The translations under genes and the position numbers were made by a program. The notes beneath the pieces were generated by a model. That model worked only from the letters and a program-made list of their open reading frames with translations, was not told the DNA's origin and ran no database searches. A stretch of 64,000 nucleotides of DNA, taken from Parcubacteria bacterium RAAC4_OD1_1 (GTDB taxonomy: Bacteria; Patescibacteriota; Minisyncoccia; Phycocordibacterales; UBA9973). Each line of letters opens with the position of its first letter. The first letter of the stretch is position 1. This document shows, piece by piece, positions 1-64,000 of the stretch. The DNA is taken from contig AWSN01000001.1 of assembly GCA_000505065.1 (NCBI GenBank), forward strand, positions 487,772-551,771, in the 5' to 3' direction.

Positions 1-360
1 AGCTGCGTCTTGATCTGGATTTTGGACTTCTATTATATCAAATTTTAAATCTTCAGGAATAGCAATATTCTTTTTCTTCATTTCTTTTATCAAATCATTC
101 TTTAACTTAATTGCTCCTTCTCCTGAACGACCAATAATCATACCTGGTCTACCTGTATGGATCATCACCCTTGTTTGTTTTGCATTTCTTTCAATTTCTA
201 CACGAGAAACATAAAAACCCCTTAATTTTTTTTCTAAAAACTCACGAACTATGATATCACTACCAAGAAAATCTTTGTATTTTTTATCACCAAACCAGCG
301 TGATTTCCAATCACGTAGTGTAACTAATCTATGAGCATACGGATGAACTACTTTTGACAT
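1..360 (-). CDS. rpsC: 30S ribosomal protein S3 (N-terminal part; gene runs off the window edge)
   Basis: The minus-strand ORF starting at 360 translates MSKVVHPYAHRLVTLRDWKSRWF..., an S3 KH-domain N-terminus. Its position after rplV matches the S10 operon order. Confidence 0.8.
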   Translation of the reverse strand, partial: MSKVVHPYAHRLVTLRDWKSRWFGDKKYKDFLGSDIIVREFLEKKLRGFYVSRVEIERNAKQTRVMIHTGRPGMIIGRSGEGAIKLKNDLIKEMKKKNIAIPEDLKFDIIEVQNPDQDAA

Positions 361-379
361 ATATTTTAATTAATGGGTT

Positions 380-778
380 CTATTTATCATTTTCTACTTT
401 CTCTGATTTCGACTTTTTTATTACTTTTTTAATTTCTTTTTTTAAAGAAACAACATTCTTTTCTTCGAGATTAATAAGAATATGACTTGTGCGTTTATTT
501 ATACGGGAAGCACTACCACGAGCACGAGGCATTGTTCTTTTCATTACGATACCCTTGTCTACTGTTATATTTTTAACATATAGATTTTCTGTTCCTACCC
601 CTTCTGCTTTTGCATTTGAAACTGCACTTTGAAGCAACTTAGAAACAGGTAAAGATGCTCTCTTTGGTAAAGATTTTAATAATACAAAAGCTTCGGTAAC
701 CCTTTTACCTTTGATAAGTCCAGCTACAAGGGAAACCTTGCGTGGGGACTGTCTGTAATTTTTAAGAAATGCTTTCAT
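380..778 (-). CDS. rplV: 50S ribosomal protein L22 with K-rich C-terminal extension
   Basis: 132 aa in the operon position between rpsS and rpsC, with the L22-like core. Confidence 0.8.
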   Translation of the reverse strand: MKAFLKNYRQSPRKVSLVAGLIKGKRVTEAFVLLKSLPKRASLPVSKLLQSAVSNAKAEGVGTENLYVKNITVDKGIVMKRTMPRARGSASRINKRTSHILINLEEKNVVSLKKEIKKVIKKSKSEKVENDK

Positions 779-797
779 TGTTTAAATTAAATTAAAA

Positions 798-1160
798 TTA
801 TTTTTTAGTATCTGTTGCGGATTTAGCTGCTTTAGCTGCTGATATTTCGGCTTCTTTCTTCTTTGCTTCTAATTCTTTCTGCATCTTACCTCCGTGTCTG
901 ACGAACTTTCTTGTAGGTGAGAATTCTCCGAGTCTGTGTCCCACCATATCTTCTGTAACAAGAACTTCTATATGATGCTTACCATTGTGAACACCAAAAA
1001 CAAATCCTACCATTTCAGGGGAAATAACACATGCACGAGACCAGGTTTTAATAATACCTGTTTCTATAGGCTTTTTCCCTTCTATCTTTTTTAGTAGTCT
1101 TTCGTCTACGTATGGTCCTTTTTTAAGTGATCTTGTCATATCTAAATTAAATAAGCTCAA
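798..1160 (-). CDS. rpsS: 30S ribosomal protein S19 with K/E-rich C-terminal tail
   Basis: The [13 protein letters not shown] and HNGKHHIEV...GHRLGEF motifs fit S19. Confidence 0.85.
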
Positions 1161-1260
1161 ACGAGCTGTTCGTCTATATTAGCAAATATAAAAATAAAGT
1201 CAAGCAGAAATCAAAAAACTCCCGTTGGGGAGTTTTTTGATTGATAGATATTCTTTATTT

Positions 1261-2112
1261 TTATTTATTACCTTTAGCTTTACCAACTTTTCGACGAGAA
1301 ACAATCCACATATTTGAATATTTCTTTGGTGTTCTTGTTTTTTGTCCTTTCCCTGTTGGTTTACCCCATAAGGATTTTGCTCTACGAAGACCACGTCCTT
1401 GGCGTCCTTCACCTCCACCGTGTGGGTGATCAACTGGGTTCATTACAGATCCACGAACAGTAGGGCGGATACCCTTCCATCGTGAGCGACCAGCCTTACC
1501 AAGATTTTGAAGTTTGTAATCTGAATTTGAAACTTCACCAATAGATGCCCAAGCACTCTCTGGAACTTTACGAACTTCAGTAGATGGCATTTTGATATTA
1601 GTATAACCAAGATCGTTTGCAACTACCTGGCCATAAGTCCCTGCACCACGGACAAGTTTTGCTCCATTTCCTGCTTTGATTTCAATATTGTAAACGAATG
1701 TTCCAACTGGAATCAAGCGAAGTGGAAGTCTGTTTCCAATAGTAAGAGGAGCTTTTTCACTAACGATAAAGGTATCTCCTGGCTTAACTGATTTTGGTAC
1801 AATCACATATTTCTTCACTCCATCTTTATAGACCGCAAGACCTATAAAAGCATTTCTATTTGGATCGTATTCAATAGAAGTTATTGTCGCAGGAATATCT
1901 TTTTTTGTATACATAAAGTCTACTTCACGATAAAGTCTTTTATGTCCACCACCTTTGTGTCTAGTTGTGATTCTACCTTGATTATTCCTTCCGACAGCTC
2001 TCTTGAACCCATAAGTCAAAGACTTTTCTGGCTTCTTTTTTGAGAGAACTCCACGGAAAGATACAGTGCTTTGATTTCTTCTTGATGGACTTGTAGGATT
2101 ATAAGTTTTCAT
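1261..2112 (-). CDS. rplB: 50S ribosomal protein L2
   Basis: 283 aa. The conserved MNPVDHPHGGGEG motif is present, with a K/R-rich C-terminus. Confidence 0.9.
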   Translation of the reverse strand: MKTYNPTSPSRRNQSTVSFRGVLSKKKPEKSLTYGFKRAVGRNNQGRITTRHKGGGHKRLYREVDFMYTKKDIPATITSIEYDPNRNAFIGLAVYKDGVKKYVIVPKSVKPGDTFIVSEKAPLTIGNRLPLRLIPVGTFVYNIEIKAGNGAKLVRGAGTYGQVVANDLGYTNIKMPSTEVRKVPESAWASIGEVSNSDYKLQNLGKAGRSRWKGIRPTVRGSVMNPVDHPHGGGEGRQGRGLRRAKSLWGKPTGKGQKTRTPKKYSNMWIVSRRKVGKAKGNK

Positions 2113-2113
2113 A

Positions 2114-2449
2114 TTATGCTAGTGTTATTTTATCTCCTTTCTTTAAATATACGACCGCTTTTTTACCACCTCTTTTTACTCCTACTTTTCCACGACGATA
2201 AACTTTTTTATCATTTATCTGTGTAATAGAAATTCTTTCTGGTGTAACGCCATAAACTTCTTTTATAGCTTTTTTTAATTCATTTTTATTTGCTTTATCT
2301 AAAACATTGAAAACATAAGCACCTTTTTCCGAAGAAAGAGCAGACTTCTCTGTTATTCTAGGACCCAAGATAAGTGGATGAGATTTCTTCTCTTCCTTTT
2401 CTTTGGTCACAACCTCTTTTGTATTCTTTTTTATTTTTGTGTTTGCCAT
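2114..2449 (-). CDS. rplW: 50S ribosomal protein L23
   Basis: 111 aa in the operon position between rplD and rplB. Confidence 0.75.
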   Translation of the reverse strand: MANTKIKKNTKEVVTKEKEEKKSHPLILGPRITEKSALSSEKGAYVFNVLDKANKNELKKAIKEVYGVTPERISITQINDKKVYRRGKVGVKRGGKKAVVYLKKGDKITLA

Positions 2450-2451
2450 AA

Positions 2452-3120
2452 TTATTTCTTTTCTATTTTACCACCAAGAAAAGCAATACTTTCTGTTGGT
2501 TGTGAAATTATAATATATTTATGTGATAATAAATCTACTGGACTTACATTTTTAATTTCATCTAATTTTATGTTTGGAATATTTGCAAAACTTTTTTTCA
2601 AGATTTCACTTTTAGCAGGAACAGTCATATAAGCATTTGGTTTTTTACCACCATTTATTTTCTCAAATCCTACTATTTTACTTAGATCAGAAAGTATAAC
2701 TTTTGCATCTTTTGTTTTGATATCTTTTATTGAAAGTTCTTCAACAAAAAGAATTTGTCCTTTGCGTAACTTTTCTGAAAAAACAGTAAAGAGTGCTTTT
2801 GATTTCATCTTTTTGTTTATTTTCTTTGCATAACTTTTCTCATTACGAGGACCATGTGCAATACCTCCACCCACCCAGATAGGTGAACGTGTAGATCCAT
2901 GACGAGCGCGTCCTGTTCCTTTTTGTCTCCAAGGCTTTTTCCCCCCTCCACTTATTTCACCTCTTGTTTTAGTGTGAGCGACAGGTGTACGAGCGTTAGC
3001 TTGCATACCTACAACTACTTGATGAACAAGGTCTCCATTCCAAGGAAGTCCAAATATGGATTCTGGTAAAGAAATTTTACCAACGGATTTTCCTTTTTGA
3101 TTGTATATTTGTGTTTCCAT
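2452..3120 (-). CDS. rplD: 50S ribosomal protein L4
   Basis: 222 aa with a GTGRARHGS-type L4 motif. Confidence 0.85.
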   Translation of the reverse strand: METQIYNQKGKSVGKISLPESIFGLPWNGDLVHQVVVGMQANARTPVAHTKTRGEISGGGKKPWRQKGTGRARHGSTRSPIWVGGGIAHGPRNEKSYAKKINKKMKSKALFTVFSEKLRKGQILFVEELSIKDIKTKDAKVILSDLSKIVGFEKINGGKKPNAYMTVPAKSEILKKSFANIPNIKLDEIKNVSPVDLLSHKYIIISQPTESIAFLGGKIEKK

Positions 3121-3121
3121 A

Positions 3122-3733
3122 TTAGCCTACTATTTCGACAAGTGTCCCACGACGACCCGGAACTGCGCCTTTTACTAATAATTGATTTTTTTCAATATCA
3201 ACTCCAACGATTTCCAAATTCTTAACAGTAATACGATCTCCACCCATACGGCCCCCCATACGCATTCCTTTTGGCACTTTATTACGGAGACCACCTCCGA
3301 TAGATCCATGCTCTCTTTCTGAATGTTTCTGACCGTGAGAACGAGGACCTCCGGCAAATCCGTGACGCTTCACAACACCTTGAAAACCTTTTGATTTTGA
3401 AAGTCCAGAAATCATCACCATATCTCCTTCTTTAAAAAGTGAAACAGTGATTTGATCTCCAACTTTAACTTCTTCAATATCTCTAAATTCTCTTAAGTGT
3501 TTAAAAGCTTTTCCTCCTGAAACAGAAGAAACATGCCCTAGATGTGCTTTATTTGCACGATTTTCTTTTTGATCTTCATAAGCAACCTGCACGGCTGTAT
3601 ATCCATCAGTGTCAGGACTTTTTACTTGAGTGACAAGAAGAGGACCAGCTTCGATAACTGTGGCTGGTACTGCTGTGCCATCTTTTTGAAAACACTGCAT
3701 CATATGCTGTTTTTTACCAAGAATAAATTTCAT
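3122..3733 (-). CDS. rplC: 50S ribosomal protein L3
   Basis: 203 aa with a glycine-rich L3 core, in the operon position after rpsJ. Confidence 0.85.
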   Translation of the reverse strand: MKFILGKKQHMMQCFQKDGTAVPATVIEAGPLLVTQVKSPDTDGYTAVQVAYEDQKENRANKAHLGHVSSVSGGKAFKHLREFRDIEEVKVGDQITVSLFKEGDMVMISGLSKSKGFQGVVKRHGFAGGPRSHGQKHSEREHGSIGGGLRNKVPKGMRMGGRMGGDRITVKNLEIVGVDIEKNQLLVKGAVPGRRGTLVEIVG

Positions 3734-3832
3734 ATATTTAGTTCATAAAGTTATAAGGTTATAAAGTTATAAAGTAAATCCAGAATGCTTTCGCTTTAAG
3801 AACTTTCAACTTTAAAAACTTTTAACTTGCTT
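3734..3832 (-). repeat. Copy A of duplicated ~95-bp intergenic leader (AAAGTNG repeats, AACTTTAT x4), upstream of rplC
   Basis: On the minus strand, alignment with 4205-4291 shows long identical blocks, for example cataaagttataaagt and gaagaactttc. Confidence 0.8.
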
Positions 3833-4204
3833 TTACATCATCTTCACATCTATATCAACCCCTGAAGGAAGTGATAAGTTTGTGAGAGCTTCTATTGTTT
3901 TTGGATTAGGATTCAATATGTCAATAACTCTTTTATGAATTCTAATTTCAAACTGTTCACGAGCATTTTTAAATACAAAAGATGCTCGATTTACTGTATA
4001 TTTCTTAATTTCTGTAGGAAGAGGAATTGGTCCAACGATTTTCGCATCATAACGCAGAGCGGTATCAATAATCTGCTTGACTGAATTATCAAGTATCTTA
4101 TTCTCATATGCTCTAACTCTGATACGAAGACAAGACGCAGTCTCATCCCCCTTTCCTTTCTTTGATTTTGTAACGCCTTTAGGCGATGTAGTCTTTGTTG
4201 TCAT
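3833..4204 (-). CDS. rpsJ: 30S ribosomal protein S10 with ~20-aa N-terminal extension
   Basis: An LRIRVRAYENKILD core follows a K-rich N-terminal extension. Confidence 0.85.
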   Translation of the reverse strand: MTTKTTSPKGVTKSKKGKGDETASCLRIRVRAYENKILDNSVKQIIDTALRYDAKIVGPIPLPTEIKKYTVNRASFVFKNAREQFEIRIHKRVIDILNPNPKTIEALTNLSLPSGVDIDVKMM

Positions 4205-4291
4205 AATAATTATTTATAAAGTTATAAAGTTCATAAAGTTATAAAGTAAATGCCTTTACTTGAAGAACTTTCCACTTTACAAACTTTCCAC
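4205..4291 (-). repeat. Copy B of duplicated intergenic leader, between tuf and rpsJ
   Basis: Same sequence family as 3734-3832; it contains the hairpin aagtaaaggcatttactt. Confidence 0.8.
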
Positions 4292-5491
4292 TTATTTAAT
4301 GATCTTTGTTACAACTCCGGCACCGACTGTCTTTCCTCCTTCACGGATAGCAAAGTGCATTTGATCTTCCATAGCGACTGGTGTAACAAGCTTGACTGAA
4401 AGATTTACTGTATCTCCCGGCATAACCATTTCTACTCCAGATGGAAGTGTAGCCTCACCTGTCACATCTGTTGTACGGATGTAAAATTGTGGCTTATAAC
4501 CTGTAAAGAATGGAGTGTGACGTCCTCCTTCTTCTTTTTTCAAAACATAAACATTACATTCAAATTCTGAATGAGGAGTAACTGATCCTGGCTTTGCAAG
4601 AACCTGCCCACGAGTGACATCTTCTTTCTTGATTCCACGAATAAGTATACCGGCATTATCTCCAGCCATACCCTCTTTTAAGTTTTTGTTGAACATTTCA
4701 ATACCAGTTACTGTTGTCTTTGCAGTATCTTTAATACCAACAATTTCAACATCTTCTCCAACTTTCACAATACCTCTTTCTATTTTACCTGTAACCACTG
4801 TTCCACGTCCTTCGATAGAGAATATGTCTTCGATAGGCATTAAGAATGGCTTTGTAACATCACGTTCTGGAACTGGGATATAAGTATCGAGTGCATTTGC
4901 AAGATCCATAATTTTCTTTGCCCATTCATCATCATTGTTTGCTGATTCTAGAGCTTTCAAAGCTGAACCTCTTATAACTGGTGCATTTACGCCATCAAAA
5001 CCTTGTTTTGTAAGAAGTTCACGAACTTCTTCTTCCACCAAATCAAGCATATCTGGGTCATCCACCATATCGCATTTGTTTAAGAAAACGATAATTTTAG
5101 GAACGTTAACCTGCTTTGCAAGGAGGATGTGCTCACGTGTTTGTGGCATAACTCCATCTGTAGCAGCAACAACAATAACAGCACCGTCCATTTGGGCAGC
5201 ACCCGTAATCATGTTCTTAATATAGTCAGCGTGACCTGGAGCATCAATGTGTGCGTAGTGACGTGTTGGTGTCCAGTATTCATTGTGAGAAAGCGCAATA
5301 GTAATACCACGAGCTTTTTCTTCTGGAGCTGAGTCAATTTGATCAACCCCTTTTATTTTAGCACCGTATTCACCTCCTTGACGAGCTAAAATACTCAAAA
5401 TAGCCGCAGTTAATGTGGTTTTTCCGTGGTCAACGTGACCAATTGTACCCACATTTACGTGTGGCTTGTCTCTGTTAAATTCTTCTGCCAT
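4292..5491 (-). CDS. tuf: Elongation factor Tu
   Basis: [10 protein letters not shown] and DAPGHADY GTPase motifs; 399 aa. Confidence 0.95.
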
Positions 5492-5635
5492 ATGTATTAT
5501 TGGTTGATAGTAAGAATAAAATATATATGAGAAACCATACTTTATTCAAATTACCAACATAAAATTATTAATAATTAATATAGACCATCATCTTATCAAA
5601 TATAAAAAGAAAGTCAACCCCCCACACTATATATT

Positions 5636-5662
5636 AAAACACTCACAATGTGTGAGTGTTTT
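5636..5662. terminator. Bidirectional rho-independent terminator (12-bp perfect stem)
   Basis: The sequence is aaaacactcacaatgtgtgagtgtttt. Confidence 0.7.
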
Positions 5663-5680
5663 AATATTTAAATTCAATTA

Positions 5681-8389
5681 TTAGTTTTCTATATAATCTG
5701 GATCTATTACCTTAACTAATTCATCGGGATCTGAGGAAACAGAACTTCCAGAATCATTAACACAGACCAATTCATAAGTTGTGTCTTCTATGGGGCTTAA
5801 AATATGGGTACCAGATGGGGGAAGCCCTGTAGCTACATTAACCAAAGTATTTGCATTTCTTATTAAACAAGAATTTGTTAAAGAAGAACTCCAAGTAGCC
5901 GTCGCATTAGCACCAATTATTATTCTATCTGTCACAATGAAACTTGAGATAGTTGGAACAGAATCATCTGTAGGAGTAGTAGGGGTAAATGTCGCGGTAC
6001 AAGTTTTATTTGCATCCATAGTCACTTGTCCACTTGCATTGCAATCTCCGCTCCAAGTTAAAGTGTCTGTAGAAGTTGTTGTTGGGAATAATACTACTGA
6101 TGTCCCCGAAGAATATGATTCTGTACAATCAGCAGTTGGACTTATATTACAGTTAATTCCAGTAGGATTTGATATTATAGTCCCATTACCAGAAACTATG
6201 ACACTTAAATTGTAAGACACTGGAGTTGTTGAATTAAACAAAGCTCTAATTGTTCTATTTCTATCTAGCAACAAATATGATGTTGGATTAGCTCCCCCAG
6301 AAACCCAACCAGACCAACCTGCAAAAACAGAACCAGTATCAGGAGTTGCACTTATTCTTACATAAGAACCACTTAAATAACTAGAAGTTACGGAAGTACA
6401 TGTTCCACCACAACTTTTAATTCCATCAGTTACAGTCCCTGTTCCGGTGCTTAATGTATTCTTAGCCATAGTTAATGTTACTGTCGAACTAGTATCCACA
6501 CAAGATCCACTTGCCCAAGTAGACCCAGTAGCACAAACAGCTTGTGCAGTTGCAGTACCAAGTTCTTGAGTATCGTTATAAAGATAAAAAGTCCTCATAC
6601 CTGTTGCTCCTGTTGAAAATGTAGCCGATCCAAAATTACCATTACCAACTACTACATTAATAGGGGTCGTCACTTGTGAAATTCCAACTGGATTTGTAGT
6701 TGACCAAGTAATAGGAATATTACAACTGGTGCCATTAAGTGGTATCGTGCAATTTGTTGCAGTTATCGTACCTATCATATTGCTTGTAGATTTACATGTA
6801 GAAGTTACAGAGTCCCAAGCAGTCCCACTTATACAAGTAGCTGTTGGGGTTTCTTGATCTAAAAGAACTCCGTTATTGTATAAATAAAATGTTCTTGTTG
6901 AATTATAATTGATTGTATATGTTGCACTACTATTATTTCCACTGCCTACAGTAATATTTGTAGGAGTTGTCACAGCAGAAGTTGCAACTGGATTTGTTGT
7001 TGTCCAAGAAAGTGATGTTGTACAAGAACTATTCCCAGCAGAAATTGTACAGTTAGATGTCGTTAGGGAACCAGACATAACGATATTTGACGTCCATATT
7101 GCATAAAGTATCACATTGGATGTACCCATTGTATAATTTGCTTGATCAGCATAGCTTGTCCCCGTTCCATTTGCTAATGTGTTCCACCCAGCAAAAATAT
7201 AATCTGTTCTTGTATATCCATTAGCATTTAAAGCTTTAGTTTCACCTTCAATAAATGTCTGCGTAGCAGTTGATCCACTAGTTGCTCCATTTCCATCAAA
7301 GGTCACGGTGTGAGTATATTTAAAAATCGCCTTGACTGTCTTTGATTTATCCATAGTGACAGCACATTTACCAATAGTATTATTACAATCATCACTAACC
7401 CACCCAGCAAAAACTGACCCAGAATCTGGAGTAGCAGTAAGTTCTACATAGGTTCCAGTTGTATAAGATTGATTACAATCAATTCCACAAGAAATACCTG
7501 TTGGATCTGATGTCACAGTTCCCGAGCCTTCTTTAGTGACAGTGAGAACGGCATTACCCGCCAAAGAATAAATCACATCTATGGTTTTATCTGTATTCAT
7601 TGTGACACTACAAGAAGCACCCACTCCGACAGCACCAGTAGCTGTACATCCATTAGAAATAGAAACAGAGTATCCACTAACCGCAGGAGCATTTATTGTC
7701 ACATCTGTTCCCAAAGTATATGATTCACTACAATCAGCACCACAACTAATACCTCCAGCTGGAGTAGAAGTGATTGTTGCACTATTTGAAGGATCTGTCT
7801 TTGTAACAGTAAGAACTGGATTAGCTGTAAATATCGCATTTGCTGTTTTAGTAGCATCCATAGTGACAGCACATTTACCTACAGTGTTTGTACAAGCACC
7901 ACTCCACCCAGCAAAAACTGACCCAGAAGCTGAAGTAGCAGTAAGTTCTACATAGGTATTAGAAGCATAAGATTCCTCACAATCAATTCCACAAGAAATA
8001 CCTGTTGGATCTGATGTCACAGTTCCCGAGCCTGTTCCTGTTTTAGTGACAGAGAGAGTATAATTAATAACATTTAATTTATAAAAACAAGCCTTAACTG
8101 CTTCTGGAAATGGATCCTCTACACCAACCCCGTCAGCAGTACATACACTACTAGGAAGAGGTGTATTGTTATAATTAAAAGAACTTAAACAGCCAAATGC
8201 AACATTATAACTTCCCGCAGGTAAATTGCTATAAGTTTCATTTTCATCAGCAAATTTTGTATACCCATCTGGTCCAGAATTACATTGTATATTTACTGTT
8301 GCTATATCATCGATTGCAAAAGCCTTGGAAAACATCCCAATGGAAAAAATTAAGACGAAGATAAATAAAAATATTTTTATGTTTTTCAT
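5681..8389 (-). CDS. Large secreted surface protein with several divergent InlB B-repeat-like domains (GWSGAC...GKCAVTMD) and one canonical List_Bact_rpt-like repeat (FDGNGATSG...YAIW)
   Basis: There is an N-terminal signal peptide and Thr/Ser/Gly-rich repeats of about 75 aa carrying the GxGxVxSxPxGISCG...C..SY and AGW motifs. Confidence 0.6.
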   Translation of the reverse strand: MKNIKIFLFIFVLIFSIGMFSKAFAIDDIATVNIQCNSGPDGYTKFADENETYSNLPAGSYNVAFGCLSSFNYNNTPLPSSVCTADGVGVEDPFPEAVKACFYKLNVINYTLSVTKTGTGSGTVTSDPTGISCGIDCEESYASNTYVELTATSASGSVFAGWSGACTNTVGKCAVTMDATKTANAIFTANPVLTVTKTDPSNSATITSTPAGGISCGADCSESYTLGTDVTINAPAVSGYSVSISNGCTATGAVGVGASCSVTMNTDKTIDVIYSLAGNAVLTVTKEGSGTVTSDPTGISCGIDCNQSYTTGTYVELTATPDSGSVFAGWVSDDCNNTIGKCAVTMDKSKTVKAIFKYTHTVTFDGNGATSGSTATQTFIEGETKALNANGYTRTDYIFAGWNTLANGTGTSYADQANYTMGTSNVILYAIWTSNIVMSGSLTTSNCTISAGNSSCTTSLSWTTTNPVATSAVTTPTNITVGSGNNSSATYTINYNSTRTFYLYNNGVLLDQETPTATCISGTAWDSVTSTCKSTSNMIGTITATNCTIPLNGTSCNIPITWSTTNPVGISQVTTPINVVVGNGNFGSATFSTGATGMRTFYLYNDTQELGTATAQAVCATGSTWASGSCVDTSSTVTLTMAKNTLSTGTGTVTDGIKSCGGTCTSVTSSYLSGSYVRISATPDTGSVFAGWSGWVSGGANPTSYLLLDRNRTIRALFNSTTPVSYNLSVIVSGNGTIISNPTGINCNISPTADCTESYSSGTSVVLFPTTTSTDTLTWSGDCNASGQVTMDANKTCTATFTPTTPTDDSVPTISSFIVTDRIIIGANATATWSSSLTNSCLIRNANTLVNVATGLPPSGTHILSPIEDTTYELVCVNDSGSSVSSDPDELVKVIDPDYIEN

Positions 8390-8425
8390 TTGTAAAGTTT
8401 TTAATTAAAAAATAATGCTACTTTA

Positions 8426-8435
8426 ATTATACCAC
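8426..8435 (-). promoter_or_regulatory. Extended -10 (GTGGTATAAT) promoter of InlB-repeat surface protein gene
   Basis: An identical ~19-nt promoter block (ctactttaattataccac) also precedes gene 9381-11672, at 11704-11722. Confidence 0.5.
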
Positions 8436-8518
8436 TTATATTAAAAAAATAAACAAAAAATAGTAAAATCTGAATTTTTACACCCAGAAAGTTATCCACA
8501 GGTTATCAACATTTACTA

Positions 8519-8548
8519 TTGACAACAGGCTATCATTTGTTTGATAAT
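8519..8548 (+). promoter_or_regulatory. Sigma70-like promoter (TTGACA-17-TGATAAT) for lipoprotein gene
   Basis: The sequence is ttgacaacaggctatcatttgtttgataat. Confidence 0.5.
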
Positions 8549-8693
8549 AAAATTAAATAGGGTAAACTATATTTTCTAGTTATCTTTATATAAGAAGACT
8601 GAAAAAATAGAACCTTTGATTCTTGAAACAAATAAGACAGGTATGAAAACAAATCTGTGTACCAAATCCTACAAGGTAGGAAGTTGGTCAAAA

Positions 8694-9335
8694 ATGATTT
8701 TCATCTTCATCCTGCTTTCAAATATCTTTTTTGGATGCATTGAAGATGATTTGGTTCCAATCACTGTGGAACCTGTTGATCCTGTGGTAAAGGTAAATGC
8801 TTATGCATTGCCCGAAAGCATAGAACACGCTGGCAATACCACGCTCTACTGGGAATCCAGTTACGCAGCTTCGGCTACGGCTAATGATATATCAATTCCT
8901 ACAAACGGTTCATGGCCAATTGAAGGACTTGTGTCTGACACAACTTTTATTTTTAAATTTATTGGTTTAAACAAGGAAGTTAAAACCGATACAGTTAGCA
9001 TAAAAGTTGCAGAACCAACGATGTACGATACAATATCCAGTCTTTACTGGGTGTTCCAAGTAAGTAAGGGCCTCGTCAATGGAGAATGGGTATTCGCTTA
9101 TTTTGATGAAGATAAAAGAACCAGAAAATGGTCTTATGAATTAAATAAGAAATACCAAATCTTTAAACAAGATGGTACTCGTGTTGGTAATGGGACATAT
9201 AAAATCAAACAAGATACTATAATATTAGACAATACTAATTGTTCTAAATTTATAATATCATTAGTTGATTCAACTATGACCATATACAATATGAACCTCA
9301 CCGTAATAACATACTATAAAGGTGTGCCGAAATAA
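8694..9335 (+). CDS. Hypothetical lipoprotein (alternative upstream start at 8616)
   Basis: The signal peptide ends in the lipobox-like FFGC. A GGAAG Shine-Dalgarno lies 12 nt upstream of 8694, with a sigma70-like promoter further upstream. Confidence 0.5.
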   Translation: MIFIFILLSNIFFGCIEDDLVPITVEPVDPVVKVNAYALPESIEHAGNTTLYWESSYAASATANDISIPTNGSWPIEGLVSDTTFIFKFIGLNKEVKTDTVSIKVAEPTMYDTISSLYWVFQVSKGLVNGEWVFAYFDEDKRTRKWSYELNKKYQIFKQDGTRVGNGTYKIKQDTIILDNTNCSKFIISLVDSTMTIYNMNLTVITYYKGVPK

Positions 9336-9368
9336 AAAAAAGTCGAGCTTTAGCTCGACTTTTTTATT
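9335..9368. terminator. Bidirectional terminator between convergent genes
   Basis: The sequence is aaaaaaaagtcgagctttagctcgacttttttatt. Confidence 0.7.
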
Positions 9369-9380
9369 TGTTATTTAATA

Positions 9381-11672
9381 TTATTGAGCATAACAACTAA
9401 CATCAAAAACTGTTGGCCTTAAAATTCCACTAATTAAAATATCCTCTTGAGTATTTAACCCGCTTCCACAATAACTAGGATCATTTGGATCAGGAGGGTT
9501 ACTTCCACAATCAATATTATTAGCACCATTTGTACATCGGCACTCACATACCATCCCCTCAGTATTTTGAGATGTCCAGCTCACAAATACACTATCCCCC
9601 GTACTTTTATTTATTGGCCCATCCACAGTATCTACTTTCACATCAACAATAGGCTCTGGATATATCATATTAAGAGTATCTCTCTCAAGAAGGGCTGGAT
9701 TGTAATTACTATAAAGAAGGTCGGGGTCTGTATTTCCATAATAATTAACAGCAAGAGTACTATCTGACTGCCATACTATTGAAGAGCTTGTTGGTGTGTC
9801 TTGTTTTGTAATCATCCAAAGAAAATGAATTTTATCAACACCACCAAAAGAAGTTGGTATGTTTTTATATATATTAAAGTCTGTAGTATAATCACCCCAA
9901 TAATTGGTCAACAAAGAAATATTTAATGGGATACTATTATTAAACCAATTCCAAAGTGCTGTCACCTTATCGTCGCGAAAATAATGATGTATGAGATTAT
10001 TATTATAATTTTCTAAAATATCAATATTTAAATATAAACCATAATAAAGACTGCAATTAGAGTATGATCCTGAAGTCCCACAATAAAAACCACCCCAAGG
10101 TTCTGCAATACCTCCAGGAGAACTATAATCTTTGTCACCTTCATAAGAATCTCCTGATATATTAAACCACAAAACAACAGGTATTGTTGTTGTAATAGTA
10201 TAAGTTGAACCACCAGCTGAAGGATTTTGAACATCATAAGGTATAAAATAACTAGTACCTGATGAAAGTAAATTATCAAAAGTTATTGTGTCTGCTTTAA
10301 CTGAATCTATTGGTATAAATAAAAATGAGGTAAATAGAAATAATAAAATAATTATACTGATATTATTCATATTATTATCAGTCTTATTTATATCTACTGA
10401 TTGTAAATTTTTCTTTTTCTTAAAATATAAGTAGGAAATAATAATGAGAAGAAGTAATATTAAAATAATAGCAATATTTGATATTGATATTTTAGAGACA
10501 GATGTTGTTTTAATATTGAAATCTTCTTGATCTAAGATATTGCCATCTTCATCTTTAAGAGTAATTAAAATACTAGGATTAAAACATTTTGAAGTTATTA
10601 ATGTTGGAAATTCTACCTTTATTGAAGTTTGATTACTTAAATCTTTAGTACTTGGTTCAGCACATAAATTACCTTTCCCATTTTTAATTTCCACTTCAGA
10701 CAATATTTTAACTGGTAATGCTGTCGAATACCTCCCCCTAAGAAAAACATCAATAGATGGAAAATATGCAAAAGAAATTAAAGCATTATCTCCTTTTTTA
10801 TAATAATCCTTATCTAAAAACAAACTATTAATTGTAGCATTTGAACCACGTATAACATAAAAAATGTTTATAATATTTGATTTTATATTTTCATTTCCTA
10901 AAGTGAAGTTCAAACTATAAGGATTGGGGACGGATGATTTGGGTAAAATAACAGAAAATTCTTTTGTTTTAAGTGGATCAATTACAATAGATTTATTATT
11001 TATATCAGATACTTCAGCGACATCACCAAAAGAAGAATTTATGTATGTTTTATAAGAAGGTTGTACAGAAATTACTGAATCACTAAAATTTTCTACAGTA
11101 CAAAAAAGATTTAAATTTTCGTCTGTTTTTATATCAACCCCTTGATTTAATTTATATTTTAAATTACTCTTCTCACCTTCAACTTTTAAATAACAAGTTT
11201 CAGGAAGAATTCTAATTCCTTTTAAAGAAGAAGTTAGATGAACTTTTTTAATAATATAATCTGCAAACGGAAGATTGTTACTATTTTTACTAGATAGAAC
11301 AATATTATATTCACCATCTAAATAATCTGGTGCAATATAATCAATAGACTTATCAGTTTTTGAATTTGGATTTAATGTCAAAAAATCATCATATATTTTT
11401 TCATCTAATAAATATTGTCCTTTATCTGTATTTTGAATTAGCCTAATCCCATATCTGACATCAGTTTGTAAACCTTGGCCATTTACAAGAGAAAAAAAGA
11501 TATTAAATTTATTATTTTCTTGAGAAACTATTTTTACATTTTCTAAATTTATTTCAGCAAGTGTTATACTTTTTACTTCTTTAGTATCAACCTTTTCTTC
11601 CGCAAAGATAGAAAAAGGTAAGACTAAAGAAAAAATCAAAAAAACGAAACTGGCTCTTAATATTTTTTTCAT
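9381..11672 (-). CDS. Hypothetical surface protein with two extracytoplasmic domains separated by a TM - KKKK loop - TM hairpin; Cys-rich C-terminus
   Basis: 763 aa. An N-terminal signal peptide is followed by an internal TM helix, a KKKK loop, and a second signal-peptide-like helix (MNNISIIILLFLF...). The C-terminal domain is W/Y/N-rich. Confidence 0.5.
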   Translation of the reverse strand: MKKILRASFVFLIFSLVLPFSIFAEEKVDTKEVKSITLAEINLENVKIVSQENNKFNIFFSLVNGQGLQTDVRYGIRLIQNTDKGQYLLDEKIYDDFLTLNPNSKTDKSIDYIAPDYLDGEYNIVLSSKNSNNLPFADYIIKKVHLTSSLKGIRILPETCYLKVEGEKSNLKYKLNQGVDIKTDENLNLFCTVENFSDSVISVQPSYKTYINSSFGDVAEVSDINNKSIVIDPLKTKEFSVILPKSSVPNPYSLNFTLGNENIKSNIINIFYVIRGSNATINSLFLDKDYYKKGDNALISFAYFPSIDVFLRGRYSTALPVKILSEVEIKNGKGNLCAEPSTKDLSNQTSIKVEFPTLITSKCFNPSILITLKDEDGNILDQEDFNIKTTSVSKISISNIAIILILLLLIIISYLYFKKKKNLQSVDINKTDNNMNNISIIILLFLFTSFLFIPIDSVKADTITFDNLLSSGTSYFIPYDVQNPSAGGSTYTITTTIPVVLWFNISGDSYEGDKDYSSPGGIAEPWGGFYCGTSGSYSNCSLYYGLYLNIDILENYNNNLIHHYFRDDKVTALWNWFNNSIPLNISLLTNYWGDYTTDFNIYKNIPTSFGGVDKIHFLWMITKQDTPTSSSIVWQSDSTLAVNYYGNTDPDLLYSNYNPALLERDTLNMIYPEPIVDVKVDTVDGPINKSTGDSVFVSWTSQNTEGMVCECRCTNGANNIDCGSNPPDPNDPSYCGSGLNTQEDILISGILRPTVFDVSCYAQ

Positions 11673-11712
11673 AGAAAATTTTTTAAATTATTATTTTTAA
11701 ATACTACTTTTA

Positions 11713-11722
11713 ATTATACCAC
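11713..11722 (-). promoter_or_regulatory. Extended -10 (GTGGTATAAT) promoter of gene 9381-11672
   Basis: The same block as at 8426, about 40 nt upstream of the ATG. Confidence 0.5.
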
Positions 11723-11753
11723 CTATCAATCAACAAAAGCAAAACACTTAACC

Positions 11754-12509
11754 CCAGATAGTGGTTTAACCACTATCTGGAAGATTTTCATCTTCTAGTA
11801 AGGAAACTTTTCCTCTTTCTTTTCTAATAATTTCTACAATTTCCTCTGAATGTTGTTTAAAATCTGAAATACCCTTAAAAACTTCAAGAATTCTTAAACC
11901 CTCTTCTTTCGAAACAATATTAAAATCATTATTTTCATATTCATTGTCACTAGCAAGAATAAGATCTTTTAAATCTTCTGGGATATCATGAACTTGATAA
12001 TTTTTATTTACATATCCAATAATTTTATTAAAATAATTTTCATTACCCATCAATTGAGACTTAAAAGTTCCCTGAAAAAGCGATCCGGAGCGAGAATTTT
12101 TTACATTAAAATAGTAAGTATAAGCTCCTTGTAATTTCTGCATAAATTTAGCTATTCCTCCATCTACATTTTGTTTCAAAACAAAATGAAAATGATTTGG
12201 ATTTAAACAATAAGCAACAACTAAAACTAATGGTTTATCCCCAGATAGTGGTTTAACCACTATCTGGGATTTTTTTGTCTTTCTTAAGTTTGACAAACTC
12301 ACTATTTTTTCTATTTTATTAAATTCTTTTATACTTTCAATAAATCTAAATAAATCACTCTTATCAGAAAAAATGTTTCTCTTGTCAACCCCCCTATTGT
12401 AAATATGGTAATATTCTCCATTTAATAAAGGTTGTTTTCTTAACATGTTCTTATTATATCATATAATCAAATCTACAGATAGTGGTTTAACCACTATCTG
12501 TAGATTTGA
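11754..12509 (-). mobile_element. RAYT paralog 1 unit bounded by P1 palindromes (ccagatagtggtttaaccactatctgg)
   Basis: P1 copies lie at 11754-11780 and 12241-12267 (internal), and an extended 43-nt perfect palindrome lies at 12467-12509. Confidence 0.6.
11766..12446 (-). CDS. IS200-like HuH tyrosine transposase, REP-associated (RAYT-like), paralog 1
   Basis: YHIYNRGV near the N-terminus and a HuH motif in CLNPNHFHFVL, then AYTYYF. The gene is flanked by palindrome P1 copies, one copy is internal, and P1 supplies the stop codon. Confidence 0.7.
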   Translation of the reverse strand: MLRKQPLLNGEYYHIYNRGVDKRNIFSDKSDLFRFIESIKEFNKIEKIVSLSNLRKTKKSQIVVKPLSGDKPLVLVVAYCLNPNHFHFVLKQNVDGGIAKFMQKLQGAYTYYFNVKNSRSGSLFQGTFKSQLMGNENYFNKIIGYVNKNYQVHDIPEDLKDLILASDNEYENNDFNIVSKEEGLRILEVFKGISDFKQHSEEIVEIIRKERGKVSLLEDENLPDSG

Positions 12510-12660
12510 TTAAGTATTGCATAAATTAGATTCTTATAGTAACATTCTATATGTAACAGTCCGTTTTCAAACCGGGCTTTTATTTTTCTTAAATGTCGAA
12601 TTTAAGAATAACAATTTAATAACAATTTAATAAAAAGGTCTCTTGTTTTTATTGTATTTT

Positions 12661-12692
12661 ACTAGAACATAAAAACTAGAACCTAGAACTTA
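12661..12692 (+). promoter_or_regulatory. ACTAG-repeat leader motif immediately upstream of the nusA start codon
   Basis: actagaacataaaaactagaacctagaacttaac ends 4 nt before the ATG. Confidence 0.5.
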
Positions 12693-12696
12693 ACAA

Positions 12697-13914
12697 ATGT
12701 TAGACCTAAAAACAATGAAGTCAGCACTGGAACAGCTTGAGCAAGAAAGAAAAATCCCTCGTGATAAAATCATAGATGCCATAGAACAAGCCTTAGCTGC
12801 TGCTTATAAAAAAGATTATGGTAAAAAAGGTCAAATAATCCGTGCCAAAATTGACATAGAAAATGGAGATATGGAATTCTACCAAGTCAAAATAGTAGTA
12901 GATGAATCTTTAGTCCGCATTCCTAAATTAGACGAAGAAGGAAATGAGGAAGAAGACGAAGAAATTGCAGAAGATGATGAAAGAGTTCGATATAATGAAG
13001 AACATCACATACTAATAGAAGATGCTAAAAAGATAAAAAACAACATAGTTTTAGAAGAAGAAATTATATTCCCATTAGAAAATAAAGACGATTTCGGAAG
13101 AATAGCAGCTCAGACAGCCAAGCAAGTTATAATTCAAAAAATTCGTGAAGCTGAAAGAGGGGCTATAATCGAAGAATATGGAAGTCGTGAAGGTGAAATC
13201 ATAAATGGTACAGTATCTAAAATAGAAAGAGGCGTCCTTTATATAGATTTCAATCGTGCGACAGGTATCATCCTCCCAGAAGAACAAATTCCAGGAGAAT
13301 TTTACAAGAGAGGAGATAGGATAAAAGCTTATTTATACTCTATAGAAGAAACCCCAAGAGGAGTAAATTTAAAACTTTCTCGTACTCACCCTGAATTTAT
13401 AGAAGGATTATTTGCAATGGAAGCTCCAGAAATATCAGGAGGAGTAGTAGAAATTAAATCCATAGCCAGAGAGCCGGGCTCACGTTCAAAAATATCTGTT
13501 TATTCCAATGATGAGCACATTGACCCAGTGGGATCTTGTGTCGGACAAAAAGGAGTCAGAGTTTCAACTGTTATGAGTGAGCTAGGTGGAGAAAAAATAG
13601 ACATAATACCTTGGTCACCTGATCCAGCTACATACATAAGTAGTGCTCTTTCTCCTGCTAATGTCTTAAATATTGAAACAGACGAAGAAGGACACAAAGC
13701 TACAATAGAAGTCGCCAATGATCAGCTTTCACTTGCTATTGGTAAAGGGGGGCAAAATGTCCGCCTTGCTGCAAAACTTACTGGATGGAGAATCGATATA
13801 AAAAGCATAGATAAGAACAATGAAACAGTTGGTGAAAACACAGAAGATGATAATATAGAAGAAGCTAGTGAAAACATCGATGACGGTATCATTGATGATG
13901 GCACAGAAGCATAA
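12697..13914 (+). CDS. nusA: Transcription termination/antitermination factor NusA
   Basis: The N-terminal domain is followed by S1 and KH domains (GQKGVRV, GKGGQNVRLAA) and an acidic tail. Confidence 0.9.
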   Translation: MLDLKTMKSALEQLEQERKIPRDKIIDAIEQALAAAYKKDYGKKGQIIRAKIDIENGDMEFYQVKIVVDESLVRIPKLDEEGNEEEDEEIAEDDERVRYNEEHHILIEDAKKIKNNIVLEEEIIFPLENKDDFGRIAAQTAKQVIIQKIREAERGAIIEEYGSREGEIINGTVSKIERGVLYIDFNRATGIILPEEQIPGEFYKRGDRIKAYLYSIEETPRGVNLKLSRTHPEFIEGLFAMEAPEISGGVVEIKSIAREPGSRSKISVYSNDEHIDPVGSCVGQKGVRVSTVMSELGGEKIDIIPWSPDPATYISSALSPANVLNIETDEEGHKATIEVANDQLSLAIGKGGQNVRLAAKLTGWRIDIKSIDKNNETVGENTEDDNIEEASENIDDGIIDDGTEA

Positions 13915-13968
13915 TTATTTGTATTAATTAAAGGTCATAAAAAATTATTATAAAAATTTATTAATTTA

Positions 13969-14001
13969 TACTAGTCACTAGAAACTAGTCACTAGAAACT
14001 A
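13969..14001 (+). promoter_or_regulatory. ACTAG-repeat leader motif upstream of hppA (tandem actagtcactagaaa x2), preceded by a TATACT -10-like box
   Basis: actagtcactagaaactagtcactagaaactaa ends 5 nt before the ATG. Confidence 0.55.
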
Positions 14002-14006
14002 ATTGT

Positions 14007-16037
14007 ATGAGTATATTTATCTGGTTTGCATTAGGGGCATCTGTTTTAGCAATCATTTATGGATTGTTCCTTATAAAAGTAGTATTGAGCAAAGACACGG
14101 GTGATGAGAAAATGAAATCTATCGCACTTGCTATCCAACAAGGAGCAAAAGCATATCTAAATCGCCAATATAAAACTATTGGAATTATTGCAATCATTCT
14201 TTTTCTTATAATTGGATTTGTTCCAATGTTAGGATGGATGATGGCGATAAGCTTCTTAGTCGGAGCGATACTTTCTGCTATTGCAGGATACATAGGTATG
14301 AACATTTCTGTTCGTGCTAACGTAAGAACAACCGAAGAAGCAAAAAAGGGTCTAAAAGAAGCTCTATCTCTTGCTTTTAAAGGAGGTTCTGTCACAGGAC
14401 TTCTTGTTGTTGGACTTGCTCTTTTAGGAGTCACATTATTTTATATAATTGCACAAAAATTTGTAGGGGCTCACGCTGTTAAATCTTTAGTGGGTCTTTC
14501 GTTTGGAGCATCACTTATTTCAGTTTTCGCTCGTCTTGGTGGAGGAATATTTACAAAAGCAGCTGATGTAGGAGCAGATCTTGTCGGTAAAATTGAAGCT
14601 GGTATCCCAGAAGACGACCCAAGAAACCCTGCCGTTATTGCTGATAATGTTGGAGACAATGTCGGAGACTGTGCAGGTATGGCTGCAGATTTATTTGAAA
14701 CTTATGCTGTAACATCTGTTGCAACTATGCTTTTAGGATCTCTAGTTTTCTCAGGTTTTGATAACGCAATAATATATCCCCTTGCAATTGGTGGAGTATC
14801 TATTATTTCTACAATCATCGGGACATGGTTTGTAAGACTTGGAAAAAAAGGAAATATAATGGGTGCACTTTACAAAGGGCTTATGGTGTCAGGATTACTT
14901 TCTGCTATTGCATTCTGGCCTATTACAAAATGGCTAATGACAGGTCAAGAAAAATATACAGTTGGTGGATTATATATAAGTGCACTTATTGGTATTATCG
15001 TTACTGCTCTTATAATTATCATTACAGAATATTATACTTCTACAAAATATTATCCAGTAAAATCTATAGCTCAAGCTTCCGTTTCAGGACATGGGACAAA
15101 TGTAATCCAAGGTCTTGCAATCTCTATGAAGTCAACAGCTCTTCCACTCATCGCGATCGTCGCAGGTATCTTAGCCTCTTATCATTTTGGTGAATTATAT
15201 GGTGTAGCAGTTGCTGCTATGTCTATGCTTTCTCTTACTGGTATCATTGTTGCAATTGATTCCTTTGGCCCTATTACAGATAATGCCGGTGGAATTGCTG
15301 AAATGGCTGAACTTCCAGAGTCCGTTCGTGCAGTCACAGATCCACTTGATGCAGTTGGAAACACCACAAAAGCAGTCACAAAAGGTTATGCTATCGGTTC
15401 AGCAGGACTTGCAGCACTTGTGCTCTTTTCATCTTACACACAAGAATTTGCAGATCTAGGAATTAATTTGAAATTTGATTTAGGAGATCCATTAGTTATC
15501 GTAGGACTTTTGATTGGAGGACTTCTTCCTTATTATTTCGGTGCACTTTCTATGGAAGCAGTAGGAAAAGCTGCGGGTAAAGTTGTAGAAGAAGTTAGAA
15601 GACAATTTAGAGAAATAAAAGGAATTATGGATGGAAGTGGTAAACCAGAATATGGCACATGTGTAGATATCGTCACAGGAAGTGCTATCAAACAAATGGT
15701 TGTCCCTGCTCTTATCCCAGTTCTTGCACCCATACTTGTAGGTATTATACTTGGACCAGAAGCTTTAGGTGGGCTTCTTGTCGGGTCAATAGTCACAGGA
15801 TTATTCGTTGCAATATCAATGACTTCCGGTGGTGGAGCATGGGATAATGCAAAGAAATATATTGAGCTTGGAAACTTTGGTGGAAAAGGATCAGATGCTC
15901 ACAAAGCAGCTGTCACAGGAGACACAGTTGGAGATCCTTACAAAGATACTGCTGGCCCAGCAATAAACCCAATGATAAAAATTCTAAACATTATTGCTCT
16001 TATTATCGTGCCTATATTAGTTGCAATTTGGTTTTAA
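14007..16037 (+). CDS. hppA: Membrane-bound proton-translocating pyrophosphatase
   Basis: The [19 protein letters not shown] and [17 protein letters not shown] motifs are present, and the 676-aa protein is polytopic. Confidence 0.9.
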
Positions 16038-16053
16038 AATTTAAAATAATCAC

Positions 16054-16091
16054 GCATCAAAAAATCCTCCGAATGGAGGATTTTTTGATGC
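16054..16091. terminator. Bidirectional terminator after hppA
   Basis: The sequence is gcatcaaaaaatcctccgaatggaggattttttgatgc. Confidence 0.7.
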
Positions 16092-16104
16092 GAACAACTT
16101 TATT

Positions 16105-16944
16105 TTAAATTTTATATATCTGATTTAATTTTTTAAATTCATCTAGATAGTCATTAATTCCTAAAATAGATTTTTCATATCTATCAATAAAAATATCCTT
16201 TTCCTCATCTGAATAATTTTCAGAAGCTTTAAAATCCTCCATACTTTTCTTTAGAACTTGATCTATGTATTTTTCAGAATTATTTATTAATTCTTCGGGT
16301 GTTCTATAATAACCAATTTTATGAGAGAAACTATTAATATTACCATTTCTATTCACAAATCTAATCAATGGAATAAAATCACCTTGCCCATCTACACTAT
16401 CACGACTTTTGATTGCTTTAAATTTTTTTTGAGCATCAAGTCTATTTTCAATTTCTGGAATACGTTCCTGAATTTCTTTTAATTTACCAGAAAGTAAATC
16501 AATCTGACTAGCAATTTCTGGATAGTCTTTTGATAAAACATCTCCTCCTTTATTTTGATCATCGTGGTATCCATAAATCTTAAATTTATTTTCAAGGTGA
16601 TCAATAGCTTCTTTTATCTGCCCATAAGCTTTCAATAAAGAATTTGGATCATTTTTTATGTTCTCGTCATCAAAATTTTCTAATTGCCAAGACATGTTGT
16701 TTAAATACATAGATCTAATCGTAAAGGATCCATCAGAAGATCTATTTTCTCTCTCCTTGTCGTATCTATTGTAAGGAATTCTTGCATCTTCAAGATTACT
16801 TAAAAGGTTCTTAGCGTCATCTCTTATATTTTGAATCATATCTCTAACTTCAATCAAACCATTTTGTAACTCTTTTGAAAATTCAGTATTATTTTCTTTT
16901 TTTTCAATTTCATTAGTTTTATTAAAAGATCCTTCTATTCCCAT
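16105..16944 (-). CDS. Hypothetical cytoplasmic protein (charged, coiled)
   Basis: A lone minus-strand 279-aa ORF with terminators on both sides. Confidence 0.5.
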   Translation of the reverse strand: MGIEGSFNKTNEIEKKENNTEFSKELQNGLIEVRDMIQNIRDDAKNLLSNLEDARIPYNRYDKERENRSSDGSFTIRSMYLNNMSWQLENFDDENIKNDPNSLLKAYGQIKEAIDHLENKFKIYGYHDDQNKGGDVLSKDYPEIASQIDLLSGKLKEIQERIPEIENRLDAQKKFKAIKSRDSVDGQGDFIPLIRFVNRNGNINSFSHKIGYYRTPEELINNSEKYIDQVLKKSMEDFKASENYSDEEKDIFIDRYEKSILGINDYLDEFKKLNQIYKI

Positions 16945-17103
16945 AAAATTTATTCGCTTTCGCGTAAGCTATTTATTAATACCCCAATTCTACCTTTTAT
17001 TAATATCTTTCGTCAAGAAACCAATTTAAAAATTAGGGTTTGTAAAATATCAATTTTTAGTATAAGATGTGAACGTTAGATTAATAGATTTAAAATCAAT
17101 AAT

Positions 17104-18186
17104 ATGAAAGTAAATATCAAAAAATTAGAAAAAAGTGAAGTGGAAATAGTGGGCACCATAGAAGCAGAGGAATTTATGAAATATGAAGAGAAAGCTCTCG
17201 AGAAGATAAACGAGCGTGTAGAGCTCCCTGGGTTTAGGAAAGGCAAAGCCCCTGTCGATATGATCAAAAGTTCAGTTCCTGAGATGGAGCTTCTAGAGGA
17301 AATGGCTGAAAAAGCACTTAGTGATAATTATGGAAAAATTTTAGAAGATAATAAAATTGATGCTATTGGTCGCCCACAAATTCAAATTACAAAAATCGGT
17401 AAAGGTTCTGATTTGGAATTCAAAATTTTAACTGCAGTTATTCCAGAAGTTAAATTAGGAGATTATAAAAAGATTGCAAAAACAGAAAATAGTAAAGAGG
17501 AAAATAAAAAAGAAATTGTTATTGAAGAAAAAGATGTTGAGAAAGTCATAGACGACCTTCGTAAAATGCGCGCAAATCAAAAGAACAATTCTCATGAAGG
17601 ACATGAGGAAATGACTGAGGAGGAACACGCACAAGCTCATGCAAATGAAACCGAGGTCCCAGAAAGTGAGTGGCCAGCTTTCGATGATGAGTTTGCAAAA
17701 AGTTTCGGCAATTTTAAAACTGCGGAAGAACTTAAAGAAAAAATTACATCAAATTTAAAAATAGAAAAAGAAACAGAAGCAAAAGACAAAGTACGGCTCG
17801 CAATCATAGAAGAGCTTGTGAAACAATCTGAAATAGAAATTCCAGAAATCCTTATCCAAAGTGAAACAGATAAAATCCTATACAAACTACAAGCAGACAT
17901 AACTAATGTCGGATTTAAATTCGAAGATTATTTAAAACAAATAAACAAAACCGAAGAAGATTTGAGGAAAGAATGGAGACCCGACGCCGAGAAACGTGCG
18001 AAACTCCAAATGATCATCCACGATATCTCTATAAAAGAAAACTTAAAACCAACAGAAGAAGAAATAGAAAATGACGTCGTCAAAATCACCGAGATGTATA
18101 AAGAAGCCGACCCCACCCGCGCCCGCGCCTATGTCGAACAAATGCTCGAAAATGAAAAAGTATTCACATTTCTTGAGAAACAATAG
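17104..18186 (+). CDS. tig: Trigger factor, short form apparently lacking the PPIase domain
   Basis: The N-terminal ribosome-binding motif ELPGFRKGKAP is present. At 360 aa the protein has an acidic linker where the FKBP domain would be. Confidence 0.7.
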   Translation: MKVNIKKLEKSEVEIVGTIEAEEFMKYEEKALEKINERVELPGFRKGKAPVDMIKSSVPEMELLEEMAEKALSDNYGKILEDNKIDAIGRPQIQITKIGKGSDLEFKILTAVIPEVKLGDYKKIAKTENSKEENKKEIVIEEKDVEKVIDDLRKMRANQKNNSHEGHEEMTEEEHAQAHANETEVPESEWPAFDDEFAKSFGNFKTAEELKEKITSNLKIEKETEAKDKVRLAIIEELVKQSEIEIPEILIQSETDKILYKLQADITNVGFKFEDYLKQINKTEEDLRKEWRPDAEKRAKLQMIIHDISIKENLKPTEEEIENDVVKITEMYKEADPTRARAYVEQMLENEKVFTFLEKQ

Positions 18187-18240
18187 AGTAAAAAATCTAA
18201 ACAAAAAAGAAGCCTAGTTTTTTAGGCTTCTTTTTGATTG

Positions 18241-18948
18241 TCATACAAACAACCGCTTTTTTTGTTCCCAAAGTAAGTTTAATTTTTTTGATAATGCCTT
18301 GTTATACAAAAAACCAATAATAATCATTGAGGCAAAGATTGATAAATCAACCAAAATAATTACTGCAACAGCTCTGTCGCGATCAATACTTGAAGCATAA
18401 TTTTGTATAGGTATTGATAAAACTTTAAAATAAGTAATTATTACAATAATAGATGTTAAGAAAAATAATATCCCAAGCCATTCTTTAATAGCTAAAATCC
18501 TATTCTCCTTATGACAAATTTTATCAATCATTTTTTCATCATCTTTTTTGGGTTCTTCATTCCATAATCCAAAAATACAAGTCAATAGCAATCCTAGCCC
18601 TTCTATAAGAGACAAAATGGCACCAGCTCGGAAAGAAGACTGTCTGGTTGATAGAGGACTTCCAAAATCAAAATCATCCCAATACTCCAAGCGCTTACGA
18701 TGAACACTCAGACTTTTATCTATACCGTCAAGGCTTGTCGCAATTCTAGCCGCAGACATCATTGACATTGATGATTGATGCAGGGAATTGATTTTTATCT
18801 CTCTTTCTTTTTCCAATTTTGTAATCATTAATAAATTGTTATTAACTCTTTTTTCAATGAATACATCACTAGAAATATTAGATAGAATGGCGGACACAAT
18901 AAGAAATAAAAAACCTGAAATTAAAAAAACTTTTTTCATAATACACAT
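18241..18948 (-). CDS. Hypothetical membrane protein
   Basis: 235 aa with several TM helices. Confidence 0.45.
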   Translation of the reverse strand: MCIMKKVFLISGFLFLIVSAILSNISSDVFIEKRVNNNLLMITKLEKEREIKINSLHQSSMSMMSAARIATSLDGIDKSLSVHRKRLEYWDDFDFGSPLSTRQSSFRAGAILSLIEGLGLLLTCIFGLWNEEPKKDDEKMIDKICHKENRILAIKEWLGILFFLTSIIVIITYFKVLSIPIQNYASSIDRDRAVAVIILVDLSIFASMIIIGFLYNKALSKKLNLLWEQKKRLFV

Positions 18949-19179
18949 TTTTTAAATTAATAATATAATTTTAATTCTCATCCCTAATATCTTTATTAAA
19001 ATACCAAAGACGAGAACTAAAATTCATTAACCAAAAAAATGAAAACTTTTATCAAAGAACTTAACCTCCTTTTTATATTATAGCATATTTAATACCATTT
19101 TGTCAAGGTATATAAAATCTCCATTTTTCCTGATATAATCACCATATTATCAGTAATTTCTCTAGTTGTTATTTTCTAA

Positions 19180-19207
19180 TCACTAGAAACTAGCCACTAG
19201 CAACTAA
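19180..19207 (+). promoter_or_regulatory. ACTAG-repeat leader motif upstream of clpP
   Basis: The sequence is tcactagaaactagccactagcaactaa. Confidence 0.55.
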
Positions 19208-19211
19208 TTTT

Positions 19212-19799
19212 ATGCTTATACCAACAGTTATAGAAAAAACAATGAATGGCGAGCGAGCTTACGACATATACTCTCGCCTTTTAAATGAACGAATAATATT
19301 TCTTGGAGGGCCGATCGATGATCACACAGCGAACCTCATCATCGCTCAGCTTCTTTACCTTGATCATGTTGATCCAAAGAAAGATATTAGTCTTTATATC
19401 AATTCCCCTGGTGGATCAGTCACCGCAGGTCTTGCGATTATCGACACGATGAATTTTATCAAAAGTGATGTCTCTACCATTTGCGTCGGCATCGCTGCTT
19501 CGATGGGGGCACTCATACTTTCTTCTGGTCAAAAAGGGAAACGTTTCACTCTTCCAAATTCTGAAGTTATGATCCACCAAGTGATGGGTGGAGCAGAAGG
19601 CCAAGCATCTGATATCGCCATCAATGCCAAGCACATTCTCCGCACAAAAGATACCTTGAACAAAATTCTTGCTCAAAATACAAATAAAAAAATGGAGCAA
19701 GTAGAAAAAGATTCCGACCGCGACTACTGGATGACAAGTGATGAAGCCAAAAAGTACGGCATCATCGATGAGATAATCTCAAAACCAAAAGGAAAATAA
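19212..19799 (+). CDS. clpP: ATP-dependent Clp protease proteolytic subunit
   Basis: The catalytic region has the motifs GIAASMGA and MIHQ. Confidence 0.9.
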
Positions 19800-19813
19800 A
19801 TTCCGGTAAATCA

Positions 19814-19849
19814 ATAGCCTCGCAAGCTTTGCTTGCGAGGCTATTTTTT
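19814..19849 (+). terminator. Terminator after clpP
   Basis: The sequence is atagcctcgcaagctttgcttgcgaggctatttttt. Confidence 0.7.
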
Positions 19850-20062
19850 AAATCCTAGACAAAAACTCATTTTTGGAGTATATTGAAAGTATCGAATTTT
19901 AAAAGTTTTTATTACATGTTCGCTTTCAAATACAGTCACGAAATATTTTTATTTATGAACCAAAAAGAAAACAATCGTTTCGTTCTAAATCAATCATACT
20001 TGTTTGTAAAACCCATAAATAACAAGGGTCTATCTGTGTTTTAAAGCGACATAAAAGTCGTT

Positions 20063-21586
20063 ATGTTAACAATAATAATTATATCAGCCACAGCCCTAGT
20101 AGTAGGAGCTCTCGTTGGTTATTATTTGCGTCTCATTATTTCTATGGGCAAGAAAGGCTCAATGGAGCTTGAGATTAAGCAAATAATGCTAAAGGCAAAA
20201 GAAGATGCACAAAAAGTAGTCGATGAGGGAAAAAAGAAAGCTGAAGAACACATAGAAGCTTCCAATAAAGAAACAAAGAAAAAAGAAGAGGAATGGAAGC
20301 AAACAGAGAATCGTCTTATCAAAAAGGAGGAAATGCTCGATAACCGTCAGCTTGATATAGACAAAGAAGTAGAAAGGATTAAGCAAAAGATAGAGGAGGT
20401 TAAAAAGGTTAAAGAAAGAGTAGATAATATGGATAAAGAAAAAGAGCAAGAATTAGAAAAGATTGCTCGTCTTTCTACTGATGACGCCAAAGAAATACTC
20501 TTTAAAAATATTGAAGAAAAATATGAGGAAGATCTTCTTGTTAGAATGCAAAAAATGGAAACATTAAATGCAGAAAAATTAGACAGAAGAGCCAAAGACA
20601 TCCTCTCTGCAAGTATAAATCGTCTTGCATCTTCAACCGCATCTGAAATGATGACAACCTCAATCAATATTCCAAATGATGAAATAAAAGGTAAAATCAT
20701 CGGTAAGGAAGGTAGGAATATCCGTGCATTTGAAAAATGTGCAGGAGTTGAACTTATTATCGATGAAACACCAGGAACAATAGTTATATCTTCTTTTGAT
20801 CCAGTAAGAAGACAAGTCGCAAGACTTGCACTTGAAAATCTCATTTTAGATGGCAGAATTCAACCAGCTAAAATCGAAGAAGTGGTAGCAAAAGCGGGGG
20901 AAGACATAAACAAAATTATAAAAGAAAAAGGAGATCAAGCAGTCTATGAGTGTGGAATCTTTAACTTAGACCCAAGGATAACAGCAATCGTAGGAAGACT
21001 TTATTTCAGAACTTCATATGGTCAAAATGTCCTCCAGCACTCTATAGAAATGGCTCACATTGCAGGAATGTTAGCCGAAGAACTTGGGGCAGATGTCCAA
21101 GTCGCAAAAGCTGGGGCATTAGTTCATGACATTGGTAAAGCTCTAGATCACGAAGTTCAAGGTACACATATAGATATAGGTATAAGGATACTTCAGAAAT
21201 TTAAAGCTGATCCTAGAATAATTACAGCAATGAAAAGTCATCATGACGATACTCCCCACGAATCTCTAGAAGCTGTAATCGTCCAAACTGCCGATATGAT
21301 ATCAGGAGGACGCCCAGGAGCAAGACGTGACAGTGTAGAAAATTATATAAAAAGACTTCAAGAATTAGAGGCTTTATCACAAAGCTTCAGTGGAGTTGAG
21401 AAAGCTTATGCTCTATCAGCCGGCCGTGAAATAAGGATATTTGTGACTCCAGATAAAGTGACAGACCTAGAAGCCAAAGAAATGGCCCATGATATTGCAA
21501 AGAAAATAGAACAAGAACTCACCTATCCAGGCGAAATAAAAGTTACAATGATTAGAGAAAATAGAATAGTGGAATACGCAAGATAA
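20063..21586 (+). CDS. rny: Ribonuclease Y
   Basis: An N-terminal TM helix and coiled coil are followed by a KH domain (GKIIGKEGRNIRAFE) and an HD domain (HDIGKA). Confidence 0.85.
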   Translation: MLTIIIISATALVVGALVGYYLRLIISMGKKGSMELEIKQIMLKAKEDAQKVVDEGKKKAEEHIEASNKETKKKEEEWKQTENRLIKKEEMLDNRQLDIDKEVERIKQKIEEVKKVKERVDNMDKEKEQELEKIARLSTDDAKEILFKNIEEKYEEDLLVRMQKMETLNAEKLDRRAKDILSASINRLASSTASEMMTTSINIPNDEIKGKIIGKEGRNIRAFEKCAGVELIIDETPGTIVISSFDPVRRQVARLALENLILDGRIQPAKIEEVVAKAGEDINKIIKEKGDQAVYECGIFNLDPRITAIVGRLYFRTSYGQNVLQHSIEMAHIAGMLAEELGADVQVAKAGALVHDIGKALDHEVQGTHIDIGIRILQKFKADPRIITAMKSHHDDTPHESLEAVIVQTADMISGGRPGARRDSVENYIKRLQELEALSQSFSGVEKAYALSAGREIRIFVTPDKVTDLEAKEMAHDIAKKIEQELTYPGEIKVTMIRENRIVEYAR

Positions 21587-21611
21587 TAAAAAACTCCCTT
21601 AGGGGAGTTTT
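21586..21611 (+). terminator. Terminator after rny
   Basis: The sequence is aaaaaactcccttaggggagtttttt. Confidence 0.65.
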
Positions 21612-21805
21612 TTAAATACAATAAATTATTTTTTTGTCAAACAGTATACCCCTTGTTTTAAAATTAGCTTGGTATATAATAACATTATACCTATTTTATT
21701 AGGGATCGTTTCAAACGGTCGAAATTATTCAGTAAGTTGTAGTTTTTAAATTTTTAATTCTTGTATTTTTTAGAATTTAAAATACAGAAACTATAAACTA
21801 ATCGT

Positions 21806-22078
21806 ATGAATAAACAAGCATTAGTGGAACTTGTTCATGAAAAATTAGGCGGTACAAAAGTACAAGCCGAAGAAATTGTGAACGCAATGTTTGATGCTAT
21901 CGTTGCTACTTTGAAAAAAGGAGACGAAGTATCAATCGCAGGTCTTGGAATCTTTTCAGTAAAGGCTCGTGCAGCTAGAATGGCTCGCAACCCTAAAACT
22001 GGAGAAACTGTTAAAGTCGCTGCAACTAAAGTACCAAAATTTAGAGCAGCAAAAGCTCTTAAAGACGCAGTTAAATAA
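21806..22078 (+). CDS. hup: DNA-binding protein HU
   Basis: 90 aa with the motifs GLGIFSV and ARNPKTGE. Confidence 0.9.
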   Translation: MNKQALVELVHEKLGGTKVQAEEIVNAMFDAIVATLKKGDEVSIAGLGIFSVKARAARMARNPKTGETVKVAATKVPKFRAAKALKDAVK

Positions 22079-22164
22079 TCTTTTCTTTTATAAAGAACTG
22101 ATTAAAGAAAAACCACTCTATTCTATCCGTGAGTGGTTTTTCTTATTGTAATTTATAAACGAAA

Positions 22165-22264
22165 ACAAATAATCTTATAAAAGGGGCTTTTGAGTGCGAC
22201 GGCACGAAAACTGAGCAAATTTCTAATAAGAAATTTGTGTACCCTTTTATAAGATTATTTGTTG
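22165..22264. repeat. ~100-bp intergenic element copy 1, bounded by a 22-bp inverted repeat (aacaaataatcttataaaagggg / cccttttataagattatttgtt)
   Basis: The core gcgacggcacga...gagcaaatttctaataagaaatttgtgt is shared with the copy at 30124-30226. Confidence 0.7.
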
Positions 22265-22286
22265 AAGTTATTTTTTAAAAAATATT

Positions 22287-23036
22287 TTATTCAAGCATCA
22301 ACAATGCCAACATTGAAATTATACCAAGAGAAATAATTAATATTTGAATTATTGAATGTTTTATATTTTTCGTCTTATGAAGTTCTGGGATAAGATCAGC
22401 AACAGCTATATAAATGAATCCTCCAGCCGCAATAGGCATAAACCAAATAGATACTCCTTCTATAATATTTCCAAAAATAAAAACAACAATAAGACCTAAA
22501 AAGGAAGCAGAAGCTGATAAAAAATTAAACATCAAAGCTTTTTTCTTTGAATAACCAGAATGAATGAGTACAGCAAAGTCCCCTATCTCTTGTGGAATCT
22601 CGTGAAGTATAACAGCCAGAGTTGTAGCAATACCAAGAGGAATACTTACAAGAAAGCTTGCTCCAATAATTGCTCCATCAATAAAATTATGAAACCCATC
22701 TGTAAAAAGTATCAACTTCCCTACCGGATGCACATGACCTTCTTCTTTGTCTTCGCCATGATGATGCCAATGTATAAATTTCTCTATTATAAAAAATAAT
22801 ATTATTCCGAAAATAATAAAAATACCGACAAGATCTATTTTTATATTACTCTCCATTATTTCTGGAATAATATGAATAAAAGCATCACCTAAAAGTGCCC
22901 CTATCGCAATACTAATAAAAAAACTAATATATTTTTTTAAAACATTTTCTTTTAAAGAAAGAAAAAGAATTCCAATAAGAGAAACAAGACTTACAAACAA
23001 AACAGCAATTGTTCCATATAAATAATTTATTGTCAT
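22287..23036 (-). CDS. ZIP family metal (zinc) transporter
   Basis: The HEIPQEIGDFAVL motif and His-rich loop HWHHHGEDKEEGHVH fit a ZIP transporter. Confidence 0.75.
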   Translation of the reverse strand: MTINYLYGTIAVLFVSLVSLIGILFLSLKENVLKKYISFFISIAIGALLGDAFIHIIPEIMESNIKIDLVGIFIIFGIILFFIIEKFIHWHHHGEDKEEGHVHPVGKLILFTDGFHNFIDGAIIGASFLVSIPLGIATTLAVILHEIPQEIGDFAVLIHSGYSKKKALMFNFLSASASFLGLIVVFIFGNIIEGVSIWFMPIAAGGFIYIAVADLIPELHKTKNIKHSIIQILIISLGIISMLALLMLE

Positions 23037-23097
23037 AATTTTATTATAACATATGAGTCAAGAAACAATTTGATATTGTTTTTGATAATTTTGTCGG

Positions 23098-23115
23098 GGT
23101 GCCGGGAATCTCGTC
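23098..23115 (-). repeat. Orphan duplicate of the tRNA-Pro 3' end (gtcggggtgccgggaatc)
   Basis: The 18-nt segment is identical to 23241-23258 of the tRNA-Pro gene and sits ~125 bp from the tRNA. The flanking region does not fold into a tRNA. Confidence 0.7.
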
Positions 23116-23237
23116 CTACGGTCGCGGGTGCTTTTCCATCTTTGATAAGGAAAAGCCTTTCGATTCCCGAACGCAAGAGAAGCAATTCTCTTGCTCACCA
23201 CAAATTAAAAAACTCTCTTCTGAGAGTTTTTTAATTT

Positions 23238-23310
23238 TGTCGGGGTGCCGGGAATCGAACCCGGCTCTCGTGTTCCCAAAACACGGATACTACCGATATA
23301 CTACACCCCG
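23238..23310 (-). tRNA. tRNA-Pro (anticodon TGG); CCA not encoded
   Basis: The cloverleaf was folded by eye: acceptor CGGGGTG/CACCCCG, anticodon loop TTTGGGA, T-loop TTCGATT. Confidence 0.8.
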
Positions 23311-23351
23311 AAACTAAACATACAAACAAAATAAAATCAGTAAACCTGATT

Positions 23352-23424
23352 TGTGCGGGATAAGGGAGTCGAACCCTTCACCACAGTTTGGAAAACTGTT
23401 ATTTTACCGATAAACTAATCCCGC
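23352..23424 (-). tRNA. tRNA-Trp (anticodon CCA); CCA end not encoded
   Basis: Acceptor GCGGGAT/ATCCCGC, anticodon loop TTCCAAA, T-arm GGGTTCGACTCCC. Confidence 0.8.
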
Positions 23425-23466
23425 AATCATCATACCAATATAACAAATTTTTACCTTTTTATCAAA

Positions 23467-23883
23467 TCACAATATTATATTTTCTACTACTTTTACTCTA
23501 CCTAGTTTTTTATGTATATCAATATAAACAACCAAAAGGTCAAATTGCCATTCCCTATTCCCTACTCTATTACTTATGAGATAAGTTTCTACTATTCTTC
23601 GAAGTCTTTGCATTTTCCAAATATGCATATTTTCTTCTGGTCTACCTGTTTCAAACCCCCACTGTCCAGGCCTTGCCTGGACAGTGGGGGTAAATGAGAA
23701 TTGTTTTGATTTTACTTCAACAAAATATATCTTATTATCTTTTATTGCAATTATATCTATTTCTCCCCACTTTCTAGTGTAATTTCTTTCTAAAACAAAA
23801 AATCCGTGTTTCATAAGAAACCTACAGGCTAAATCTTCCCCAATTTTACCTATTTTTTGTGAATTTGAAGTAAAACTTTTCAT
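23467..23883 (-). CDS. yraN: YraN (UPF0102) family endonuclease carrying an in-frame P2 palindrome insertion
   Basis: GEIDIIA and VEVKSK motifs; the peptide PTVQARPGQWG is encoded by the 35-nt palindrome at 23656-23690. Confidence 0.7.
   Translation of the reverse strand: MKSFTSNSQKIGKIGEDLACRFLMKHGFFVLERNYTRKWGEIDIIAIKDNKIYFVEVKSKQFSFTPTVQARPGQWGFETGRPEENMHIWKMQRLRRIVETYLISNRVGNREWQFDLLVVYIDIHKKLGRVKVVENIIL
23656..23690. repeat. P2 palindrome copy (cccccactgtccaggccttgcctggacagtggggg), inside yraN
   Basis: A perfect 16-bp stem with a 3-nt loop. It is GC-rich within AT-rich DNA and open in all six frames. Confidence 0.9.
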
Positions 23884-24120
23884 AGTGTTTCACGTGAAAC
23901 ATTTTTAGGTGTTAATAACGGACAAATTCACCTAAAAATTGTACTTTACTAATAAAACCTTATTTATCAAGCTTTTTTATATTTTAGATATAAATATTTG
24001 AATTACAAAGTTTGTCTTTTATAAACAATACACACATACTTATCCACATAATCTATATTTTTAAAGGGTTTTTGGTGTGTATAAAAGACTAATAAAAGTC
24101 ATAATCTATAGTAGTAATTT

Positions 24121-24194
24121 TGTGCACCTGGAGGGATTCGAACCCCCAACGACGGTTCCGAAGACCGGTATGATATCCATTTCACTACAGGTGC
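24121..24194 (-). tRNA. tRNA-Arg (anticodon TCG); CCA not encoded
   Basis: Acceptor GCACCTG/CAGGTGC, anticodon loop CTTCGGA, T-arm GGGGGTTCGAATCCC. Confidence 0.75.
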
Positions 24195-24290
24195 ATATTT
24201 TATATTATACAATAAAATAATAATTTAACAAAACAAATTGCTTTTTGATTTAAAAAATATTATAATAAAAAAGTTATAAAAAATAATTTA

Positions 24291-24363
24291 GCGGTGTTGG
24301 TTTAGTGGTAGAACACGTCCTTGCCAAGGATGAGACAGGAGTTCGATTCTCCTACGCCGCACA
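24291..24363 (+). tRNA. tRNA-Gly (anticodon GCC); CCA not encoded
   Basis: Acceptor GCGGTGT/ACGCCGC, anticodon loop TTGCCAA, T-arm GGAGTTCGATTCTCC. Confidence 0.8.
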
Positions 24364-24368
24364 AATAT

Positions 24369-25922
24369 ATGGCTGATAAGCCAATTATAAACAACTCAAA
24401 AATCCCAAAATATGTTACACGTGTAACAGAAACCCTCGAAAAAGCTGGTTTTGAAGCTTTTCTTGTGGGTGGATGCGTCCGAGATCTTATTATAGGCAGG
24501 GAACCAAAAGATTGGGATATTACAACAAATGCCAAACCAAAAGAGATAATTCCATTATTTGAGAAAACTATATATGAAAATAAATTTGGAACAGTCGGTG
24601 TCTGTATTCCTAAAGAAATCCCCAAACCTAGTTTGGATATTTCATGCGAAACGGGAGACAAGGCTGAATATCATATAATTGAAGTAACTCCATACAGAAT
24701 AGAGTCTAAATATGATGATTTTAGGCATCCAAATGAAGTTAAATTTAGTAAAAAAATAGAAGATGACCTTAAAAGAAGAGACTTTACAGTAAATGCAATA
24801 GCGTATAGTATTTCTAAAGGACAACTTATTGACCTTTATAAAGGACAAGAAGATATAAAAGACAAAGTTATTAGGGCAGTGGGGGATCCAAAAGATAGAT
24901 TTACCGAAGATGCCCTTCGAATGCTTCGTGCTATTAGATTTTCAGCAGAATTAGACTTTTCTGTTTCATATGAAACAATAAACGCTATTTATGAGAATAA
25001 GAATCTTATAAAAAATGTATCTTTTGAAAGAATTCGTGATGAATTTACTAAAATAATAATGTCTTCAAACTCAGTTTCTGGAATAGCTTTATTGCAAAAG
25101 CTTGAATTACTTAAACATATAATTCCAGAATTAGAAGAGGGAATTGGATGTATCCAGGGTGGAGCTCATAAATACGATGTCTGGGAGCATTTACTCCAAG
25201 CCCTTGATCATGCTACAAAAAAGAATTGGTCTTTAGAAATAAGACTTTCTGCCTTGTTTCACGATATTGGAAAACCTAGATCTAGAAGAAAAGGGGTTAA
25301 AAAAGCCTATACTTTTTATGGCCATGAAGTAATAGGGGAAAGAATGGTGAAACAAATTATGGAAAGAATGAGATATTCTAAAGAAATAAGCGAAAAAGTT
25401 ATTAGTTTCACGAGAAACCATATGTTCTTCTCTGATACTGAAAAAATAACACTTTCTGCTGTAAGGAGGATTATTCAACATGTTGGTAAAGAAAATATCT
25501 GGGATCTTATGAAAGTCCGTGAGTGTGATAGGGTGGGAATGGCAAAAGCTGAAGCTCCATATAGACTTCGTAAATATCACGCAATGATAGAAGAAGCTCT
25601 CCGTGACCCAATATCCGTCAGCCAGCTAGCCATAGATGGAAACTATATGATGGGGGAGTTACACGTGAAACCAGGCCCCCGAATGGGCTGGATACTAAAT
25701 GCTCTCCTTGAAGAAGTCCTAGATGATCCAACCAAAAACAACAAAGAGCACCTATCAGAACTCGTGAAATCCCTTGATATGCTGGGCGATGCTGAATTAA
25801 AGACATTGGGAGAAAGAGGAAAAGAGAAGAAAGATAAACTAGAGAAAGAAGAAATCAAAAGGTTACATGTGAAACATGGGGTGAGCTCGGGTAAGGGACC
25901 TGAGCGCAAGACCGGAGCCTGA
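24369..25922 (+). CDS. cca: CCA-adding tRNA nucleotidyltransferase with HD domain
   Basis: The polymerase beta-type head GGCVRDLIIG...DWDITT is followed by an HD motif (LFHDIGKP). The ATG at 24369 is 6 nt after tRNA-Gly. Confidence 0.8.
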   Translation: MADKPIINNSKIPKYVTRVTETLEKAGFEAFLVGGCVRDLIIGREPKDWDITTNAKPKEIIPLFEKTIYENKFGTVGVCIPKEIPKPSLDISCETGDKAEYHIIEVTPYRIESKYDDFRHPNEVKFSKKIEDDLKRRDFTVNAIAYSISKGQLIDLYKGQEDIKDKVIRAVGDPKDRFTEDALRMLRAIRFSAELDFSVSYETINAIYENKNLIKNVSFERIRDEFTKIIMSSNSVSGIALLQKLELLKHIIPELEEGIGCIQGGAHKYDVWEHLLQALDHATKKNWSLEIRLSALFHDIGKPRSRRKGVKKAYTFYGHEVIGERMVKQIMERMRYSKEISEKVISFTRNHMFFSDTEKITLSAVRRIIQHVGKENIWDLMKVRECDRVGMAKAEAPYRLRKYHAMIEEALRDPISVSQLAIDGNYMMGELHVKPGPRMGWILNALLEEVLDDPTKNNKEHLSELVKSLDMLGDAELKTLGERGKEKKDKLEKEEIKRLHVKHGVSSGKGPERKTGA

Positions 25923-26326
25923 CGAGGCGAGGTGGGCTCGCGAGATTTTTCAACAGAAAAATACTTGTGAGTAGAAAATAGGGAAGAAACAAAACTCTTG
26001 AGACTCTCGAGGCAAGGCCTAAAGAGTTTAAGGTATTAAAAAATAAAAGAAGCGGGAACCAGAGGATCCCCGTTTCAAAACTTAACCTAACTAAACCAAA
26101 TTATGATTAAAGAAAAAATAAATTGTTCAAGTCAACACAAGAACAATTTAAAAAAGTGATTACTTATATTATGAACTTCTTATAAAATAAGTCAAGAACA
26201 GAAAACCCCGGAATAAAAATCTCCGGGGTGAAAACAATTAAACAATGTCAGAAAACAGAAAACTAGAAACAAAATAATTAAACTGTGCAATAAAGAACAG
26301 TTTAATCATTATAATTATACCTACTT

Positions 26327-27124
26327 TTATACTTTTATGTCAATCATTATCGGGCAATGGTCTGAGCCCATATAGTCAGAGAGGGTTTTAAAACTTTTTA
26401 CATTTTTAATAAAAGATTTATTGGTAAAAAAGTAATCTATCCTCCAACCGACATTCCTATCACGTGCTCTTGTTTTCTGATCCCAATAAGTATAGACATC
26501 TTTTTGGTCGGGATTTAAATATCGAAAAATATCTATCCAATTATTTTTTATTAATTTATCCATCCAAGCTCTCTCGATAGGGAGAAAGCCTGTGTTGTTT
26601 ACATTCTCTTTTGGCCGAGCGAGGTCTATTTCATTATGAGCAGTATTTACATCTCCAGTAAAAATTACATTATATCCATTCTTTTCTAGTTTATTTATAA
26701 ATTTTAAAAAAGCGTCATAAAATTCTAATTTATATTTTAATCTTTCTGGTTTTATGCCAGCATTAGGAAAATAACAATTGATTAAAGCTAATTTCTTACC
26801 TTTCCCACCAATGGGACTTTTATAATACAAAACTAAAGTCCTACCTTCATCATCAAATTTTTTAATTCCCAAACCATACTCAACTCTTTCTGGTTTTACT
26901 TTTGTATAAATAGCTACACCACTATAACCCTTTCGAAGTTTTGAATATGAAAAATAAGAATAATAACCCTTTAAATTCCTGGATGCTTCATCAAGTTGCT
27001 CTGGCTCACATTTTGTTTCTTGAAAACAAACCATATCTGGATTATTAAAAGCAAACAGGGGAGTAAAGTGTCCTTGTTTTATCGTCGCCCGCAATCCATT
27101 TGTATTCCAACTTATAATTTTCAT
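26327..27124 (-). CDS. xth: Exodeoxyribonuclease III (AP endonuclease)
   Basis: MKIISWNTNGLRA, FQETKCE and a C-terminal SDHCP motif fit the EEP fold. Confidence 0.85.
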   Translation of the reverse strand: MKIISWNTNGLRATIKQGHFTPLFAFNNPDMVCFQETKCEPEQLDEASRNLKGYYSYFSYSKLRKGYSGVAIYTKVKPERVEYGLGIKKFDDEGRTLVLYYKSPIGGKGKKLALINCYFPNAGIKPERLKYKLEFYDAFLKFINKLEKNGYNVIFTGDVNTAHNEIDLARPKENVNNTGFLPIERAWMDKLIKNNWIDIFRYLNPDQKDVYTYWDQKTRARDRNVGWRIDYFFTNKSFIKNVKSFKTLSDYMGSDHCPIMIDIKV

Positions 27125-27147
27125 ATTAATTATTATATAACTATCTA

Positions 27148-27996
27148 TTAACTATTCATTTCCTTAAATAATTCTTCTGATTCTTTTTCGGTTATGTCTA
27201 TTTTTTTAGAAATTTCCCATATAACCTTAAACTGAGAAGCCACCATATCAGCAAATTCTTTACTTTCAAGAATAAAACCAAAATTATCCTTTGGAGAAGA
27301 AATGCAGGCAACCTTATTTTCATAAATCCAATAACCCATAGAAAAATCTATTCCCTCTGGGGCAACTCTTATTTCCCTGAGAAAAACTTCGCCAGTCCCC
27401 ATAAATGGATAATCATTCATATCAATAATATGCTTTTCTGGCCAAATAACATTCATATAAATATTTCTTTTCACTCTTTCAATATTAAATTGTTTAAAAA
27501 ATTCTTCTCCAAAAACTTCAATAACAAGTTTAATTGGAATATAAGCTTTAGCTTCCATATTTCTGTAAAGAAGTATGTCTCTTAAAATATTCTGAACTTC
27601 TTTTTTGCTTTCAAATATCTGAAAACGGGGAACAGAGGTTGGTTTTAAACCTTTTTGAATTTCCAAAAATGCTTTTGTTATGACATCCTTAGTATCATTA
27701 ATATTTTTTATCTGTTCATCCAAGACCATATTTATCTTTTCTGCACTAGAAACTAAAAAAGTTTTTACTCCATCTTTTTGAGAATGAACAACTAAACCTT
27801 TTTCTTGAAGATTCTTTAGATAACCATAAAGAGATGGGCGAGAAAGGCCAGTCTTTATTGCAATTTTTCCAGCTGTTTGTTCACCGTTTTCTAGTAAAAA
27901 TAGGAAAGTTTTTATTTCGTCTTCTTTAATACCTATATTTATAAGTTTCTGGCTGAGCATATTTAATATTATATTCCTTAGCTTTTCTGTTGTCAA
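27148..27996 (-). CDS. TrmB-like HTH transcriptional regulator
   Basis: The N-terminal winged helix GEQTAGKIAIKTGLSRPSLYGYLKNLQEKGLV matches the TrmB family. Confidence 0.55.
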   Translation of the reverse strand: MTTEKLRNIILNMLSQKLINIGIKEDEIKTFLFLLENGEQTAGKIAIKTGLSRPSLYGYLKNLQEKGLVVHSQKDGVKTFLVSSAEKINMVLDEQIKNINDTKDVITKAFLEIQKGLKPTSVPRFQIFESKKEVQNILRDILLYRNMEAKAYIPIKLVIEVFGEEFFKQFNIERVKRNIYMNVIWPEKHIIDMNDYPFMGTGEVFLREIRVAPEGIDFSMGYWIYENKVACISSPKDNFGFILESKEFADMVASQFKVIWEISKKIDITEKESEELFKEMNS

Positions 27997-28072
27997 GATT
28001 GTACAACACCATTTACAATAGTTGACATAAATGCTATACTATGTTTAAGTTAAACTTTTAAAAAAATAAATC

Positions 28073-28444
28073 ATGAAAAAGTTATTGTTCTTCGTAATGG
28101 TATTAATGTCAGTTTGTGCTAAAGCACAAATATCTGACAAGAAAAATCATTTCTCGTCTTTCTCAGGAGGAATGATCATTTCAGCAAATAATTCCATTTC
28201 ATTTATGGGGTTCGTGGGACCAAAAGTTTCTGTAACCCTTAATGTTGCGAAAAATTTTAAGGCTGAAGTTGGAGTAAATGCTTTCCCGGGATTAGTTTTA
28301 AAACCAGAATTAAAACCAGGATTAGCGCTGGGGTCAACTATTACTTTAAAAAATAACAATTGGAAATTAAAACCAGTTGTAGGTGTTGTTCTTATTAAAA
28401 CCAAGGAATGGCAACCAATGTTGGGCTTGGGTTTCGTCTTCTAG
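28073..28444 (+). CDS. Small secreted hypothetical protein
   Basis: 123 aa with a signal peptide; it reads like a beta-rich small protein. Confidence 0.45.
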   Translation: MKKLLFFVMVLMSVCAKAQISDKKNHFSSFSGGMIISANNSISFMGFVGPKVSVTLNVAKNFKAEVGVNAFPGLVLKPELKPGLALGSTITLKNNNWKLKPVVGVVLIKTKEWQPMLGLGFVF

Positions 28445-28571
28445 CCGAAGGTTAGAGGAATAAAAATGAAAAGCGGTCGCTATGCGATCGCTTTTTTTAA
28501 TTACTGTGAAATTTCTTGTGCACCCCAGTAGTAGAGCAAAGCTCACTACGGGGCAAGCATCTCTTATTTTA

Positions 28572-29570
28572 TCACGACTTACTATGATATTTCTTATGTA
28601 TATCTTTTAATTGACGATCTGTAATATGTGTATATATCTGAGTTGTAGCAATATTCGCATGGCCAAGCATCATTTGGACCGAGCGAATATCAGCCCCATT
28701 AGAAAGTAAATCTGTTGCAAAAGAGTGACGAATCACGTGGGGGGTCACCTTCTTAGAAATTCCTGCAATAATTGCATATTGGCGAACAATCCTTTCTATA
28801 GAGCGGGGGGTAATTCTTCCTCCGTTACTGTCCAGGCCTTGCCTGGACTTATTATTTTTGGAATACTGAATAAATAATGGCTCATCCATATCTTTTCTAT
28901 TTTTCAAATATTCTCTTATTGCATCCTTGGCGCTATCTGAAAGGAAAACGACACGAACTTTTTCACCCTTTCCACGGATAGAGAATTCATCTTTTGATAA
29001 ATCCAAGTCCCTATTGAGTGAGCAAAGTTCAGAAAGACGAAGCCCTGTCGAGAAAAAAAGCTCCAATATCGCTTTGTCTCGTAAAGATTTCAAATTCCCA
29101 TAGGTCGGACCTAGGGTCTTATTATTTTTACTTTTTGCCCCTAGGTCCGACCTAGGGGAATTTTCCAAAGGTGCTTTTAAAAGCCTATTTAATTCATCAA
29201 CAGAAATAAGATCCAAAGACCTTTCTTTTATCTTTGCAAGCTCTATCCGATCAGGTGGAAGGGAAGTGATACCTCTTTTCATAAGATATTTAAGGAAAGA
29301 ACGAAGAGCAATAAGATGATAATTCTGAGTATTCTTCTTAAGAGTTGCTGATTGTTGCCCACGAACCTTAACCCCAGGCTGACGATTAAGAAAAAGACGG
29401 AATTCACGAATCTTGTCATCATCAATATCTTTTGGATCTGTTATTTTGGAAAAATCAAAAAACCTACTTATATAATGATCATAATTATTGACCGTTTTTA
29501 GACTATTTCCTTTCTCTATTTCTACATGCTCAAGAAATTCTCTTTTCAATTGCTCTAAATAAGATGCCAT
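28572..29570 (-). CDS. xerC: Tyrosine recombinase XerC/XerD-like, carrying two in-frame palindrome insertions
   Basis: HVIRHSFAT...LGHANIATTQIYTH in the catalytic region. P2 encodes SRQGLDSNGG, and a P3 pair encodes PRSDLGAKSKNNKTLGPTYG. Confidence 0.8.
   Translation of the reverse strand: MASYLEQLKREFLEHVEIEKGNSLKTVNNYDHYISRFFDFSKITDPKDIDDDKIREFRLFLNRQPGVKVRGQQSATLKKNTQNYHLIALRSFLKYLMKRGITSLPPDRIELAKIKERSLDLISVDELNRLLKAPLENSPRSDLGAKSKNNKTLGPTYGNLKSLRDKAILELFFSTGLRLSELCSLNRDLDLSKDEFSIRGKGEKVRVVFLSDSAKDAIREYLKNRKDMDEPLFIQYSKNNKSRQGLDSNGGRITPRSIERIVRQYAIIAGISKKVTPHVIRHSFATDLLSNGADIRSVQMMLGHANIATTQIYTHITDRQLKDIHKKYHSKS
28826..28849. repeat. P2 palindrome copy inside xerC
   Basis: The sequence is actgtccaggccttgcctggact. 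Confidence 0.85.
29098..29157. repeat. Pair of P3 palindromes (cctaggtcSgacctagg) separated by 19 nt, in frame inside xerC
   Basis: ccataggtcggacctaggg ... cccctaggtccgacctagggg. The core gacctaggtc recurs in the rpsO terminator at 30071-30100. Confidence 0.8.
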
Positions 29571-29770
29571 CCAATCATTGTATCACATACTTTAATGTCG
29601 GAAAACAAAATACAGAAGAGAGTTATTTTGCCCGCACACTTAATTTGGTGTAGCTTTTTGGTTCTGCTGTTAAAGTAATTTTGTAATATTGATATATTTT
29701 ATAAACATAAAAGATATTATTATCTAAATATTCTGAAAAAGCAGAACAACACCAAATTAAGTGTGTGGGC

Positions 29771-29799
29771 TTGCATTTTTTTGTAATATGTGATACTAT
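29771..29799 (+). promoter_or_regulatory. rpsO promoter TTGCAT-17-TACTAT
   Basis: It is embedded in the right arm of the xerC-rpsO inverted repeat. Confidence 0.5.
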
Positions 29800-29808
29800 A
29801 TAAGGGTC

Positions 29809-30069
29809 ATGTTAACGACCAAGCAAAAACAAAATATTATAAAAAAGAATCAACTTCATGATAAAGATACAGGAAGTCCTGAAGTTCAGATTGCTATTAT
29901 CAGTAAAAAAATTGATGAATTAGCAAGTCACCTTAAGACTCATAAGAAAGATAATCACTCTCGTCGTGGTCTTATAAAGATGGTTGCTGATAGAAGAAAG
30001 CATTTAAAGTATCTAGAAAAGTCAGACAAGGAAAGATTTGATATCCAAGCAAAAAAAATAAAAGCTTAG
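29809..30069 (+). CDS. rpsO: 30S ribosomal protein S15
   Basis: 86 aa with the motifs [15 protein letters not shown]...RR. Confidence 0.9.
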
Positions 30070-30070
30070 T

Positions 30071-30100
30071 AAAACATTCCGACCTAGGTCGGAATGTTTT
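30071..30100 (+). terminator. Terminator after rpsO (contains P3 core)
   Basis: The sequence is aaaacattccgacctaggtcggaatgtttt. Confidence 0.7.
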
Positions 30101-30123
30101 AGTTTGATATAATTAATAACGTA

Positions 30124-30226
30124 AATAAAATAGTCTCTGAGAAATGCCTTGCGCAAGGCGACGGCCCGAGCAGAGCAAATTTCTAGTAAGAAATTATGTG
30201 TGCATTTCGAAGAGATCTATTTTATT
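30124..30226. repeat. ~100-bp intergenic element copy 2 (MITE-like or small RNA)
   Basis: gcgacggcccgagcagagcaaatttctagtaagaaattatgtgtg, with terminal inverted repeats aataaaatagtctct / agagatctattttatt. Confidence 0.65.
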
Positions 30227-30282
30227 GGAGTTACAAAAAAAAGGGGGGTCGATAATTTTATAAAAAATAATTTTTAATATAT

Positions 30283-30777
30283 ATGATAATTAAACACAAA
30301 GAACAAAGAGTAGGGGTTTTTATAGACACATCAAATCTATACCACTCCGCTAAAAATTTATATAAAAGAAAAGTAAACTTTGGACAAGTATTAAAAGATG
30401 CTGTAGCGGGGAGAAAACTCGTCCGAGCGATCGCCTATGTCATCACAAGTGAAAATGGTGAAGAAAAAAATTTCTTTGATGCACTAACCAAACTAGGAAT
30501 AGAAACAAAAACAAAAGATTTACAAATTTTCCCTGGGGGTGCAAAGAAGGGGGACTGGGATGTCGGTCTTGCTATTGATGCCCTAAAGATGGCACCACGT
30601 CTTGACGCAGTGGTACTCGTCACAGGTGACGGGGACCAAGTTCCACTTGTAGAATACTTAAAGACAACAAGCCAAGTAGAAGTCGTTTCATTTGATAAAT
30701 CAACTTCAACAAAGTTAATCGAAGTCGCAGATGACTTCCTAGACCTTTCCACAAATCCAAGAAAGTATTTAATATAA
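30283..30777 (+). CDS. NYN / LabA-like (PIN-like) domain protein
   Basis: The VGVFIDTSNLYHS, LVTGDGD and EVVSF motifs fit a NYN-domain protein. Confidence 0.6.
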   Translation: MIIKHKEQRVGVFIDTSNLYHSAKNLYKRKVNFGQVLKDAVAGRKLVRAIAYVITSENGEEKNFFDALTKLGIETKTKDLQIFPGGAKKGDWDVGLAIDALKMAPRLDAVVLVTGDGDQVPLVEYLKTTSQVEVVSFDKSTSTKLIEVADDFLDLSTNPRKYLI

Positions 30778-30926
30778 AAAAATAGATAGACAGCAGAAAT
30801 TCCCTCTTCCAAAAAGAGGGAATTTCTGCTATGCTTTTGGTATTAAGAGTTAACGAGCTAGTATTCAGACAATTAGAGTTGAAACTGCAAAAAGTTTCAA
30901 AACTAGAGTCTGGAGACTAACTCACA

Positions 30927-30960
30927 CCCCACTGTCCAGGCCTTGCCTGGACAGTGGGGG
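30927..30960. repeat. P2 palindrome copy, 5' UTR of pnp (12 nt before ATG)
   Basis: The sequence is ccccactgtccaggccttgcctggacagtggggg. Confidence 0.9.
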
Positions 30961-30971
30961 AAAAATAATTT

Positions 30972-33101
30972 ATGCAAAGTAAAGAATACGAAGTAGAAGT
31001 AGGTGGCAAGAAAATTGTCGCGATGTTTTCTGATTTAGCAGACCAAGCAAATGGATCTGTGATTTTAAAAAGTGAGGGGACGGTAGTCATGGCGACAGCT
31101 GTCATTTCTAAAGACGAAAGTAAGAGTCTTGGATTCTTTAATCTCACAGTAGAGTACTTGGAAAAATTTTATGCGACAGGTCGCATTTTAGGTGGGCAAT
31201 ATAACAAGAGAGAAGGTCGTCCAAGCGACCAAGCAATCCTTGCTGCAAGAATGATCGATAGAACCATTCGTCCACTTTTTGATCAGCATATAAAAAATGC
31301 TGTTCAGATCATCATCACAGTAATTGCAGTTGGGGAAATGGATCCAAAAGTTTTGGGTATCAACGGAGCATCACTGGCAATCTCTATGTCAGACATACCA
31401 TGGAATGGACCAGTTGGAGCAGTTCATATAAGTAGGACTAGCGGAGACAATAATATAAAAGTAAACAATTATGTTCCATCTTCTGATGAACCAGTTTATG
31501 AGCTTGATTTACTTGTTTGCGGTAAAGATAAAACTATCAATATGATAGAGGCGATGTCTTTTGAATTTTCTGAAGAAGAAATAGGAAAATGTTTTGATAT
31601 GGCATCTGTTGAAATTTCTAAATGGGAAGATTTCCAGAAAAAATTAATGAGTGAATTTGGTAAATCAAAATTAGTTTTTCCTAAACCACAAGTTGAAAAA
31701 GAAGATATCGAACTTTTCAATGAAAAAATAAAACCAATACTCGATGAAAAACTTCTTACAAAAGATAGTAAAAAGGTGGGGGCAAATGCTGAAAAAATAT
31801 GGGATGAGATTTTGGAAGAAAAATATGGTGAAAATGAAGAAAACATAACAAAGAAAAATGCAGCTCTTGATTACTTGCACAATCAATTAGATAAAATGTT
31901 TCACGAAGCTGCCCTTAAAGAAAATAAACGAGCTGATGGAAGAAAAATTGATGAAATTAGAAAATTATATGCAAAAGCTGGTGGAATTTCCAATGTGTTA
32001 CACGGTTCTGGAATATTTTACCGTGGCGAAACTCATGTACTTTCAGTTCTTGCTTTGGGTGGACCTGAAGATATGCAGACCATAGAAGGAATGGAATTTG
32101 AATCAAAAAAGCGTTTCATGCATCACTATAACTTCCCTCCATACTCAGGTGGAGAGACAGGACGCGTCGGCGGAATAAACAGAAGAGAGATGGGCCATGG
32201 CTTCCTCGCAGAGAAAGCTCTCACACCTGTAATACCAGAGAAAATAAATTTCCCTTATACAATTCGTGTTGTGTCAGAATCTACAGCATCAAATGGTTCT
32301 ACATCTCAAGCTTCTATCTGTGCAGCAACACTTGCTCTTATGGATGGAGGAGTGCCCATTAAAACTCCTGTTGCGGGAATTTCTATCGGATTGATGTCTA
32401 GTGAAACAGATGAAAATAAATATGTATTACTTTCTGACATACAAGGTCCAGAAGATCACTATGGTGATATGGATTTTAAAATTGCAGGAACCAAAGACGG
32501 AATCACTGCTATACAACTCGATGTAAAAGTAGGAGGTATAAAAATAAATATTTTAAAAGAAGCACTAATCCGTGCTAAAAATGCGAGACTAGAAATACTC
32601 GATGTAATCACCAAAGAAATTTCTTCTCCAAGACCAAACATCTCAGACAGAGCACCAAAGATACTTACAACTAAAATAAAAAAAGATCAGATCGGTATGG
32701 TTATTGGTCCAGGTGGTAAAAACATAAATGCAATTAGAGAAAAAACTGGAGTAGAAATAACAATAGAAGAAGATGGCACAGTAATAGTCACAGGTAAAAA
32801 TGGAGGAGCTGAAGAAGCTATAAAAATAATCGAAAATATGACTCATGAATACAAAGTGGGTGACACAGCCGAAGGGGTAGTAGTAAAAATTATGGAGTTT
32901 GGAGCTTTTGTAAAAATAGGATATGACACCGAAGCACTTGTGCACATATCTGAGCTTGCACCATTCCGTGTTGCCAAAGTTTCTGATATTATTAAGGAGG
33001 GAGACAGTGTCCCAGTGAAAGTCATCAAACTAGATGAAAAAGGAAGATTGAGTCTTTCTATAAAAGAAGCAGATCCAACATTCTTCAAAAAAGAAAATTA
33101 A
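30972..33101 (+). CDS. pnp: Polynucleotide phosphorylase
   Basis: 709 aa with two RNase PH-like domains followed by KH and S1 domains. A P2 palindrome lies in its 5' UTR. Confidence 0.9.
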   Translation: MQSKEYEVEVGGKKIVAMFSDLADQANGSVILKSEGTVVMATAVISKDESKSLGFFNLTVEYLEKFYATGRILGGQYNKREGRPSDQAILAARMIDRTIRPLFDQHIKNAVQIIITVIAVGEMDPKVLGINGASLAISMSDIPWNGPVGAVHISRTSGDNNIKVNNYVPSSDEPVYELDLLVCGKDKTINMIEAMSFEFSEEEIGKCFDMASVEISKWEDFQKKLMSEFGKSKLVFPKPQVEKEDIELFNEKIKPILDEKLLTKDSKKVGANAEKIWDEILEEKYGENEENITKKNAALDYLHNQLDKMFHEAALKENKRADGRKIDEIRKLYAKAGGISNVLHGSGIFYRGETHVLSVLALGGPEDMQTIEGMEFESKKRFMHHYNFPPYSGGETGRVGGINRREMGHGFLAEKALTPVIPEKINFPYTIRVVSESTASNGSTSQASICAATLALMDGGVPIKTPVAGISIGLMSSETDENKYVLLSDIQGPEDHYGDMDFKIAGTKDGITAIQLDVKVGGIKINILKEALIRAKNARLEILDVITKEISSPRPNISDRAPKILTTKIKKDQIGMVIGPGGKNINAIREKTGVEITIEEDGTVIVTGKNGGAEEAIKIIENMTHEYKVGDTAEGVVVKIMEFGAFVKIGYDTEALVHISELAPFRVAKVSDIIKEGDSVPVKVIKLDEKGRLSLSIKEADPTFFKKEN

Positions 33102-33112
33102 AAAAACAAAAT

Positions 33113-34000
33113 ATGCAAGAAGAAAATACAGTAAAAAAAAATATAGAAAAAATAATTAGAACATATACTTCTGATATGGCTCGTGTTATGAAAGAAAAAG
33201 AAACTTCTGTAATAAAAATTGCTGTTGCTCAAAAAGAAAAAGAAGGTGCTGGAATAATAAAAATAGGGAAAAATACAATTGATAAAAAAAATAAAGATTC
33301 GTCAAAAATTTTATTTGTTATTGGAGGTGTAATTCTTATTATAATTGCTGTTTTTGGTTTTTATTATTTAAAAGAAAAAAAACTTGAAATAGATAATCCA
33401 ATAATAGAAAACACAGACCCAGAAACTAAAATATCTTATGATGTGAAATCATATCTCACAATCTCAAACATAACGACTATTTCTGATATCGTAAACTTTA
33501 TAACAACAGAAAAAACAAAAACAGAAAAAGAAAGATCGATAAAATCAATCTTTATAAACAGAATAACAGAAGAAAGTGGAGAGCTCTCCAACATAAAAAC
33601 TCTTGATTTTCTATCTATTATAAAAACATCAGCTCCTTCTCCACTTCTTAGGTCTTTATCAGATAATTTTATGACTGGTATATTTTACAAAACAAATAGC
33701 CAACATCTATTTATAATATTAGAAACAACAAATTATAATCAAGCATATGCCTCAATGTTATCTTGGGAAAAAACATTACTTGATGATATGATAAATCTTT
33801 TTAATATTAAAATAGAAAATAAAAAGATTCTTGAAAACAAATGGAAAGATGTGATCATAAACAATAAAGATGTAAGAATAATCCACGGGGAAGATGGGCA
33901 AGGGATTCTATATTATCTATTTTTAGATAAAACAACTCTATTAATCACAGATGATGTGGATACAATCAAAGAAATAATTACAAGGTTTCAAATAAAATAA
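33113..34000 (+). CDS. Hypothetical single-pass membrane protein
   Basis: 295 aa with one TM helix. Confidence 0.45.
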   Translation: MQEENTVKKNIEKIIRTYTSDMARVMKEKETSVIKIAVAQKEKEGAGIIKIGKNTIDKKNKDSSKILFVIGGVILIIIAVFGFYYLKEKKLEIDNPIIENTDPETKISYDVKSYLTISNITTISDIVNFITTEKTKTEKERSIKSIFINRITEESGELSNIKTLDFLSIIKTSAPSPLLRSLSDNFMTGIFYKTNSQHLFIILETTNYNQAYASMLSWEKTLLDDMINLFNIKIENKKILENKWKDVIINNKDVRIIHGEDGQGILYYLFLDKTTLLITDDVDTIKEIITRFQIK

Positions 34001-34039
34001 CTTGGTCGTTTAAAAGATAAATGCTAAAATAAAATCATT

Positions 34040-34405
34040 ATGATGGATACAAATATTTACAAAAAAAAATTAGAGGAAGAAAAAAAAGTTTTATTAGAAG
34101 AATTAGGAGGAATCGGTAAGGTAGACAAAAATGGAGATTGGGATGCAGTCCCAGAAGGAGAAATGTCTTCTCAAGAAGTTCAAGATGAAGCTGACATGGC
34201 AGACAAAGCCGAAGACTATGAAAAAAGATCTAGCATTCTAAATTCTTTAGAAAAAAGACTCGCTGATATAAACAATGCTTTAAAAAAAATAGAAAACAGT
34301 ACTTATGGTGCTTGTGAAGTTTGTGGAAATGAAATAGAAGAAGACAGGCTAGAAGTAAATCCTTCTGCGAAAACATGTAAGATTTGTATAGATAAAAAAG
34401 ATTAA
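34040..34405 (+). CDS. DksA/TraR-family C4 zinc-finger protein
   Basis: A C-terminal CEVCGNEIEEDRLEVNPSAKTCKIC motif. Confidence 0.65.
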   Translation: MMDTNIYKKKLEEEKKVLLEELGGIGKVDKNGDWDAVPEGEMSSQEVQDEADMADKAEDYEKRSSILNSLEKRLADINNALKKIENSTYGACEVCGNEIEEDRLEVNPSAKTCKICIDKKD

Positions 34406-34443
34406 CAAAAAATAAAGGCCCTTTTTAGGGTCTTTATAATTAT

Positions 34444-36009
34444 ATGTCATTTGGAAAAGTATATGGTGCTCAAACGCACTTACTAAAAGGGAAAATAGTG
34501 ACAATTGAAGTTGATATCACAAAAGGTACACTTCATGCCTTTACTCTTGTGGGTCTTCCTGATAAAGCTGTCGATGAGTCTAAAGATAGAATGAGCTCAG
34601 CTCTCAAGAACTCTGGATATAATTCTCCTAAAAACCAAAACCAGAAAATAGTTATATCACTTTCACCAGCCGATCTTAAAAAAGAAGGACCGTATTTTGA
34701 TCTTCCTATTGCTTTAGCATATTTACTTTCGGCAGAAGAAATAAATTTTGACCCTGAGGGTAAGATATTTCTAGGTGAGCTTTCTTTGAATGGAGAACTG
34801 AAGCCCATAAAAGGATCTCTTCCTTTAGTCCAAGAAGCAAAGAAAATGGGTTTTAAAGAAATATTTCTACCTAAAGATAATGAAAAAGAAGCAGCCCTTG
34901 TAGATGGAGTAGATATATATGGTGCAAAAAATTTAAAAGAAGTAATAGATCATATTAATACACCTAAAATTAAAAAAGGTGAAAAAGAAAATAATCTAAA
35001 AAATAAAATACAAAAAGCAAATAAAACAGAAATTATCAAAAAGAAAAAAGAAGGTGGAATAGATTTCTCTGACATCAAAGGCCAAGAGGGTGCCAAGCGT
35101 GGGCTTATGATCGCAGCTTCTGGTGGGCACAATATCGCTATGTATGGGCCCCCAGGGACTGGGAAGACAATGCTCGCTAGAGTATTTTCAAATATCTTAC
35201 CAGACTTAGATTTGGATGATTGCCTTGAGATAACAGGAATACATTCTATATCTGGAATATTAGAAGATGAAATAATTACCGAGCCACCATTCCGCTCGCC
35301 ACATCACACTGCAAGCTATGTATCACTCATCGGTGGAGGAGCAAATATAAAACCAGGAGAAGTTACTCTTGCTCATAAAGGAGTACTCTTCTTAGATGAA
35401 TTCCCTGAGTTTGAAAAAAGAGTTTTAGAGTCACTTCGTCAACCACTTGAAGACAATATAGTTTCTATCTCTCGTGCTAAAGGCTCAGCAACATTTCCAT
35501 CAAATTTTATTTTAATTGCCGCGATGAATCCTTGCCCGTGTGGCAACAAAGGAAGTAAGCAAAAGCAATGCATCTGCAAACCAAGTGACCTAGATAGATA
35601 CAAAAGGAAATTATCAGGCCCTATAATGGACCGCATAGATATATGGGTCAATGTATCTAATGTTGATTATGATAAATTGGCAGATGATAATGGTGAAGGA
35701 GAGAAGACAGAAATGATAAAACAAAAAGTTTTAAAAGCGAGAGAAATACAGAATAAAAGATTTAGTGGTACCCAAAGAAAAATAAAAACAAACAGTGATA
35801 TAAATGTAAAAGAATTAAATATTTATGCTCCCCTTGATGAAGAAACAAGAAAAATTTTAAATCAAAGTGCCGAGAGATTACAACTTTCTGCTCGTGCATA
35901 CCACAGGACGATAAAGCTCGCCCGAACCATAGCAGATTTAGAGGGAGAGGATAACATAAAAGCATCACATATACTAGAAGCTTTGCAATACAGACCAAGA
36001 GAAATATAA
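34444..36009 (+). CDS. YifB/ComM family Mg-chelatase-like AAA+ ATPase
   Basis: A ChlI-like N-terminal domain is followed by Walker A (GPPGTGKT) and a C-terminal Mg-chelatase helical domain. Confidence 0.75.
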   Translation: MSFGKVYGAQTHLLKGKIVTIEVDITKGTLHAFTLVGLPDKAVDESKDRMSSALKNSGYNSPKNQNQKIVISLSPADLKKEGPYFDLPIALAYLLSAEEINFDPEGKIFLGELSLNGELKPIKGSLPLVQEAKKMGFKEIFLPKDNEKEAALVDGVDIYGAKNLKEVIDHINTPKIKKGEKENNLKNKIQKANKTEIIKKKKEGGIDFSDIKGQEGAKRGLMIAASGGHNIAMYGPPGTGKTMLARVFSNILPDLDLDDCLEITGIHSISGILEDEIITEPPFRSPHHTASYVSLIGGGANIKPGEVTLAHKGVLFLDEFPEFEKRVLESLRQPLEDNIVSISRAKGSATFPSNFILIAAMNPCPCGNKGSKQKQCICKPSDLDRYKRKLSGPIMDRIDIWVNVSNVDYDKLADDNGEGEKTEMIKQKVLKAREIQNKRFSGTQRKIKTNSDINVKELNIYAPLDEETRKILNQSAERLQLSARAYHRTIKLARTIADLEGEDNIKASHILEALQYRPREI

Positions 36010-36032
36010 AAATACCTAATATAAAATGATAA

Positions 36033-36077
36033 GAGCCGGAAAGTTCTGTTAAGAACTTTCCGGCTCGGTTTCTTTTT
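36033..36077 (+). terminator. Terminator after yifB/comM
   Basis: The sequence is gagccggaaagttctgttaagaactttccggctcggtttcttttt. Confidence 0.7.
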
Positions 36078-36259
36078 CTTTGCTTTCTTCTTCGATTAAT
36101 TCCATACATCTTGGACTTCGCACAGTATTCATTGATATTTTAGGAAACATCAACGGATATCCCCCAATAAAAAACACAAAGGTTTTAAACAGATTTTTCA
36201 TACGATACTTGTTTTAAAGTTTCCCTGATTTTACTTATTTCCCCAATAAAGTCAAATGA

Positions 36260-36292
36260 TAAAGCCCCGCTCGTACTCGAGCGGGGCTTTTA
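36260..36292 (-). terminator. Terminator after LysM/M23 peptidase gene
   Basis: The sequence is aaagccccgctcgtactcgagcggggcttttag. Confidence 0.7.
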
Positions 36293-36309
36293 GTTTATTT
36301 AAATATTTT

Positions 36310-37479
36310 TTAATAAACCGGTGGCTTCATCGTAGAACCATTACTCTTTATTACCTCAAAGTGTAAGTGTGGACCAGTTGATCTTCCTGTGTTGCCTATT
36401 GTTCCAATCTTTTCTCCTTGGGAAACAGTTGCCCCGAGAGAGACACTGACACTCTGCAAGTGAGCATACTTTGTCTTCATTCCATTTGGATGATCTATCA
36501 CAATATAATTTCCATATCTTCCTCCACAAGAAGAAGCACCTTCTTTACAATAATTTACAACCTTAGTGACCACTCCTGAGGCAGAAGCGACGATTGGAGT
36601 ACCTCTTTTATTACCAATATCAACTCCATAATGGAATGAACCCCATCTTGATCCATAAGGAGAAGTGATAGGCCCTGTTGCTGGACGGATAAAGTATCCA
36701 GAAGGAGCAGAACTTGAAGATGAAGAAGATGAGCTACTAAATGATGGCTTTGTAGATGATGAAGAAACGGCTGAAGGTTTCGTTCCGTTTGGAACATATA
36801 TTATATCTCCTACAGCAAGAGCAGAATCCTTAGAAAGCCCATTATAAACGAGCATATCTTCTAAATCTGCATCGTAAATACTGGCTATCTTTCCTAAACT
36901 ATCACCTTTCTTTACAGTATGTCTAACTCCAGTCACTGGCAAAATATTCAATTTCTGACCGACTTTTATGGTACTTCCTGATAAATTGTTCTCCCATCTA
37001 ATCGTATTTTGAGAAACATCGAAATCTTCAGCTATTTGAGAGAGAGTATCACCTTCTTTTACTATATATTCTGTCATTTGACCATTAGAAACACTCTCTA
37101 TACCACTGCCAAAAAGTGCTCCATTTGAAGAAAGTGCTTCACCTTCAATGATAGACATTTGTGAGCCATCATTAGCATTCTTCATATCTGGGACAGTGGA
37201 TTCAAGTAGGGGCATATTTTGAGTATTGGAAATAAAAAAATCAGTTCCGTATTCATCATTCTCAGCTGCTTGAGTACTTTTACCTATAATTCCTGTCATC
37301 ATATCAGATAAAAAGCTGGCATTTGCCTCAAATGGTATTCCAGCTATCATAGAAAATACAAACAAAGAATAAACAACCTTTCCAAGAAAAGGCTTATAAA
37401 TTAAAGATATTTTCATCTTTTGGTTATCTGTAGAAACAGATTGGCCTAAAGAATCTTCATTGGTTTGTTCTAATTGCAT
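36310..37479 (-). CDS. LysM-domain M23 family metallopeptidase (cell-wall hydrolase)
   Basis: Two LysM modules, a Ser-rich linker, and the M23 motifs HYGVDIG and HLHFEV. Confidence 0.85.
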   Translation of the reverse strand: MQLEQTNEDSLGQSVSTDNQKMKISLIYKPFLGKVVYSLFVFSMIAGIPFEANASFLSDMMTGIIGKSTQAAENDEYGTDFFISNTQNMPLLESTVPDMKNANDGSQMSIIEGEALSSNGALFGSGIESVSNGQMTEYIVKEGDTLSQIAEDFDVSQNTIRWENNLSGSTIKVGQKLNILPVTGVRHTVKKGDSLGKIASIYDADLEDMLVYNGLSKDSALAVGDIIYVPNGTKPSAVSSSSTKPSFSSSSSSSSSSAPSGYFIRPATGPITSPYGSRWGSFHYGVDIGNKRGTPIVASASGVVTKVVNYCKEGASSCGGRYGNYIVIDHPNGMKTKYAHLQSVSVSLGATVSQGEKIGTIGNTGRSTGPHLHFEVIKSNGSTMKPPVY

Positions 37480-37622
37480 AAATAAGTTGGCATCTCTGTA
37501 AAGCTTCTCATAAAAGCTAAGCTTCCTTTCAGGAACTGTGGGATAAAACCGAAACGAACCCCACTACCTATAAGGGTACCCCATCTGGGGGAGCCAGTCA
37601 ACAGAGTTATACACAGGGCAAA

Positions 37623-37651
37623 ACTATACATCACTCCACCATATTTGACAA
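37623..37651 (-). promoter_or_regulatory. Divergent promoter TTGTCA-17-TATAGT for LysM/M23 peptidase with ~150-nt GC-rich structured leader (37480-37620)
   Basis: Back-to-back with the plus-strand promoter; the -35 boxes overlap. Confidence 0.5.
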
Positions 37652-37660
37652 GATTAGGTA

Positions 37661-37690
37661 TTGACAAAATGCCATAAAATATGCTATAAT
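37661..37690 (+). promoter_or_regulatory. Consensus sigma70 promoter TTGACA-18-TATAAT driving ~110-nt structured leader of lipoprotein gene 37800
   Basis: The sequence is ttgacaaaatgccataaaatatgctataat. Confidence 0.6.
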
Positions 37691-37799
37691 ATAATTAGAG
37701 GTGAAATAAGCAAGCTAGTATCTAGGAATTGGTCCTACGGGAGCCAATCGGATGACTAGCCCTTGATTTCGCTCAATGTACTTTTAAATTCATATAAAC

Positions 37800-38504
37800 A
37801 TGAAAAAGTTATTTTTTTCTTTTTTAGGTGTTTTAATCGTGGTAATTCTTACCACCAGTTGTAACCAGAAAAGTCACCGCCTGCAGCCGGACATAAAAAT
37901 TTCACTGAAGGCTGATACGTTGATTTACCAAAAGATTCCAGTAACTGCCCCGCGCTATTCCTGCGAAACAGGAGATAGGTTGTCTCAGGACAAACTTGTA
38001 GCCATAGATAGTGTTCCAGTGATAATATCACTGAGTAAGGACACTGTAATTTCAGGGAAAAATTTGCCGGCGGTAGTTCCACCGGTAAAACCTGTTAAAA
38101 CAAAAAAATCAGGTGCTGGGTTTAATTTTGATTGGTTTTGGCCAATTATTAATTCTATTTTAGCTGCACTTCTGATTCTTCTGGCTTTAGGTTTGCTTGC
38201 TTATTTAGTTTTATGGTTACTGAAACAACTCAGAAACCAAACTGAGGACAATAATCCCAATGGGAGAGCTGGACACGCAACACAAGTTATCCCAGTAGTT
38301 CCTGTTACTCCCGGTGGTGGACAAAATCAACAACAAGTTGCTCAACCAAACCAAACTAATGTTTTTAATCATCAGATTTCAATGGCTGAAGGATTGATTG
38401 GAAATCAAAAAATCCACCGTATCATTCAAAAGTCAGAAGGTAGTGCTGATGGTAGCTGGAGATCTGAGATTACGATTGAAACAAAAAATGAACAGGAAAA
38501 ATAA
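37800..38504 (+). CDS. Hypothetical lipoprotein / membrane protein
   Basis: An LTTSC lipobox, a TM helix, and a Q/N-rich C-terminus. Confidence 0.45.
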   Translation: MKKLFFSFLGVLIVVILTTSCNQKSHRLQPDIKISLKADTLIYQKIPVTAPRYSCETGDRLSQDKLVAIDSVPVIISLSKDTVISGKNLPAVVPPVKPVKTKKSGAGFNFDWFWPIINSILAALLILLALGLLAYLVLWLLKQLRNQTEDNNPNGRAGHATQVIPVVPVTPGGGQNQQQVAQPNQTNVFNHQISMAEGLIGNQKIHRIIQKSEGSADGSWRSEITIETKNEQEK

Positions 38505-38627
38505 ACCTGTATGAGCCGTTGCGACGAAAGTTGCACGGCTCTTTCTTTTTATTCCTTTATTATTAGAGTTGTGCTAATATTTACATATAAAGTTTCTAAT
38601 TAATAACTATCTAAAAACACAAAAGAT

Positions 38628-41600
38628 ATGGAAAAAATAAATGAACCAAAATCAGCTAAACTAGAAACAGAAGATAAAGATTTAAAAAGATTTAAAGAAA
38701 AATTGTCTAAAATTCGCATAGATGAATCTTTTATTAAAGAAAGAAAAAGCCAATTGCTCACAAAAGGATACGGTGATGAAGAATCAAGAATTATATCTTC
38801 CAAAGAAGCTATGATTAAAGCAGATAACGATAGGATTGAATTATTAAAAGAATATCCTGATTTTAAAGATGGAGAAAAAAGAATAAATGAAATTTTAATA
38901 AAAAGAGACACAAACCAAAAAGAAATAAATGAGCTTTTAAAAAAAGATAAGAAAGAGGAAGAAGAAAACAAAAACATAAAATCAAACAGGCAACTACTTA
39001 GAGAGGCAGAAGATAAATTAAGAAATATGTCTGTTGATATGGGTATTATCAAAAAAGAGAAATCCGATCTTTTGGGAGAGGGGTATCCTTTTGAATTTTC
39101 TGAAAAGCTTTCTAGTCTAAATGGAGAAATAAGACTTCTTCAAAATAAAATTCAAATACTAATAGAAAATCCAAAAATAGAAAATGGAATAAAACTTAGA
39201 AAAAATCTTGAAGAAAAATTAAGTAAACTTGAAAAGGAAAGAAATATTTTATTGACTTCAAAACCAGAACCAATAAAAAACGAAACTACAAAAAATGAAG
39301 TTGTTGAAAAAAATGAGAAACCGGTAGTAGATGAATATGATGAAGCAGAAATAGATAAAGAAATAAAAAACTTTGTTCCAAAAAAAGAAGAACAAACTTC
39401 CAAGAAAATAAATTGGGGTAAACTTAATCCTTTTTCTTGGTTTAAGAAAGATAAAAAAGAAAATGATAATTCTTCGACAGAGGGGGAATTGTTGGATAAA
39501 AAGAGAATGATTTTAAGTCACACAGGGGCGGCTCCAGCTTCTTATGAGGATAAAATTGAGAATGAGGAAAAAAAAGAAGAAAACATAAATGAAATTTTAG
39601 ATAAAAAAATAAATGCGGAAAAAAATAAAGTACTTCTGAGTCACACTGGAGCTGCTCCTGCTTTTTATGAGGATAAAATTGAAGTAGGAGAAAAAAAGGA
39701 AGTTAAAAATGAAAAAAAGAAAACTTTATATACAAAAGAACAGCAAAAAGAATTTTTTGATGGTCTTAAAGAAAAATTAAAAAATGGGGAAATAAGTGAA
39801 ATAGATTTTAAAGATGCAATTTTAAAAAGAACTGAGGAAATCCATAATTTTGAAAAAGGATCTGTCTATAAAGCGATGGACAAGTGGGACAACTGGGGGA
39901 AGAATGGCGGTGTAGGTAAATATGCCAAAATGGCAATAAACATTGCTATGATTGCTGGAGTATCATCTCTTACAGTAAATGGAATGGCTGGATTAACAGA
40001 AAGAGTTGTAAGTAGAACCCTCATAGGAACGGCAGCAGGAACTGGATTAGGTGGCCTTATGACTTGGCTTGATAAATTACCCCCAGAGAAAAAATCCAAA
40101 GTTCAAAAAATTATAAAAGGTATTCTTATAGGAGGATCCGCTATCTTCACAATTGGAACAGGTGGAATAGTACCGGGATTAGCCATAGGAGCATCTACGG
40201 CTTTTGGATATGGAATATCTAGATATTATAAAAATTGGAACGAAAGAGCAATGCGTTCAGAAAATATTGAAAATTTAAAAGAAATACCTATTGATCTAGA
40301 AAATCTAGATAAAAATACTACCTTAATGGAGTTTAAAATGAAAAAAATGTTAAAGTCAGCCGATAGGACAAAAGTACTAGCAAAAATAGCTAGTGCGGGT
40401 ATGGCTATGGCTTTAAGTATTGGTACACTAGAAGTTTCTGGATTAGTTCATGATCATTTAAATGATACATCAAGTACAGAAAATGTTGATGACAATACGA
40501 ACAAAGAAAAGATTGAGGATAGTAAAAATAATGAAGTAGCCCAAGAAGCTGAAGATGAAAAAACTAATGGAGCAGAGAAAAATGATGATACTAAAGTAAA
40601 CAACGAAAAAGAAAATAATAATACCCAAACAGAAGATAATAAAAAAATAGAAGATAATAAAAAATCTTATGTGGGGGAAAAAGAAATTGGAGCTGTCGCA
40701 AATAAAGGTCAAGGTGCTATATCTACAATAAAAGAACTTAAAGAAAGTTTAGAAAAAACTTACGAAAATGTTCCAGAAAAAGATATTCCAGAAAATGTAA
40801 AACATATAATAGACACAGATGCACATGACTTAGCAAAAGAGTACGGTATGTATCGCCCAGGGGAAGAAGCAGAAAGTGCAAAAGTATTTTCTGGTGACAA
40901 AATAATTTTCGATCAAGAAACAGGTGAAGTAAAATTCCATCAAGAAAAAACCGGCGAAGATGTTGTTCTTGAAAAAGGAAAAGAGTTCGGTGGAGACATG
41001 TTTGATTCTGGGAAATTTAAGGCACCAGTGGAAAATTTAGAAACTGAAATAAAAGGAGATGAAACTTCTCAATTTGAAAAAGATTACCCACAAACATCAC
41101 CAGAAAATGAAGAATTTGAAATGGGTACAAAAACTGAAAATTCAAATATTATTATAGATGGAGAAGAGATAAAAGCTCCAGAAATTTCTGAAAAAGAATT
41201 ATTAGAAAATAAAAAGTTGGCGGAATCATACGGAGTAGATTCTGAAAGATACAGAGGTGAAACAGATAGTGAATACTTAAATAGAATGAAAGAAGAAATA
41301 GCTGAAGAAAAAGAATCTCTGAAGCAAGAACTAGCCTCAAGTGAAAAAATGAGTTTAGATAAAACTCTCAAGATGGTCCATGGAGAAAAATTAGAAATAG
41401 AAAAATTAAAAGACTTAAAAGAAATAACGAGAGGTTATGAAGGTGCAACAAATCAGTCATCACTCAAAGACATAATGGAAAAAATTAAAGAGCAAGGACT
41501 TAAAGCAATCATAACCAAAGACATAGGTGAAAATCCGACAGATGCTCAAGTCTCTATAAATGAAAAAATGCGTTTGGTTGAGAAATCACTAAGTGGACAA

Positions 41601-41681
41601 AAAGGATATAATTATGAATTTGCACAGAAGCTACCAGATGGTAATGTAAAAATATTACATATTAAATTATTTAAAGAATAA
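38628..41681 (+). CDS. Giant hypothetical protein: K/E-rich coiled coils flanking a glycine-rich multi-TM core
   Basis: 1017 aa. A duplicated peptide LSHTGAAPA(S/F)YEDKIE is followed by TM helices between about residues 430 and 600. Confidence 0.5.
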   Translation: MEKINEPKSAKLETEDKDLKRFKEKLSKIRIDESFIKERKSQLLTKGYGDEESRIISSKEAMIKADNDRIELLKEYPDFKDGEKRINEILIKRDTNQKEINELLKKDKKEEEENKNIKSNRQLLREAEDKLRNMSVDMGIIKKEKSDLLGEGYPFEFSEKLSSLNGEIRLLQNKIQILIENPKIENGIKLRKNLEEKLSKLEKERNILLTSKPEPIKNETTKNEVVEKNEKPVVDEYDEAEIDKEIKNFVPKKEEQTSKKINWGKLNPFSWFKKDKKENDNSSTEGELLDKKRMILSHTGAAPASYEDKIENEEKKEENINEILDKKINAEKNKVLLSHTGAAPAFYEDKIEVGEKKEVKNEKKKTLYTKEQQKEFFDGLKEKLKNGEISEIDFKDAILKRTEEIHNFEKGSVYKAMDKWDNWGKNGGVGKYAKMAINIAMIAGVSSLTVNGMAGLTERVVSRTLIGTAAGTGLGGLMTWLDKLPPEKKSKVQKIIKGILIGGSAIFTIGTGGIVPGLAIGASTAFGYGISRYYKNWNERAMRSENIENLKEIPIDLENLDKNTTLMEFKMKKMLKSADRTKVLAKIASAGMAMALSIGTLEVSGLVHDHLNDTSSTENVDDNTNKEKIEDSKNNEVAQEAEDEKTNGAEKNDDTKVNNEKENNNTQTEDNKKIEDNKKSYVGEKEIGAVANKGQGAISTIKELKESLEKTYENVPEKDIPENVKHIIDTDAHDLAKEYGMYRPGEEAESAKVFSGDKIIFDQETGEVKFHQEKTGEDVVLEKGKEFGGDMFDSGKFKAPVENLETEIKGDETSQFEKDYPQTSPENEEFEMGTKTENSNIIIDGEEIKAPEISEKELLENKKLAESYGVDSERYRGETDSEYLNRMKEEIAEEKESLKQELASSEKMSLDKTLKMVHGEKLEIEKLKDLKEITRGYEGATNQSSLKDIMEKIKEQGLKAIITKDIGENPTDAQVSINEKMRLVEKSLSGQKGYNYEFAQKLPDGNVKILHIKLFKE

Positions 41682-41733
41682 AAATTATTAATTAACTATT
41701 TGCTAAAGTGAAAAGCTAAAGCAAAAAAAATAT

Positions 41734-42042
41734 ATGGCAATAATGAAAAAAGATTTAATAGATATGTTTGAGTTAGACAAACTCCCAGGAGATAAAACAG
41801 AAGAAATGGTGGAACGACTTGGTAGGCTCATTTTCCAAGCAACACTTGTAAGATCAATACCACTTTTAAGTGAAGAAAACCAAAAAGAATATGAAAAATT
41901 AATTGATTCTGAAAAAGGTGGGGATGAAATGTTTAAATTCTTGCAAGAAAAAGTTCCGGGATTTGAAAATATACTAAAAGAAGAATCGGAAGCTTTAAGA
42001 CTTCAAATGTCAGAAGGTTTTAGTGAGTCTGGTTTAGAATAA
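41734..42042 (+). CDS. Hypothetical protein
   Basis: 102 aa and acidic. Confidence 0.4.
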   Translation: MAIMKKDLIDMFELDKLPGDKTEEMVERLGRLIFQATLVRSIPLLSEENQKEYEKLIDSEKGGDEMFKFLQEKVPGFENILKEESEALRLQMSEGFSESGLE

Positions 42043-42053
42043 AAAATATAAAA

Positions 42054-42088
42054 CAAAAACTCCCTCTTTAAAAGAGGGAGTTTTTGTT
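42054..42088 (+). terminator. Terminator before uvrD
   Basis: The sequence is aaaaactccctctttaaaagagggagtttttgttt. Confidence 0.65.
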
Positions 42089-42109
42089 TAAAAATGGTAA
42101 AATGATTTA

Positions 42110-44071
42110 ATGGATTATTTAGATTCCCTAAACGAAAAACAAAAAGAGGCGGTCCTTTATACAAATGGGCCTCTTTTAATTGTAGCAGGAGCCGGAGCAG
42201 GTAAAACAAAGACGATAACTCACAGAATCATTCATCTTATACACAAAGGGATAGATCCAGAAACTATTCTTGCTATTACTTTTACAAATAAGGCTGCCAA
42301 AGAAATGAAAGAAAGGGTAATGAATATGCTTGAAAAAAAAGAGCACGGGGATATTGTGGGGGATAATTTGGCACGCCCCGGATTTCGTCGGGGCGTGCCT
42401 TTCATTTCTACTTTTCACTCACTTGGAGTCTATATAATAAAAGAGAATGCTCACCTGATAGGCCTTACAAAACATTTCTCAATTATAGATGAAAGTGATG
42501 CTCTTTCTATTATAAAAAACATAATGAAAGAACGTGATATTGACCCAAAACAGCACGAGCCAAGAAAAATAAAAGGAATTATCTCTAGATCAAAAGGAGA
42601 TTTTATAGATGTAGAAGAATTTTCTAAAAATGTTGGTAACGCTATCCAAAGTATAGTAGCAATAATTTGGCGTGATTATGAGAGAGAACTAAAAAAGCAA
42701 AAAGCTTTAGACTTTGATGATCTCCTTATAGAATCTGTAAAAATTTTAAAAAACAACAAAAACATAAAAGAAAAATATCAAAACAAGTGGCGGTATCTTC
42801 ATATTGATGAATACCAAGACACAAACGAAGTTCAATACGAAATGGTTAAACTTTTAGTTGATAAAGAGAACAATCTTTGTGTAGTGGGGGACACAGATCA
42901 AAACATTTATTCTTGGCGTGGAGCAAATATAAAGAACATGCTTCATTTTGAGAAAGATTTTCCAGATGCAAAAATTGTTATGCTTGAGCAGAATTATCGC
43001 TCAACGAAAAACATAATAGAAGCCGCAAATAATGTTATTAAAAAAAATGAATACCGAGTTCCTAAAAATTTATTTACAGAAAACAAAGAAGGTGAATCTA
43101 TAAGCATCTGCGAAACATATGATGAGCTTACAGAAGCAAATCATATAGCTGAAACAATAGATATATTACTTAGAGAAGAAGAAGCCGAAAATATTGCAGT
43201 ACTTTATCGTGCAAACTTCCAATCAAGAGTTTTAGAAGAAGCAATGCTCGCAAAGCAAATTCCTTACCAGGTTTTAGGGGTAAAATTTTTTGAAAGAAAA
43301 GAAATAAAAGATTTGCTTTCATATATAAAAGCAAGTTTAAATAAAGAAAGTTTGATTGATATAAAAAGGATTATAAATGTCCCAACTCGCGGTATAGGCA
43401 AAACAACAATCACTAAACTTTTCGCAAATCAATTTACAGAAATTCCAAAAGCTACCCAAGAAAAAATAAATAATTTTTACAATCTCTTAGATAATATAAA
43501 TGAATTTATATCTACTCATAAAGTATCAGAATCCATCAAATATATAATAGAAAAAACAGGACTCGAAGAAAAATATAAACACGGATCCACAGATGAACAA
43601 GAAGATCTTGAAAATATGAAAGAGCTTGTATCTCTCGCCCTAAAATATGATGAATTAGAAGATGGAATTGAAAAGCTTCTAGAAGACGCATCACTTTCAA
43701 GCGATCAAGACACCCTAATATATGAGGAGGACAAGAAAGGGAACAAAAAGGGTGTAAGACTTATGACCGTCCATGCTTCAAAAGGACTGGAATTTAAGTA
43801 TGTCTTCATAACTGGCCTCGAACAAGATCTTTTTCCTCATATAAAAGATGGTAAAAAATCTAAAGAAGACAACGAAGAAGAAAGAAGACTTTTTTATGTT
43901 GCTATTACAAGAGCAAAACATAAGCTTTATTTATCTTATGCGACCCTTCGAACTATCTTTGGAATGAAACAAGTAAATTCTCCAAGTGAATTTATATATG
44001 ATATCCCCGAACATTTAACATCTTTTGAACAAAAATATTCCCAATCTGGCAATAGAGTAGTATATCTATAA
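42110..44071 (+). CDS. UvrD/PcrA-family ATP-dependent DNA helicase with in-frame GC-rich palindrome
   Basis: Walker A GAGAGKT, TFTNKAAKEM, and DEYQDTN motifs. The palindrome at 42370-42399 encodes ARPGFRRGVP, just before TFHSLG. Confidence 0.85.
   Translation: MDYLDSLNEKQKEAVLYTNGPLLIVAGAGAGKTKTITHRIIHLIHKGIDPETILAITFTNKAAKEMKERVMNMLEKKEHGDIVGDNLARPGFRRGVPFISTFHSLGVYIIKENAHLIGLTKHFSIIDESDALSIIKNIMKERDIDPKQHEPRKIKGIISRSKGDFIDVEEFSKNVGNAIQSIVAIIWRDYERELKKQKALDFDDLLIESVKILKNNKNIKEKYQNKWRYLHIDEYQDTNEVQYEMVKLLVDKENNLCVVGDTDQNIYSWRGANIKNMLHFEKDFPDAKIVMLEQNYRSTKNIIEAANNVIKKNEYRVPKNLFTENKEGESISICETYDELTEANHIAETIDILLREEEAENIAVLYRANFQSRVLEEAMLAKQIPYQVLGVKFFERKEIKDLLSYIKASLNKESLIDIKRIINVPTRGIGKTTITKLFANQFTEIPKATQEKINNFYNLLDNINEFISTHKVSESIKYIIEKTGLEEKYKHGSTDEQEDLENMKELVSLALKYDELEDGIEKLLEDASLSSDQDTLIYEEDKKGNKKGVRLMTVHASKGLEFKYVFITGLEQDLFPHIKDGKKSKEDNEEERRLFYVAITRAKHKLYLSYATLRTIFGMKQVNSPSEFIYDIPEHLTSFEQKYSQSGNRVVYL
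42370..42399. repeat. P4 GC-rich hairpin (ggcacgccccg-gatttcgtc-ggggcgtgcc) in frame inside uvrD
   Basis: A 10-bp perfect stem, the only such GC-rich patch in the gene. Confidence 0.7.
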
Positions 44072-44088
44072 ATTTTTTCACAAAACCT

Positions 44089-44859
44089 ACTGTCCAGGCC
44101 TTGCCTGGACAATATTTAATATATATAATAGATAATATGTCTATTAGACCTATCAAATTCGCACCAAATGAAAATTACCACATATACAATCGTGGTGTAA
44201 ATAAAATGAATATTTTTATAGATCATAATGATTATGATCGTTTTATGAAATTAATGTATGTATCAAATTCTACTACCAATAAAAAATTTACCGACATAGA
44301 AACAAGTCCAGGCAAGGCCTGGACACTAGAAAAAGATAGTGATTTGGTAGATATTGTTAGTTATTGTCTTATGCCTAATCATTTTCATTTTATTCTTAGA
44401 GAAAAAATTGAAAATGGCATAAGTATATTTATGCACAGACTCTCTACTTCTTACTCTATGTATTTTAATAAAAAATACGATCGTAATGGAGCACTTTTCC
44501 AAGGAAAATTTAAGTCAGAACATATAAATAATGACAATTATTTTAAATATCTATTTTCATATATTCACTTAAATCCAATAAAACTTATACAAAAAGACTG
44601 GAAAGAAATTGGAATAAAAAATATTGATGTAGCACAAAAATATCTTTTAAAATATCCCTATTCTAGTTTTTTGGATATAATAGAAAAAATTAACAGAATA
44701 GAGTCAAAAATAATAAATAAACTAAGTATTCCTAATTATTTTGGTTCTCCTGAAAATTTTAAAAAGGAAATTTTTGATTGGTTGATAGTTAAAATATGAA
44801 TATTAATAAAAATAAATTTAATAGTGTTAGGAATACTGTCCAGGCAAGGCCTGGACAGT
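44089..44859 (+). mobile_element. RAYT paralog 2 unit bounded by P2 palindromes
   Basis: P2 copies lie at 44089-44111, 44306-44324 (internal, encoding SPGKAWT) and 44835-44859. Confidence 0.55.
44136..44799 (+). CDS. IS200-like HuH tyrosine transposase, REP-associated (RAYT-like), paralog 2 (ORF track starts at TTG 44101)
   Basis: YHIYNRGV near the N-terminus, HuH in CLMPNHFHFIL, then YIHLNPIK and YPYSSF. P2 copies lie upstream, internally and downstream. Confidence 0.7.
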
Positions 44860-45767
44860 GGAAATATAAAGCCAAAAAGCATCTGGGGCAAAACTTTTTA
44901 AAATCTAAAGAAGCAATTAAAACTATATGTGATGCTGGAAAAGTAGAAAAAGAAGATATTATCTTGGAAATTGGCCCCGGGAAAGGGGTTCTCACTGAGG
45001 AGTTGCTAAAAAGAGGGGCAAAAATTCTAGCAATTGAAAAAGACAATGATTTAATTAATTTTTTAATAGAAAAATTTGAATCTTTTCTTCCGTCCACACC
45101 GGGTATGGACATAGATACAAAAAGGTTAAATATAATAAATGAAGATATTTTGGATTTTGATATTTCAAAATATGGACTTTTAGATAAAAAATACAAAATA
45201 ATTGCAAATATTCCATATAATATAACAGGGGCAATAATAAAGAAATTCTTAAGTGAGATCAAAAATAAGCCTATTTTAATGGCTATTTTGGTGCAAAAAG
45301 AGGTTGCGGAAAGAATTGTTGCAAAAAACAGAAAAATAAATAAGCAAAAAACAGAAGCTGTCCAGGCCTTGCCTGGACAGTCCAGGCCTTGCCTGGACAG
45401 TGGGGGGAAGGAGAGTATATTGTCATTGAGTGTGAAAGCTTATGGAGATCCTAAATATATAATGAAAGTATCAAAAAAATATTTCTCACCAGCCCCAAAA
45501 GTGGACTCCGCGATAATACTTATAGATAATATTTCCGATAAAAATTTTAAAAACAATGATGAGGAAAAAACCTTTTTTGATCTAGTTCATGCTGGATTTA
45601 GTCATAAAAGAAAATTATTTATAAAAAACATAGAAAATTTAGATTACCAAAAAGAAAAAATTAAAAAAATGTTTGAAATATTAGAAATTGATAAAAAAAT
45701 AAGAGCAGAAGATATACCTTTTTATAAATGGATAGAAATGAAAGATTTTTTAACTACAAAAAACTAG
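44796..45767 (+). CDS. rsmA: 16S rRNA (adenine1518/1519-N6)-dimethyltransferase RsmA/KsgA carrying three in-frame P2 palindromes
   Basis: LGQNFL and EIGPGKGVLT motifs. The start ATG overlaps the RAYT stop (ATGA). One P2 copy sits in the N-terminal extension (TVQARPGQW), and a tandem pair sits mid-gene (AVQALPGQSRPCLDSGG). Confidence 0.8.
   Translation: MNINKNKFNSVRNTVQARPGQWKYKAKKHLGQNFLKSKEAIKTICDAGKVEKEDIILEIGPGKGVLTEELLKRGAKILAIEKDNDLINFLIEKFESFLPSTPGMDIDTKRLNIINEDILDFDISKYGLLDKKYKIIANIPYNITGAIIKKFLSEIKNKPILMAILVQKEVAERIVAKNRKINKQKTEAVQALPGQSRPCLDSGGKESILSLSVKAYGDPKYIMKVSKKYFSPAPKVDSAIILIDNISDKNFKNNDEEKTFFDLVHAGFSHKRKLFIKNIENLDYQKEKIKKMFEILEIDKKIRAEDIPFYKWIEMKDFLTTKN
45358..45407. repeat. 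Tandem double P2 palindrome inside rsmA
   Basis: ctgtccaggccttgcctggacag is followed immediately by tccaggccttgcctggacagtgggggg. Confidence 0.9.
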
Positions 45768-45803
45768 AATTTCTTATAAAAAAGTTATATAATAAAACCA
45801 TAA

Positions 45804-46682
45804 ATGAATAAAAATTTTCTTCCAAGTAAACAATTTGTCTCAAGAGTAATTAGTCTTGTTATTATTGCTATTGTTATCTTTGGTGGATATAAACTTTTTG
45901 GAATCATAAGTAATAAAATAAAAGACAGAAGTAATAAAGAAGTGGCTGTCACTATAAAAAAATCTGTCCAAAAAGATAGTAATGATAATGATATCCCCGA
46001 TTGGGAAGAATCTCTTTGGGGTCTTAACCCAAGGAAAAATGGTGAAGAAAACAAAGAATTTATTTTGGCAAAAAGAAAATTAATGATTCAAAATATTTCA
46101 AAAGAATCAAATGAAAGCATCTCTGAAAATGATGAGCTCACAAAAGCTTTTTTTTCTGTAATTATGTCACTTCAACAAACGGGTGATTTAGATGAAACAG
46201 CAGTAAATGCAATATCAGATACATATAGTGAAAAAATAGAAGCAACTCCAATAGAAGACTCATATATTTTAAAAGATTTAAATATTGTTCCCGATACAGA
46301 AGAAAATACAACAAAATACTATACTGATATGCAAAATACTATAAATAAATATAAAGAAAGTGGCATAGGTGAAGAATTGGGATTGATAGTTCAAGCAATC
46401 GCTTATAACGATCCGCAAGTCCTATACGCGGTTCAAACAATAGCATTATCATATAGAGATTTTGGCCAAGATCTAAGAAAAATTCAAGTGCCAAGCTTTT
46501 TATCTGAAATACACTTATCTTTAATAAATAATTGTGAGAAAAATGCTGTATCACTACACGATATGACTATGCTTTTTGATGATCCAATGATTGCAATGAA
46601 GGGAATTATAAATTATAAAAAATACAACGAGATACTTTCAATTAATTTAGGATCTCTATCCTATATCTTTGGGACAGAATAA
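45804..46682 (+). CDS. Hypothetical protein with N-terminal TM anchor
   Basis: 292 aa. Confidence 0.45.
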   Translation: MNKNFLPSKQFVSRVISLVIIAIVIFGGYKLFGIISNKIKDRSNKEVAVTIKKSVQKDSNDNDIPDWEESLWGLNPRKNGEENKEFILAKRKLMIQNISKESNESISENDELTKAFFSVIMSLQQTGDLDETAVNAISDTYSEKIEATPIEDSYILKDLNIVPDTEENTTKYYTDMQNTINKYKESGIGEELGLIVQAIAYNDPQVLYAVQTIALSYRDFGQDLRKIQVPSFLSEIHLSLINNCEKNAVSLHDMTMLFDDPMIAMKGIINYKKYNEILSINLGSLSYIFGTE

Positions 46683-46705
46683 ATGATATAATAAAATGAT
46701 TTATT

Positions 46706-49591
46706 ATGATAAATAAATTTATCAAAAACTACATACTGATCTCCTTAATTGTTTTAATGCAAATTATCACGCCATTAACATCAAGAGCTAGTGTTAATTT
46801 AAATTGGGACAATCCAAATAGTGGTAGAAATCCATATAAATTTAAATTATCTGACTATTTAAATTCAAATATGATGATGCAGGTTGTTGGTTGTACTGGA
46901 GTAGTAGATAAAGTAACACTTTCTATTGGTGATCTTGCTAGTGGAGATCTAGAAAGTCTACAAGACAGATGGACTAGCATTAAAAGAAAAACTGAAGAAG
47001 TAAAAAAATTAGTTATTGAAACAAATAAAGCATTGAGTGTAGCAATGGTACCCAAAGATCCTGGACCAGCCTTAACAGATATAGCTACAGACAGAATAAA
47101 TGAAACAGTTAATACCAAAAACGAAGAACTTCAAAATGCAGTACAAAAACTAAAAGATCAAAATAAATCTGTAAAGATGAGAGAGGAGTGCCTTAATGGT
47201 ATCGCTTATACTCTAGCAAAAAACCAACTTGTAGCAATGACAAAAAGTACTATGAACTGGGTAGCAACGGGGTTTGATGGTGATCCAATGTATGTAAGAA
47301 ATATGCAATTATTTGTCGGAGATATTGAGAGTAGAATAATGAATGCTGAATTAGAATATTTTCAAAATGCAAATCCAAGCAGATACCCATATGGTAGAGA
47401 CTTCGCTAGGTATTACTACGGAGCATACAATTCTGAAAAAAATTTTAGAGATTCAATGTCTCAAACATTAACTAGGCACCTAACTAATGGAAAATCAATC
47501 GAAGATTATACTTATGATTTTTCTGCTGGTGGGTGGGATGCTTGGCTTGGACTTACCCAAGAATCACAAAACAATCCTATAGGATATGCGATAGAAACAA
47601 GTAATTACATATCTAATAAACAACAAGAAGAAATTGAAAATACAAAACAAGAACTAACTCAAAATAATGGGATTATTTCTCAAAGGGTTTGCAAGGTGAC
47701 AAGTGCCACTAAAAAACTAGCTCAAAAAGAAATAAACAAACGAGAAGCTAATCAATACGTTATAGATGCTCAGAATAAAGTTGATGAGGCAGAATATTAT
47801 TATGAGCAAGCAGGTGGTAATGGAAATGACACAGAAGAACTCCAAGATGCAGCAGAAATACTAGCAAATGCAAGAATAGATCTTGAAAAAGCTTTGGCTT
47901 ACCAAGCATCGCTCGATGCAGAAAGTACTGATGCTGCAGAAGGTTGTGATGAATGGGAAATTGTTACTCCAGGAAGTTTTATACAAGATAAAATAAGCAC
48001 ATATCTAAATACACCAGAAACACAATTAGAAATGGCTGACACAATCAATGATGTCTTAAATGTTGTATTTGCAAAATTAATAGATAAATTAAGAATTGAT
48101 GGACTCACCGGGCTTGGATATAGCGCTGTATCAAATAGTAATTATGACTGGCCAACTTCAGTAAATATATCTGGATATGATAGTTCTGGAAACCAGTATG
48201 GTGGAGAAGGAATAAGTACTAGAAATTTTGATTTAACAAAAGATCTAGGTAATACTTACAATCATTCAGATACAACAAATTTAGGAACATGGGATGCTTC
48301 CATAAATAAAGCTATCAAAATAAAAGACAATACAACGACATCCCTTGTTCCTGGAAAGGGTCAAACAAATAGTTATTATACTGTCACAGTAGCTGGTAAA
48401 ACAAAACTTTTTGACGATGATTTAGGTTGGGAAGTTGGAGATAGAGCATTCTTTAATGGTATCTCTTGGCAAAATTGGAAAAAAGATCAAACTAGCCCAA
48501 TAATAAACAGAGGGATAATACAAATACAGCAAGATTACTTAGTTGTAGCAAAAGAACTTTTAAAAATATTACCAGGTGTAATGCCAGCACTTGGTGAACT
48601 TGATTATTGTATACCAGGACCAAATCCAAATTGGGAAATAAATATGAGTGACAACAGTGTAGCTTTCTTTGATTTTGTATCTGAATTAAAAACCACATAT
48701 AAACAAGCAGATGATTGGTTTGAAAAAGATTCTGTTGACATAACATGGGCAGGGGAAGACGCAAATAGTGATGCTTATAAAAATTATCGTAGTATATTTG
48801 CAAACTCTTATTTATCTGGATGGAAAGATAATTGGACTAGCTGGAGCTTAGCTATGAATACAAAAATTATGAATTATATAGATGTTCTTGCTAATGGCGA
48901 AGACTGGACAGGAGAAAAAGGGGTAGCTGAAGCAGAAGAAGAAATAGGAGAATTGATAAGTAATATTGTTGAAAGTTTTTCAATGTTCAAAGATGAATAT
49001 GGTAAAACAATAAGTGATACTTATGGAACGATTCAACAAGAATATTTCTTGAATGAAAAGACAAACACCAAAACTCCAAATAATGCTTATATACCTATGG
49101 CAAAAGAAGGTCTTACTTTAACTAAAAAAATTACAGATTATAATAATGAGGTTTCAGATTCAATACAAGATCTTAAAAATACAATGGGTGAAACAGATTC
49201 AACGATATCTAAATTAGAAAAAATAAGAAGTGAGGTTGGAAAAATAATAAAAGCAGCTCAAGATAGAAGAGATGAAACTATAACAATAGCATTAAATGCA
49301 AAAGGAGAAAATTTTACTACAAATACTGCCTATAAAATTAAATACCAGGTATGTCTAAATGAAGAAAATATAGATTATCTAAAAGACTATGATCTTACAC
49401 AAGAAGAAGAAAATAGGTGTGATGACAGAATAGATAATGATTTCGATGGACTCATAGACTCAAAAGACCCAGATTGTTCAGGATCAGGAAACACCAACAC
49501 AGAAAGAGACAGAAGAAGTGGTGGTAATAGTATTTATAATGATTACTATGAAAGTGATCAACCTTATATAAACACAGATCGAGGATATTAA
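46706..49591 (+). CDS. Large secreted hypothetical protein with C-terminal Cys-bracketed DxDxDG calcium-binding-like loop
   Basis: 961 aa with a signal peptide. The C-terminal motif CDDRIDNDFDGLIDSKDPDC follows a coiled-coil region. Confidence 0.5.
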   Translation: MINKFIKNYILISLIVLMQIITPLTSRASVNLNWDNPNSGRNPYKFKLSDYLNSNMMMQVVGCTGVVDKVTLSIGDLASGDLESLQDRWTSIKRKTEEVKKLVIETNKALSVAMVPKDPGPALTDIATDRINETVNTKNEELQNAVQKLKDQNKSVKMREECLNGIAYTLAKNQLVAMTKSTMNWVATGFDGDPMYVRNMQLFVGDIESRIMNAELEYFQNANPSRYPYGRDFARYYYGAYNSEKNFRDSMSQTLTRHLTNGKSIEDYTYDFSAGGWDAWLGLTQESQNNPIGYAIETSNYISNKQQEEIENTKQELTQNNGIISQRVCKVTSATKKLAQKEINKREANQYVIDAQNKVDEAEYYYEQAGGNGNDTEELQDAAEILANARIDLEKALAYQASLDAESTDAAEGCDEWEIVTPGSFIQDKISTYLNTPETQLEMADTINDVLNVVFAKLIDKLRIDGLTGLGYSAVSNSNYDWPTSVNISGYDSSGNQYGGEGISTRNFDLTKDLGNTYNHSDTTNLGTWDASINKAIKIKDNTTTSLVPGKGQTNSYYTVTVAGKTKLFDDDLGWEVGDRAFFNGISWQNWKKDQTSPIINRGIIQIQQDYLVVAKELLKILPGVMPALGELDYCIPGPNPNWEINMSDNSVAFFDFVSELKTTYKQADDWFEKDSVDITWAGEDANSDAYKNYRSIFANSYLSGWKDNWTSWSLAMNTKIMNYIDVLANGEDWTGEKGVAEAEEEIGELISNIVESFSMFKDEYGKTISDTYGTIQQEYFLNEKTNTKTPNNAYIPMAKEGLTLTKKITDYNNEVSDSIQDLKNTMGETDSTISKLEKIRSEVGKIIKAAQDRRDETITIALNAKGENFTTNTAYKIKYQVCLNEENIDYLKDYDLTQEEENRCDDRIDNDFDGLIDSKDPDCSGSGNTNTERDRRSGGNSIYNDYYESDQPYINTDRGY

Positions 49592-49605
49592 TTAATAAAT
49601 TATTT

Positions 49606-51696
49606 ATGGAAAACAAACCTAAAAAAAGTAAAGCGTTCATAATAACATTTATACTAGTACTAATAATACTTTTGGTGGGTTATTTATTATTTAAAAATAA
49701 AAATGGAATCTTTCAAATAAATAGTACAGAAAATACAAACAAAACTTTTGAATCTCTTTCGGAAACAAAAGAAGTAAAAGATTTGGGATATATAGACGTA
49801 GATACTGCAAATGAATGTATCTCTATTTCTGTAATTGCTGAAGAGGATATTTTTAAAGGTGAAGCAGTGTATGTATCCGGAGTAGGAGCAAACAAAGAAC
49901 CATTAGCAAAGAAAGCTATAGCAAATGATGAAACAAAATCAAAAGTAATTGGTGTCGCTATGGCAAATATTTTAGCTGGTACTACAGGAATAATAGCAAA
50001 TGATTGTATTGTGACAGGATTAAATACAGACAGAAATGAGGAGACTGTATGGCAAATAGGAGATATCCTCTACTTAAGTGATACAATATCAGGAGCTCTT
50101 ACAAAAAACCCTCCATCAAACAAAATAATAGTAGGAGTAGTAAAAACAGTTAATGCAATTGATGGATCTATTAAAGTGGGAGGAGCTGGAACAAATATTT
50201 TTGACTTATCGCAAGCTATTAAAGATGCAGGGATAGACACCAGCAAAGGAATAGTTTACGCAATAGAAAAATTGAAAAAACTGTTTGGAAATATTTTTGG
50301 ATATGAATACAATGGAGGAGAGTTTGATGCTAATGGACTAGGTGAGTGGGTTTGGGATGAAGAATATGGTGGATTTGTTTGGAAATGGAAAGGTGGTACA
50401 GGCGGATTTACTGGGCCAGATTTTCCAGATTTTGGATTTGAAAAAGCTTGTAGTAATGAAAACGATGATGACGGGGACGGATTTACAGATATAAATGATC
50501 CACAATGTCATATCGATGGAATTATTACAAATGAATATGTGCCTACACATTATTCAGAAGAGATAAATGCCATAAATCCAAATTTATATGCTTGCAGCAA
50601 TACACTTGATGATGATAACGATGAATTAATAGATATAAATGATCCACAATGTCATATCGATGGAATTATTACAAACGAATATGTGCCTACACATTATTCA
50701 GAAGAAATAAATGCTCCAAATTCAGATATAATACCGACACCAGATAGTGTTTGTGAAAATGGTATGTCCAACTATCCACTTTGTACAATTAACGAAAATG
50801 GAAATTGTGGAAATGGTGCGATAAACCCACCAATATGTACAGAATTTAGTAATGAAGATGAAACAGATCCAACAGGTGAAAATACTGAAACAAATATGTG
50901 TGCAGTTTTTGATGAACATCCTCTTGAATTTACAGAGAGTGAAAAAGCACAGCTTGCAGAACTTCTTCGAGAATTTTATTTAATTGCTCCTACTCTCAAA
51001 ACAGAAGATGATATAGATGCTCTATATACTGAAATAAATAGATATGAGCAATTAATAGATCAGTCAAAAAAACTTACCAAACAGTGTTATCTTGAATCTG
51101 CATATAGTGCACAATGGGAATATAATGATCCAACATGGACATATGCAGGGGCTGGATCATTCTGTGCAAGAAATCCAGAATACTGTAGTAAAAAGGGTGT
51201 CACGAGTCAAACAAATTGTGATCTTTATGGATGCGCAGATGGAGTAGATGTATTTAATGATAAATACACAGGCCCTACAAAAAGAGGAGGGAACCCTTGG
51301 TTTAGGTCAATAACAATAGGTGGATATGTAGATAACACAAAATACAGCACACCAAAGATAAATACTGACGTAAATTATGTTATGAAAAGTCACGGCAATG
51401 ATAGACCAGAAAGCTCAAAACATTCACAAGAAGTACTAGAGAGTGGGTGGTGGACTTATGCAACGCCTATTTTTGGTGTGTTTACAACATTTAAAGCTTT
51501 TGATGAAAAAAATATGGTGCCTGATTATTATTTTACAATACCAAATACAATATATACTCCACTAATTACAAAACTACCTGCATCTCAAAATGGTAGAAAC
51601 TTTCAACAAGATTGGGAATTCTATTTTGATTTTGATTTAAACAAGGTTATGTTGGAAAGACTTAAAGAGTTTGAGTTGTTACTTTATATCTGGTAA
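49606..51696 (+). CDS. Hypothetical membrane-anchored extracellular protein with duplicated DDDGDG...DPQC calcium-binding-like repeats
   Basis: 696 aa with an N-terminal TM helix. A ~55-aa repeat occurs twice, encoded by a near-identical ~85-bp direct repeat. Confidence 0.5.
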   Translation: MENKPKKSKAFIITFILVLIILLVGYLLFKNKNGIFQINSTENTNKTFESLSETKEVKDLGYIDVDTANECISISVIAEEDIFKGEAVYVSGVGANKEPLAKKAIANDETKSKVIGVAMANILAGTTGIIANDCIVTGLNTDRNEETVWQIGDILYLSDTISGALTKNPPSNKIIVGVVKTVNAIDGSIKVGGAGTNIFDLSQAIKDAGIDTSKGIVYAIEKLKKLFGNIFGYEYNGGEFDANGLGEWVWDEEYGGFVWKWKGGTGGFTGPDFPDFGFEKACSNENDDDGDGFTDINDPQCHIDGIITNEYVPTHYSEEINAINPNLYACSNTLDDDNDELIDINDPQCHIDGIITNEYVPTHYSEEINAPNSDIIPTPDSVCENGMSNYPLCTINENGNCGNGAINPPICTEFSNEDETDPTGENTETNMCAVFDEHPLEFTESEKAQLAELLREFYLIAPTLKTEDDIDALYTEINRYEQLIDQSKKLTKQCYLESAYSAQWEYNDPTWTYAGAGSFCARNPEYCSKKGVTSQTNCDLYGCADGVDVFNDKYTGPTKRGGNPWFRSITIGGYVDNTKYSTPKINTDVNYVMKSHGNDRPESSKHSQEVLESGWWTYATPIFGVFTTFKAFDEKNMVPDYYFTIPNTIYTPLITKLPASQNGRNFQQDWEFYFDFDLNKVMLERLKEFELLLYIW

Positions 51697-51779
51697 TTTA
51701 AGAGATTTTGTTTTTAGAATTTGGTATAATAAAATAAGTTTTGTTAAAAAAGATAAATGAAACCTGTTAGAAATAAAAA

Positions 51780-54464
51780 ATGAAGAAGTTTTTTTCCTAC
51801 ATTTTAATATCAATAGTTATGGTGGCCAACCTCCTCGCGCCTTTTAGTATGAAATTGGGGAGTAATTATTTGCCAAGAATTGAAAAAAATGAAGCGAGTG
51901 CAGATGCAAAGCAAATAACAATGACAACAACAGCGAAGGGAACAACAATAAACGCAACAGTAACAGCTGTATTTACGGGTGAAGCTAATCAAATAAATTT
52001 TGCTTCTGTTTTTCTATATGATCAATACCCATATGATGAAAACAATAAACCAGCTGAAATAGATTCTATTGATAGTAGAGATGTTTTTGGAGAATTTAAA
52101 ATTTTAAACAATGATGAGGATATAACCAAAACAGCAACCGTGTCATTTGACAATCTAACTCCTGAAAAAACATATTATTTGGTAGCAGTAGGTGGTACAA
52201 AAAGTATCTTTAAAGCTTTAATTAATTTAAACACACTAAGATTTAATAAACTTTTTGAGTCAACAAGTAAAACTGGTTATACAAATGCAATACCACAAGA
52301 AACAGGAATGAAAGACTCCCAAGTTTTAATCCAAGGATCTGGAACAGCATCTGCTTTTAATGCAGACGCGGCTCTACCTTCTTGTAAGGCAACAGATGCA
52401 ACTACTTGGGTTCGAGGTTGTGTAGTTAGACTTATTTATTATATTATTTTTGTGCCAACATCTTTTTTCTTTGCATTAACTGGAATGTTTCTTGATTCAA
52501 CATTTGCTTATACAGTAGATAGTGCTTCATATCAAACTCAATTCATAACCCAAAGTTGGGGAATAGTTAGAGACCTTTGTAATATGTTCTTTATATTTGT
52601 ACTTCTATATATTGCTTTTTCAACAATACTCGAAATACATGGATTTAATACAAAAAAGACAATTATTAATGTAATAATCATTGGTCTTTTAATAAATTTC
52701 AGTTTATTTGCTGTGAGAATTATGGTGGATGCATCAAACATACTAGCTAGGGTTTTCTATAACTCAGATACAATAAAAATTACTAACGTCTCAGCCTTAA
52801 ATATCAGTAATATGGTAGATAAACCAAACGAAAATGGAGTAATTTCTATCTCGGCTGCTATTGTAAACAAAATAAACCCACAAGTTTTAATATTAAAAGC
52901 AAATGGCAATGAACAAGCTGGAATGGGTGGTTTCTCAACTATCTCTTATGTTGTTATTGTGTTACTTGCTTCTATTGTAAATATAGTGGGCATAATAGTA
53001 TTCCTATCTACAGGATTACTTTTTGTGACAAGAGTCATAGGGCTTTGGATAGCGATGATACTTTCTCCACTTGCATTTTTTACCTATATAATTCCATCTT
53101 GGAGTAAACAAAAAATGATAGGATGGGAAAACTGGTGGCCAGACACTCTAAAAATGGCTTTCCTTGCTCCTATTTTTATTTTCTTTATGTATATAATTCT
53201 TCAATTTATGGATACAGGACTTGGGCTTTTTGATGCAGCAGAAGAAGAAGGAATGACATTAATATTAGCAATAGTTATTCCTTTCATATTTATAATGATA
53301 CTTCTCTGGCAAGCGAAAAAAATTGCAAGCGATATGTCTGGAGAAATGGGACAATCTATAACTAAAGGTGTCGCTGCTGTCGGTGGCCTTGCTCTCGGTG
53401 GGGCAGCTTTGGGAGTAGCAGGATTGGGTAGAAAGTTTATAGGTGGAACAATGGCAAAAGCCTCTAGTGGAAATACTGCAACTCAAAAATATCTGGCAGC
53501 ACAAGGAGACCCTAATGCTATGGCTAAATTAAGCAAATGGGAACAAATGAAAGGTAGAATGGGGGCAAGAGTTGGTATGGATAAAGTTTACGGGAGGGTT
53601 GGAACAGATGCAAATGGAAATAAAGTTATTACCGGAGGGGTTGGAAAATATGTAAACGATAAACAAAAACATGTTGGTAATATAGATCATGCGAGACATG
53701 AAATGGATGAAACTAAAAAAGCAGCTGGGCTTACTGGGGTTACAAACTTAACCGGGGAAGATGAGAAGAAGCTTGAATCAACTTTTGCAAAAAATAAAAG
53801 ATCTGAAGTTGAAGCTAATGTAAGAAGAGGAACGGATAATAAAAAAGATATTGCATTAAAAGATAATGATGGTAATGCACTATTAGATGGACAGGGAAAT
53901 GAAATTAAGGGTGAAGATGCTTGGAAAAAAGAAAAGAGAAGTGAAATTGAAACTAATTACATAAATGATCCTAATAATAATATAAAAAGTGTAGAAGATC
54001 TAACAGATAAAGATAAGAAAAATATTGAAAATGAATTAAATAAACAATTTAACCTTGTTCTTAAAAATACAACAGAAAAAGAAATTAAAAGTTTATTTGA
54101 AGATATTAAGAAAGAGGCAAATACAAAAGTTGGTTCTCTTGATAGAGTAACAGCAACAGCAAACAAAAGAAGCTTTGACATAAGAAACATTTCAGATGTT
54201 AATAAAACAGACAAAAGAGATGGTTTTATGACAAAAACAGCTGCATTTTTGGCTTCTACTGTCGCACTTGGTGTGAGGACAGGATTTAAAACTTCAGGAA
54301 TTAACATTGGAACAAGTCAAAGGGATTTTATTTTGGATTTAAAAAATACAATTACTGAAGCATTTAAAAATGTAAAAATTGAAGTCCCTAAAGCTTCTGG
54401 TGGAGGAGATCATGGGGGTGGGGGACACGGAGGAGGCGATCACGGAGGTGGGGGACACCATTAA
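51780..54464 (+). CDS. Large polytopic membrane protein, possible VirB6/TrbL-like T4SS channel component, with Gly/His-rich C-terminal tail
   Basis: The signal peptide and ectodomain are followed by at least 6 TM helices, a coiled C-terminal domain, and a GGGDHGGGGHGGGDHGGGGHH tail. Confidence 0.35.
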   Translation: MKKFFSYILISIVMVANLLAPFSMKLGSNYLPRIEKNEASADAKQITMTTTAKGTTINATVTAVFTGEANQINFASVFLYDQYPYDENNKPAEIDSIDSRDVFGEFKILNNDEDITKTATVSFDNLTPEKTYYLVAVGGTKSIFKALINLNTLRFNKLFESTSKTGYTNAIPQETGMKDSQVLIQGSGTASAFNADAALPSCKATDATTWVRGCVVRLIYYIIFVPTSFFFALTGMFLDSTFAYTVDSASYQTQFITQSWGIVRDLCNMFFIFVLLYIAFSTILEIHGFNTKKTIINVIIIGLLINFSLFAVRIMVDASNILARVFYNSDTIKITNVSALNISNMVDKPNENGVISISAAIVNKINPQVLILKANGNEQAGMGGFSTISYVVIVLLASIVNIVGIIVFLSTGLLFVTRVIGLWIAMILSPLAFFTYIIPSWSKQKMIGWENWWPDTLKMAFLAPIFIFFMYIILQFMDTGLGLFDAAEEEGMTLILAIVIPFIFIMILLWQAKKIASDMSGEMGQSITKGVAAVGGLALGGAALGVAGLGRKFIGGTMAKASSGNTATQKYLAAQGDPNAMAKLSKWEQMKGRMGARVGMDKVYGRVGTDANGNKVITGGVGKYVNDKQKHVGNIDHARHEMDETKKAAGLTGVTNLTGEDEKKLESTFAKNKRSEVEANVRRGTDNKKDIALKDNDGNALLDGQGNEIKGEDAWKKEKRSEIETNYINDPNNNIKSVEDLTDKDKKNIENELNKQFNLVLKNTTEKEIKSLFEDIKKEANTKVGSLDRVTATANKRSFDIRNISDVNKTDKRDGFMTKTAAFLASTVALGVRTGFKTSGINIGTSQRDFILDLKNTITEAFKNVKIEVPKASGGGDHGGGGHGGGDHGGGGHH

Positions 54465-54492
54465 TTAGTGATTAGTAACTAGTGACTAGTGA
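54464..54492 (+). promoter_or_regulatory. ACTAG-repeat motif (reverse orientation) upstream of gene 54514
   Basis: ttagtgattagtaactagtgactagtgat is followed by an AAGGA Shine-Dalgarno. Confidence 0.45.
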
Positions 54493-54513
54493 TAAGGAAA
54501 ATAAAAAATTAAA

Positions 54514-55437
54514 ATGCAAAACCAAGAATTACAACAAAAAATAGGAGAATTCTATGTAAGACTTCCAGAAGATTTAAAAAGTGTGTTTTCTGATATGAGT
54601 TGGATGGAAAAAGTTCGGACAATTGGTGTAAAAAATTATTTAAATGATAGACAAAAAGAAATTCTAATTACAGAAACAACCTTAGTCCTTCTTGGAATAA
54701 TAAATACTTATGATTATGAATCAAACCTTACAAACGAGCTTGGTCTTTCTGTTGAACCTCTCACTAAACTCATAAAAGATTTGGATGAATCTATTTTTGT
54801 GGGTATAAAAGAAAAACTAAATGATGTATTTACAAACAACGTAGATTATTTAATGACTTCAAAATATGGTAGTTTAGATAAAATAAAGGAAGAATTTACA
54901 AAACTCCCAGAAGAAATACAAGAATGGATAGATAATTCAAATTATCAATCAAAAATATATGAAATAGGTGAAAAATATAAACTTACTGCGACCCAAATGC
55001 TAGATATTGAAGGAATCATCTCAAGAGTTATGATGGGTAATTTACCTTTTCTTAAATATGAAGAAGAAATCAAATTAAAACTTGGTGATGGTTTTCCAAA
55101 AATAAATCCAATTTTATATGAAATAAAAGAAAACATATTAAAAGAAGCGGAAGAAAAATTAAACAAATTGACAGTTCTAAATAAAATAGGAGCAACAAAA
55201 ATAGAGATAAATAAAGGAGAAGATGTTGTACCAAGACCTCCATATGCTCAAATGATCACAAATAATTATGATCTTAAGGGAGAAAGGGTAAACAATGTTA
55301 GAAGTTCTATTTTAGTATCAAAACCAGCCCCTAAAAATGAAAAAGAAATATACACAAATTCGGGAATAGAAATAGTTGAACACCAAGAAGAAACTCAATC
55401 TAAACCAAAAATAGACCCTTATCACGAGGAAATATAA
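54514..55437 (+). CDS. Hypothetical cytoplasmic protein
   Basis: 307 aa. An ACTAG-repeat motif lies upstream. Confidence 0.45.
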   Translation: MQNQELQQKIGEFYVRLPEDLKSVFSDMSWMEKVRTIGVKNYLNDRQKEILITETTLVLLGIINTYDYESNLTNELGLSVEPLTKLIKDLDESIFVGIKEKLNDVFTNNVDYLMTSKYGSLDKIKEEFTKLPEEIQEWIDNSNYQSKIYEIGEKYKLTATQMLDIEGIISRVMMGNLPFLKYEEEIKLKLGDGFPKINPILYEIKENILKEAEEKLNKLTVLNKIGATKIEINKGEDVVPRPPYAQMITNNYDLKGERVNNVRSSILVSKPAPKNEKEIYTNSGIEIVEHQEETQSKPKIDPYHEEI

Positions 55438-55497
55438 ATTATTAATTAAATTGTTTTGTGATATAATACTAATATAAGTTAATTAGTAATTATTGAA

Positions 55498-56013
55498 ATG
55501 CAATTTAGAGTTCCACAATTTATAGACATAGAAGACAAACTTTTTGGACCGTTTACGTTTCGGCAATTTGTATATCTCACTGGTGGAGCAGGGGGAGTTT
55601 TTGTACTATATAAAATTTTACCATTTTGGCTAGCAATTATTTTTATAATACCCGTCATTTCACTAACTCTACTTCTCACTTTTTATAAAATTAATGAGAA
55701 ACCATTTATATATTACCTAGAAGCAGGTCTTGGTTATTTTATATCAAACAAATTATATCTCTGGAAACAAAGAAAAGTTAAAAAAAATACAGAGGAAATA
55801 AATACTTCTGTTAATATTACTTCTGTAATCCCAATGTCAACAGGGAGTAATAGGCTTGGTGATTTATCTTTCAAATTAGATACAGAAGGAGAAAATACAA
55901 ATATCTCGGCTTATAAACAAATGAAAAAAGATAATGCTCAAAAAATAGATCTAAACATTACAGAAGAAGATATAGTAAAAGATATTTCAAATTATGATAC
56001 AATAAACAAATAA
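55498..56013 (+). CDS. Small two-TM membrane protein, VirB3-like (position immediately upstream of VirB4-like genes)
   Basis: A hairpin of two TM helices (VYLTGGAGGVFVLYKILPFWLAIIFIIPVISLTLLL) sits immediately upstream of the VirB4-like ORFs. Confidence 0.35.
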   Translation: MQFRVPQFIDIEDKLFGPFTFRQFVYLTGGAGGVFVLYKILPFWLAIIFIIPVISLTLLLTFYKINEKPFIYYLEAGLGYFISNKLYLWKQRKVKKNTEEINTSVNITSVIPMSTGSNRLGDLSFKLDTEGENTNISAYKQMKKDNAQKIDLNITEEDIVKDISNYDTINK

Positions 56014-56019
56014 ACAAAT

Positions 56020-56667
56020 ATGGCAATCAACGCAAAAAGTTCACAAGATTTTGTACCAATAAAAGAAGTGAGAGATGGGGTTATCATTCTTAAAGATGGA
56101 GGCCTTCGTTCTGTTCTTATTGCTTCATCTATAAATTTGTCACTTAAATCAAACGATGAACAACTTGCAATAATAAATCAGTTTCAATCATTCTTAAATG
56201 GTCTTGATTTTCAAACACAAATTGTCGTCCAATCAAGAAGACTAGACATAAGACCATATTTAATGACACTTGAAGAAAGATTTAAAGAGCAAGTAGAGCC
56301 ACTTCTTAAAATTCAAACCAAAGAATACATAGAGTTTATAACTCGGTTTACTGATGAAGTAAACATAATGAGAAAAACTTTCTTTGTTGTTGTACCTTAT
56401 AATTCAAACATTATAAAATCTAGTGAAAAAATAGTGGATAAAATTATAGGTGGAGGATCATCAGCACCCAAAAATCCAAACAAAAGTATAGATACAGCTT
56501 CGTTTGAGGAAAAGAGAACTCAGCTAGACCAAAGAGTAAATGTTATAATTTCTGAATTAAGTAGACTTGGTATAAGATGTACAGAACTCAAATCAGATGA
56601 AGTAATAGAGCTATTTTATAAAACTTTCAATCCTGGAGATATTAGTAGTGGAATAAAATTAGAATAA
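56020..56667 (+). CDS. VirB4/TrbE/CagE N-terminal domain-like protein (first half of a split VirB4)
   Basis: DGVIILKDGGLRSVLIASSINLSLKSNDEQLAIINQFQSFL aligns with the VirB4 N-terminal region DHIVLLEDGSIMAMFHLHGLPFELAPNEERNARIEALNMLL, which I recalled from A. tumefaciens VirB4. Confidence 0.45.
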   Translation: MAINAKSSQDFVPIKEVRDGVIILKDGGLRSVLIASSINLSLKSNDEQLAIINQFQSFLNGLDFQTQIVVQSRRLDIRPYLMTLEERFKEQVEPLLKIQTKEYIEFITRFTDEVNIMRKTFFVVVPYNSNIIKSSEKIVDKIIGGGSSAPKNPNKSIDTASFEEKRTQLDQRVNVIISELSRLGIRCTELKSDEVIELFYKTFNPGDISSGIKLE

Positions 56668-56674
56668 TATTATT

Positions 56675-58504
56675 ATGGGAATTTTTTCATCATTATTTAA
56701 TAAAAAAAACGATAATACAAAGAGTAGCAAAACTCCGATCCTTCCAGATGAGGTCTATAAAGCTGCTGAACTCGAACTCCAAGACATAGTAGCCCCATCA
56801 GCGCTTCAAATAACCCCCAAATCATTAAATTTAGGAGATAAGATAGCCAGAACATTTTTTGTTATCTCATATCCTAGATACCTTACAGATAATTGGTTTT
56901 CTCCGGTTATAAACCTAGATAAAGTTTTTGATGTTTCTATTTTTATACATCCTATTGAAACCGCTGAAATATTAAGATCTTTCCAAAAGAAAGTTGCTGA
57001 AGTGCAAAGTCAGATATCTATCAGGGAATCAAAAGGTTTAGTTCGAGACCCAATGCTAGACACAGCCTATCATGACTTAGAAGAATTGAGGGACAACCTT
57101 ATGCAAGCCCAAGAAAGGATGTTTAATGTGGGCCTTTATATAACGGTCTATGCAGATAATGAAAATGATTTATTTAAAATAGAAAATGAAATTAAATCTA
57201 TTTTGGAATCCAAGCTTGTTTATTTAAAACCTGCTCTTTTCCAACAAGTAGAAGGTTTTAAAAGTGTAATTCCACTCGGTACAGATATGCTTGCTGTTCA
57301 TCAAAAATTAAACACTGAGCCACTTTCTAGTATTTTTCCATTTGTATCTTTTGATCTTACTTCAGATAATGGAATACTTTATGGTGTAAACAGACATAAT
57401 TCTAGTTTGATTATTTTTGACAGATTTTCACTTCCAAACTATAACTCTATTACTTTTGCTACTTCTGGTGCTGGTAAATCATATGCCACTAAACTAGAAA
57501 TTCTTAGAACTTTAATGTTTGACACAGAAGTAATAGTTATAGACCCAGAAAGAGAGTATGAATACCTTGCAGAAGCAGCAGGAGGAAGGTATTTTAATAT
57601 TGCACTTTCTTCAGAACACCATATAAATCCTTTTGATCTACCAATTCCTACCAAAGACGAAACGGGAGCTGATGTTCTTCGAGGGAACATTATAAACCTT
57701 GTCGGTCTTTTTAGAATAATGCTAGGAGGTTTAACACCTGAAGAAGATTCAATAATAGACAGGGCAATAACTGAAACATATGCTTTAAAAGACATTACAG
57801 CAGAATCAAATTTCTCAAATATCGAGCCACCATTATTATCTGATTTTGAAATGGTCCTAGCTGGTATGGAGGGAAGTGAATCATTAATGCAAAGACTCAC
57901 CAAATACACCAAAGGATCTTGGGCATCTTTCTTAAACCAACCATCAAATATAAACATAAATCATAAGTTTATAGTTTTTTCTGTGAGAGATATGGAAGAT
58001 GAGCTCAAACCAATTGCAATGTATATTGTTACACATTATATTTGGAATTCTGTCAGAAAAAATATAAAGAAAAGACTACTTGTGGTAGATGAAGCCTGGT
58101 GGATGATGAAATCAGAAGATACAGCTTCCTTCTTATATTCTATAGCTAAAAGAGGCCGTAAATACTATTTAGGGCTAGCTACAATTACTCAGGATGTGGG
58201 TGACTTTATGAAAAGTAATTATGGTATTCCTATTATTACAAACTCTTCAATACAACTCCTACTAAAACAATCTCCTTCAACAATAGACGCTCTTCAAAAT
58301 ACTTTTAATCTCACAGATGAAGAAAAGTATCTACTTCTTGAAGCAAACACAGGGGAAGGAATATTTTTTGCTGGACTCAAACACGTAGCTGTAAAAGTAA
58401 TCTCTTCTTATACTGAGGACCAAATTATAACATCAGACCCATCTCAAATACTCTCAATTCAAAAAGCCAAAGAAGAGTTTCTTGCCTCAGGTGGCAACAA
58501 ATAA
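56675..58504 (+). CDS. VirB4-like type IV secretion ATPase, C-terminal ATPase part
   Basis: Walker A TSGAGKSY, Walker B LLVVDEAWWMM, and a downstream ATITQDVGDF motif. Confidence 0.6.
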   Translation: MGIFSSLFNKKNDNTKSSKTPILPDEVYKAAELELQDIVAPSALQITPKSLNLGDKIARTFFVISYPRYLTDNWFSPVINLDKVFDVSIFIHPIETAEILRSFQKKVAEVQSQISIRESKGLVRDPMLDTAYHDLEELRDNLMQAQERMFNVGLYITVYADNENDLFKIENEIKSILESKLVYLKPALFQQVEGFKSVIPLGTDMLAVHQKLNTEPLSSIFPFVSFDLTSDNGILYGVNRHNSSLIIFDRFSLPNYNSITFATSGAGKSYATKLEILRTLMFDTEVIVIDPEREYEYLAEAAGGRYFNIALSSEHHINPFDLPIPTKDETGADVLRGNIINLVGLFRIMLGGLTPEEDSIIDRAITETYALKDITAESNFSNIEPPLLSDFEMVLAGMEGSESLMQRLTKYTKGSWASFLNQPSNININHKFIVFSVRDMEDELKPIAMYIVTHYIWNSVRKNIKKRLLVVDEAWWMMKSEDTASFLYSIAKRGRKYYLGLATITQDVGDFMKSNYGIPIITNSSIQLLLKQSPSTIDALQNTFNLTDEEKYLLLEANTGEGIFFAGLKHVAVKVISSYTEDQIITSDPSQILSIQKAKEEFLASGGNK

Positions 58505-58548
58505 ATAGGGTTGTTTCATATTCAAAGTTATCATATAATATAAGAGTA

Positions 58549-59544
58549 ATGAGCCTAAAGACAAAAATTTTTTTATTAATTTCTATTATTGTTGGTGTTT
58601 TTACCATATCAAATTTTTCTAACGCAGAACAAGAAATTATGGTTCTTGAAAGTGATATAAATGTAGAAACTATTCCAGAAAACCCAGAACCATATCAAGA
58701 TATCACTATTATACTCAAAAGTTATGCTACTGATTTAAACAAAGCCAAAATAGAGTGGCTTATGGGTTCAAGTGTGGTCCTTTCTGGAATAGGAAAAACC
58801 AAATACTCTTTTACGGCACCAGGTCCAAATGAAACAACAACTTTTAGTGTTTCTATAACTCCACAAAATTCAATATCTAATATCTTAAAAAAAATATCAA
58901 TAAACCCATCAGAAATAGAGCTTATATGGGAAGCAGTAGATAGCTACACCCCTCCTTTCTATAAAGGAAAATCTTTTGCGAGTAGAGAGGGGAAAATAAA
59001 AGTTGTCGCAATCCCAAACACCAATACTATAAAATCTGGAAAGGGGAGTGTCTCATATACTTGGAAATATGGTGAGGGGGAGAACACAGACCAAAATGCT
59101 TCTGGCTATGGTAAGGATTATTTTATAATTAAAAACAAAGCTTTAAATACAAAAGAATATGTAAAAATTATAGCTTCTTCTGTTGATGGTAAATATAATG
59201 CAACAAAGAAAATTGAAATTCCACTGGTAAATTCAAAAATACTTTTTTACAAAAAATCTCCAACAGAAGGAGTGCTTTATAGTGAAGCAATAAAAGATGA
59301 TTCTTATTTAGAGGAAGATGAAATCACCCTCGTCGCAGAACCATACTTTTTTTCTATAGAAAATCCAAAATCAATTGTTTATAACTGGAAAGTAAACAAT
59401 AAAAGCATAGATACACCAAGTAAAAAAACTGAAGTGACTCTTCGTCCCGCTTCTCGAGGTGGGTACGCCACAATAGGGCTCACAATGGAAGATATGAGTG
59501 CCCTTTTTCAAAAAGTTACTAGTAGTATAAAAATAAATTTATAA
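58549..59544 (+). CDS. Secreted hypothetical protein
   Basis: 331 aa with a signal peptide. Confidence 0.45.
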   Translation: MSLKTKIFLLISIIVGVFTISNFSNAEQEIMVLESDINVETIPENPEPYQDITIILKSYATDLNKAKIEWLMGSSVVLSGIGKTKYSFTAPGPNETTTFSVSITPQNSISNILKKISINPSEIELIWEAVDSYTPPFYKGKSFASREGKIKVVAIPNTNTIKSGKGSVSYTWKYGEGENTDQNASGYGKDYFIIKNKALNTKEYVKIIASSVDGKYNATKKIEIPLVNSKILFYKKSPTEGVLYSEAIKDDSYLEEDEITLVAEPYFFSIENPKSIVYNWKVNNKSIDTPSKKTEVTLRPASRGGYATIGLTMEDMSALFQKVTSSIKINL

Positions 59545-59545
59545 A

Positions 59546-60955
59546 ATGAATAAAAAAATATTTTTTAAAATTCTAATATCATCAATTATCGTATTAAATA
59601 CAATAATGCCATTTAATATATCTGTTGCAAATAGTAAAAATATTGAAATAACAGTAAATCCAGATGATACTAATAATTTAGGAATAAATATTGATGGAGT
59701 TTTTAGGGTAAATGAAGAAATTTCTTCTGGTATGGTTATATATTCTATAAGTAAAAACCCTGATGATTATGCAACAAAAACAGTATTTAATGAGGAACTT
59801 AATACTAATGGTAAAGAAAGTAGTGGAATATGGTCATATAGTTTTGGACAAAAATTATATCAATACTCAAATGGTGGAAATGATCTTTTGGGTGTAGTTA
59901 AAGGGGATAAATACTATGCTACCGTAATCATAATAACTTCAGCAACATCACAACATTCTGAATATAAATATGTAAGCAATACAGTTTTGTTTACAGCTGG
60001 AACTCCATCTGAAACTCCTCCACTAGGTGGAGGTCAAATCGAAGATGAACCAATAGACATAGAAACAAGAAATAATATTGGAAATGTAAATTTAAATGAA
60101 TACCAACCTCTTGCTCCAATTCCAGGATTTACAGATGAAACAGTAAGTACTAACAACATAGGCCAATACTTCAATGTTATATTTAAATTTGCAATTGGAC
60201 TTGCTGGGGCACTTGCTGTGATAATGATAATAATAGGTGGAATTCAATATATGGGAGATGAATCAATTTTTGGAAAAACTGAGGCTAAAAAAAGAATTTT
60301 TTCTGCTATACTTGGGCTTCTTATTGCACTTGGCTCGTGGGCAATACTAAACACAATAGATCCAAATTTACTAGGAACTAAAGGATTAAAAGTAAAACAA
60401 GTTAGTTTTGAAATAGTTAACCTTCCAGATGCTGGTGATAATACTATAGACCCAGATTTTAACACTGGTTCTGGTAGTTATTCTGTAGGAACTGTTTCTC
60501 CTAGTGTCGCAAATGCAGTAACAAAATTAAAACAAGGATGGGAAATTGATGCTTTTAGAGTTTACCCTAGCAACAACAGAATGGTAATTTCATTAAAAAA
60601 AGGAAGTGAGGTAGATAATACAAATCTAATAACAATATCTCCAGGAGAAAATGGATATGCTGAAATTGGAAAAGGTGTCGTTAGGGATGGTAAAACACCA
60701 AAGGGTGAATGGAAAATATTGAGCATAAGAAAATCAAAAGATAATCAACCTGTATACAGTGCCGAAGGGGCAAATATGGGAGCAACTTTTTGGTTATTAA
60801 GTCCTACAAATAATGGAGAAAGGGGGATAGGGATGCATGGTAATAAAAATGGGACCTTGGGCGAAACAGCAGGATGTTTAAGATTAACAAATGCAGACCT
60901 ATTAGCATTATTACCATATGTAAAAACAGGAATATCTGTTAATATTAAAGATTAA
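59546..60955 (+). CDS. Secreted protein with internal VirB2/TrbC pilin-like two-helix hairpin and C-terminal L,D-transpeptidase (YkuD)-like domain
   Basis: The hydrophobic pair is FKFAIGLAGALAVIMIIIGGIQY...RIFSAILGLLIALGSWAILN. The C-terminal motif is GMHGNKNGTLGETAGCLRL. Confidence 0.45.
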   Translation: MNKKIFFKILISSIIVLNTIMPFNISVANSKNIEITVNPDDTNNLGINIDGVFRVNEEISSGMVIYSISKNPDDYATKTVFNEELNTNGKESSGIWSYSFGQKLYQYSNGGNDLLGVVKGDKYYATVIIITSATSQHSEYKYVSNTVLFTAGTPSETPPLGGGQIEDEPIDIETRNNIGNVNLNEYQPLAPIPGFTDETVSTNNIGQYFNVIFKFAIGLAGALAVIMIIIGGIQYMGDESIFGKTEAKKRIFSAILGLLIALGSWAILNTIDPNLLGTKGLKVKQVSFEIVNLPDAGDNTIDPDFNTGSGSYSVGTVSPSVANAVTKLKQGWEIDAFRVYPSNNRMVISLKKGSEVDNTNLITISPGENGYAEIGKGVVRDGKTPKGEWKILSIRKSKDNQPVYSAEGANMGATFWLLSPTNNGERGIGMHGNKNGTLGETAGCLRLTNADLLALLPYVKTGISVNIKD

Positions 60956-60958
60956 TCT

Positions 60959-62419
60959 ATGCAATCAACAAATAATAAAAAAATAATATATTTGATAATA
61001 GGGATAGTAATATTATCTGTTGCTCTTGGTTTTTATTTCTTTAAAAATAGAAATACCAACGTAGAAAAAAATGGGGATGATACAAACTATCAAAATTTTA
61101 ATCCATTTGGAAGCGGAAAAGAAACGGATGGAAATAATATAAAAGAAAATGATATAGAAAATACTAGCAATCTAGAAGAAAATTCAAAATTTAAAAAATT
61201 AACTGATTTTGCTGTGGCTGGAATAACAATCTTTGAATACGACAGACCACTTGATGGATCAAAAGTAGTAGAACCAATAAAAATTTTAATTGATTCATCT
61301 ACAAAAGATGGTAAAAAAGAAATTCAGACTTTTTTAAATAAAGAATTAAGTTTAAATCCTGCTCTTAAAATAGATGGAGTATTGGGTAAAGCTTCAATCT
61401 CTGCAATAAAATCATTCCAAAAAACAAAAACACTTCCAGAAACAGGAATGATAGACGAGGAAACAAATAAATATTTTTATAAATTAGATAATTCAAACAT
61501 ACAACAAACAGAAAAAGTAGAAGCTGTTAAATATGTAGAAAAAGCTACTGGACACATATACCAAATAGATTTAGACAAAAACACACAAAACAAAGTTTCA
61601 AATTCTACAATACCTCAAATTAATGAAGTCTTGTTTAGTGATAATGCAAAAAGTATCATTTATAGATATTTATCTGAAGATAAAACAATAAGTTCTTATC
61701 TAGCAACAATGGGGGCAACAAGTGGAAATTTTCTACCTTCAAATATTATTGAAATAGCAACATCACCAACTAAAGATAAGGTTTTTTATCTTGTTAAAAA
61801 TGAAGATGGTGTTTATGGAACTATTAGAAATTTTATAGACGGTAGAACAAATTCATTTTTTAATTCATCTTTTACAGAATGGCTTATAGATTGGGATAGG
61901 GAAGACCAAATACTCCTTACAACAAAGCCATCGTGGTCTGTAAATGGAAGCTTATTTGCTTTAAACATAAACACGGGAACTATGACAAAAATATTGGGTG
62001 GAATAAAAGGATTTACTACCACATCAAACAAAGATAATTCTTTGATTTTATATAGTTCTTCAACAAACAATGGTCCAAAATTAAATATTTTTAATATAGA
62101 CAAACATACATCTCTTGATTTAGACACTTATGGATTAGCAGACAAATGTGTATGGAGTAATGATGGTGTAAATATTTATTGTGCAATTCCTAGTAAAATA
62201 GTAGGAAATGAATATCCAGATGCTTGGTATCAAGGACTTGTTTCTTTTGATGATTTTTTTGTAAAAATAAATAGTGAAACAGGAGAGAAAGAAACCTTAG
62301 CAAATAGTATAAATAAAATAAGCTTAGATGGTGTTAATTTGTTATTAAATAAAGATGAAAGTAAAATCTTTTTTATAAATAAAAAAGATAATACATTTTG
62401 GAGTTTAGATCTTAAATAA
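60959..62419 (+). CDS. Membrane-anchored protein with peptidoglycan-binding domain (PG_binding_1-like) and C-terminal beta-rich domain
   Basis: KIDGVLGKASISAIKSFQKTKTLPETGMIDEETNKYF matches a PG-binding domain. There is an N-terminal TM helix. Confidence 0.5.
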   Translation: MQSTNNKKIIYLIIGIVILSVALGFYFFKNRNTNVEKNGDDTNYQNFNPFGSGKETDGNNIKENDIENTSNLEENSKFKKLTDFAVAGITIFEYDRPLDGSKVVEPIKILIDSSTKDGKKEIQTFLNKELSLNPALKIDGVLGKASISAIKSFQKTKTLPETGMIDEETNKYFYKLDNSNIQQTEKVEAVKYVEKATGHIYQIDLDKNTQNKVSNSTIPQINEVLFSDNAKSIIYRYLSEDKTISSYLATMGATSGNFLPSNIIEIATSPTKDKVFYLVKNEDGVYGTIRNFIDGRTNSFFNSSFTEWLIDWDREDQILLTTKPSWSVNGSLFALNINTGTMTKILGGIKGFTTTSNKDNSLILYSSSTNNGPKLNIFNIDKHTSLDLDTYGLADKCVWSNDGVNIYCAIPSKIVGNEYPDAWYQGLVSFDDFFVKINSETGEKETLANSINKISLDGVNLLLNKDESKIFFINKKDNTFWSLDLK

Positions 62420-62429
62420 ATTTAAAAAA

Positions 62430-62459
62430 TAAAACACCCGAATGGGTGTTTTATTTTTT
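62430..62459. terminator. Bidirectional terminator between gene 60959-62419 and jag
   Basis: The sequence is aaaacacccgaatgggtgttttatttttt. Confidence 0.65.
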
Positions 62460-62925
62460 AAATATTATCATTTCCTATATATTTTATTACAACTCTTCTA
62501 TTGGCTCCAAAACCCTCTGATTCAGTTTTTATATCTTTAGCTCCTTCCAAATACATATGTATTATTTTTCTTTCATATGCAGGCATTGGATCAACCTCAA
62601 TATTGCTTTTAAAGTACCTAGCACGTTCTGCCATCATATGTGCTATTGTTTTTAAATTATCAAACTTTTTCTTATTATATCCATTTATATCTATAAATAA
62701 ACCTTGAAAATCCTCATCATCTTTTTCTTTATCTACAATTTTTTGTACTATATGATTAAGTGATTTTAATGTTTCACCTTCTCTCCCTATCATAAATTTT
62801 GAATCTGGTGTCTCAATCATACACCAAAGTATTCCATTGTCTTCTGAAAACTCACAACTAGTTAAAGAACAAGCTGTATGTGTAAAAATTTTCTCAATTA
62901 TATCTTTTATTTTATCTTTATCCAT
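62458..62925 (-). CDS. jag: Jag/KhpB-like RNA-binding protein (KH + R3H)
   Basis: The R3H motif ERKIIHMYLE...GANRRVVIKY is present, in the position after yidC. Confidence 0.7.
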   Translation of the reverse strand: MDKDKIKDIIEKIFTHTACSLTSCEFSEDNGILWCMIETPDSKFMIGREGETLKSLNHIVQKIVDKEKDDEDFQGLFIDINGYNKKKFDNLKTIAHMMAERARYFKSNIEVDPMPAYERKIIHMYLEGAKDIKTESEGFGANRRVVIKYIGNDNI

Positions 62926-62937
62926 AATATATATTTA

Positions 62938-63666
62938 TTAACTATTTTTTAGTTTTCGACGAATATGCCACTCCTGTACAATAGTAAATACATTACTTGT
63001 AATCCAATACAATGCGACCGCCGCAGATGTCTGGTACGCAACAAAAGCAATAAATACAGGGAGTATGTATTTTATATTGGTTTGCATACTGTTTGAAAGT
63101 GCTTCCTGAAAATCTGGTTGTTTTTTTTCTTTTTCCTCGTTTGGTTCTTTATTTTTTAGTGGAATAGAAAGATAGCCTTGAACAAACTGACTGAGCCCAG
63201 TTAATATTGCAAGGGGAATATTCTTACTACTCATTTCTATTAAATTTAAAAATTTGGTATGACTTATTTCTGGAATATTTATAAATGAATAAATCAAGCT
63301 CTGATCTACTGTTATTCCTTTATAAAAAACATAATAAAGAGCAAAAATAACTGGCAATTGAATAAGTATTACCAAACACCCAGAGAATGGGTTTGTTCCA
63401 TATTTTTTATATAAATCAAAAGTTTTTTTAGCTTGTTCTTCTTTATTTGGATAATCTTTTTTAATTTGTTTTAATTCTGGCTCCATCTTTTTCATAAGAA
63501 TTTGACTCCTTATAGACTTTCTTGTAAGGGGGGCGAGAATTAACTTTACAATAATAGTGAGTAATATAATAGCGAAACCAATATCACCAAAAGTGACCTT
63601 ATCCATAATAAAGATAAGGGCATTATATATAGGTTGATAAAAAATTGTAGTCCAAAATGTATGCAT
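62938..63666 (-). CDS. yidC: Membrane protein insertase YidC (short form)
   Basis: 242 aa with the motif KYGTNPFSGCLVILIQLPVIFALY, adjacent to yidD. Confidence 0.8.
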   Translation of the reverse strand: MHTFWTTIFYQPIYNALIFIMDKVTFGDIGFAIILLTIIVKLILAPLTRKSIRSQILMKKMEPELKQIKKDYPNKEEQAKKTFDLYKKYGTNPFSGCLVILIQLPVIFALYYVFYKGITVDQSLIYSFINIPEISHTKFLNLIEMSSKNIPLAILTGLSQFVQGYLSIPLKNKEPNEEKEKKQPDFQEALSNSMQTNIKYILPVFIAFVAYQTSAAVALYWITSNVFTIVQEWHIRRKLKNS

Positions 63667-63709
63667 TTTTCTATTGTATCTTAAAATTCAAAAATACCAA
63701 AATTTATAT

Positions 63710-63916
63710 TCATAAAAGTGGGTCATACCTATTTTTTTGCCAAGGATGACACCTAATAATCCTTTTAATTCCTAAATAAATACCCTTCAAGGAACCATAC
63801 TTTAATATGGCCTCTTTTGTATATTCTGAGCAAGTTGGAATAAAAACACAAGAATAATGTGATTTTAAAGGTATTTTTTGATATATTTTTATTAAAAAAA
63901 CCAGAAAATCTTTCAT
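63710..63916 (-). CDS. yidD: Membrane protein insertion efficiency factor YidD
   Basis: IPTCSEY...RIIRCHPW...YDP signature; 68 aa. Confidence 0.8.
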   Translation of the reverse strand: MKDFLVFLIKIYQKIPLKSHYSCVFIPTCSEYTKEAILKYGSLKGIYLGIKRIIRCHPWQKNRYDPLL

Positions 63917-63928
63917 AATTAAAGCTTT

Positions 63929-64000
63929 TTTACTTTTTTTAATATTTTTATAATATCATCCTTTAAAATATTAGTTTCAACTAAAACACCGTCTTTTTTA
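63929..64000 (-). CDS. rnpA: C-terminal fragment of upstream gene, probably RNase P protein component
   Basis: The open frame ends KKDGVLVETNILKDDIIKILKKVKKL and its stop overlaps the yidD start. The rnpA identity rests on conserved gene order only. Confidence 0.35.

Follow-up and report, generated by a model that had tools for sequence, protein, structure and literature searches.

Two loci in the genome of Parcubacteria bacterium RAAC4_OD1_1 raise the question of why a transposase-like gene should be flanked by copies of a palindrome, carry a further copy inside its reading frame and even end on one. We addressed this in a stretch of 64,000 nt (contig AWSN01000001.1, positions 487,772–551,771, forward strand), referred to below as the window, whose own numbering is used for all coordinates. 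Paralog 1 is a RAYT-like Y1 HuH gene on the reverse strand (11766–12446) with an ORF of 226 aa, and its protein is 100% identical to NCBI DIC38_01010. All three copies of palindrome P1 that the initial annotation had placed at this gene are present, two of them exact and one with 2 end mismatches. The upstream copy, P1-U, was indeed a perfect palindrome, of 49 nt with 24-nt arms (12464–12512) and not of 43 nt as first described. Its core is ACAGATAGTGGTTAAACCACTATCTGT, and the 27-nt P1 match within it (12475–12501) has 2 mismatches, both in the outermost bases. The internal copy, P1-I (12240–12268, 14-bp arms, exact match at 12241–12267), had been read as lying in frame within the ORF, and it does: it codes for S60–G69 (SQIVVKPLSG), a loop that precedes the HuH-bearing strand. 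The third copy, P1-T (11754–11780, an exact P1 match), encodes PDSG and supplies the stop codon from its central TAA (11766–11768), as had been noted. P1-U as a DNA hairpin had a folding energy of −22.8 kcal/mol (z −12.5), and the hairpins of P1-I and P1-T had −14 kcal/mol (z −6.8) and −12.2 kcal/mol, respectively. The P1 count in the 64-kb window was 3, all at paralog 1, with no further copy found beyond this locus and 0 matches in 100 shuffles. An Rfam scan of the whole window returned four tRNAs only and no match to the hairpins.

Paralog 2 (44137–44799, forward strand, start ATG at 44137) encodes 220 aa identical to NCBI DIC38_00855. It shares 43% identity with paralog 1, and the window contains just these two such genes. 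Its neighbours are PcrA/UvrD and KsgA, and the orthologues of paralog 2 have the same flanks. A separate palindrome family had been assigned to each paralog, with the internal copy as the cognate hairpin; the sequences bear this out, P1 belonging to paralog 1 and P2 to paralog 2. The expected likeness of layout was only partly found, since paralog 2 has upstream and internal copies of P2 and its third copy lies off the stop codon. P2-U (44088–44114, P2 match at 44091) has the loop CTT and is inverted relative to the other two copies; it covers the −35 hexamer of a promoter-like site, TTGCCT-17-TATAAT (44101–44129), and is terminator-like for the PcrA gene upstream. P2-I (44305–44325) has an 8-bp stem with the loop AAG and codes in frame for SPGKAWT. 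P2-T (44835–44859, 11-bp stem, loop AAG, P2 match at 44837) is located 36 nt past the stop of paralog 2, in frame in the N-terminal coding part of the KsgA ORF. The internal copies of both paralogs sit in one loop between the YHIYNRGV block and NHFH, so their homologous position, as originally stated, stands.

Both proteins exceeded the cutoff of Pfam PF01797 (Y1_Tnp; 32.8 and 35.9 bits, cutoff 23), and the match spans profile positions 39–121 only, from the HuH motif onward. Paralog 1 has NHFH as the HuH motif, LFQG and YVNKNY, with the putative catalytic Tyr145 in GYVNKNY; paralog 2 has NHFH, LFQG and YIHLNP. NHFH, Y145 and N149 were invariant among 32 homologues, and the motifs occur in both paralogs. 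The Y---NP signature is thus YIHLNP in paralog 2 and reads YVNKNY in paralog 1, with NY replacing NP. The AF2 model of paralog 1 was of moderate quality (pLDDT 60, core 70–83). Its best 29 Foldseek matches in PDB were all TnpA of IS608, ISDra2 or IS200, or 4er8 (probability 0.98–1.0, E down to 3e-4); 4er8, a RAYT-REP complex, was among the top fold matches. The model and these matches together present the β-α-β-β-α-β-α HuH fold. With a profile of the 32 homologues, no solved relative was found by sequence in PDB at E ≤ 0.01. No second Pfam domain, including a C-terminal HTH-like one, was detected in the paralogs at E ≤ 0.01. By profile and predicted fold, both genes encode Y1 HuH transposase-like proteins with putative catalysis, and the earlier designation as RAYT-like is consistent with the Pfam score above cutoff and with the fold matches to IS608 and ISDra2 TnpA and to the RAYT-REP complex. 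Scores against the NCBIfam REP_Tyr_transpos equivalog NF047646 were 22.1 and 44.2 bits, below its cutoff of 80. Judged by these scores, neither paralog is an equivalog of the E. coli-type RAYT, and because the scores are well under the cutoff, transfer of the E. coli mechanism to them is an extrapolation.

The distance between the YHIYNRGV block and HuH had been estimated at about 75 aa. The spacer is long: it measures 71 aa in paralog 1, 67 aa in paralog 2 and 64–68 aa in nearly all homologues. The palindrome had been considered as the origin of this extra segment. We reject it as the cause of the long spacer: the length is family-wide, loci that have an internal hairpin and loci that lack one show the same median of 69 aa, and the share of the palindrome in the spacer is only about 9 residues. 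The extra segment before HuH therefore does not map to the palindrome; the long spacer is a family trait to which the hairpin adds no length. The palindrome-coded residues 60–69 of paralog 1 coincide with a low-confidence loop of the AF2 model (60–68), and internal copies lie 44–83 nt upstream of the HuH codons. Despite unrelated hairpin sequences, 36 of 41 loci have the hairpin centre in codon phase 0. The other phase (phase 1) was found in paralog 2 of the window and in 4 of the 41 loci. Since there are two codon-phase classes, more than one acquisition is possible.

To what extent this layout is shared was seen in a survey of 75 homologous Patescibacteria loci, in which inner cores were scanned with up to 2 mismatches and an internal hairpin was counted when it had 8 pairs or more and lay in the loop described above. 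By this measure 46 of the 75 loci carry an internal hairpin; among these 46, the core is repeated upstream in 34, at the stop in 39 and at both places in 32. Hairpin copies were concentrated around the genes, with 77 in 11.7 kb of flank zones vs. 9 in 318 kb elsewhere. The hairpin sequences vary from genome to genome (41 distinct cores), and the internal core matched its own flanks in 41 of 46 cases, against a cross-locus rate of 3.9%. Watson-Crick pairing was 90% at the upstream (U), internal (I) and 3′ (T) copies vs. 38% in a control window. Each stem position showed 3–4 pair types, with compensatory changes in all three copies; among PcrA-KsgA orthologues, for example, GTCCAGGC/GCCTGGAC is replaced by GTCCAGGT/ACCTGGAC and by GTCCATGT/ACATGGAC, altered in all three copies. 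These changes have an echo at the protein level, where the C-terminal residues co-vary with the internal motif, as predicted for one palindrome read in two frames. Internal stems reach lengths of 20–23 bp inside the ORF, with perfect pairing over as much as 20 bp, and I and T are co-oriented in 19 of the 26 loci with callable orientation. The layout is a family trait, and its three copies evolve in concert.

The internal copy is dispensable. It is absent from 12 of the 75 loci, with U and T still matching and the ORF intact. Decayed internal remnants occur at the same spot with the same peptide still encoded, and in several loci I decays first; in L201, for instance, the internal copy has decayed below 7 pairs. 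The genes themselves occupy conserved syntenic sites, in several synteny groups, across species and candidate phyla-level groups. The NusA neighbour of paralog 1 was shared by 0 of 80 loci; there are other conserved synteny groups made up of related subfamily-1 genes. These genes are vertically inherited.

Copies of the hairpins also occur away from the genes. Within the window P2 has five further copies away from paralog 2. Two of them lie in tandem and in frame inside KsgA (45359–45399) and belong to the same REP family; Pfam RrnaAD matches this KsgA in two stretches, and the protein has a 25-aa insertion relative to its syntenic orthologues. These tandem copies show that P2 is mobile or copied. 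Other dispersed P2 copies are in frame in a YraN-like ORF (copy 23655–23691, 17-bp arms; ORF 23467–23883, reverse strand), in frame in a Xer-like tyrosine recombinase ORF (copy 28829–28849; ORF 28572–29570, reverse strand) and intergenic, 13 nt upstream of the PNPase start (30927–30959, 15-bp arms). Among P1-class hairpins in metagenomes, 97 of 127 were away from any RAYT gene, and 20 of these 97 were inside ORFs. Since the 64-kb window contains no dispersed P1 copies, paralog 1 is only putatively active in its own genome. The sequences next to the P1 and P2 copies lack the canonical 5′ GT[AG]G tag at the hairpin foot, and GGGGWSAS was not seen there either; P1 holds GATAG within the stem only.

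Upstream of paralog 1, P1-U ends 2 nt from the TGn of a predicted extended −10 element, TGATATAAT (12453–12461, reverse strand), which itself ends 6 nt before the ATG (12446). In 40 of the 75 loci a −10-like hexamer has its end at this exact distance from the ATG, with TGn in 29 of them, and an SD-like motif was present in 0 of 75. A −10 in this position would imply a leaderless mRNA, and from the positional profile across loci, which is the sole basis of this signal, we infer a leaderless extended −10 promoter for the family. A consensus promoter scan, which demanded a −35 hexamer, for that reason gave no sigma-70-type site ahead of paralog 1, and promoter-like sites at both paralog regions were not commoner than in shuffles. 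Both internal hairpins of the window are terminator-like on the antisense strand, and an A-run is found 5′ of the internal hairpin in 31 of 46 loci vs. 23% in the background. We did not count an antisense terminator as a function: the A-run overlaps a conserved Lys-rich peptide and may for this reason reflect a constraint at the protein level.

A RAYT (TnpA_REP) gene flanked by its cognate REPs is known as a REPtron (PMC2817692, PMC3116915, PMC3333891, PMC8266576), and TnpA_REP cleaves single-stranded REPs beside the hairpin, for which a perfect stem is needed (PMC8266576). The loci described here resemble REPtrons in having a low-copy, vertically inherited Y1 HuH gene with bracketing palindromes that are also dispersed, and in the own REP family of each paralog, gene and REP co-evolving. 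They differ from known REPtrons in the CPR/Patescibacteria host, in hairpins without 5′ GT[AG]G, in the low copy number of REPs, in scores below the NF047646 RAYT equivalog cutoff, in the third copy at a fixed loop in the ORF and in the 3′ copy, which often provides the stop codon. A 2018 study described REPs in frame within tnpA_REP genes of subclass 2.4 (Bertels Group 4), which has the motifs WQ and YIxNNP and occurs in Cyanobacteria and Bacteroidetes (PMC6006769). Our loci share with this subclass a cognate REP in the gene with the frame kept, in a peripheral variable region, and flanking REPs as well; they have FQ and YIHLNP or YVNKNY instead, a CPR host and the internal copy at another position. 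For subclass 2.4, PMC6006769 does not describe three copies at fixed places (U, I and T) that evolve together at orthologous loci in synteny. Because in-frame REPs in tnpA_REP were already published for subclass 2.4, we regard the present arrangement as a variant of the known REP/RAYT system and not a new kind of element.

A motif comparison alone points to subclass 2.1 (Bertels Group 1, TIRYT), whose motifs NH[YF]H, FQ and Y[IV]HLNP match paralog 2, whereas paralog 1 has YVNKNY. Members of subclass 2.1 are reported to have no REP nearby, or GGGGWSAS terminal inverted repeats (PMC3733652, PMC6006769). A length of about 220–240 aa, a C-terminal extension and low intragenomic copy number are common to that subclass and our proteins; our loci differ in their clear cognate hairpins and in that the HTH-like domain (Bac_DnaA_C, HTH_23, HTH_28) was not detected. 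In-frame palindromes tolerated as peptide loops in housekeeping genes of a reduced genome are also known from Rickettsia palindromic elements and further intragenic REPs (PMC3733652). Unlike RPE-1 (~100–150 nt), the elements here are 21–35 nt, and a candidate mobilising enzyme is encoded beside and around the element copies.

With IS200, IS608 and ISDra2 the loci share the Y1 HuH fold and subterminal hairpins on either side of tnpA. Compared with IS200/IS605 TnpA, the proteins here have about 70 aa more, and ahead of HuH they carry an additional helix and loop. In IS200 the upstream hairpin can insulate the gene from read-through transcription. It might be asked whether the gene with U and T as its end hairpins is an active IS200-like insertion sequence, transposing as a unit of about 750 bp. 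The hairpins bracketing a Y1 transposase gene as in IS200, and the fold nearest to IS608 and ISDra2 TnpA, would suit this. Nevertheless, we reject it as very improbable: the syntenic sites of the genes are conserved across species and candidate phyla-level groups, so that the genes are no active insertion sequences; no multi-copy mobile unit and no near-identical copies at unrelated sites were seen; the window has two copies with different hairpins and no more than 43% identity; and the hairpins are dispersed alone, without the gene.

The interpretation we favour, as somewhat more probable than all others together, is that each locus is a REPtron composed of a vertically inherited, domesticated Y1 HuH gene and its cognate REP hairpin, with the internal copy as an old passenger carried along by homogenisation. 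U would lie just upstream, abutting the predicted leaderless extended −10 promoter; I would lie in frame in a disordered surface loop before the HuH-bearing β-strand; and T would lie at or next to the stop codon, the TAA of the hairpin centre serving as the stop in the P1 class. By analogy with characterised relatives, the enzyme may recognise the hairpin on single-stranded DNA and cleave and rejoin beside it. Such cleavage and rejoining could scatter copies genome-wide, often in frame in permissive loops of other genes, while the copies nearest to its own gene would stay in step with its specificity at the time, whether through copy replacement by the enzyme or through template switching over short tracts from one nearby copy to another. 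Homogenisation could also come about by recombination alone, with no part played by the enzyme. The internal copy would then be an old resident REP in a permissive loop, carried by homogenisation, probably unneeded for catalysis and able to decay. The internal and stop-codon copies probably lower expression of the gene as a side effect.

Recurrent self-insertion had been suggested in the initial annotation. A cis-acting enzyme would insert the hairpin repeatedly and independently, and only in-frame insertions into the permissive loop would survive, mimicking a conserved site. REPs are often inside ORFs (20 of the 97 dispersed P1-class copies; P2 twice in KsgA and once each in the YraN-like and Xer-like ORFs), and the intragenic REPs of subclass 2.4 have been read as insertions (PMC6006769). 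The two codon-phase classes, phase 0 in most loci and phase 1 in paralog 2 and four others, would also suit it, as would the loop of the PcrA-KsgA locus L073, which has I and is a few residues longer than in L069 and L075, which lack it. Against this stand the spacer median, which is the same with and without the hairpin, the single codon phase of 36 of 41 loci despite unrelated hairpins, and the decayed remnants that keep the site and the peptide; moreover, no locus except L071 has two internal copies at the site or copies elsewhere in the gene. Because no length is added, the phase is so uniform and remnants persist at the same spot, it is more parsimonious to assume that the hairpin was acquired once or a few times long ago and has since evolved in concert where it stands; we consider recurrent self-insertion quite unlikely.

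A co-opted autoregulatory hairpin, which had also been suggested, is more difficult to dismiss, and we hold it as a tentative alternative. I could be kept as a single-stranded DNA site in the enzyme's own gene to which the enzyme binds or at which it cuts, or hairpins of the leaderless mRNA and the stop codon could throttle translation or trigger RNA cleavage; either way, the level of the enzyme would be tied to its own specificity. In E. coli, REPs near stop codons are reported to lower translation, and IS200 to limit its transposase by means of hairpins. The position of I is kept across subfamilies down to 43% identity and in several synteny groups, internal stems are paired as well as the flanking ones (90%) and extend to 20–23 bp in the ORF, I and T are co-oriented in 19 of the 26 callable loci, and U adjoins the predicted promoter at a fixed distance, as would suit an operator. 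From a site conserved to 43% identity and perfect stems, direct selection on I fits as well as passive carriage. This reading is weakened by the 12 of 75 loci that lack I and keep U, T and an intact ORF, and by several others in which the internal copy decays first. For its RNA-level version structure alone would do, which leaves the sequence identity with U and T unexplained. The A-run 5′ of I (31 of 46 loci vs. 23%) would speak for regulation, but it overlaps the conserved Lys-rich patch. In a bolder form, which we think unlikely, the internal hairpin would be a selected self-targeting operator or cleavage site, on single-stranded DNA or mRNA, by which the enzyme senses and limits its own activity. 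The triplet would then be a three-point control circuit conserved across Patescibacteria and re-tuning as specificity drifts, and reversible enzyme-catalysed excision might take place between the internal and stop-codon copies.

Long-lived, vertically inherited partnerships of a repeat and an enzyme are few in bacteria, and REP/RAYT systems belong to them; in these systems the specificity of the enzyme and its hairpins change together. The dozens of orthologous, syntenic gene-hairpin sets described here, with 41 distinct hairpins and three in-register cognate copies each, are material for deriving a recognition code and for a test of enzyme-driven homogenisation. They extend REPtrons to CPR bacteria and to a subclass (2.1 by motif) earlier reported as REP-free. 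They also indicate that very small genomes tolerate REP-coded peptide loops in core genes such as KsgA, and loops of this type matter for the annotation of CPR proteins and for the reading of apparent "insertions" in them. Should the internal copy turn out to be regulatory, an enzyme would have its own substrate built into its coding sequence as a control element, which would be unusual.

Around and inside paralog 1, the RAYT-like gene at 11766..12446 (-), a 27-nt palindrome designated P1 (CCAGATAGTGGTTTAACCACTATCTGG) occurs three times, as the initial annotation had claimed. A search of the window located exact copies at 11754-11780 and 12241-12267 and a third at 12475-12501 with two mismatches, both at the outermost bases; none of 100 shuffled sequences contained a match (0/100), and no further copy was found in the 64-kb window. 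A perfect palindrome near the start has the upstream copy as its core; it measured 49 nt (12464-12512) and not the 43 nt first reported. As read from the 226-aa ORF, the internal copy (12241-12267) is in frame and encodes SQIVVKPLSG, and the 3' copy (11754-11780) encodes PDSG and supplies the TAA stop, the central triplet of the palindrome; both readings agree with the earlier ones. Paralog 2 (44137..44799 (+), 220 aa) carries a different hairpin, P2 (TGTCCAGGC-NNN-GCCTGGACA), in three places. The claim that it repeats the layout of paralog 1 holds for the upstream copy (44091) and the in-frame internal copy (44305, encoding SPGKAWT) but not for the third (44837), which lies 36 nt beyond the stop, in the N-terminal part of the next ORF. 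The six window hairpins, folded as single-stranded DNA, had energies of -8.9 to -22.8 kcal/mol (z -4.5 to -12.5).

Both proteins (NCBI entries DIC38_01010 for paralog 1 and DIC38_00855 for paralog 2, of a Candidatus Nomurabacteria genome) exceeded the Pfam Y1_Tnp cutoff of 23 bits, with 32.8 and 35.9 bits, and in neither did the match begin before the HuH region. Scores against the NCBIfam equivalog model of E. coli-type RAYTs were below its cutoff (22 and 44 bits vs 80), and a PDB sequence search gave no match. The AlphaFold model, built from 32 homologues, was of moderate quality (pLDDT 60, core 70-83), and its best PDB matches were exclusively TnpA of IS608, ISDra2, and IS200 and the RAYT-REP complex 4er8. 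The Pfam scores and the fold thus bear out the original assignment to Y1 HuH transposase-like proteins. In the TnpA_Y1 classification, the motifs NHFH, LFQG, and YIHLNP (paralog 1 has YVNKNY for the last) correspond to subclass 2.1, known as Bertels Group 1, and not to subclass 2.4. Patescibacteria have very many members of this family: the two queries gave over 7,600 and over 3,200 database matches.

The layout was examined in 80 homologous loci from 80 Patescibacteria assemblies (L001-L080), 75 of them with a full-length gene. An internal hairpin of at least 8 pairs was present in the same pre-HuH loop in 46/75 full-length loci. The same core recurred within 130 nt upstream of the start in 34 of these 46 (median core start -42) and at the stop codon in 39; 32 loci had both and five had neither. 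The zones flanking the genes (11.7 kb) contained 77 core copies vs 9 in the remaining 318 kb of flanks. Core sequences were distinct in 41/46 loci; the internal core likewise matched its own flanks in 41/46 loci, vs 3.9% of comparisons with the flanks of other loci. Stem positions were Watson-Crick paired in 90% of cases at all three sites vs 38% in a control window, and most positions showed three or four pair types across loci. The stop codon was exactly at the centre of the 3' hairpin in 14/39 loci. At the protein level, the internal motif Q-I-x-x-K-x-L-S co-varied with a C-terminal P-D-x-x, exactly as expected for one palindrome read in two frames. The three-site arrangement is a family trait and not a peculiarity of this genome. 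With internal hairpins aligned by their centres, the stem position six bases from the centre was G-C in 44/45 loci, the sequences being otherwise unrelated (C-G in window P2); either a common recognition determinant or a sampling effect could account for this. One Moranbacteria homologue (L071) is annotated as longer (288 aa), with hairpin ACAGCGGTTCGACCGCTGT apparently at +175, +391 (a second internal site), and +670 of the called ORF; its start may have been called wrongly, or the gene may contain one more internal copy.

The base architecture is the flanking hairpin pair, and the internal copy is an old, widespread, and dispensable addition, usually kept identical to the flanks. In twelve loci the flanking hairpins matched and the internal one was absent; six of these loci retained a diverged remnant, and six distant subfamilies had no trace. 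The internal hairpin had been proposed as the source of the long spacer before the HuH motif. This explanation was rejected, since the spacing from the N-terminal block to HuH was 64-68 aa in nearly all homologues, with a median of 69 aa both with and without the hairpin. In the AlphaFold model, the internal copy maps to a predicted disordered loop (low-confidence residues 60-68), with an extra helix on one side and the strand that leads into HuH on the other. The hairpin centre was in codon phase 0 in 36/41 loci with unrelated sequences and in phase 1 in window paralog 2 and four loci; its distance to HuH differed only by multiples of three. On the antisense strand, the internal hairpins of both paralogs (12240-12278 (+) and 44306-44324 (-)) resemble intrinsic terminators with a T-rich tail. 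On the sense strand, an A-run was found immediately 5' to this hairpin in 31/46 loci vs an in-gene background of 23%, a signal confounded by the conserved Lys-rich peptide LRKTKK.

Flanking genes defined conserved synteny groups (S1/Pth...GyrA, Ndk...MBL-fold gene, and others). The paralog 2 site, PcrA/UvrD-KsgA, was common to orthologues down to 53% identity and to Zambryskibacteria loci. The hairpin at this site was GTCCAGGC-AAG-GCCTGGAC in the window, GTCCAGGT-CGG-ACCTGGAC in orthologous locus L202, and GTCCATGT-CGG-ACATGGAC in L203, and every compensatory change was found in upstream, internal, and downstream copies alike. In orthologue L201 the flanking copies were perfect and the internal one was beginning to decay; in L204 all three were lost. 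The RAYT-like genes are stable chromosomal residents, and hairpin change at this site is concerted evolution in place, which rules out an active insertion sequence.

Five more P2 copies were found elsewhere in the window: two in KsgA (16S rRNA dimethyltransferase), one each in a YraN-like and a Xer-like ORF, and one upstream of PNPase. The KsgA ORF (44796..45767) has three in-frame copies in all, one near the N-terminus (44835-44859) and two in tandem mid-protein (45359-45399); the tandem pair constitutes a 25-aa insertion (KINKQKTEAVQALPGQSRPCLDSGG) that the syntenic orthologues of L073 and L075 do not have. The copies in the YraN-like ORF (23467..23883 (-); copy at 23655-23691, encoding TVQARPGQW) and the Xer-like tyrosine recombinase ORF (28572..29570 (-); copy at 28829-28849, encoding SRQGLDS), both named from their translations, are also in frame. 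In metagenomes, hairpins of the P1 class (CCAGATAG-N4-TAA-N4-CTATCTGG) occurred in at least 120 stretches (L081-L200), and only 25 of those listed had a homologue of the RAYT-like gene. Among the matches listed, many Patescibacteria-like contigs had P1-class hairpins and no RAYT gene nearby; the stretches without that homologue contained 97 hairpins, of which 63 were intergenic, 20 lay in ORFs no shorter than 80 aa, and 14 were at the 3' end of an ORF, where the hairpin may supply the stop codon. These counts of dispersed copies identify P2 and the P1 class as REP-like families, often located in coding sequence; within the window, P1 itself is not dispersed. Long ORFs with P1-class hairpins included a 966-aa ORF (L088) and a 600-aa ORF (L133), and tandem or paired hairpins occurred in L081 and L108. 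Four tRNA genes on both strands (23240-24361; Rfam matches at 23240, 23354, 24123, and 24291) flank the P2-bearing YraN-like ORF. Perfect or near-perfect palindromes unrelated to P1/P2 were present at 42051-42089, 19813-19845, 9336-9365, and 5628-5670 (arms of 19, 15, 14, and 20 nt); most are probably ordinary terminators, e.g., 42051-42089 just upstream of PcrA.

In the 80 nt upstream of each gene, a -10-like hexamer ended exactly 6 nt before the ATG in 40/75 loci, and in 29 of these an extended TGn accompanied it. Shine-Dalgarno-like motifs were absent (0/75), so the transcripts probably have no leader. The core of the upstream hairpin ended at a median of -23, directly abutting the -10-like element. 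Paralog 1 has a predicted extended -10 (TGATATAAT, 12461..12453 (-)) that lies two bases away from the 49-nt palindrome, and paralog 2 a promoter-like site (TTGCCT-17-TATAAT, 44101-44129 (+)) whose -35 hexamer falls within its upstream hairpin. With leaderless transcripts, the upstream hairpin would be a DNA-level or upstream-terminator element, and the mRNA would contain only the internal and stop-codon copies. GC skew was negative to ~12 kb, near zero or mixed at 12-28 kb, and positive from ~28 kb, with the cumulative minimum at roughly 8 to 28 kb. The skew points to a replication origin or terminus in the ~8-28 kb interval, and, if so, both RAYT-like genes (- at 12 kb, + at 44 kb) would run in the same direction as replication.

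By analogy with characterised TnpA_REP enzymes, the two loci are most likely REPtrons, i.e., RAYT genes with their cognate REP hairpins. Such enzymes cut REPs in single-stranded DNA next to the hairpin and rejoin them there; their action is strand-specific, and mismatches in the stem abolish it (PMC8266576). Hairpin dispersal would be a product of such enzyme activity. The three local copies would be kept in line with the enzyme's current specificity either by this activity or by template switching over short tracts, the copies being <1 kb from one another, and the internal one would persist through its permissive loop position. The hairpin could also have a regulatory role, as an operator at the promoter and a translational brake in the ORF and at the stop. 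Lineages that have lost the internal copy but kept the other hairpins speak against this copy being essential. The initial observation is confirmed and generalised, and its earlier interpretation is partly supported.

It is established that REPs flank RAYT genes and co-evolve with them, that inheritance is vertical and in single copy, and that REPs also occur in unrelated genes (PMC2817692, PMC3116915, PMC5581495, PMC3733652). Unlike in known systems, the host here belongs to the CPR, the hairpins have no GTAG tag, and the intragenic copy precedes HuH, which is not so in the published case of in-frame REPs in subclass 2.4 tnpA_REP genes (PMC6006769); the regular three-site layout and the concerted evolution at syntenic orthologues differ as well. 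Subclass 2.1 was reported as lacking REPs, whereas the proteins described here share its motifs and have cognate hairpins. No description of REP/RAYT systems in Patescibacteria was found in the literature searched, the coverage of which was incomplete. For the study of how enzyme and hairpin co-evolve, the family offers a natural data set, and its dispersed in-frame hairpins call for caution in the annotation of CPR proteins.

Follow-up and report, generated by a model that had tools for sequence, protein, structure and literature searches.

Identification and placement of the arrays

The 64,000-nucleotide stretch of DNA analysed here (the window) comes from Parcubacteria RAAC4_OD1_1, a groundwater bacterium with a tiny genome (693 kb), and raises the question of why ACTAG repeats should stand just upstream of the start codons of nusA, hppA, clpP and gene 54514, for which an earlier note had offered three readings: an operator for a global regulator, a translation-initiation element in place of a Shine-Dalgarno (SD) sequence, or a leader RNA structure. 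All four repeats were indeed present where they had been described, and they are period-7 tandem arrays, with 3.6–4.6 copies before nusA, hppA and clpP; Tandem Repeats Finder gave period 7 with 3.6–4.3 copies and, for hppA, an additional period of 14 with a 100% match. The set was nevertheless larger than the four sites originally recognised, as octamers of the form (ACTTTATA)4 precede rpsJ and rplC and a degenerate copy precedes the gene for HU. Pfam matches confirmed the identities of NusA, H+-PPase, ClpP and a TrmB-like HTH protein, and a Bac_DNA_binding domain was recorded for the HU gene product; no family match in Pfam was returned for the product of gene 54514.

The window contained six arrays in total (period 6–9, at least 3 copies), the two octamer arrays included, all six being intergenic and separated from the start codon by 6, 9, 7, 5, 5 and 20 nt. 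None of 20,000 runs of random intergenic placement put five or more of the six within 9 nt of a start codon, and the same adjacency was recorded in the 250-nt nusA and 263-nt clpP intergenic regions, which are roomy enough for other positions. Adjacency to start codons is a real and non-random property of the arrays, and the scan for enrichment at starts, proposed for the whole genome and run over 84 of the 693 kb, returned the same highly non-random placement. With up to one mismatch allowed, 18 matches to ACTAGNNACTAG were seen where 2.8 were expected, and five to CACTAGAAACTA where 0.5 were expected; the bare pentamer ACTAG was not enriched (56 seen, about 71 expected), and the signal therefore lies in the clustering of units. 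About 70 genes were examined, and arrays were seen at only about 8. The genes served are housekeeping or highly expressed ones (rpsJ, rplC, rplN in flank L203, nusA, hppA, clpP and HU). The hppA, clpP, rplC and HU leaders, one of which has a different unit type, share the ending AACTAA-N4-ATG.

Leaders of the ACTAG type

On the forward strand, the nusA array (12661–12696) reads ACTAGAAC ATAAAA ACTAGAAC CTAGAAC TTAACAA directly before the ATG at 12697, and is a degenerate array of period 7 and about 4 copies in which the unit CTAGAAC is identical to that of the (CTAGAAC)x4.4 array before rpsJ in the relative L518. A predicted hairpin (12641–12680) pairs the arm TCTTGTTTTTAT (12641–12652) with ATAAAAACTAGA (12669–12680) inside the array, each arm comprising 12 nt with 92% complementarity; the leader fold (MFE −11.5 kcal/mol, z −2.6) ends 12 nt from the ATG, while that of a shorter 63-nt leader was not significant with dinucleotide shuffles (z −0.6). 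The hppA array (13970–14003; ACTAGTC ACTAGAA ACTAGTC ACTAGAA ACTAA, then 4 nt and the ATG at 14007) occupies the 3′-terminal part of the 92-nt nusA-hppA spacer as 2.3 copies of the 14-nt period. It is self-complementary via ACTAGT, with arms at 13972–13989 and 13984–14001, and its leader gave z −2.9 with 11 nt from hairpin to ATG; in a separate calculation with dinucleotide shuffles the leader was not significant (z −1.2).

The clpP array (19180–19208, forward strand; tcACTAGAA ACTAGCC ACTAGCA ACTAA, then 4 nt and the ATG at 19212) forms the 3′ arm of a predicted hairpin whose other arm is a degenerate inverted partner (TCTAGTTGTTATTTTCTAA; 19161–19179) pairing with the first array units over 17 nt with 82% complementarity and a 5-nt loop. 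The fold (MFE −13.2 kcal/mol; z −3.3, or −3.0 in a second calculation) was equalled by none of 200 shuffles. An extended −10 box, TGaTATAAT, lies at 19132–19140, 72 nt upstream of the clpP ATG, and the predicted 5′ UTR is therefore about 65 nt long and contains the hairpin. The array of gene 54514 (54464–54494, forward strand) has the reverse orientation previously ascribed to it, reading TTAGTGA TTAGTAA CTAGTGA CTAGTGA; it begins at the stop codon that closes the preceding gene (51780–54464), ends 20 nt before the ATG at 54514 and folds on itself (MFE −8.9 kcal/mol; z −3.4, or −3.2 in a second calculation; none of 200 shuffles as good). The degenerate HU copy (21775–21805, forward strand) reads ACAGAA ACTATAA ACTAATCGT before the ATG at 21806, the leader ending AACTAATCGT-ATG (z −3.1, hairpin 6 nt from the ATG).

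Octamer arrays of the ribosomal protein operon

On the reverse strand, the rpsJ (S10) leader array, (ACTTTATA)x4.1 at 4212–4247, ends 9 nt before the ATG at 4204 and serves as the 3′ arm of a hairpin spanning the tuf-rpsJ spacer (MFE −19.8 kcal/mol; z −3.05, or −4.5 in a second calculation). The 5′ arm is a GGAAAGTT-type inverted partner that begins 7 nt past the tuf stop codon at 4254–4284 (coordinates converted from L203 6495–6525). The rplC (L3) array on the same strand, (ACTTTATA)x4.4 at 3740–3775, ends GAACTAAATAT-ATG, 6 nt before the ATG at 3733; its inverted partner of AAAGTT-type units (3789–3828, with a repeat of period 16 called at 3794–3828) begins 4 nt past the rpsJ stop codon and supplies the 5′ arm of the hairpin in the rpsJ-rplC spacer (MFE −17.0 kcal/mol, z −1.5). 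The tuf/rpsJ, rpsJ/rplC and rpsQ/rplN spacers have in common the order [stop]-[array]-loop-[inverted array]-[ATG].

Overall, all array leaders were predicted to form hairpins with a 3′ foot 6–20 nt upstream of the AUG by one of three routes: the array pairs with an inverted partner, with sequence lying upstream, or with itself through its palindromic CTAG core. When 52 upstream regions were ranked by structure, the array leaders fell within the top 15 (z −2.6 for nusA to −4.5 for rpsJ), z-scores that are inflated since shuffling breaks the repeats, and several of the hairpins are short.

Shine-Dalgarno context

An SD-like 4-mer was found 4–13 nt upstream in 0 of the 52 window genes, of which 40 have A at −9 and 33 have T at −1. 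The absence of an SD sequence that had been remarked upon at the array sites accordingly holds, but is not special to them, and most SD-less genes have no array. At least seven genes have a (TGn)TATAAT-type box 6–7 nt before the ATG, a leaderless arrangement, and many promoters of RAAC4_OD1_1 look leaderless. Among Parcubacteria 16S sequences only 48% carry the anti-SD motif (PMC9297842). The AAGGA at 54495–54499, which had been taken as the SD sequence of gene 54514, was rejected as not credible: it lies 14 nt from the ATG in a genome in which SD absence is the rule.

Conservation and turnover in relatives

Comparison with related genomes revealed turnover of the units at orthologous loci. 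An hppA ortholog with 88% identity has a leader built of AATTCNT units, the nusA gene of that relative having no array, and the rpsJ leaders of relatives with 92% and 83% identical L3 are of the CTAGAAC type rather than the octamer type. Other units recorded at equivalent positions are ACTTTATA, AATTCNT, AACAATTT and AATCTTN, some of them with period 8, while CTAGAA(C)-type units recur at nusA, hppA and clpP in the window, at rpsJ in L517 and L518, and at hppA in L190 and L198. The [stop]-[array]-loop-[inverted array]-[ATG] layout is also present at nusA/hppA in L123 and in L126, L144, L517 and L518, and three genomes share the architecture at the same spacers although their units differ. Relatives at about 80% L3 identity have 4–34-nt spacers and no arrays at rpsJ, rplC or rplN, and L123 has none at nusA, so that these genes can do without arrays. 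In the relative L126, similar arrays directly adjoin tRNA and tmRNA genes, so their role cannot be in translation alone; arrays flank gene 3′ ends too.

The tuf/rpsJ spacers of L517, L518 and L520 aligned almost without gaps, and their single-sequence folds gave z −4.0, −2.3 and −5.0 respectively. The consensus S10-leader hairpin comprises 23 pairs, six of which are changed on both sides. At −13 kcal/mol the homogenised array version in L518 folds less stably than the array-free version in L520 (−30 kcal/mol); homogenising the repeats does not improve the structure.

Interpretation of the arrays

The explanation considered best, and advanced tentatively, is that the arrays are RNA leader modules built by slippage that serve SD-independent expression, and are not an operator. 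A single local family of short tandem repeats, of period 7 or, in the ribosomal protein operon, 8, would constitute the final ~30 nt both of 5′ leaders and of the spacers between cistrons, each array folding into a modest stem-loop with its 3′ foot about 6–20 nt before an AUG and so leaving an A-rich, unpaired and SD-free start region. Replication slippage would make and remodel these modules, which would delimit and insulate the start region for SD-independent initiation, in imitation of the short or leaderless 5′ ends found elsewhere in the genome, and probably also protect the mRNA or mark it for processing. The arrays would, we infer, be transcribed and influence translation or the stability of the mRNA. 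Of the three readings originally offered, leader RNA structure is the best supported, given the hairpins before the AUG and the compensatory pairs by which the S10-leader hairpin is kept. Leader modules are also favoured by the ACTAG arrays of other phyla, which adjoin the starts of dnaJ, sodA/B, sucD, asparagine synthase, trmD, nuoK, release factor and pilC-like genes. The SD-free context also fits an initiation element, but its strong form, with a sequence-specific signal or rRNA pairing, is unsupported: units vary, close relatives manage with 4–34-nt spacers, and arrays adjoin tRNA and tmRNA genes.

A first alternative, judged unlikely, is that the arrays are functionless, neutral or nearly neutral simple-sequence repeats expanded by replication slippage, a process that favours heptamers, from short units in the AT-rich promoter-proximal DNA of highly transcribed genes, and persisting only where no reading frame breaks because they contain stop codons in all frames. 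Four-unit heptamer patterns are common in viral contigs (ACTAG in 74 stretches, GATCA in 112, AGTCA in at least 120 and ACGTA in 9), and across many phyla genomes gave at least 120 matches to the ACTAG pattern, so there is nothing special about the core. Heptamers have been described as the commonest long simple-sequence repeats and attributed to polymerase slippage (Mrazek et al. 2007, as relayed in PMC4679880), and the unit turnover between close relatives, the array-free orthologous loci and the arrays found beside tRNA or tmRNA genes or at the 3′ ends of genes would all be expected of neutral repeats. However, random intergenic placement did not reproduce the 5–9-nt start distances, even in regions of 250 nt, and neutrality accounts poorly for the concentration on housekeeping genes, the shared AACTAA-N4-ATG ending across unit types, the compensatory pairs of the S10-leader hairpin and the identical architecture at the same spacers in three genomes with different units.

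A second alternative, regarded as decidedly unlikely, interprets the arrays as periodic sites for an oligomeric binder, either a HutP- or TRAP-like RNA ring protein or a DNA regulator such as the TrmB-like protein, that co-regulates the array genes. HutP contacts UAGs 7 nt apart (U498, U505 and U512; three per face) in two sites separated by a linker of 12–17 nt (PMC2425495). The ACTAG arrays likewise present UAG at exact 7-nt spacing in 3–5 copies, in runs of at least three and sometimes two runs with a 10–15-nt linker, within leaders also able to fold as hairpins; moreover, one unit family is reused at four window loci, and several related genomes have CTAGAA(C)-type units, the genes concerned being different ones. 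In three relatives the S10-leader hairpin also keeps NAG at 7-nt spacing in its 5′ arm, but this is equally demanded by CUA pairing and is therefore not independent evidence. Against such a binder, unrelated units, among them non-NAG or period-8 arrays, occupy equivalent positions, none of the scanned window proteins was of the HutP, TRAP, CsrA or Csp type, and array leaders, unlike HutP or TRAP targets, have no terminator to antagonise.

For a DNA-binding protein, a 7-bp period would place successive sites on different helix faces, and an operator reading is not supported by the rpsJ leader, which is of the octamer type here and of the CTAGAAC type in the relatives. The sole link to TrmB was the isolated 13-mer CACTAGAAACTAA at 27744–27756 (forward strand), which lies inside the oppositely oriented TrmB-like gene and there reads LVSSA. 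The 13-mer exists, but the expectation of 0.002 previously attached to it is valid only for one pre-specified word; array-derived 13-mers elsewhere in the window were seen once against 0.32 expected, and the match is probably due to chance and outside the array system. Taken with the replacement or absence of the unit at orthologous loci, this leaves an operator of a global or TrmB-like regulator unsupported.

An improbable third alternative is that each array is a DNA promoter module, spanning the −35 to −10 region and yielding a leaderless or nearly leaderless mRNA, with similar promoters internal to the ribosomal protein operon. Its attraction lies in register: leaderless-type promoters with a −10 box 6–7 nt before the ATG occur at seven or more genes, and the last ACT of an array ends exactly 6 nt before the ATG in hppA (GAAACT), HU (TAAACT), clpP (GCAACT) and rplC (TGAACT), the distance in rplN (TAAACT) being 7 nt, in register with a −10 hexamer. 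In addition, TATAAC occurs within ACTTTATA units, and arrays adjoin tRNA genes, where promoters would be expected. Yet in a promoter scan, which found no more sites than in shuffles, no array matches the sigma-70 consensus, clpP and rplC lack the critical A of the hexamer's second position, clpP already has its strong extended −10 box 72 nt upstream, and neither the reversed array of gene 54514 nor arrays directly after stop codons fit such a role.

The octamer unit UAACUUUA resembles the T7 gene 10 epsilon enhancer, UUAACUUUA, and counts towards a true SD substitute. Such a substitute, in which a putative ACUAG, AACUAA or ACUUUAUA would pair with rRNA, either at an altered 3′ end of the 16S or in some other exposed segment, agrees with the SD-free genome, the lack of CCTCCT in the 16S of many Parcubacteria (PMC9297842) and the AACTAA-N4-ATG at SD distance in four genes, but is highly improbable when so few genes have arrays and when, against a conserved rRNA, the units vary from gene to gene and from one close relative to another.

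Comparison with known repeats

The closest precedent for the proposed leader modules is the TAACTGA heptamer of marine Beggiatoaceae, which stands directly before start codons, mostly without an SD sequence, and occurs internally in ribosomal protein operons, once before L3 (MacGregor 2015, PMC4679880). Like those repeats, the arrays have period 7 in 2–6 copies, run in the forward orientation, end a few nt before starts, reuse one unit at many genes, contain stops in every frame and are over-represented at translation genes. They differ in their units (ACTAGNN and ACTTTATA octamers), in their phylum (Patescibacteria), in a genome without SD usage (about 25% of genes have an SD sequence in the TAACTGA genome), in being mostly hairpin arms with inverted partners where TAACTGA was reported as unstructured with one inverted case, and in the coexistence of several unit families swapped between close relatives.

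In Nostoc, heptamers lie near promoters and start codons, and a deletion changed reporter expression (bioRxiv 10.1101/2022.06.06.494920). The present arrays share with these and other long simple-sequence repeats an intergenic tandem heptanucleotide organisation and a sporadic phylogenetic distribution, but consist of about 4 copies pinned to starts, whereas those repeats are often long and intergenically spread.

Stem-loops near the 5′ end or between cistrons, such as the ompA 5′ hairpin and REP elements, serve in the stabilisation or processing of bacterial mRNAs. The array hairpins resemble them in lying in 5′ UTRs and between cistrons and in forming genome-specific sequence families; they differ in having arms of tandem 7–8-nt units with periodic mismatches and a foot whose position follows the start codon and not the end of the gene before it. 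RAAC4_OD1_1 also possesses two true palindrome families and a Y1 transposase, and the palindromes flanking the latter are unrelated in sequence to the array hairpins.

Tandem arrays adjacent to start codons

Inspection of the leaders of nusA, hppA, clpP and gene 54514 confirmed that all four of the ACTAG repeats described in the earlier note were present at the positions it had assigned, and an array census, in which the 60 nt 5' of every ORF were read and repeat-finder output was filtered, demonstrated that the set was larger, with further arrays before rpsJ and rplC and a degenerate copy before the start of the HU gene. The nusA array (before the ATG at 12697) reads ACTAGAAC-ATAAAA-ACTAGAAC-CTAGAAC-TTAACAA, that of hppA (ATG 14007) ACTAGTC ACTAGAA ACTAGTC ACTAGAA ACTAA-TTGT, and that of clpP (ATG 19212) ACTAGAA ACTAGCC ACTAGCA ACTAA-TTTT. 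The fourth, located between the stop codon of the gene at 51780-54464 and gene 54514, is reverse-oriented (TTAGTGA TTAGTAA CTAGTGA CTAGTGA). On the minus strand, four copies of ACTTTATA constitute each of the rpsJ (4214-4247) and rplC (3740-3775) arrays, the units being ACTAGNN and ACTTTATA respectively for the two types. The identities of NusA, H+-pyrophosphatase, ClpP and the TrmB-like HTH protein were each confirmed with Pfam.

At the four ACTAG loci the period is 7 with 3.6-4.6 copies, Tandem Repeats Finder giving 3.6-4.3, and its filtered output contained exactly six arrays with a period of 6-9 and at least three copies in the 64 kb. Relative to dinucleotide shuffles of the window, the two-unit pattern occurred 18 times versus 2.8, and the 12-mer pattern 5 times versus 0.5; the ACTAG pentamer as such was not enriched (56 seen against ~71 expected), and hence the array signal is one of tandem clustering. 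All six arrays are intergenic, at distances of 6, 9, 7, 5, 5 and 20 nt from the start codon, so that five end 5-9 nt before it, and one of the six is reversed; this placement was reproduced in none of 20,000 random trials across 53 intergenic regions (5.9 kb). The array observation is real and statistically solid. Four leaders (rplC, hppA, clpP and HU) share the ending AACTAA-N4-ATG. With the 10-kb flanks included, where a third octamer array occupies the rpsQ-rplN spacer, the 84 kb read of the 693-kb genome contain four ACTAG and three octamer loci.

The occurrence of TAA, TAG or TGA in each unit of nearly all start-adjacent arrays led to consideration of stop codons in all three frames as a selected property, on which no weight is placed since about half of random AT-rich heptamers match too and the test was post hoc. 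The 13-mer at 27744-27756, for which the earlier note had given a chance expectation of about 0.002, was discarded as a link to the TrmB-like gene: for array-derived 13-mers elsewhere in the window, 0.32 occurrences were expected and one was seen, which is compatible with chance. Assemblies from ENA, Logan and NCBI (GCA_003543255.1) were 100% identical over 15-22 kb including the arrays, so that their comparison is powerless on copy-number variation.

Start regions

With a Shine-Dalgarno sequence defined as a match of at least 4 nt to AGGAGGT located 4-13 nt before the start codon, none was detected in any of the 52 window genes, array genes included. The reported absence of a Shine-Dalgarno at the array sites is thus true, but is no peculiarity of those sites, being the rule in this genome; the AAGGA proposed as the Shine-Dalgarno of gene 54514 lies 14 nt from its ATG and is not credible. 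In at least seven window genes a (TGn)TATAAT-type box stops 6-7 nt short of the ATG, a leaderless-type arrangement exemplified on the minus strand at 12447-12460 (gene 11766-12446), and further by boxes at 23037-23050, 29571-29585, 42090-42109 and 63667-63680. Across the 52 genes, A occupies position -9 in 77% and T position -1 in 63%. The organism, Parcubacteria bacterium RAAC4_OD1_1 and also labelled Ca. Nomurabacteria, derives from Rifle aquifer sediment and has a genome of 693,530 bp (Kantor 2013, PMC3812714), to which the proteins ETB64043-ETB64081 belong. Only 48% of the 16S sequences of Parcubacteria were reported to show the anti-Shine-Dalgarno motif CCTCCT (Tsurumaki et al. 2022, PMC9297842).

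Predicted hairpins in the array leaders

The ribosomal-protein spacers share a common plan, namely [stop codon]-[AAAGTT-type array]-~10-nt loop-[AACTTT-type array]-6-14 nt-[ATG], and fold into long imperfect hairpins, with minimum free energies (and z relative to shuffled sequence) of -19.8 kcal/mol (-3.05) for tuf-rpsJ, -17.0 kcal/mol (-1.5) for rpsJ-rplC and -16.9 kcal/mol (-3.2) for rpsQ-rplN. For the clpP array the pairing partner is a degenerate inverted copy at 19161-19179, with 82% complementarity over 17 nt (z -3.3). The gene 54514 spacer array folds on itself via ACTAGT (z -3.4), the hppA array is self-complementary, and in the nusA leader an upstream TCTTGTTTTTAT pairs with the odd unit in the middle of the array. 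When the 80 nt 5' of every gene were folded uniformly, the leaders of rpsJ, gene 54514, HU, clpP, hppA and nusA were among the 15 most structured of the 52, with z-scores of -4.5 to -2.6 that are generous because the shuffles break up repeats, and with hairpins ending 6-20 nt before the ATG; against dinucleotide shuffles, neither the nusA nor the hppA leader reached significance. The rplC leader fell outside this group (z -0.7) because the 80-nt fold window removes its 5' arm. Scans with Rfam 15, ribosomal-protein leaders included, passed only tRNAs in the window, permissive scans of the leaders yielding weak generic hairpin matches far below threshold.

Leaders of related genomes

Among eighty metagenomic orthologs of hppA, the candidate-phyla-like relatives without a Shine-Dalgarno also carried 7-8-nt repeats abutting the ATG, built from different units. 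These were AATTCNT x4 in L123 (ortholog 88% identical), where an inverted GAATTAC partner array begins at the nusA stop codon and no array was found upstream of nusA, ATTAGAA x3 in L190, a CTAG-type unit in L198, AACAATTT in L126 and ATTACTC in L125. Heptamer arrays and array hairpins in L126 (10545-11800) additionally abut two tRNA genes and flank tmRNA, so that protein-coding starts are not the only places where such arrays occur.

Contigs of L3 homologues permitted an equivalent comparison of the S10 operon. In L518 (83% L3 identity) the tuf-rpsJ spacer reads [stop]-TTAGTTG TTAGTTG CTAGTGA TTAGAGA-loop-(CTAGAAC)x4.4-7 nt-ATG, CTAGAAC being the window's nusA unit at a different gene, and in L517 (92%) it is degenerate ACTAG-type. 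AATCTTN arrays precede both rplC and rplN in L518, and further heptamer arrays lie upstream of rpsH and rplX in both contigs. The three relatives at ~80% L3 identity had array-free tuf-rpsJ spacers, of 33-34 nt in L519 and L521 and of 80 nt with a non-repetitive hairpin in L520; their rpsJ-rplC spacers (4-12 nt) and the rpsQ-rplN spacer of L520 (7 nt) were likewise array-free.

The tuf-rpsJ spacers of L517, L518 and L520 could be aligned almost without gaps, and yielded a consensus hairpin of 23 pairs, 6 of which had changed on both sides. Stability was highest for the non-repetitive L520 hairpin (-30.1 kcal/mol, z -5.0) and lowest for the array-built one of L518 (-13.2 kcal/mol). Alignment and stability together indicate that the conserved entity is the start-adjacent hairpin; arrays are one way of building its arms, with unit families that shift between loci and turn over fast. 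To say that the unit is never conserved would be too strong, as CTAGAA(C)-type units recur in L517, L518, L190 and L198, at other genes.

Separately, some 70 nt before tuf (gene 4292-5491, minus strand) were conserved across L518-L521 (...TATGTTGGTA.TTTGAATAAAGTA..GTTCTCGTATATTTTATTCT..TATCAACCAATAAAAATAT-ATG), far above the neighbouring spacers in relatives at ~80% L3 identity, which suggests a conserved leader element.

Heptamer arrays in other bacteria

The four-unit ACTAG pattern gave at least 120 matches in one-per-species genomes, those listed including Bacteroidota, Planctomycetota, Acidobacteriota, Gemmatimonadota, cyanobacteria, Firmicutes, Proteobacteria and Patescibacteria. Among the matches listed, about one-fifth preceded an ORF start by no more than 30 nt (31 forward versus 17 reverse), and many had an inverted partner array nearby. 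Clear start-abutting cases comprised DnaJ, superoxide dismutase, SucD, asparagine synthase, TrmD, NuoK, a release factor and a PilC-like protein, the Pfam profile alignments of five of these eight proteins starting at residues 2-7. ACTAG as a special element across bacteria was rejected on the evidence of same-composition cores in viral contigs, where GATCA (112) and AGTCA (at least 120) were commoner than ACTAG (74) and only ACGTA (9) was rare; heptamer arrays are hence a general class of which ACTAG is one member.

One 8-kb contig of a Thermoguttaceae MAG (L056) held six ACTAG(C/A)A arrays, at least four of them preceded by a conserved GC-rich flank, ...GYSAGCGCGTY (e.g. CCGCGTCAGCGCGTC), and one ending 3 nt before the asparagine synthase start codon; the arrangement resembles a promoter or leader cassette that is repeated in this planctomycete.

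Interpretation

The earlier note had offered an operator, a Shine-Dalgarno replacement and a leader RNA structure as explanations. A variant of the last, that the arrays are RNA-level leader modules, is the one we tentatively favour and may quite possibly be correct. Placement, periodicity, the lack of a Shine-Dalgarno, hairpin potential, the one hairpin conserved with compensatory changes and unit turnover are shown by the sequences; array transcription and any effect on translation or stability are inferred. Repeat arms built by slippage would form a stem-loop with its foot ~6-20 nt before the AUG of leadered or internal cistrons, in an organism that would otherwise depend on leaderless transcripts or on short leaders rich in A. 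Such a module would serve to insulate the start region and to present it, with a probable effect on mRNA stability or processing.

Unlikely, but foremost among the alternatives, is a neutral build-up of simple-sequence repeats at the 5' ends of highly transcribed genes; fast unit turnover is compatible with it, and the conservation of the tuf-rpsJ hairpin, with pairs changed on both sides, speaks against it.

Slightly less probable is recognition of the arrays by an oligomeric protein that binds RNA or DNA at periodic sites. UAG recurs every 7 nt in all four ACTAG arrays, in the manner of a HutP- or TRAP-type RNA site with at least three NAG triplets, and at the spacing of HutP, which reads UAG triplets 7 nt apart (PMC2425495); the window proteins covered by the Pfam scans included neither HutP nor TRAP.

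The heptameric TAACTGA repeats of Beggiatoaceae, for which S1, Csp and CsrA have been suggested, are mostly forward, immediately precede start codons without a Shine-Dalgarno, and are enriched at translation genes; they include one before L3 and are internal to ribosomal-protein operons (PMC4679880). The window arrays resemble them as direct repeats of 7 nt in at least two copies, two having instead a period of 8, and, one reversed array apart, in their forward orientation a few nt before Shine-Dalgarno-less starts, but differ in their units, ACTAGNN and ACTTTATA. In Nostoc, heptamer repeats near start codons and promoters are reported to affect reporter expression (preprint, bioRxiv 10.1101/2022.06.06.494920). 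What is new relative to these known heptamer repeats, themselves unexplained, is the phylum, the units and the hairpin arms; our literature search found no paper on such arrays in candidate-phyla bacteria.

Improbable, despite the leaderless arrangement of other window genes, is that the arrays are promoter DNA for leaderless transcripts: consensus scans for promoters and terminators gave promoter-like counts equal to those of shuffles, and matched no array. An operator for the TrmB-like regulator is unsupported. Conservation of the site at orthologous promoters, expected of a transcription-factor operator in general, was not seen: in relatives, the leaders of hppA, nusA and rpsJ either have arrays of other units or lack an array. 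A Shine-Dalgarno substitute pairing with rRNA through ACUAG, AACUAA or ACUUUAUA is very improbable given the change of units between relatives; no 16S rRNA was present in the window or its 10-kb flanks.

We would also raise, as an unlikely extension of the leader-module reading, that start-adjacent tandem-repeat hairpins would be a dedicated, evolvable initiation and expression signal, read by the ribosome (S1) or an oligomeric RNA-binding factor. Internal cistrons and leadered genes would thereby gain a leaderless-like 5' end, and slippage would tune their expression through the unit number, in Parcubacteria lacking Shine-Dalgarno pairing and perhaps in other lineages poor in Shine-Dalgarno sites, such as Beggiatoaceae, Bacteroidota and cyanobacteria.

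The arrays bear on how start codons are chosen without Shine-Dalgarno/anti-Shine-Dalgarno pairing, especially at internal cistrons, which cannot be leaderless. Eight leaders with repeat hairpins (ribosomal-protein, nusA, clpP, HU and hppA genes) constitute a compact testable set of candidates in a 0.69-Mb genome, and among the relatives occur natural variants in which the unit is exchanged, the array is missing or the hairpin is free of repeats. Should the arrays matter for expression, they would supply a function for the unexplained heptamer repeats of Beggiatoaceae and cyanobacteria; should they not, they would be a clean case of simple-sequence repeats gathering at the 5' ends of highly expressed genes, a bias relevant to gene calling and motif discovery in candidate-phyla genomes.

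Other repeats and neighbouring genes

The region 11748-12500 contains an IS200-like Y1 transposase gene (Pfam Y1_Tnp), in and near which the palindrome AGATAGTGGTTAAACCACTATCT is found three times (11756, 12243 and 12477). The flanking sequence L203 has a related palindrome 5' of one of its genes, and L123 has one beside its own Y1 gene. This resembles a RAYT/REP arrangement. Neither the ACTAG nor the ACTTTATA units are related to the palindrome at the transposase. On the plus strand between that gene and nusA, a promoter-like TTAACA-N16-TATAAT is present (12440-12467), and ~100 nt beyond it comes a hairpin plus T-run (about 12558-12590) that is kept in L123 (about 1925-1955); it matched no Rfam family, and may be a small RNA or attenuator.

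A GC-rich palindrome family, (ACTGT)CCAGGCCTTGCCTGG(ACAGT), has eight window copies against 0.03 expected (23666, 28832, 30936, 44094, 44308, 44840, 45362 and 45382, the last two a tandem pair at 45360-45401), with others in L203 (about 12270-12310 and 12550-12590). Some lie just 5' of starts (rplX, rplE, gene 30972) and some apparently within ORFs, and the family looks REP-like from its sequence.

Gene 54514, behind the reversed array, opens a type IV secretion/conjugation-like cluster (54514-62419) with PrgI-like, TraC-like and VirB4/TraG-type P-loop ATPase genes, a YkuD/T4SS-pilin-like protein and a PG_binding protein. Directly before the reversed array, a 30-nt tandem repeat (54402-54458) encodes the Gly/His-rich repeat (GGGDHGGGGHGGGDHGGGGHH) in which an 894-aa protein ends. 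Just past the 3' end of the window, the flank L205 (6471-9425) displays dnaA-dnaN and rpmH-rnpA-yidD-yidC arrangements, which place the chromosomal origin probably within about 2-5 kb of the window end.

Follow-up and report, generated by a model that had tools for sequence, protein, structure and literature searches.

Hairpins of the Correia/NEMIS elements in Neisseria are substrates of RNase III, and the orientation of ERIC elements in enterobacteria affects mRNA decay. REPs are simple palindromes of 20–40 nt with conserved stems, and are species- or genus-specific. In Escherichia coli, a hairpin in the leader of pnp, in the rpsO-pnp operon, is cleaved by RNase III. A comparable place is taken by one of the copies described here (copy 2), a long hairpin that follows the rpsO terminator and a −10-like box and precedes the genes that include pnp. 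Our results indicate that this copy belongs to a large, uncatalogued family of dispersed folded elements of ~100 bases in the small genomes of Parcubacteria. We consider that the family is best read, with a probability of roughly 55%, as a REP/BIME- or ERIC-like dispersed intergenic repeat, specific to Parcubacteria (Patescibacteria/CPR), whose unit is a strand-specific RNA fold.

Results

The window, i.e. the whole stretch of 64,000 nucleotides that was analysed, carries two copies of the element and a core-only relative. The fold is a three-way junction of helices P1, P2 and P3. The features are listed below, with scores in bits from the covariance model R1.

22107–22142, + strand: hup intrinsic terminator, read from the sequence and not listed by the consensus scan (context, outside the element)
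22158–22269, + strand: copy 1, whole element, after hup; 77.7 bits; outer stem AAC-GAA...GAA-GUU; three-way-junction core 22186–22241
22189–22210, + strand: P2 arm of copy 1; UUU/AAA; tandem G·A 22192–22193/22206–22207; 4-bp stem GUGC/GCAC; GACG loop 22198–22201
22215–22238, + strand: P3 hairpin of copy 1, GCAAAUUUCU-AAUA-AGAAAUUUGU, closing pair G·U
25911–25968, + strand: core-only relative; 26.3 bits, E 9e-5 window-wide
30070–30101, + strand: rpsO intrinsic terminator, just upstream of copy 2 (context, outside the element)
30108–30113, + strand: TATAAT −10-like box, between the rpsO terminator and copy 2
30118–30232, + strand: copy 2, whole element, between rpsO and the NYN-pnp genes; 81.8 bits; outer stem AAC-GUA...GGA-GUU; core 30148–30201
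30150–30172, + strand: P2 arm of copy 2; UGC/GCA; bulged G 30153; CA/GA; stem GGC/GCC; GACG loop 30160–30163
30175–30199, + strand: P3 hairpin of copy 2, GCAAAUUUCU-AGUA-AGAAAUU[A]UGU, bulged A 30196

An earlier note on this DNA placed copies at 22165–22264 and 30124–30226, and both are present there. The window has exactly two occurrences of their common core, GCGACGGCNCG..GAGCAAATTTCT, both on the + strand, with none expected from shuffles. This core is closed in each copy by a long stem of differing sequence, and the outer arms of the two copies have only AAA.AAAUA.UCU in common. As had been proposed, each copy is bounded by its own inverted repeat. In copy 1, P1 is a perfect 22-bp repeat (22164–22185/22242–22263), and its arms continue via a GAA/GAA internal loop into AAC/GUU, up to 22158–22269. 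The P1 arms of copy 2 are of ~24 bp (30124–30147/30202–30226), with a GA/GA internal loop (30139–30140/30209–30210) and a bulged U (30216), and continue via GUA/GGA into AAC/GUU, up to 30118–30232. The hairpin of the core, previously given as 7 bp, is the 10-bp stem of P3, with a bulged A in copy 2 that is absent in copy 1. Similarity between the copies is not limited to this AT-rich hairpin, and also covers the G+C-rich P2 (GC-GACG-GC) and the flanks (AAC-GNA ... GNA-GUU). Folding energies were −42.7 kcal/mol for copy 1 (z −8.2 vs shuffles) and −38.1 kcal/mol for copy 2 (z −5.0). Copy 1 is followed by a U-run, AUUUUUU, and copy 2 by ACAAAAAAAA, which is not a U-run.

Both copies lie just downstream of a terminator, in agreement with the earlier note, and the stem of the hup terminator is kept in relatives. 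The TATAAT box ahead of copy 2 has a counterpart (TATAAT or TATCAT) in relatives, whether or not they carry the element. As far as can be judged from the sequence, the NYN-pnp genes are probably transcribed from this box, which would place copy 2 in their 5′ leader. The core-only relative is formed by a P2-like ACC-G-GA-GCCU-GACG-AGGC-GA-GGU and a P3-like hairpin with an AACA loop (z of the fold −5.4). It lies within a larger structured region (~25877–26040), overlaps the stop codon of the ORF of a CCA-adding enzyme, and the region is 78% identical over 90 nt to positions 6538–6626 of another locus (L017).

Rather than being a two-copy element, as had been thought, the family comprises, besides this third match, ~150 copies elsewhere, which were recovered with sequence patterns and a covariance model from Nomurabacteria, Adlerbacteria, Paceibacterota and other Parcubacteria. 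Pattern and covariance-model searches found no copies in viral contigs. The covariance model search, which had been suggested as a check, gave 127 strong matches, 94 of them distinct, and further copies were recovered in addition. The strict core pattern was found at 17 loci in CPR genomes, three of them in one Nomurabacteria genome, and the P3 pattern in 96 metagenome stretches. One contig of 457 kb has at least 8 copies in the parts that were sampled, and another, of 9 kb, has 7 model matches. The elements are 95–130 nt long and have no conserved ORF. No family of Rfam 15 matches any copy, even at E ≤ 10, where both window copies and a typical member gave only spurious long-hairpin matches, far below threshold. 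There is no Rfam match for the core-only relative either, and gathering thresholds are reached only by the tRNAs of the window and by the LOOT motif in L007.

Across the family, P1 is a long stem with ~15 conserved bp, tandem G·A and a bulged nucleotide, the common type being AAAU-AGUCU...AGAGCU-AUUU. In P2, a tandem G·A internal loop separates a short helix from one of 4 bp, which is capped by a GNCG tetraloop. P3, whose conservation is overstated because sequences were collected with a fixed P3 pattern, is an A/U-rich hairpin of 10 bp, in which one A is bulged and the tetraloop is AGCA. This conserved unit sits on an extra 10–25 bp of copy-specific stem. In a plain MAFFT alignment, 91% of the cells pair (slid controls ≤49%), and both sides change in 21 of 30 pairs. 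With the 94 distinct sequences, many of those aligned being related, 92% of the cells pair (slid controls 39–55%) and changes are compensatory in 29 of the 30 pairs, which is reached in 0 of 500 shuffles. The P2b pairs covary between GC, CG, UA and AU, and in one variant P3 has been completely rewritten (GCAAUCCGCC-AGCA-GGCGGAU[A]UGC), with loop and bulge kept.

The fold is also specific to one strand. In P1, G·U outnumbers A·C by 110:25 on that strand. The ratio is 27:8 where the flanking genes have the same direction and 35:4 where they have the opposite one, and the strand-specific excess holds whichever way the adjacent genes run. With model R1, copy 1 reaches no more than 13.5 bits when read on its antisense strand. 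In the copy-specific outer arms the excess of G·U is not significant (24:14), and instead of selection on RNA, a DNA-level process such as template switching in quasi-palindromes could have kept these arms complementary. Relatives with several modules, bracketed by terminators, adjoin tRNA genes (L017, 5010–5235) and carry two to four P2 and P3 modules per unit. From G·U and G·A usage and these terminator-bracketed relatives only, the strand-specific single-stranded fold is most likely RNA rather than single-stranded DNA.

The copies, which may have either orientation, lie 10–35 nt behind a stop codon or terminator, and they often form inverted pairs. Relative to the flanking genes, 21 have the same direction and 26 the opposite one, with 9 between convergent and 8 between divergent genes, and one half of the copies run antisense to the genes around them. 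Genes abutting copies include those for S15, S2, S9, L28, NusA, RecA, ClpP, trigger factor, GrpE, SOD and FtsK. In all adjacent pairs (about 10 loci), the two copies are mutually inverted, and subtypes differ. Such positions right after stop codons might suggest an elaborate bidirectional intrinsic terminator, or a hairpin that stabilises mRNA, in which the long stem alone is important and the core owes its conservation to the recent descent of all copies from one source. A modest polarity throughout the family, with a 5′ tract rich in A and a 3′ tract rich in T 12–17 nt outside the unit, is in line with this, and at one locus (L093) the outer arms together with the flanks can be read as an ordinary terminator whose loop contains the unit, where the window and L027 have plain terminators. 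We nevertheless find it very improbable. Both window copies are already behind complete terminators, and are therefore not needed there as such, and copy 2 lacks a U-run. Moreover, in distant lineages P2 and P3 have changed in a compensatory way and kept their non-canonical motifs, which shows selection on the head itself.

The element is gained, lost and inverted between genomes that are ~80% identical at the protein level. In the S15–NYN spacer, orthologues of copy 2 have the same orientation at three loci (L030, L043, L090), an inverted one is found in L048, and the element is absent from L047. In the hup–ZIP spacer, L101 and L027 have it in the + orientation, as does the window, L108 has it inverted, and L093 has another hairpin family instead. 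Further pairs of filled and empty spacers were also found. Other hairpin-repeat families occupy the same slots as the element. Short REP-like palindromes are also present in the window. Dozens of unrelated genes are followed by the element, and close relatives lack it in the spacer that holds copy 2. It is not a dedicated regulator of pnp.

The suggestion that the element may be a small structured RNA gene finds strong support where the structure is concerned, in view of the three-way junction, the compensatory changes and the excess of G·U over A·C on one strand. Free-standing small RNA genes would have their own promoter and end at the hairpin or U-run. Their product would be a trans-acting RNA of 95–125 nt with a rod and a head, whose repeated GNCG and AGCA hairpin modules might, for instance, bind or titrate a conserved protein, as in multi-hairpin sponge RNAs. 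This is possible, if unlikely. The strand-specific constraints that are independent of host gene direction, the repeated P2 and P3 modules within one terminator-bracketed unit and the U-run after copy 1 speak for such genes, as do the −10/−35-like matches at equivalent positions ahead of both window copies and the persistence of orthologous copies, with compensatory changes, amid unalignable flanking spacer. However, shuffled sequences gave promoter-like matches at least as often, nor was a conserved promoter found among orthologues, the spacers upstream of those of copy 1 being unalignable. Copy 2, without a U-run, lies between a promoter-like box and the next gene, and the frequent loss, gain and inversion described above would be unusual for small RNA genes that are needed.

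A MITE had also been proposed, and the mobile-like repeat was right in spirit, as the element is dispersed, gained and lost. A classical MITE is a deletion derivative of an insertion sequence with a DDE transposase, moved by cut-and-paste via terminal inverted repeats and flanked by target-site duplications. The element is likewise small, non-coding, multi-copy and bounded by inverted repeats, but within one genome no two copies have the same outer arms, whereas their centres are ~97–100% identical. The longest direct repeats at the hairpin borders of 97 copies have the same distribution as in a shuffled-partner control, with no target-site duplication beyond chance. No transposase or related insertion sequence is found among the flanking genes of 19 copies, and the internal compensatory covariation and G·U asymmetry would not be expected. 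The absence of target-site duplications and of shared terminal repeats leads us to reject a MITE, which appears extremely improbable.

Discussion

As a REP- or ERIC-like repeat, the element would be read into RNA within neighbouring transcripts, copy 2 in the leader of the NYN-pnp genes and copy 1 past the hup terminator, with the U-run after it. It may act as a long-hairpin module at transcript ends or in processing, by terminator extension, exonuclease block or as an RNase III site, and its conserved head may be a docking site for a putative conserved protein. We infer a function as transcript-end or processing module, or as protein-binding RNA. Spread would occur via a trans-acting activity other than a cut-and-paste transposase.

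It might instead be proposed that the element is non-autonomous mobile DNA, folded as a single strand and mobilised in trans by an enzyme of the HUH/Y1 type, as in REPINs/RAYTs or IS200/IS605, with the fold as the structure recognised on one DNA strand. We regard this as improbable. IS200/IS605 elements also have neither target duplications nor terminal inverted repeats, and a one-strand asymmetry would be expected for such an intermediate too. The many copies at 'safe' intergenic sites in both orientations, the inverted doublets, the differences in presence at the same spacer, and the other hairpin families and REP-like palindromes nearby are all consistent with it. Nevertheless, no HUH/Y1-type gene was found among the flanking genes of 19 copies, and there is no orientation bias relative to genes, which would be expected if mobility depended on the lagging strand and genes were co-oriented with replication. 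REPINs have conserved short palindromic arms and a variable loop, a pattern that is reversed in the element. Furthermore, the same modules in terminator-bracketed non-coding units next to tRNA genes point to RNA, and whereas REPs are species-specific, the core has been kept across class-level lineages.

A further possibility, which we find unlikely and put forward tentatively, goes beyond a REP- or ERIC-like repeat. The dispersed repeat may be selected as an RNA three-way junction bound by a conserved Parcubacteria protein, spread and flip by hairpin-based means unlike those of MITEs and REPINs, and have been co-opted as a general transcript-boundary module. It could spread by insertion into palindromes or their growth, or via an RNA or single-stranded intermediate. 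If this is true, bacteria whose regulatory repertoires are very small would harbour a genetic entity of a new kind.

Other known systems fit less well. The stem bases GTTACAA and GTTATTT do not fit the R″/R′ core sites of integron attC (RYYYAAC...GTTRRRY), and the copies are solitary behind housekeeping genes instead of forming cassette arrays next to intI. TIGR-Tas guide arrays and retron ncRNA were rejected, given that no conserved neighbouring gene was found at the examined loci, and the described architecture of TIGR-Tas differs from that of the element (PMC12045711). The internal loop of P2 resembles a kink-turn in having a C-G pair, tandem sheared-type G·A and A·G and a Watson-Crick helix in the same strand arrangement; with a bulge of 1 nt in most copies, instead of the defining 3 nt, this is a resemblance only. 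Orphan Rfam 'Gene; sRNA' motifs, such as LOOT, are likewise defined by covariation, restricted to lineages and present in several copies per genome, whereas the very long copy-specific closing stem and repeat-like turnover of the element would be unusual among them.

ERIC/IRU and Correia/NEMIS elements are closer, being imperfect palindromes of ~100–150 bp in transcribed intergenic regions, in both orientations, that form long RNA hairpins. However, the element lacks both the conserved terminal repeats of 26 bp and the TA duplication of Correia elements, and neither ERIC nor Correia has a covarying three-way-junction head. With REP, BIME and REPIN sequences the element shares an extragenic location at the 3′ ends of genes in either orientation, a high copy number, the lack of target duplication, clusters of different subtypes in alternating orientation, and presumably hairpins in transcripts, although no RAYT (Y1 transposase) gene was found in the 8-kb loci examined. 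Compared with REPs, the Parcubacteria element carries a conserved branched head of ~60 nt at the tip of a variable outer stem, and its core is common to class-level lineages, with compensatory changes.

The two copies downstream of hup and rpsO

The earlier note had described an intergenic element present once after hup and once after rpsO, each copy bounded by an inverted repeat of its own and situated downstream of a terminator. Both copies are present at these places, and each is preceded by a complete terminator. Within the 64 kb there are two instances of the shared core, GCGACGGCNCG-N(5-7)-GAGCAAATTTCT, both on the + strand, and 100 shuffles yielded none. The features are:

22107-22142, hup terminator, upstream of copy 1 (read from the sequence; the consensus scan did not list it)
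22158-22269, +, copy 1, whole element, through the 3x3 loop GAA/GAA to AAC/GUU
22164-22185 and 22242-22263, inverted repeat of copy 1, perfect over 22 bp
30070-30101, rpsO terminator, upstream of copy 2
30118-30232, +, copy 2, whole element, through the 3x3 loop GUA/GGA to AAC/GUU

The closing stem of copy 2 spans about 24 bp and contains a GA/GA internal loop and a single bulged U. The two copies have different stem sequences, and the pairing has thus been kept by two-sided changes. Aligned pairwise, the copies show a mean column identity of 81% over 156 columns, with similarity outside the hairpins too, and the concern that it might be limited to the AT-rich hairpin does not hold. The predicted folds have energies of -42.7 kcal/mol (z -8.2) for copy 1 and -38.1 kcal/mol (z -5.0) for copy 2.

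A U-run lies 3′ of copy 1, which is itself past the hup terminator. Copy 2 has a -10-like TATAAT box on one side and the NYN-pnp genes on the other, and the box upstream of NYN-pnp is also found in relatives without the element. From the position of the box relative to the genes and its retention in element-free relatives, copy 2 would belong to the leader of the NYN-pnp genes. Two Logan short-read assemblies of this locus (L002 and L003) both end about 30 bases beyond the stop codon of rpsO, within or slightly past the terminator palindrome that precedes copy 2, a break that is consistent with an adjoining repeated sequence.

Other repeats were observed in the window. A separate long hairpin (29630-29770; fold z -9), with an AT-rich centre and 22-bp arms that are 95% complementary, lies between a divergent Xer-like recombinase gene and rpsO, and is not matched by the element model. 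Within the recombinase ORF there is a 25-bp inverted repeat, 96% complementary (29092-29163; AAATTCCCATAGGTCGGACCTAGGG / CCCTAGGTCCGACCTAGGGGAATTT), and a perfect 24-bp palindrome with a 1-nt centre is found at 12464-12512 (TAATCAAATCTACAGATAGTGGTT / AACCACTATCTGTAGATTTGATTA). A short G+C-rich palindrome, CTGTCCAGGC-nnn-GCCTGGACAG, recurs at 23662-23684, 30932-30954, 44090-44112, 44836-44858 and 45358-45400; its half-sites number 16 in the window (0.8 expected), and within this AT-rich genome it resembles a repeat family of the REP type. Four occurrences of the short repeat CACTAGAAACTAG were counted (0.04 expected), at window positions 13976-14002, 19181-19193 and 27744-27756, and copies of the similar cactagaaactag flank a terminator in a related genome (L056 3950-4080).

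Architecture and maintenance of the fold

Our results establish that the element folds as a strand-specific three-way junction supported by covariation. Its long closing stem, P1, reads AAAU-AGUCUUAUCAGAGGGG ... CCCUCUGAGAAGAGCU-AUUU in the commonest type and holds a conserved bulged G together with either an A·G mismatch or a GA/GA tandem. Conservation extends to the four base pairs immediately outside the modelled region. In P2, 2-3 bp and a 1-nt bulge lead to tandem G·A and A·G, above which a 4-bp helix is capped by a GNCG tetraloop, mostly GACG. P3 is an A/U-rich hairpin of 10 bp. Its loop is AGCA (AGUA, AAUA or AACA in variants), an A is bulged out seven pairs beneath the loop, and A·G and G·U pairs lengthen the hairpin on the junction side. 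Beyond this conserved unit, the outer stem continues for a further 10-25 bp that differ in every copy, bringing P1 to a median of 30 bp and a maximum of 55 bp. One subfamily, to which both window copies belong, has a conserved GNA/GNA loop in the outer stem.

The independent check on pairing was a structure-free MAFFT alignment, in which 91% of cells pair and two-sided changes are seen in 21 of 30 pairs; when the partners were slid by 1-3 columns as controls, only 34-49% paired. Among 94 distinct sequences, 92% of cells pair and double changes occur in 29/30 pairs, values reached in 0 of 500 shuffles, in an alignment that leans towards the covariance model because it was fitted to it. P3 can be wholly rewritten with loop and bulge kept, as in GCAAUCCGCC-AGCA-GGCGGAU[A]UGC and GGGCUUUCGU-AGCA-ACGAAAAGCCC.

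On the modelled strand, P1 contains 110 G·U against 25 A·C oppositions, and A·G and G·A oppositions are abundant too (197). This asymmetry is equally strong whichever way the flanking genes point, the G·U:A·C ratio being 35:4 where they run opposite to the element and 27:8 where they share its direction. Counted only over the copy-specific outer arms, the G·U excess is weak and not significant (24:14), and the strand-specific constraint thus sits in the conserved unit. Complementarity of the outer arms could be kept by a process at the DNA level, such as template switching in quasi-palindromes.

Some larger relatives add hairpins of the P2 and P3 types and so form either four- or five-way junctions or multi-module RNAs of 200-330 nt. 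They were seen in three loci fetched from other genomes or metagenomes and in the window:

L087, 2930-3090
L014, about 1560-1900, -
L017, 5010-5235
window, 25877-26040

The window example lies in a structured non-coding region of about 200 nt (25877-26085, +) that follows the gene for the CCA-adding enzyme, whose ORF seems to run into it. It carries one P2-like and one P3-like module and more hairpins, includes a third, core-only match to the covariance model R1 (25911-25968, 26 bits), and is in part 78% identical over 90 nt to L017 6538-6626. The region has no match in Rfam, and may be a larger RNA made of the element's modules. Elsewhere in L017 (6341-6727), a tRNA-like start with acceptor and D arm is followed by a chain of P2/P3 modules until the contig end, a candidate for either an interrupted tRNA gene or a tRNA-like fusion.

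A multi-copy family of the CPR

The element had been described from its two copies in the window; it belongs to a large multi-copy family. The strict core pattern was found at 17 loci among species-representative genomes, all of them CPR: Nomurabacteria (three copies in one genome, two in another), Adlerbacteria, Paceibacterota and other Parcubacteria. Two assemblies labelled Saccharibacteria are included, and one of these labels is doubtful because its flanks are about 96% identical to a Parcubacteria locus. A P3-only pattern retrieved 96 metagenome stretches, and neither pattern matched in the viral contigs scanned.

The covariance model search suggested earlier was run with R1, built from 15 sequences with copy 1 left out. 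Copy 2 scored 81.8 bits and the left-out copy 1 scored 77.7 bits. Inside the fetched loci R1 recovered many additional copies of greater divergence, and its matches at E<=1e-8 numbered 127, 94 of them distinct. Local density can be high: the 9-kb contig L067 holds seven model matches, and at least eight copies lie in the sampled parts of one 457-kb contig. A search of Rfam 15 at gathering and permissive thresholds with the window, both copies, a typical member and the 17 loci returned nothing relevant, and no description of the element was found in the literature searched. The element is established as lineage-wide and multi-copy.

Placement and turnover

Copies occupy short spacers, typically 10-35 nt past a stop codon, in either orientation. 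Relative to the flanking genes, 21 copies lie in the same direction as both, 26 opposite to both, 9 between convergent and 8 between divergent genes; half of the copies run antisense to the genes beside them. Core housekeeping genes abut the copies, including those for S15 (three genomes), S2, S9, L28, NusA, RecA, RuvB, GrpE, ClpP, trigger factor, SOD, FtsK and PilB, among others. Placement of the element at transcript boundaries is established. An all-against-all BLAST of flanking ORFs found no protein family consistently adjacent to it, and retron, TIGR-Tas, IscB/TnpB-type and toxin-antitoxin readings are ruled out for lack of such a conserved neighbour.

A position-wise profile shows an A-rich tract 5′ and a T-rich tract 3′, 12-17 nt outside the unit; this modest signal has the polarity of a bidirectional terminator. 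At about 10 loci, two copies lie 35-120 nt apart, always mutually inverted and usually of different subtypes. Two observations concern neighbouring sequence. A conserved non-coding block of about 140 nt, common to two genomes, lies upstream of ruvB directly after the element (L004 2620-2790 and L011 3585-3725); it has no Rfam match and could be another RNA or a leader. In a Patescibacteria genome, a LOOT RNA (RF03000, 75.7 bits; L007 7013-7132, -) lies about 2.8 kb from a copy.

Turnover was compared among about 10 metagenomic genomes with the gene order of the window and roughly 75-90% protein identity. In the S15-NYN spacer, which holds copy 2, the window, L030/L043 and L090 carry the element in one shared orientation and differ by compensatory changes beside the junction; the element is inverted in L048, absent in L047 and replaced by an unrelated long hairpin in L041. 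In the hup-ZIP spacer, which holds copy 1, the orientation is the same in the window, L101 and L027, with outer arms that differ and are still complementary; the element is inverted in L108, and L093 has the hairpin family of L041 instead. Behind ClpP, the element is present in L093, and plain terminators are found in the window and L027; between RuvB and RuvC it is present in L004, and L011 has a 5-nt spacer.

The second long-hairpin family (L093 3230-3330, L072 5850-5950, L041 2140-2270) has arms AAGAUUGUUAAAAUUAU.../...AAUAAUUUUAAUAAUCUUGC and a centre GGGCCCCUUUGGGGUAAAG. It fills the hup-ZIP and S15-NYN spacers in relatives and is absent from the window.

It is established that the element turns over like a repeat. 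In most filled/empty pairs the presence or absence of the unit goes with that of its outer arms, and the difference may reflect insertion or deletion of the whole hairpin. An orientation flip at one locus would be the expected product of recombination or template switching between the arms; independent insertion into the same spacer is the alternative. Insertion into existing terminator loops was also considered and was not established, as most empty sites have neither unit nor arms; the ClpP terminator in L093 is one suggestive case, and L047 has one small host hairpin.

Nature of the element

The element had been proposed as a MITE or a small structured RNA gene. It is not a MITE, because its terminal repeats are not shared between copies, no target-site duplication is found at its borders and its interior covaries. 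The covarying fold agrees with the second proposal, and a conserved promoter does not accompany it: -10/-35 matches are no more frequent than expected by chance, and orthologues do not retain them.

Several other identities were rejected. Judged by eye, the core departs from the hammerhead consensus (CUGANGA...GAAA), and hammerhead, twister-sister and other self-cleaving ribozymes have no Rfam match here. 5S, SRP, RNase P, tmRNA and 6S RNAs, considered because of the rod-plus-junction shape and a resemblance to GCAAGNCC in the 25.9-kb region, gave no model match and have the wrong copy number. Mimicry of a tRNA anticodon loop by the CUAGCAA loop is contradicted by variants that close the AGCA loop with C-G. 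A small ORF is not conserved; it has four codons in the common type, and copy 1 lacks an AUG.

We favour action as RNA rather than as single-stranded DNA, since G·U and sheared G·A motifs pervade the fold, copies favour neither orientation relative to genes, and the same modules appear in terminator-bracketed non-coding units beside tRNA genes. The element might be a long-hairpin boundary or processing module, whose head would serve as the docking site for a conserved protein.

A large part of bacterial diversity belongs to Parcubacteria and other CPR bacteria, and to our knowledge almost nothing has been reported on their non-coding RNA or repeat biology. Here, a well-defined, covariation-supported RNA fold absent from Rfam is present in many copies per genome of roughly 1 Mb, where core housekeeping genes end. 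If it proves to be an RNA module that works with a protein partner, minimal genomes would have a layer of transcript-end control that has gone unrecognised; if it is a mobile structured repeat, it would provide a new model for the origin, flipping and retention of hairpin repeats. In practice, the element breaks assemblies, with contigs ending there, and leads to over-extended ORFs, as apparently with that of the CCA-adding enzyme, which extends into the third copy.

In behaviour, its nearest analogues are the REP/BIME/REPIN, ERIC and Correia elements. Compared with these, the pattern of conservation is reversed, the head being conserved and the arms free to vary, and the core is common to class-level lineages. 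Taken together, the element represents a new family, unusual in its architecture, within a kind that is known in broad terms, that of structured intergenic repeats or orphan RNA motifs.
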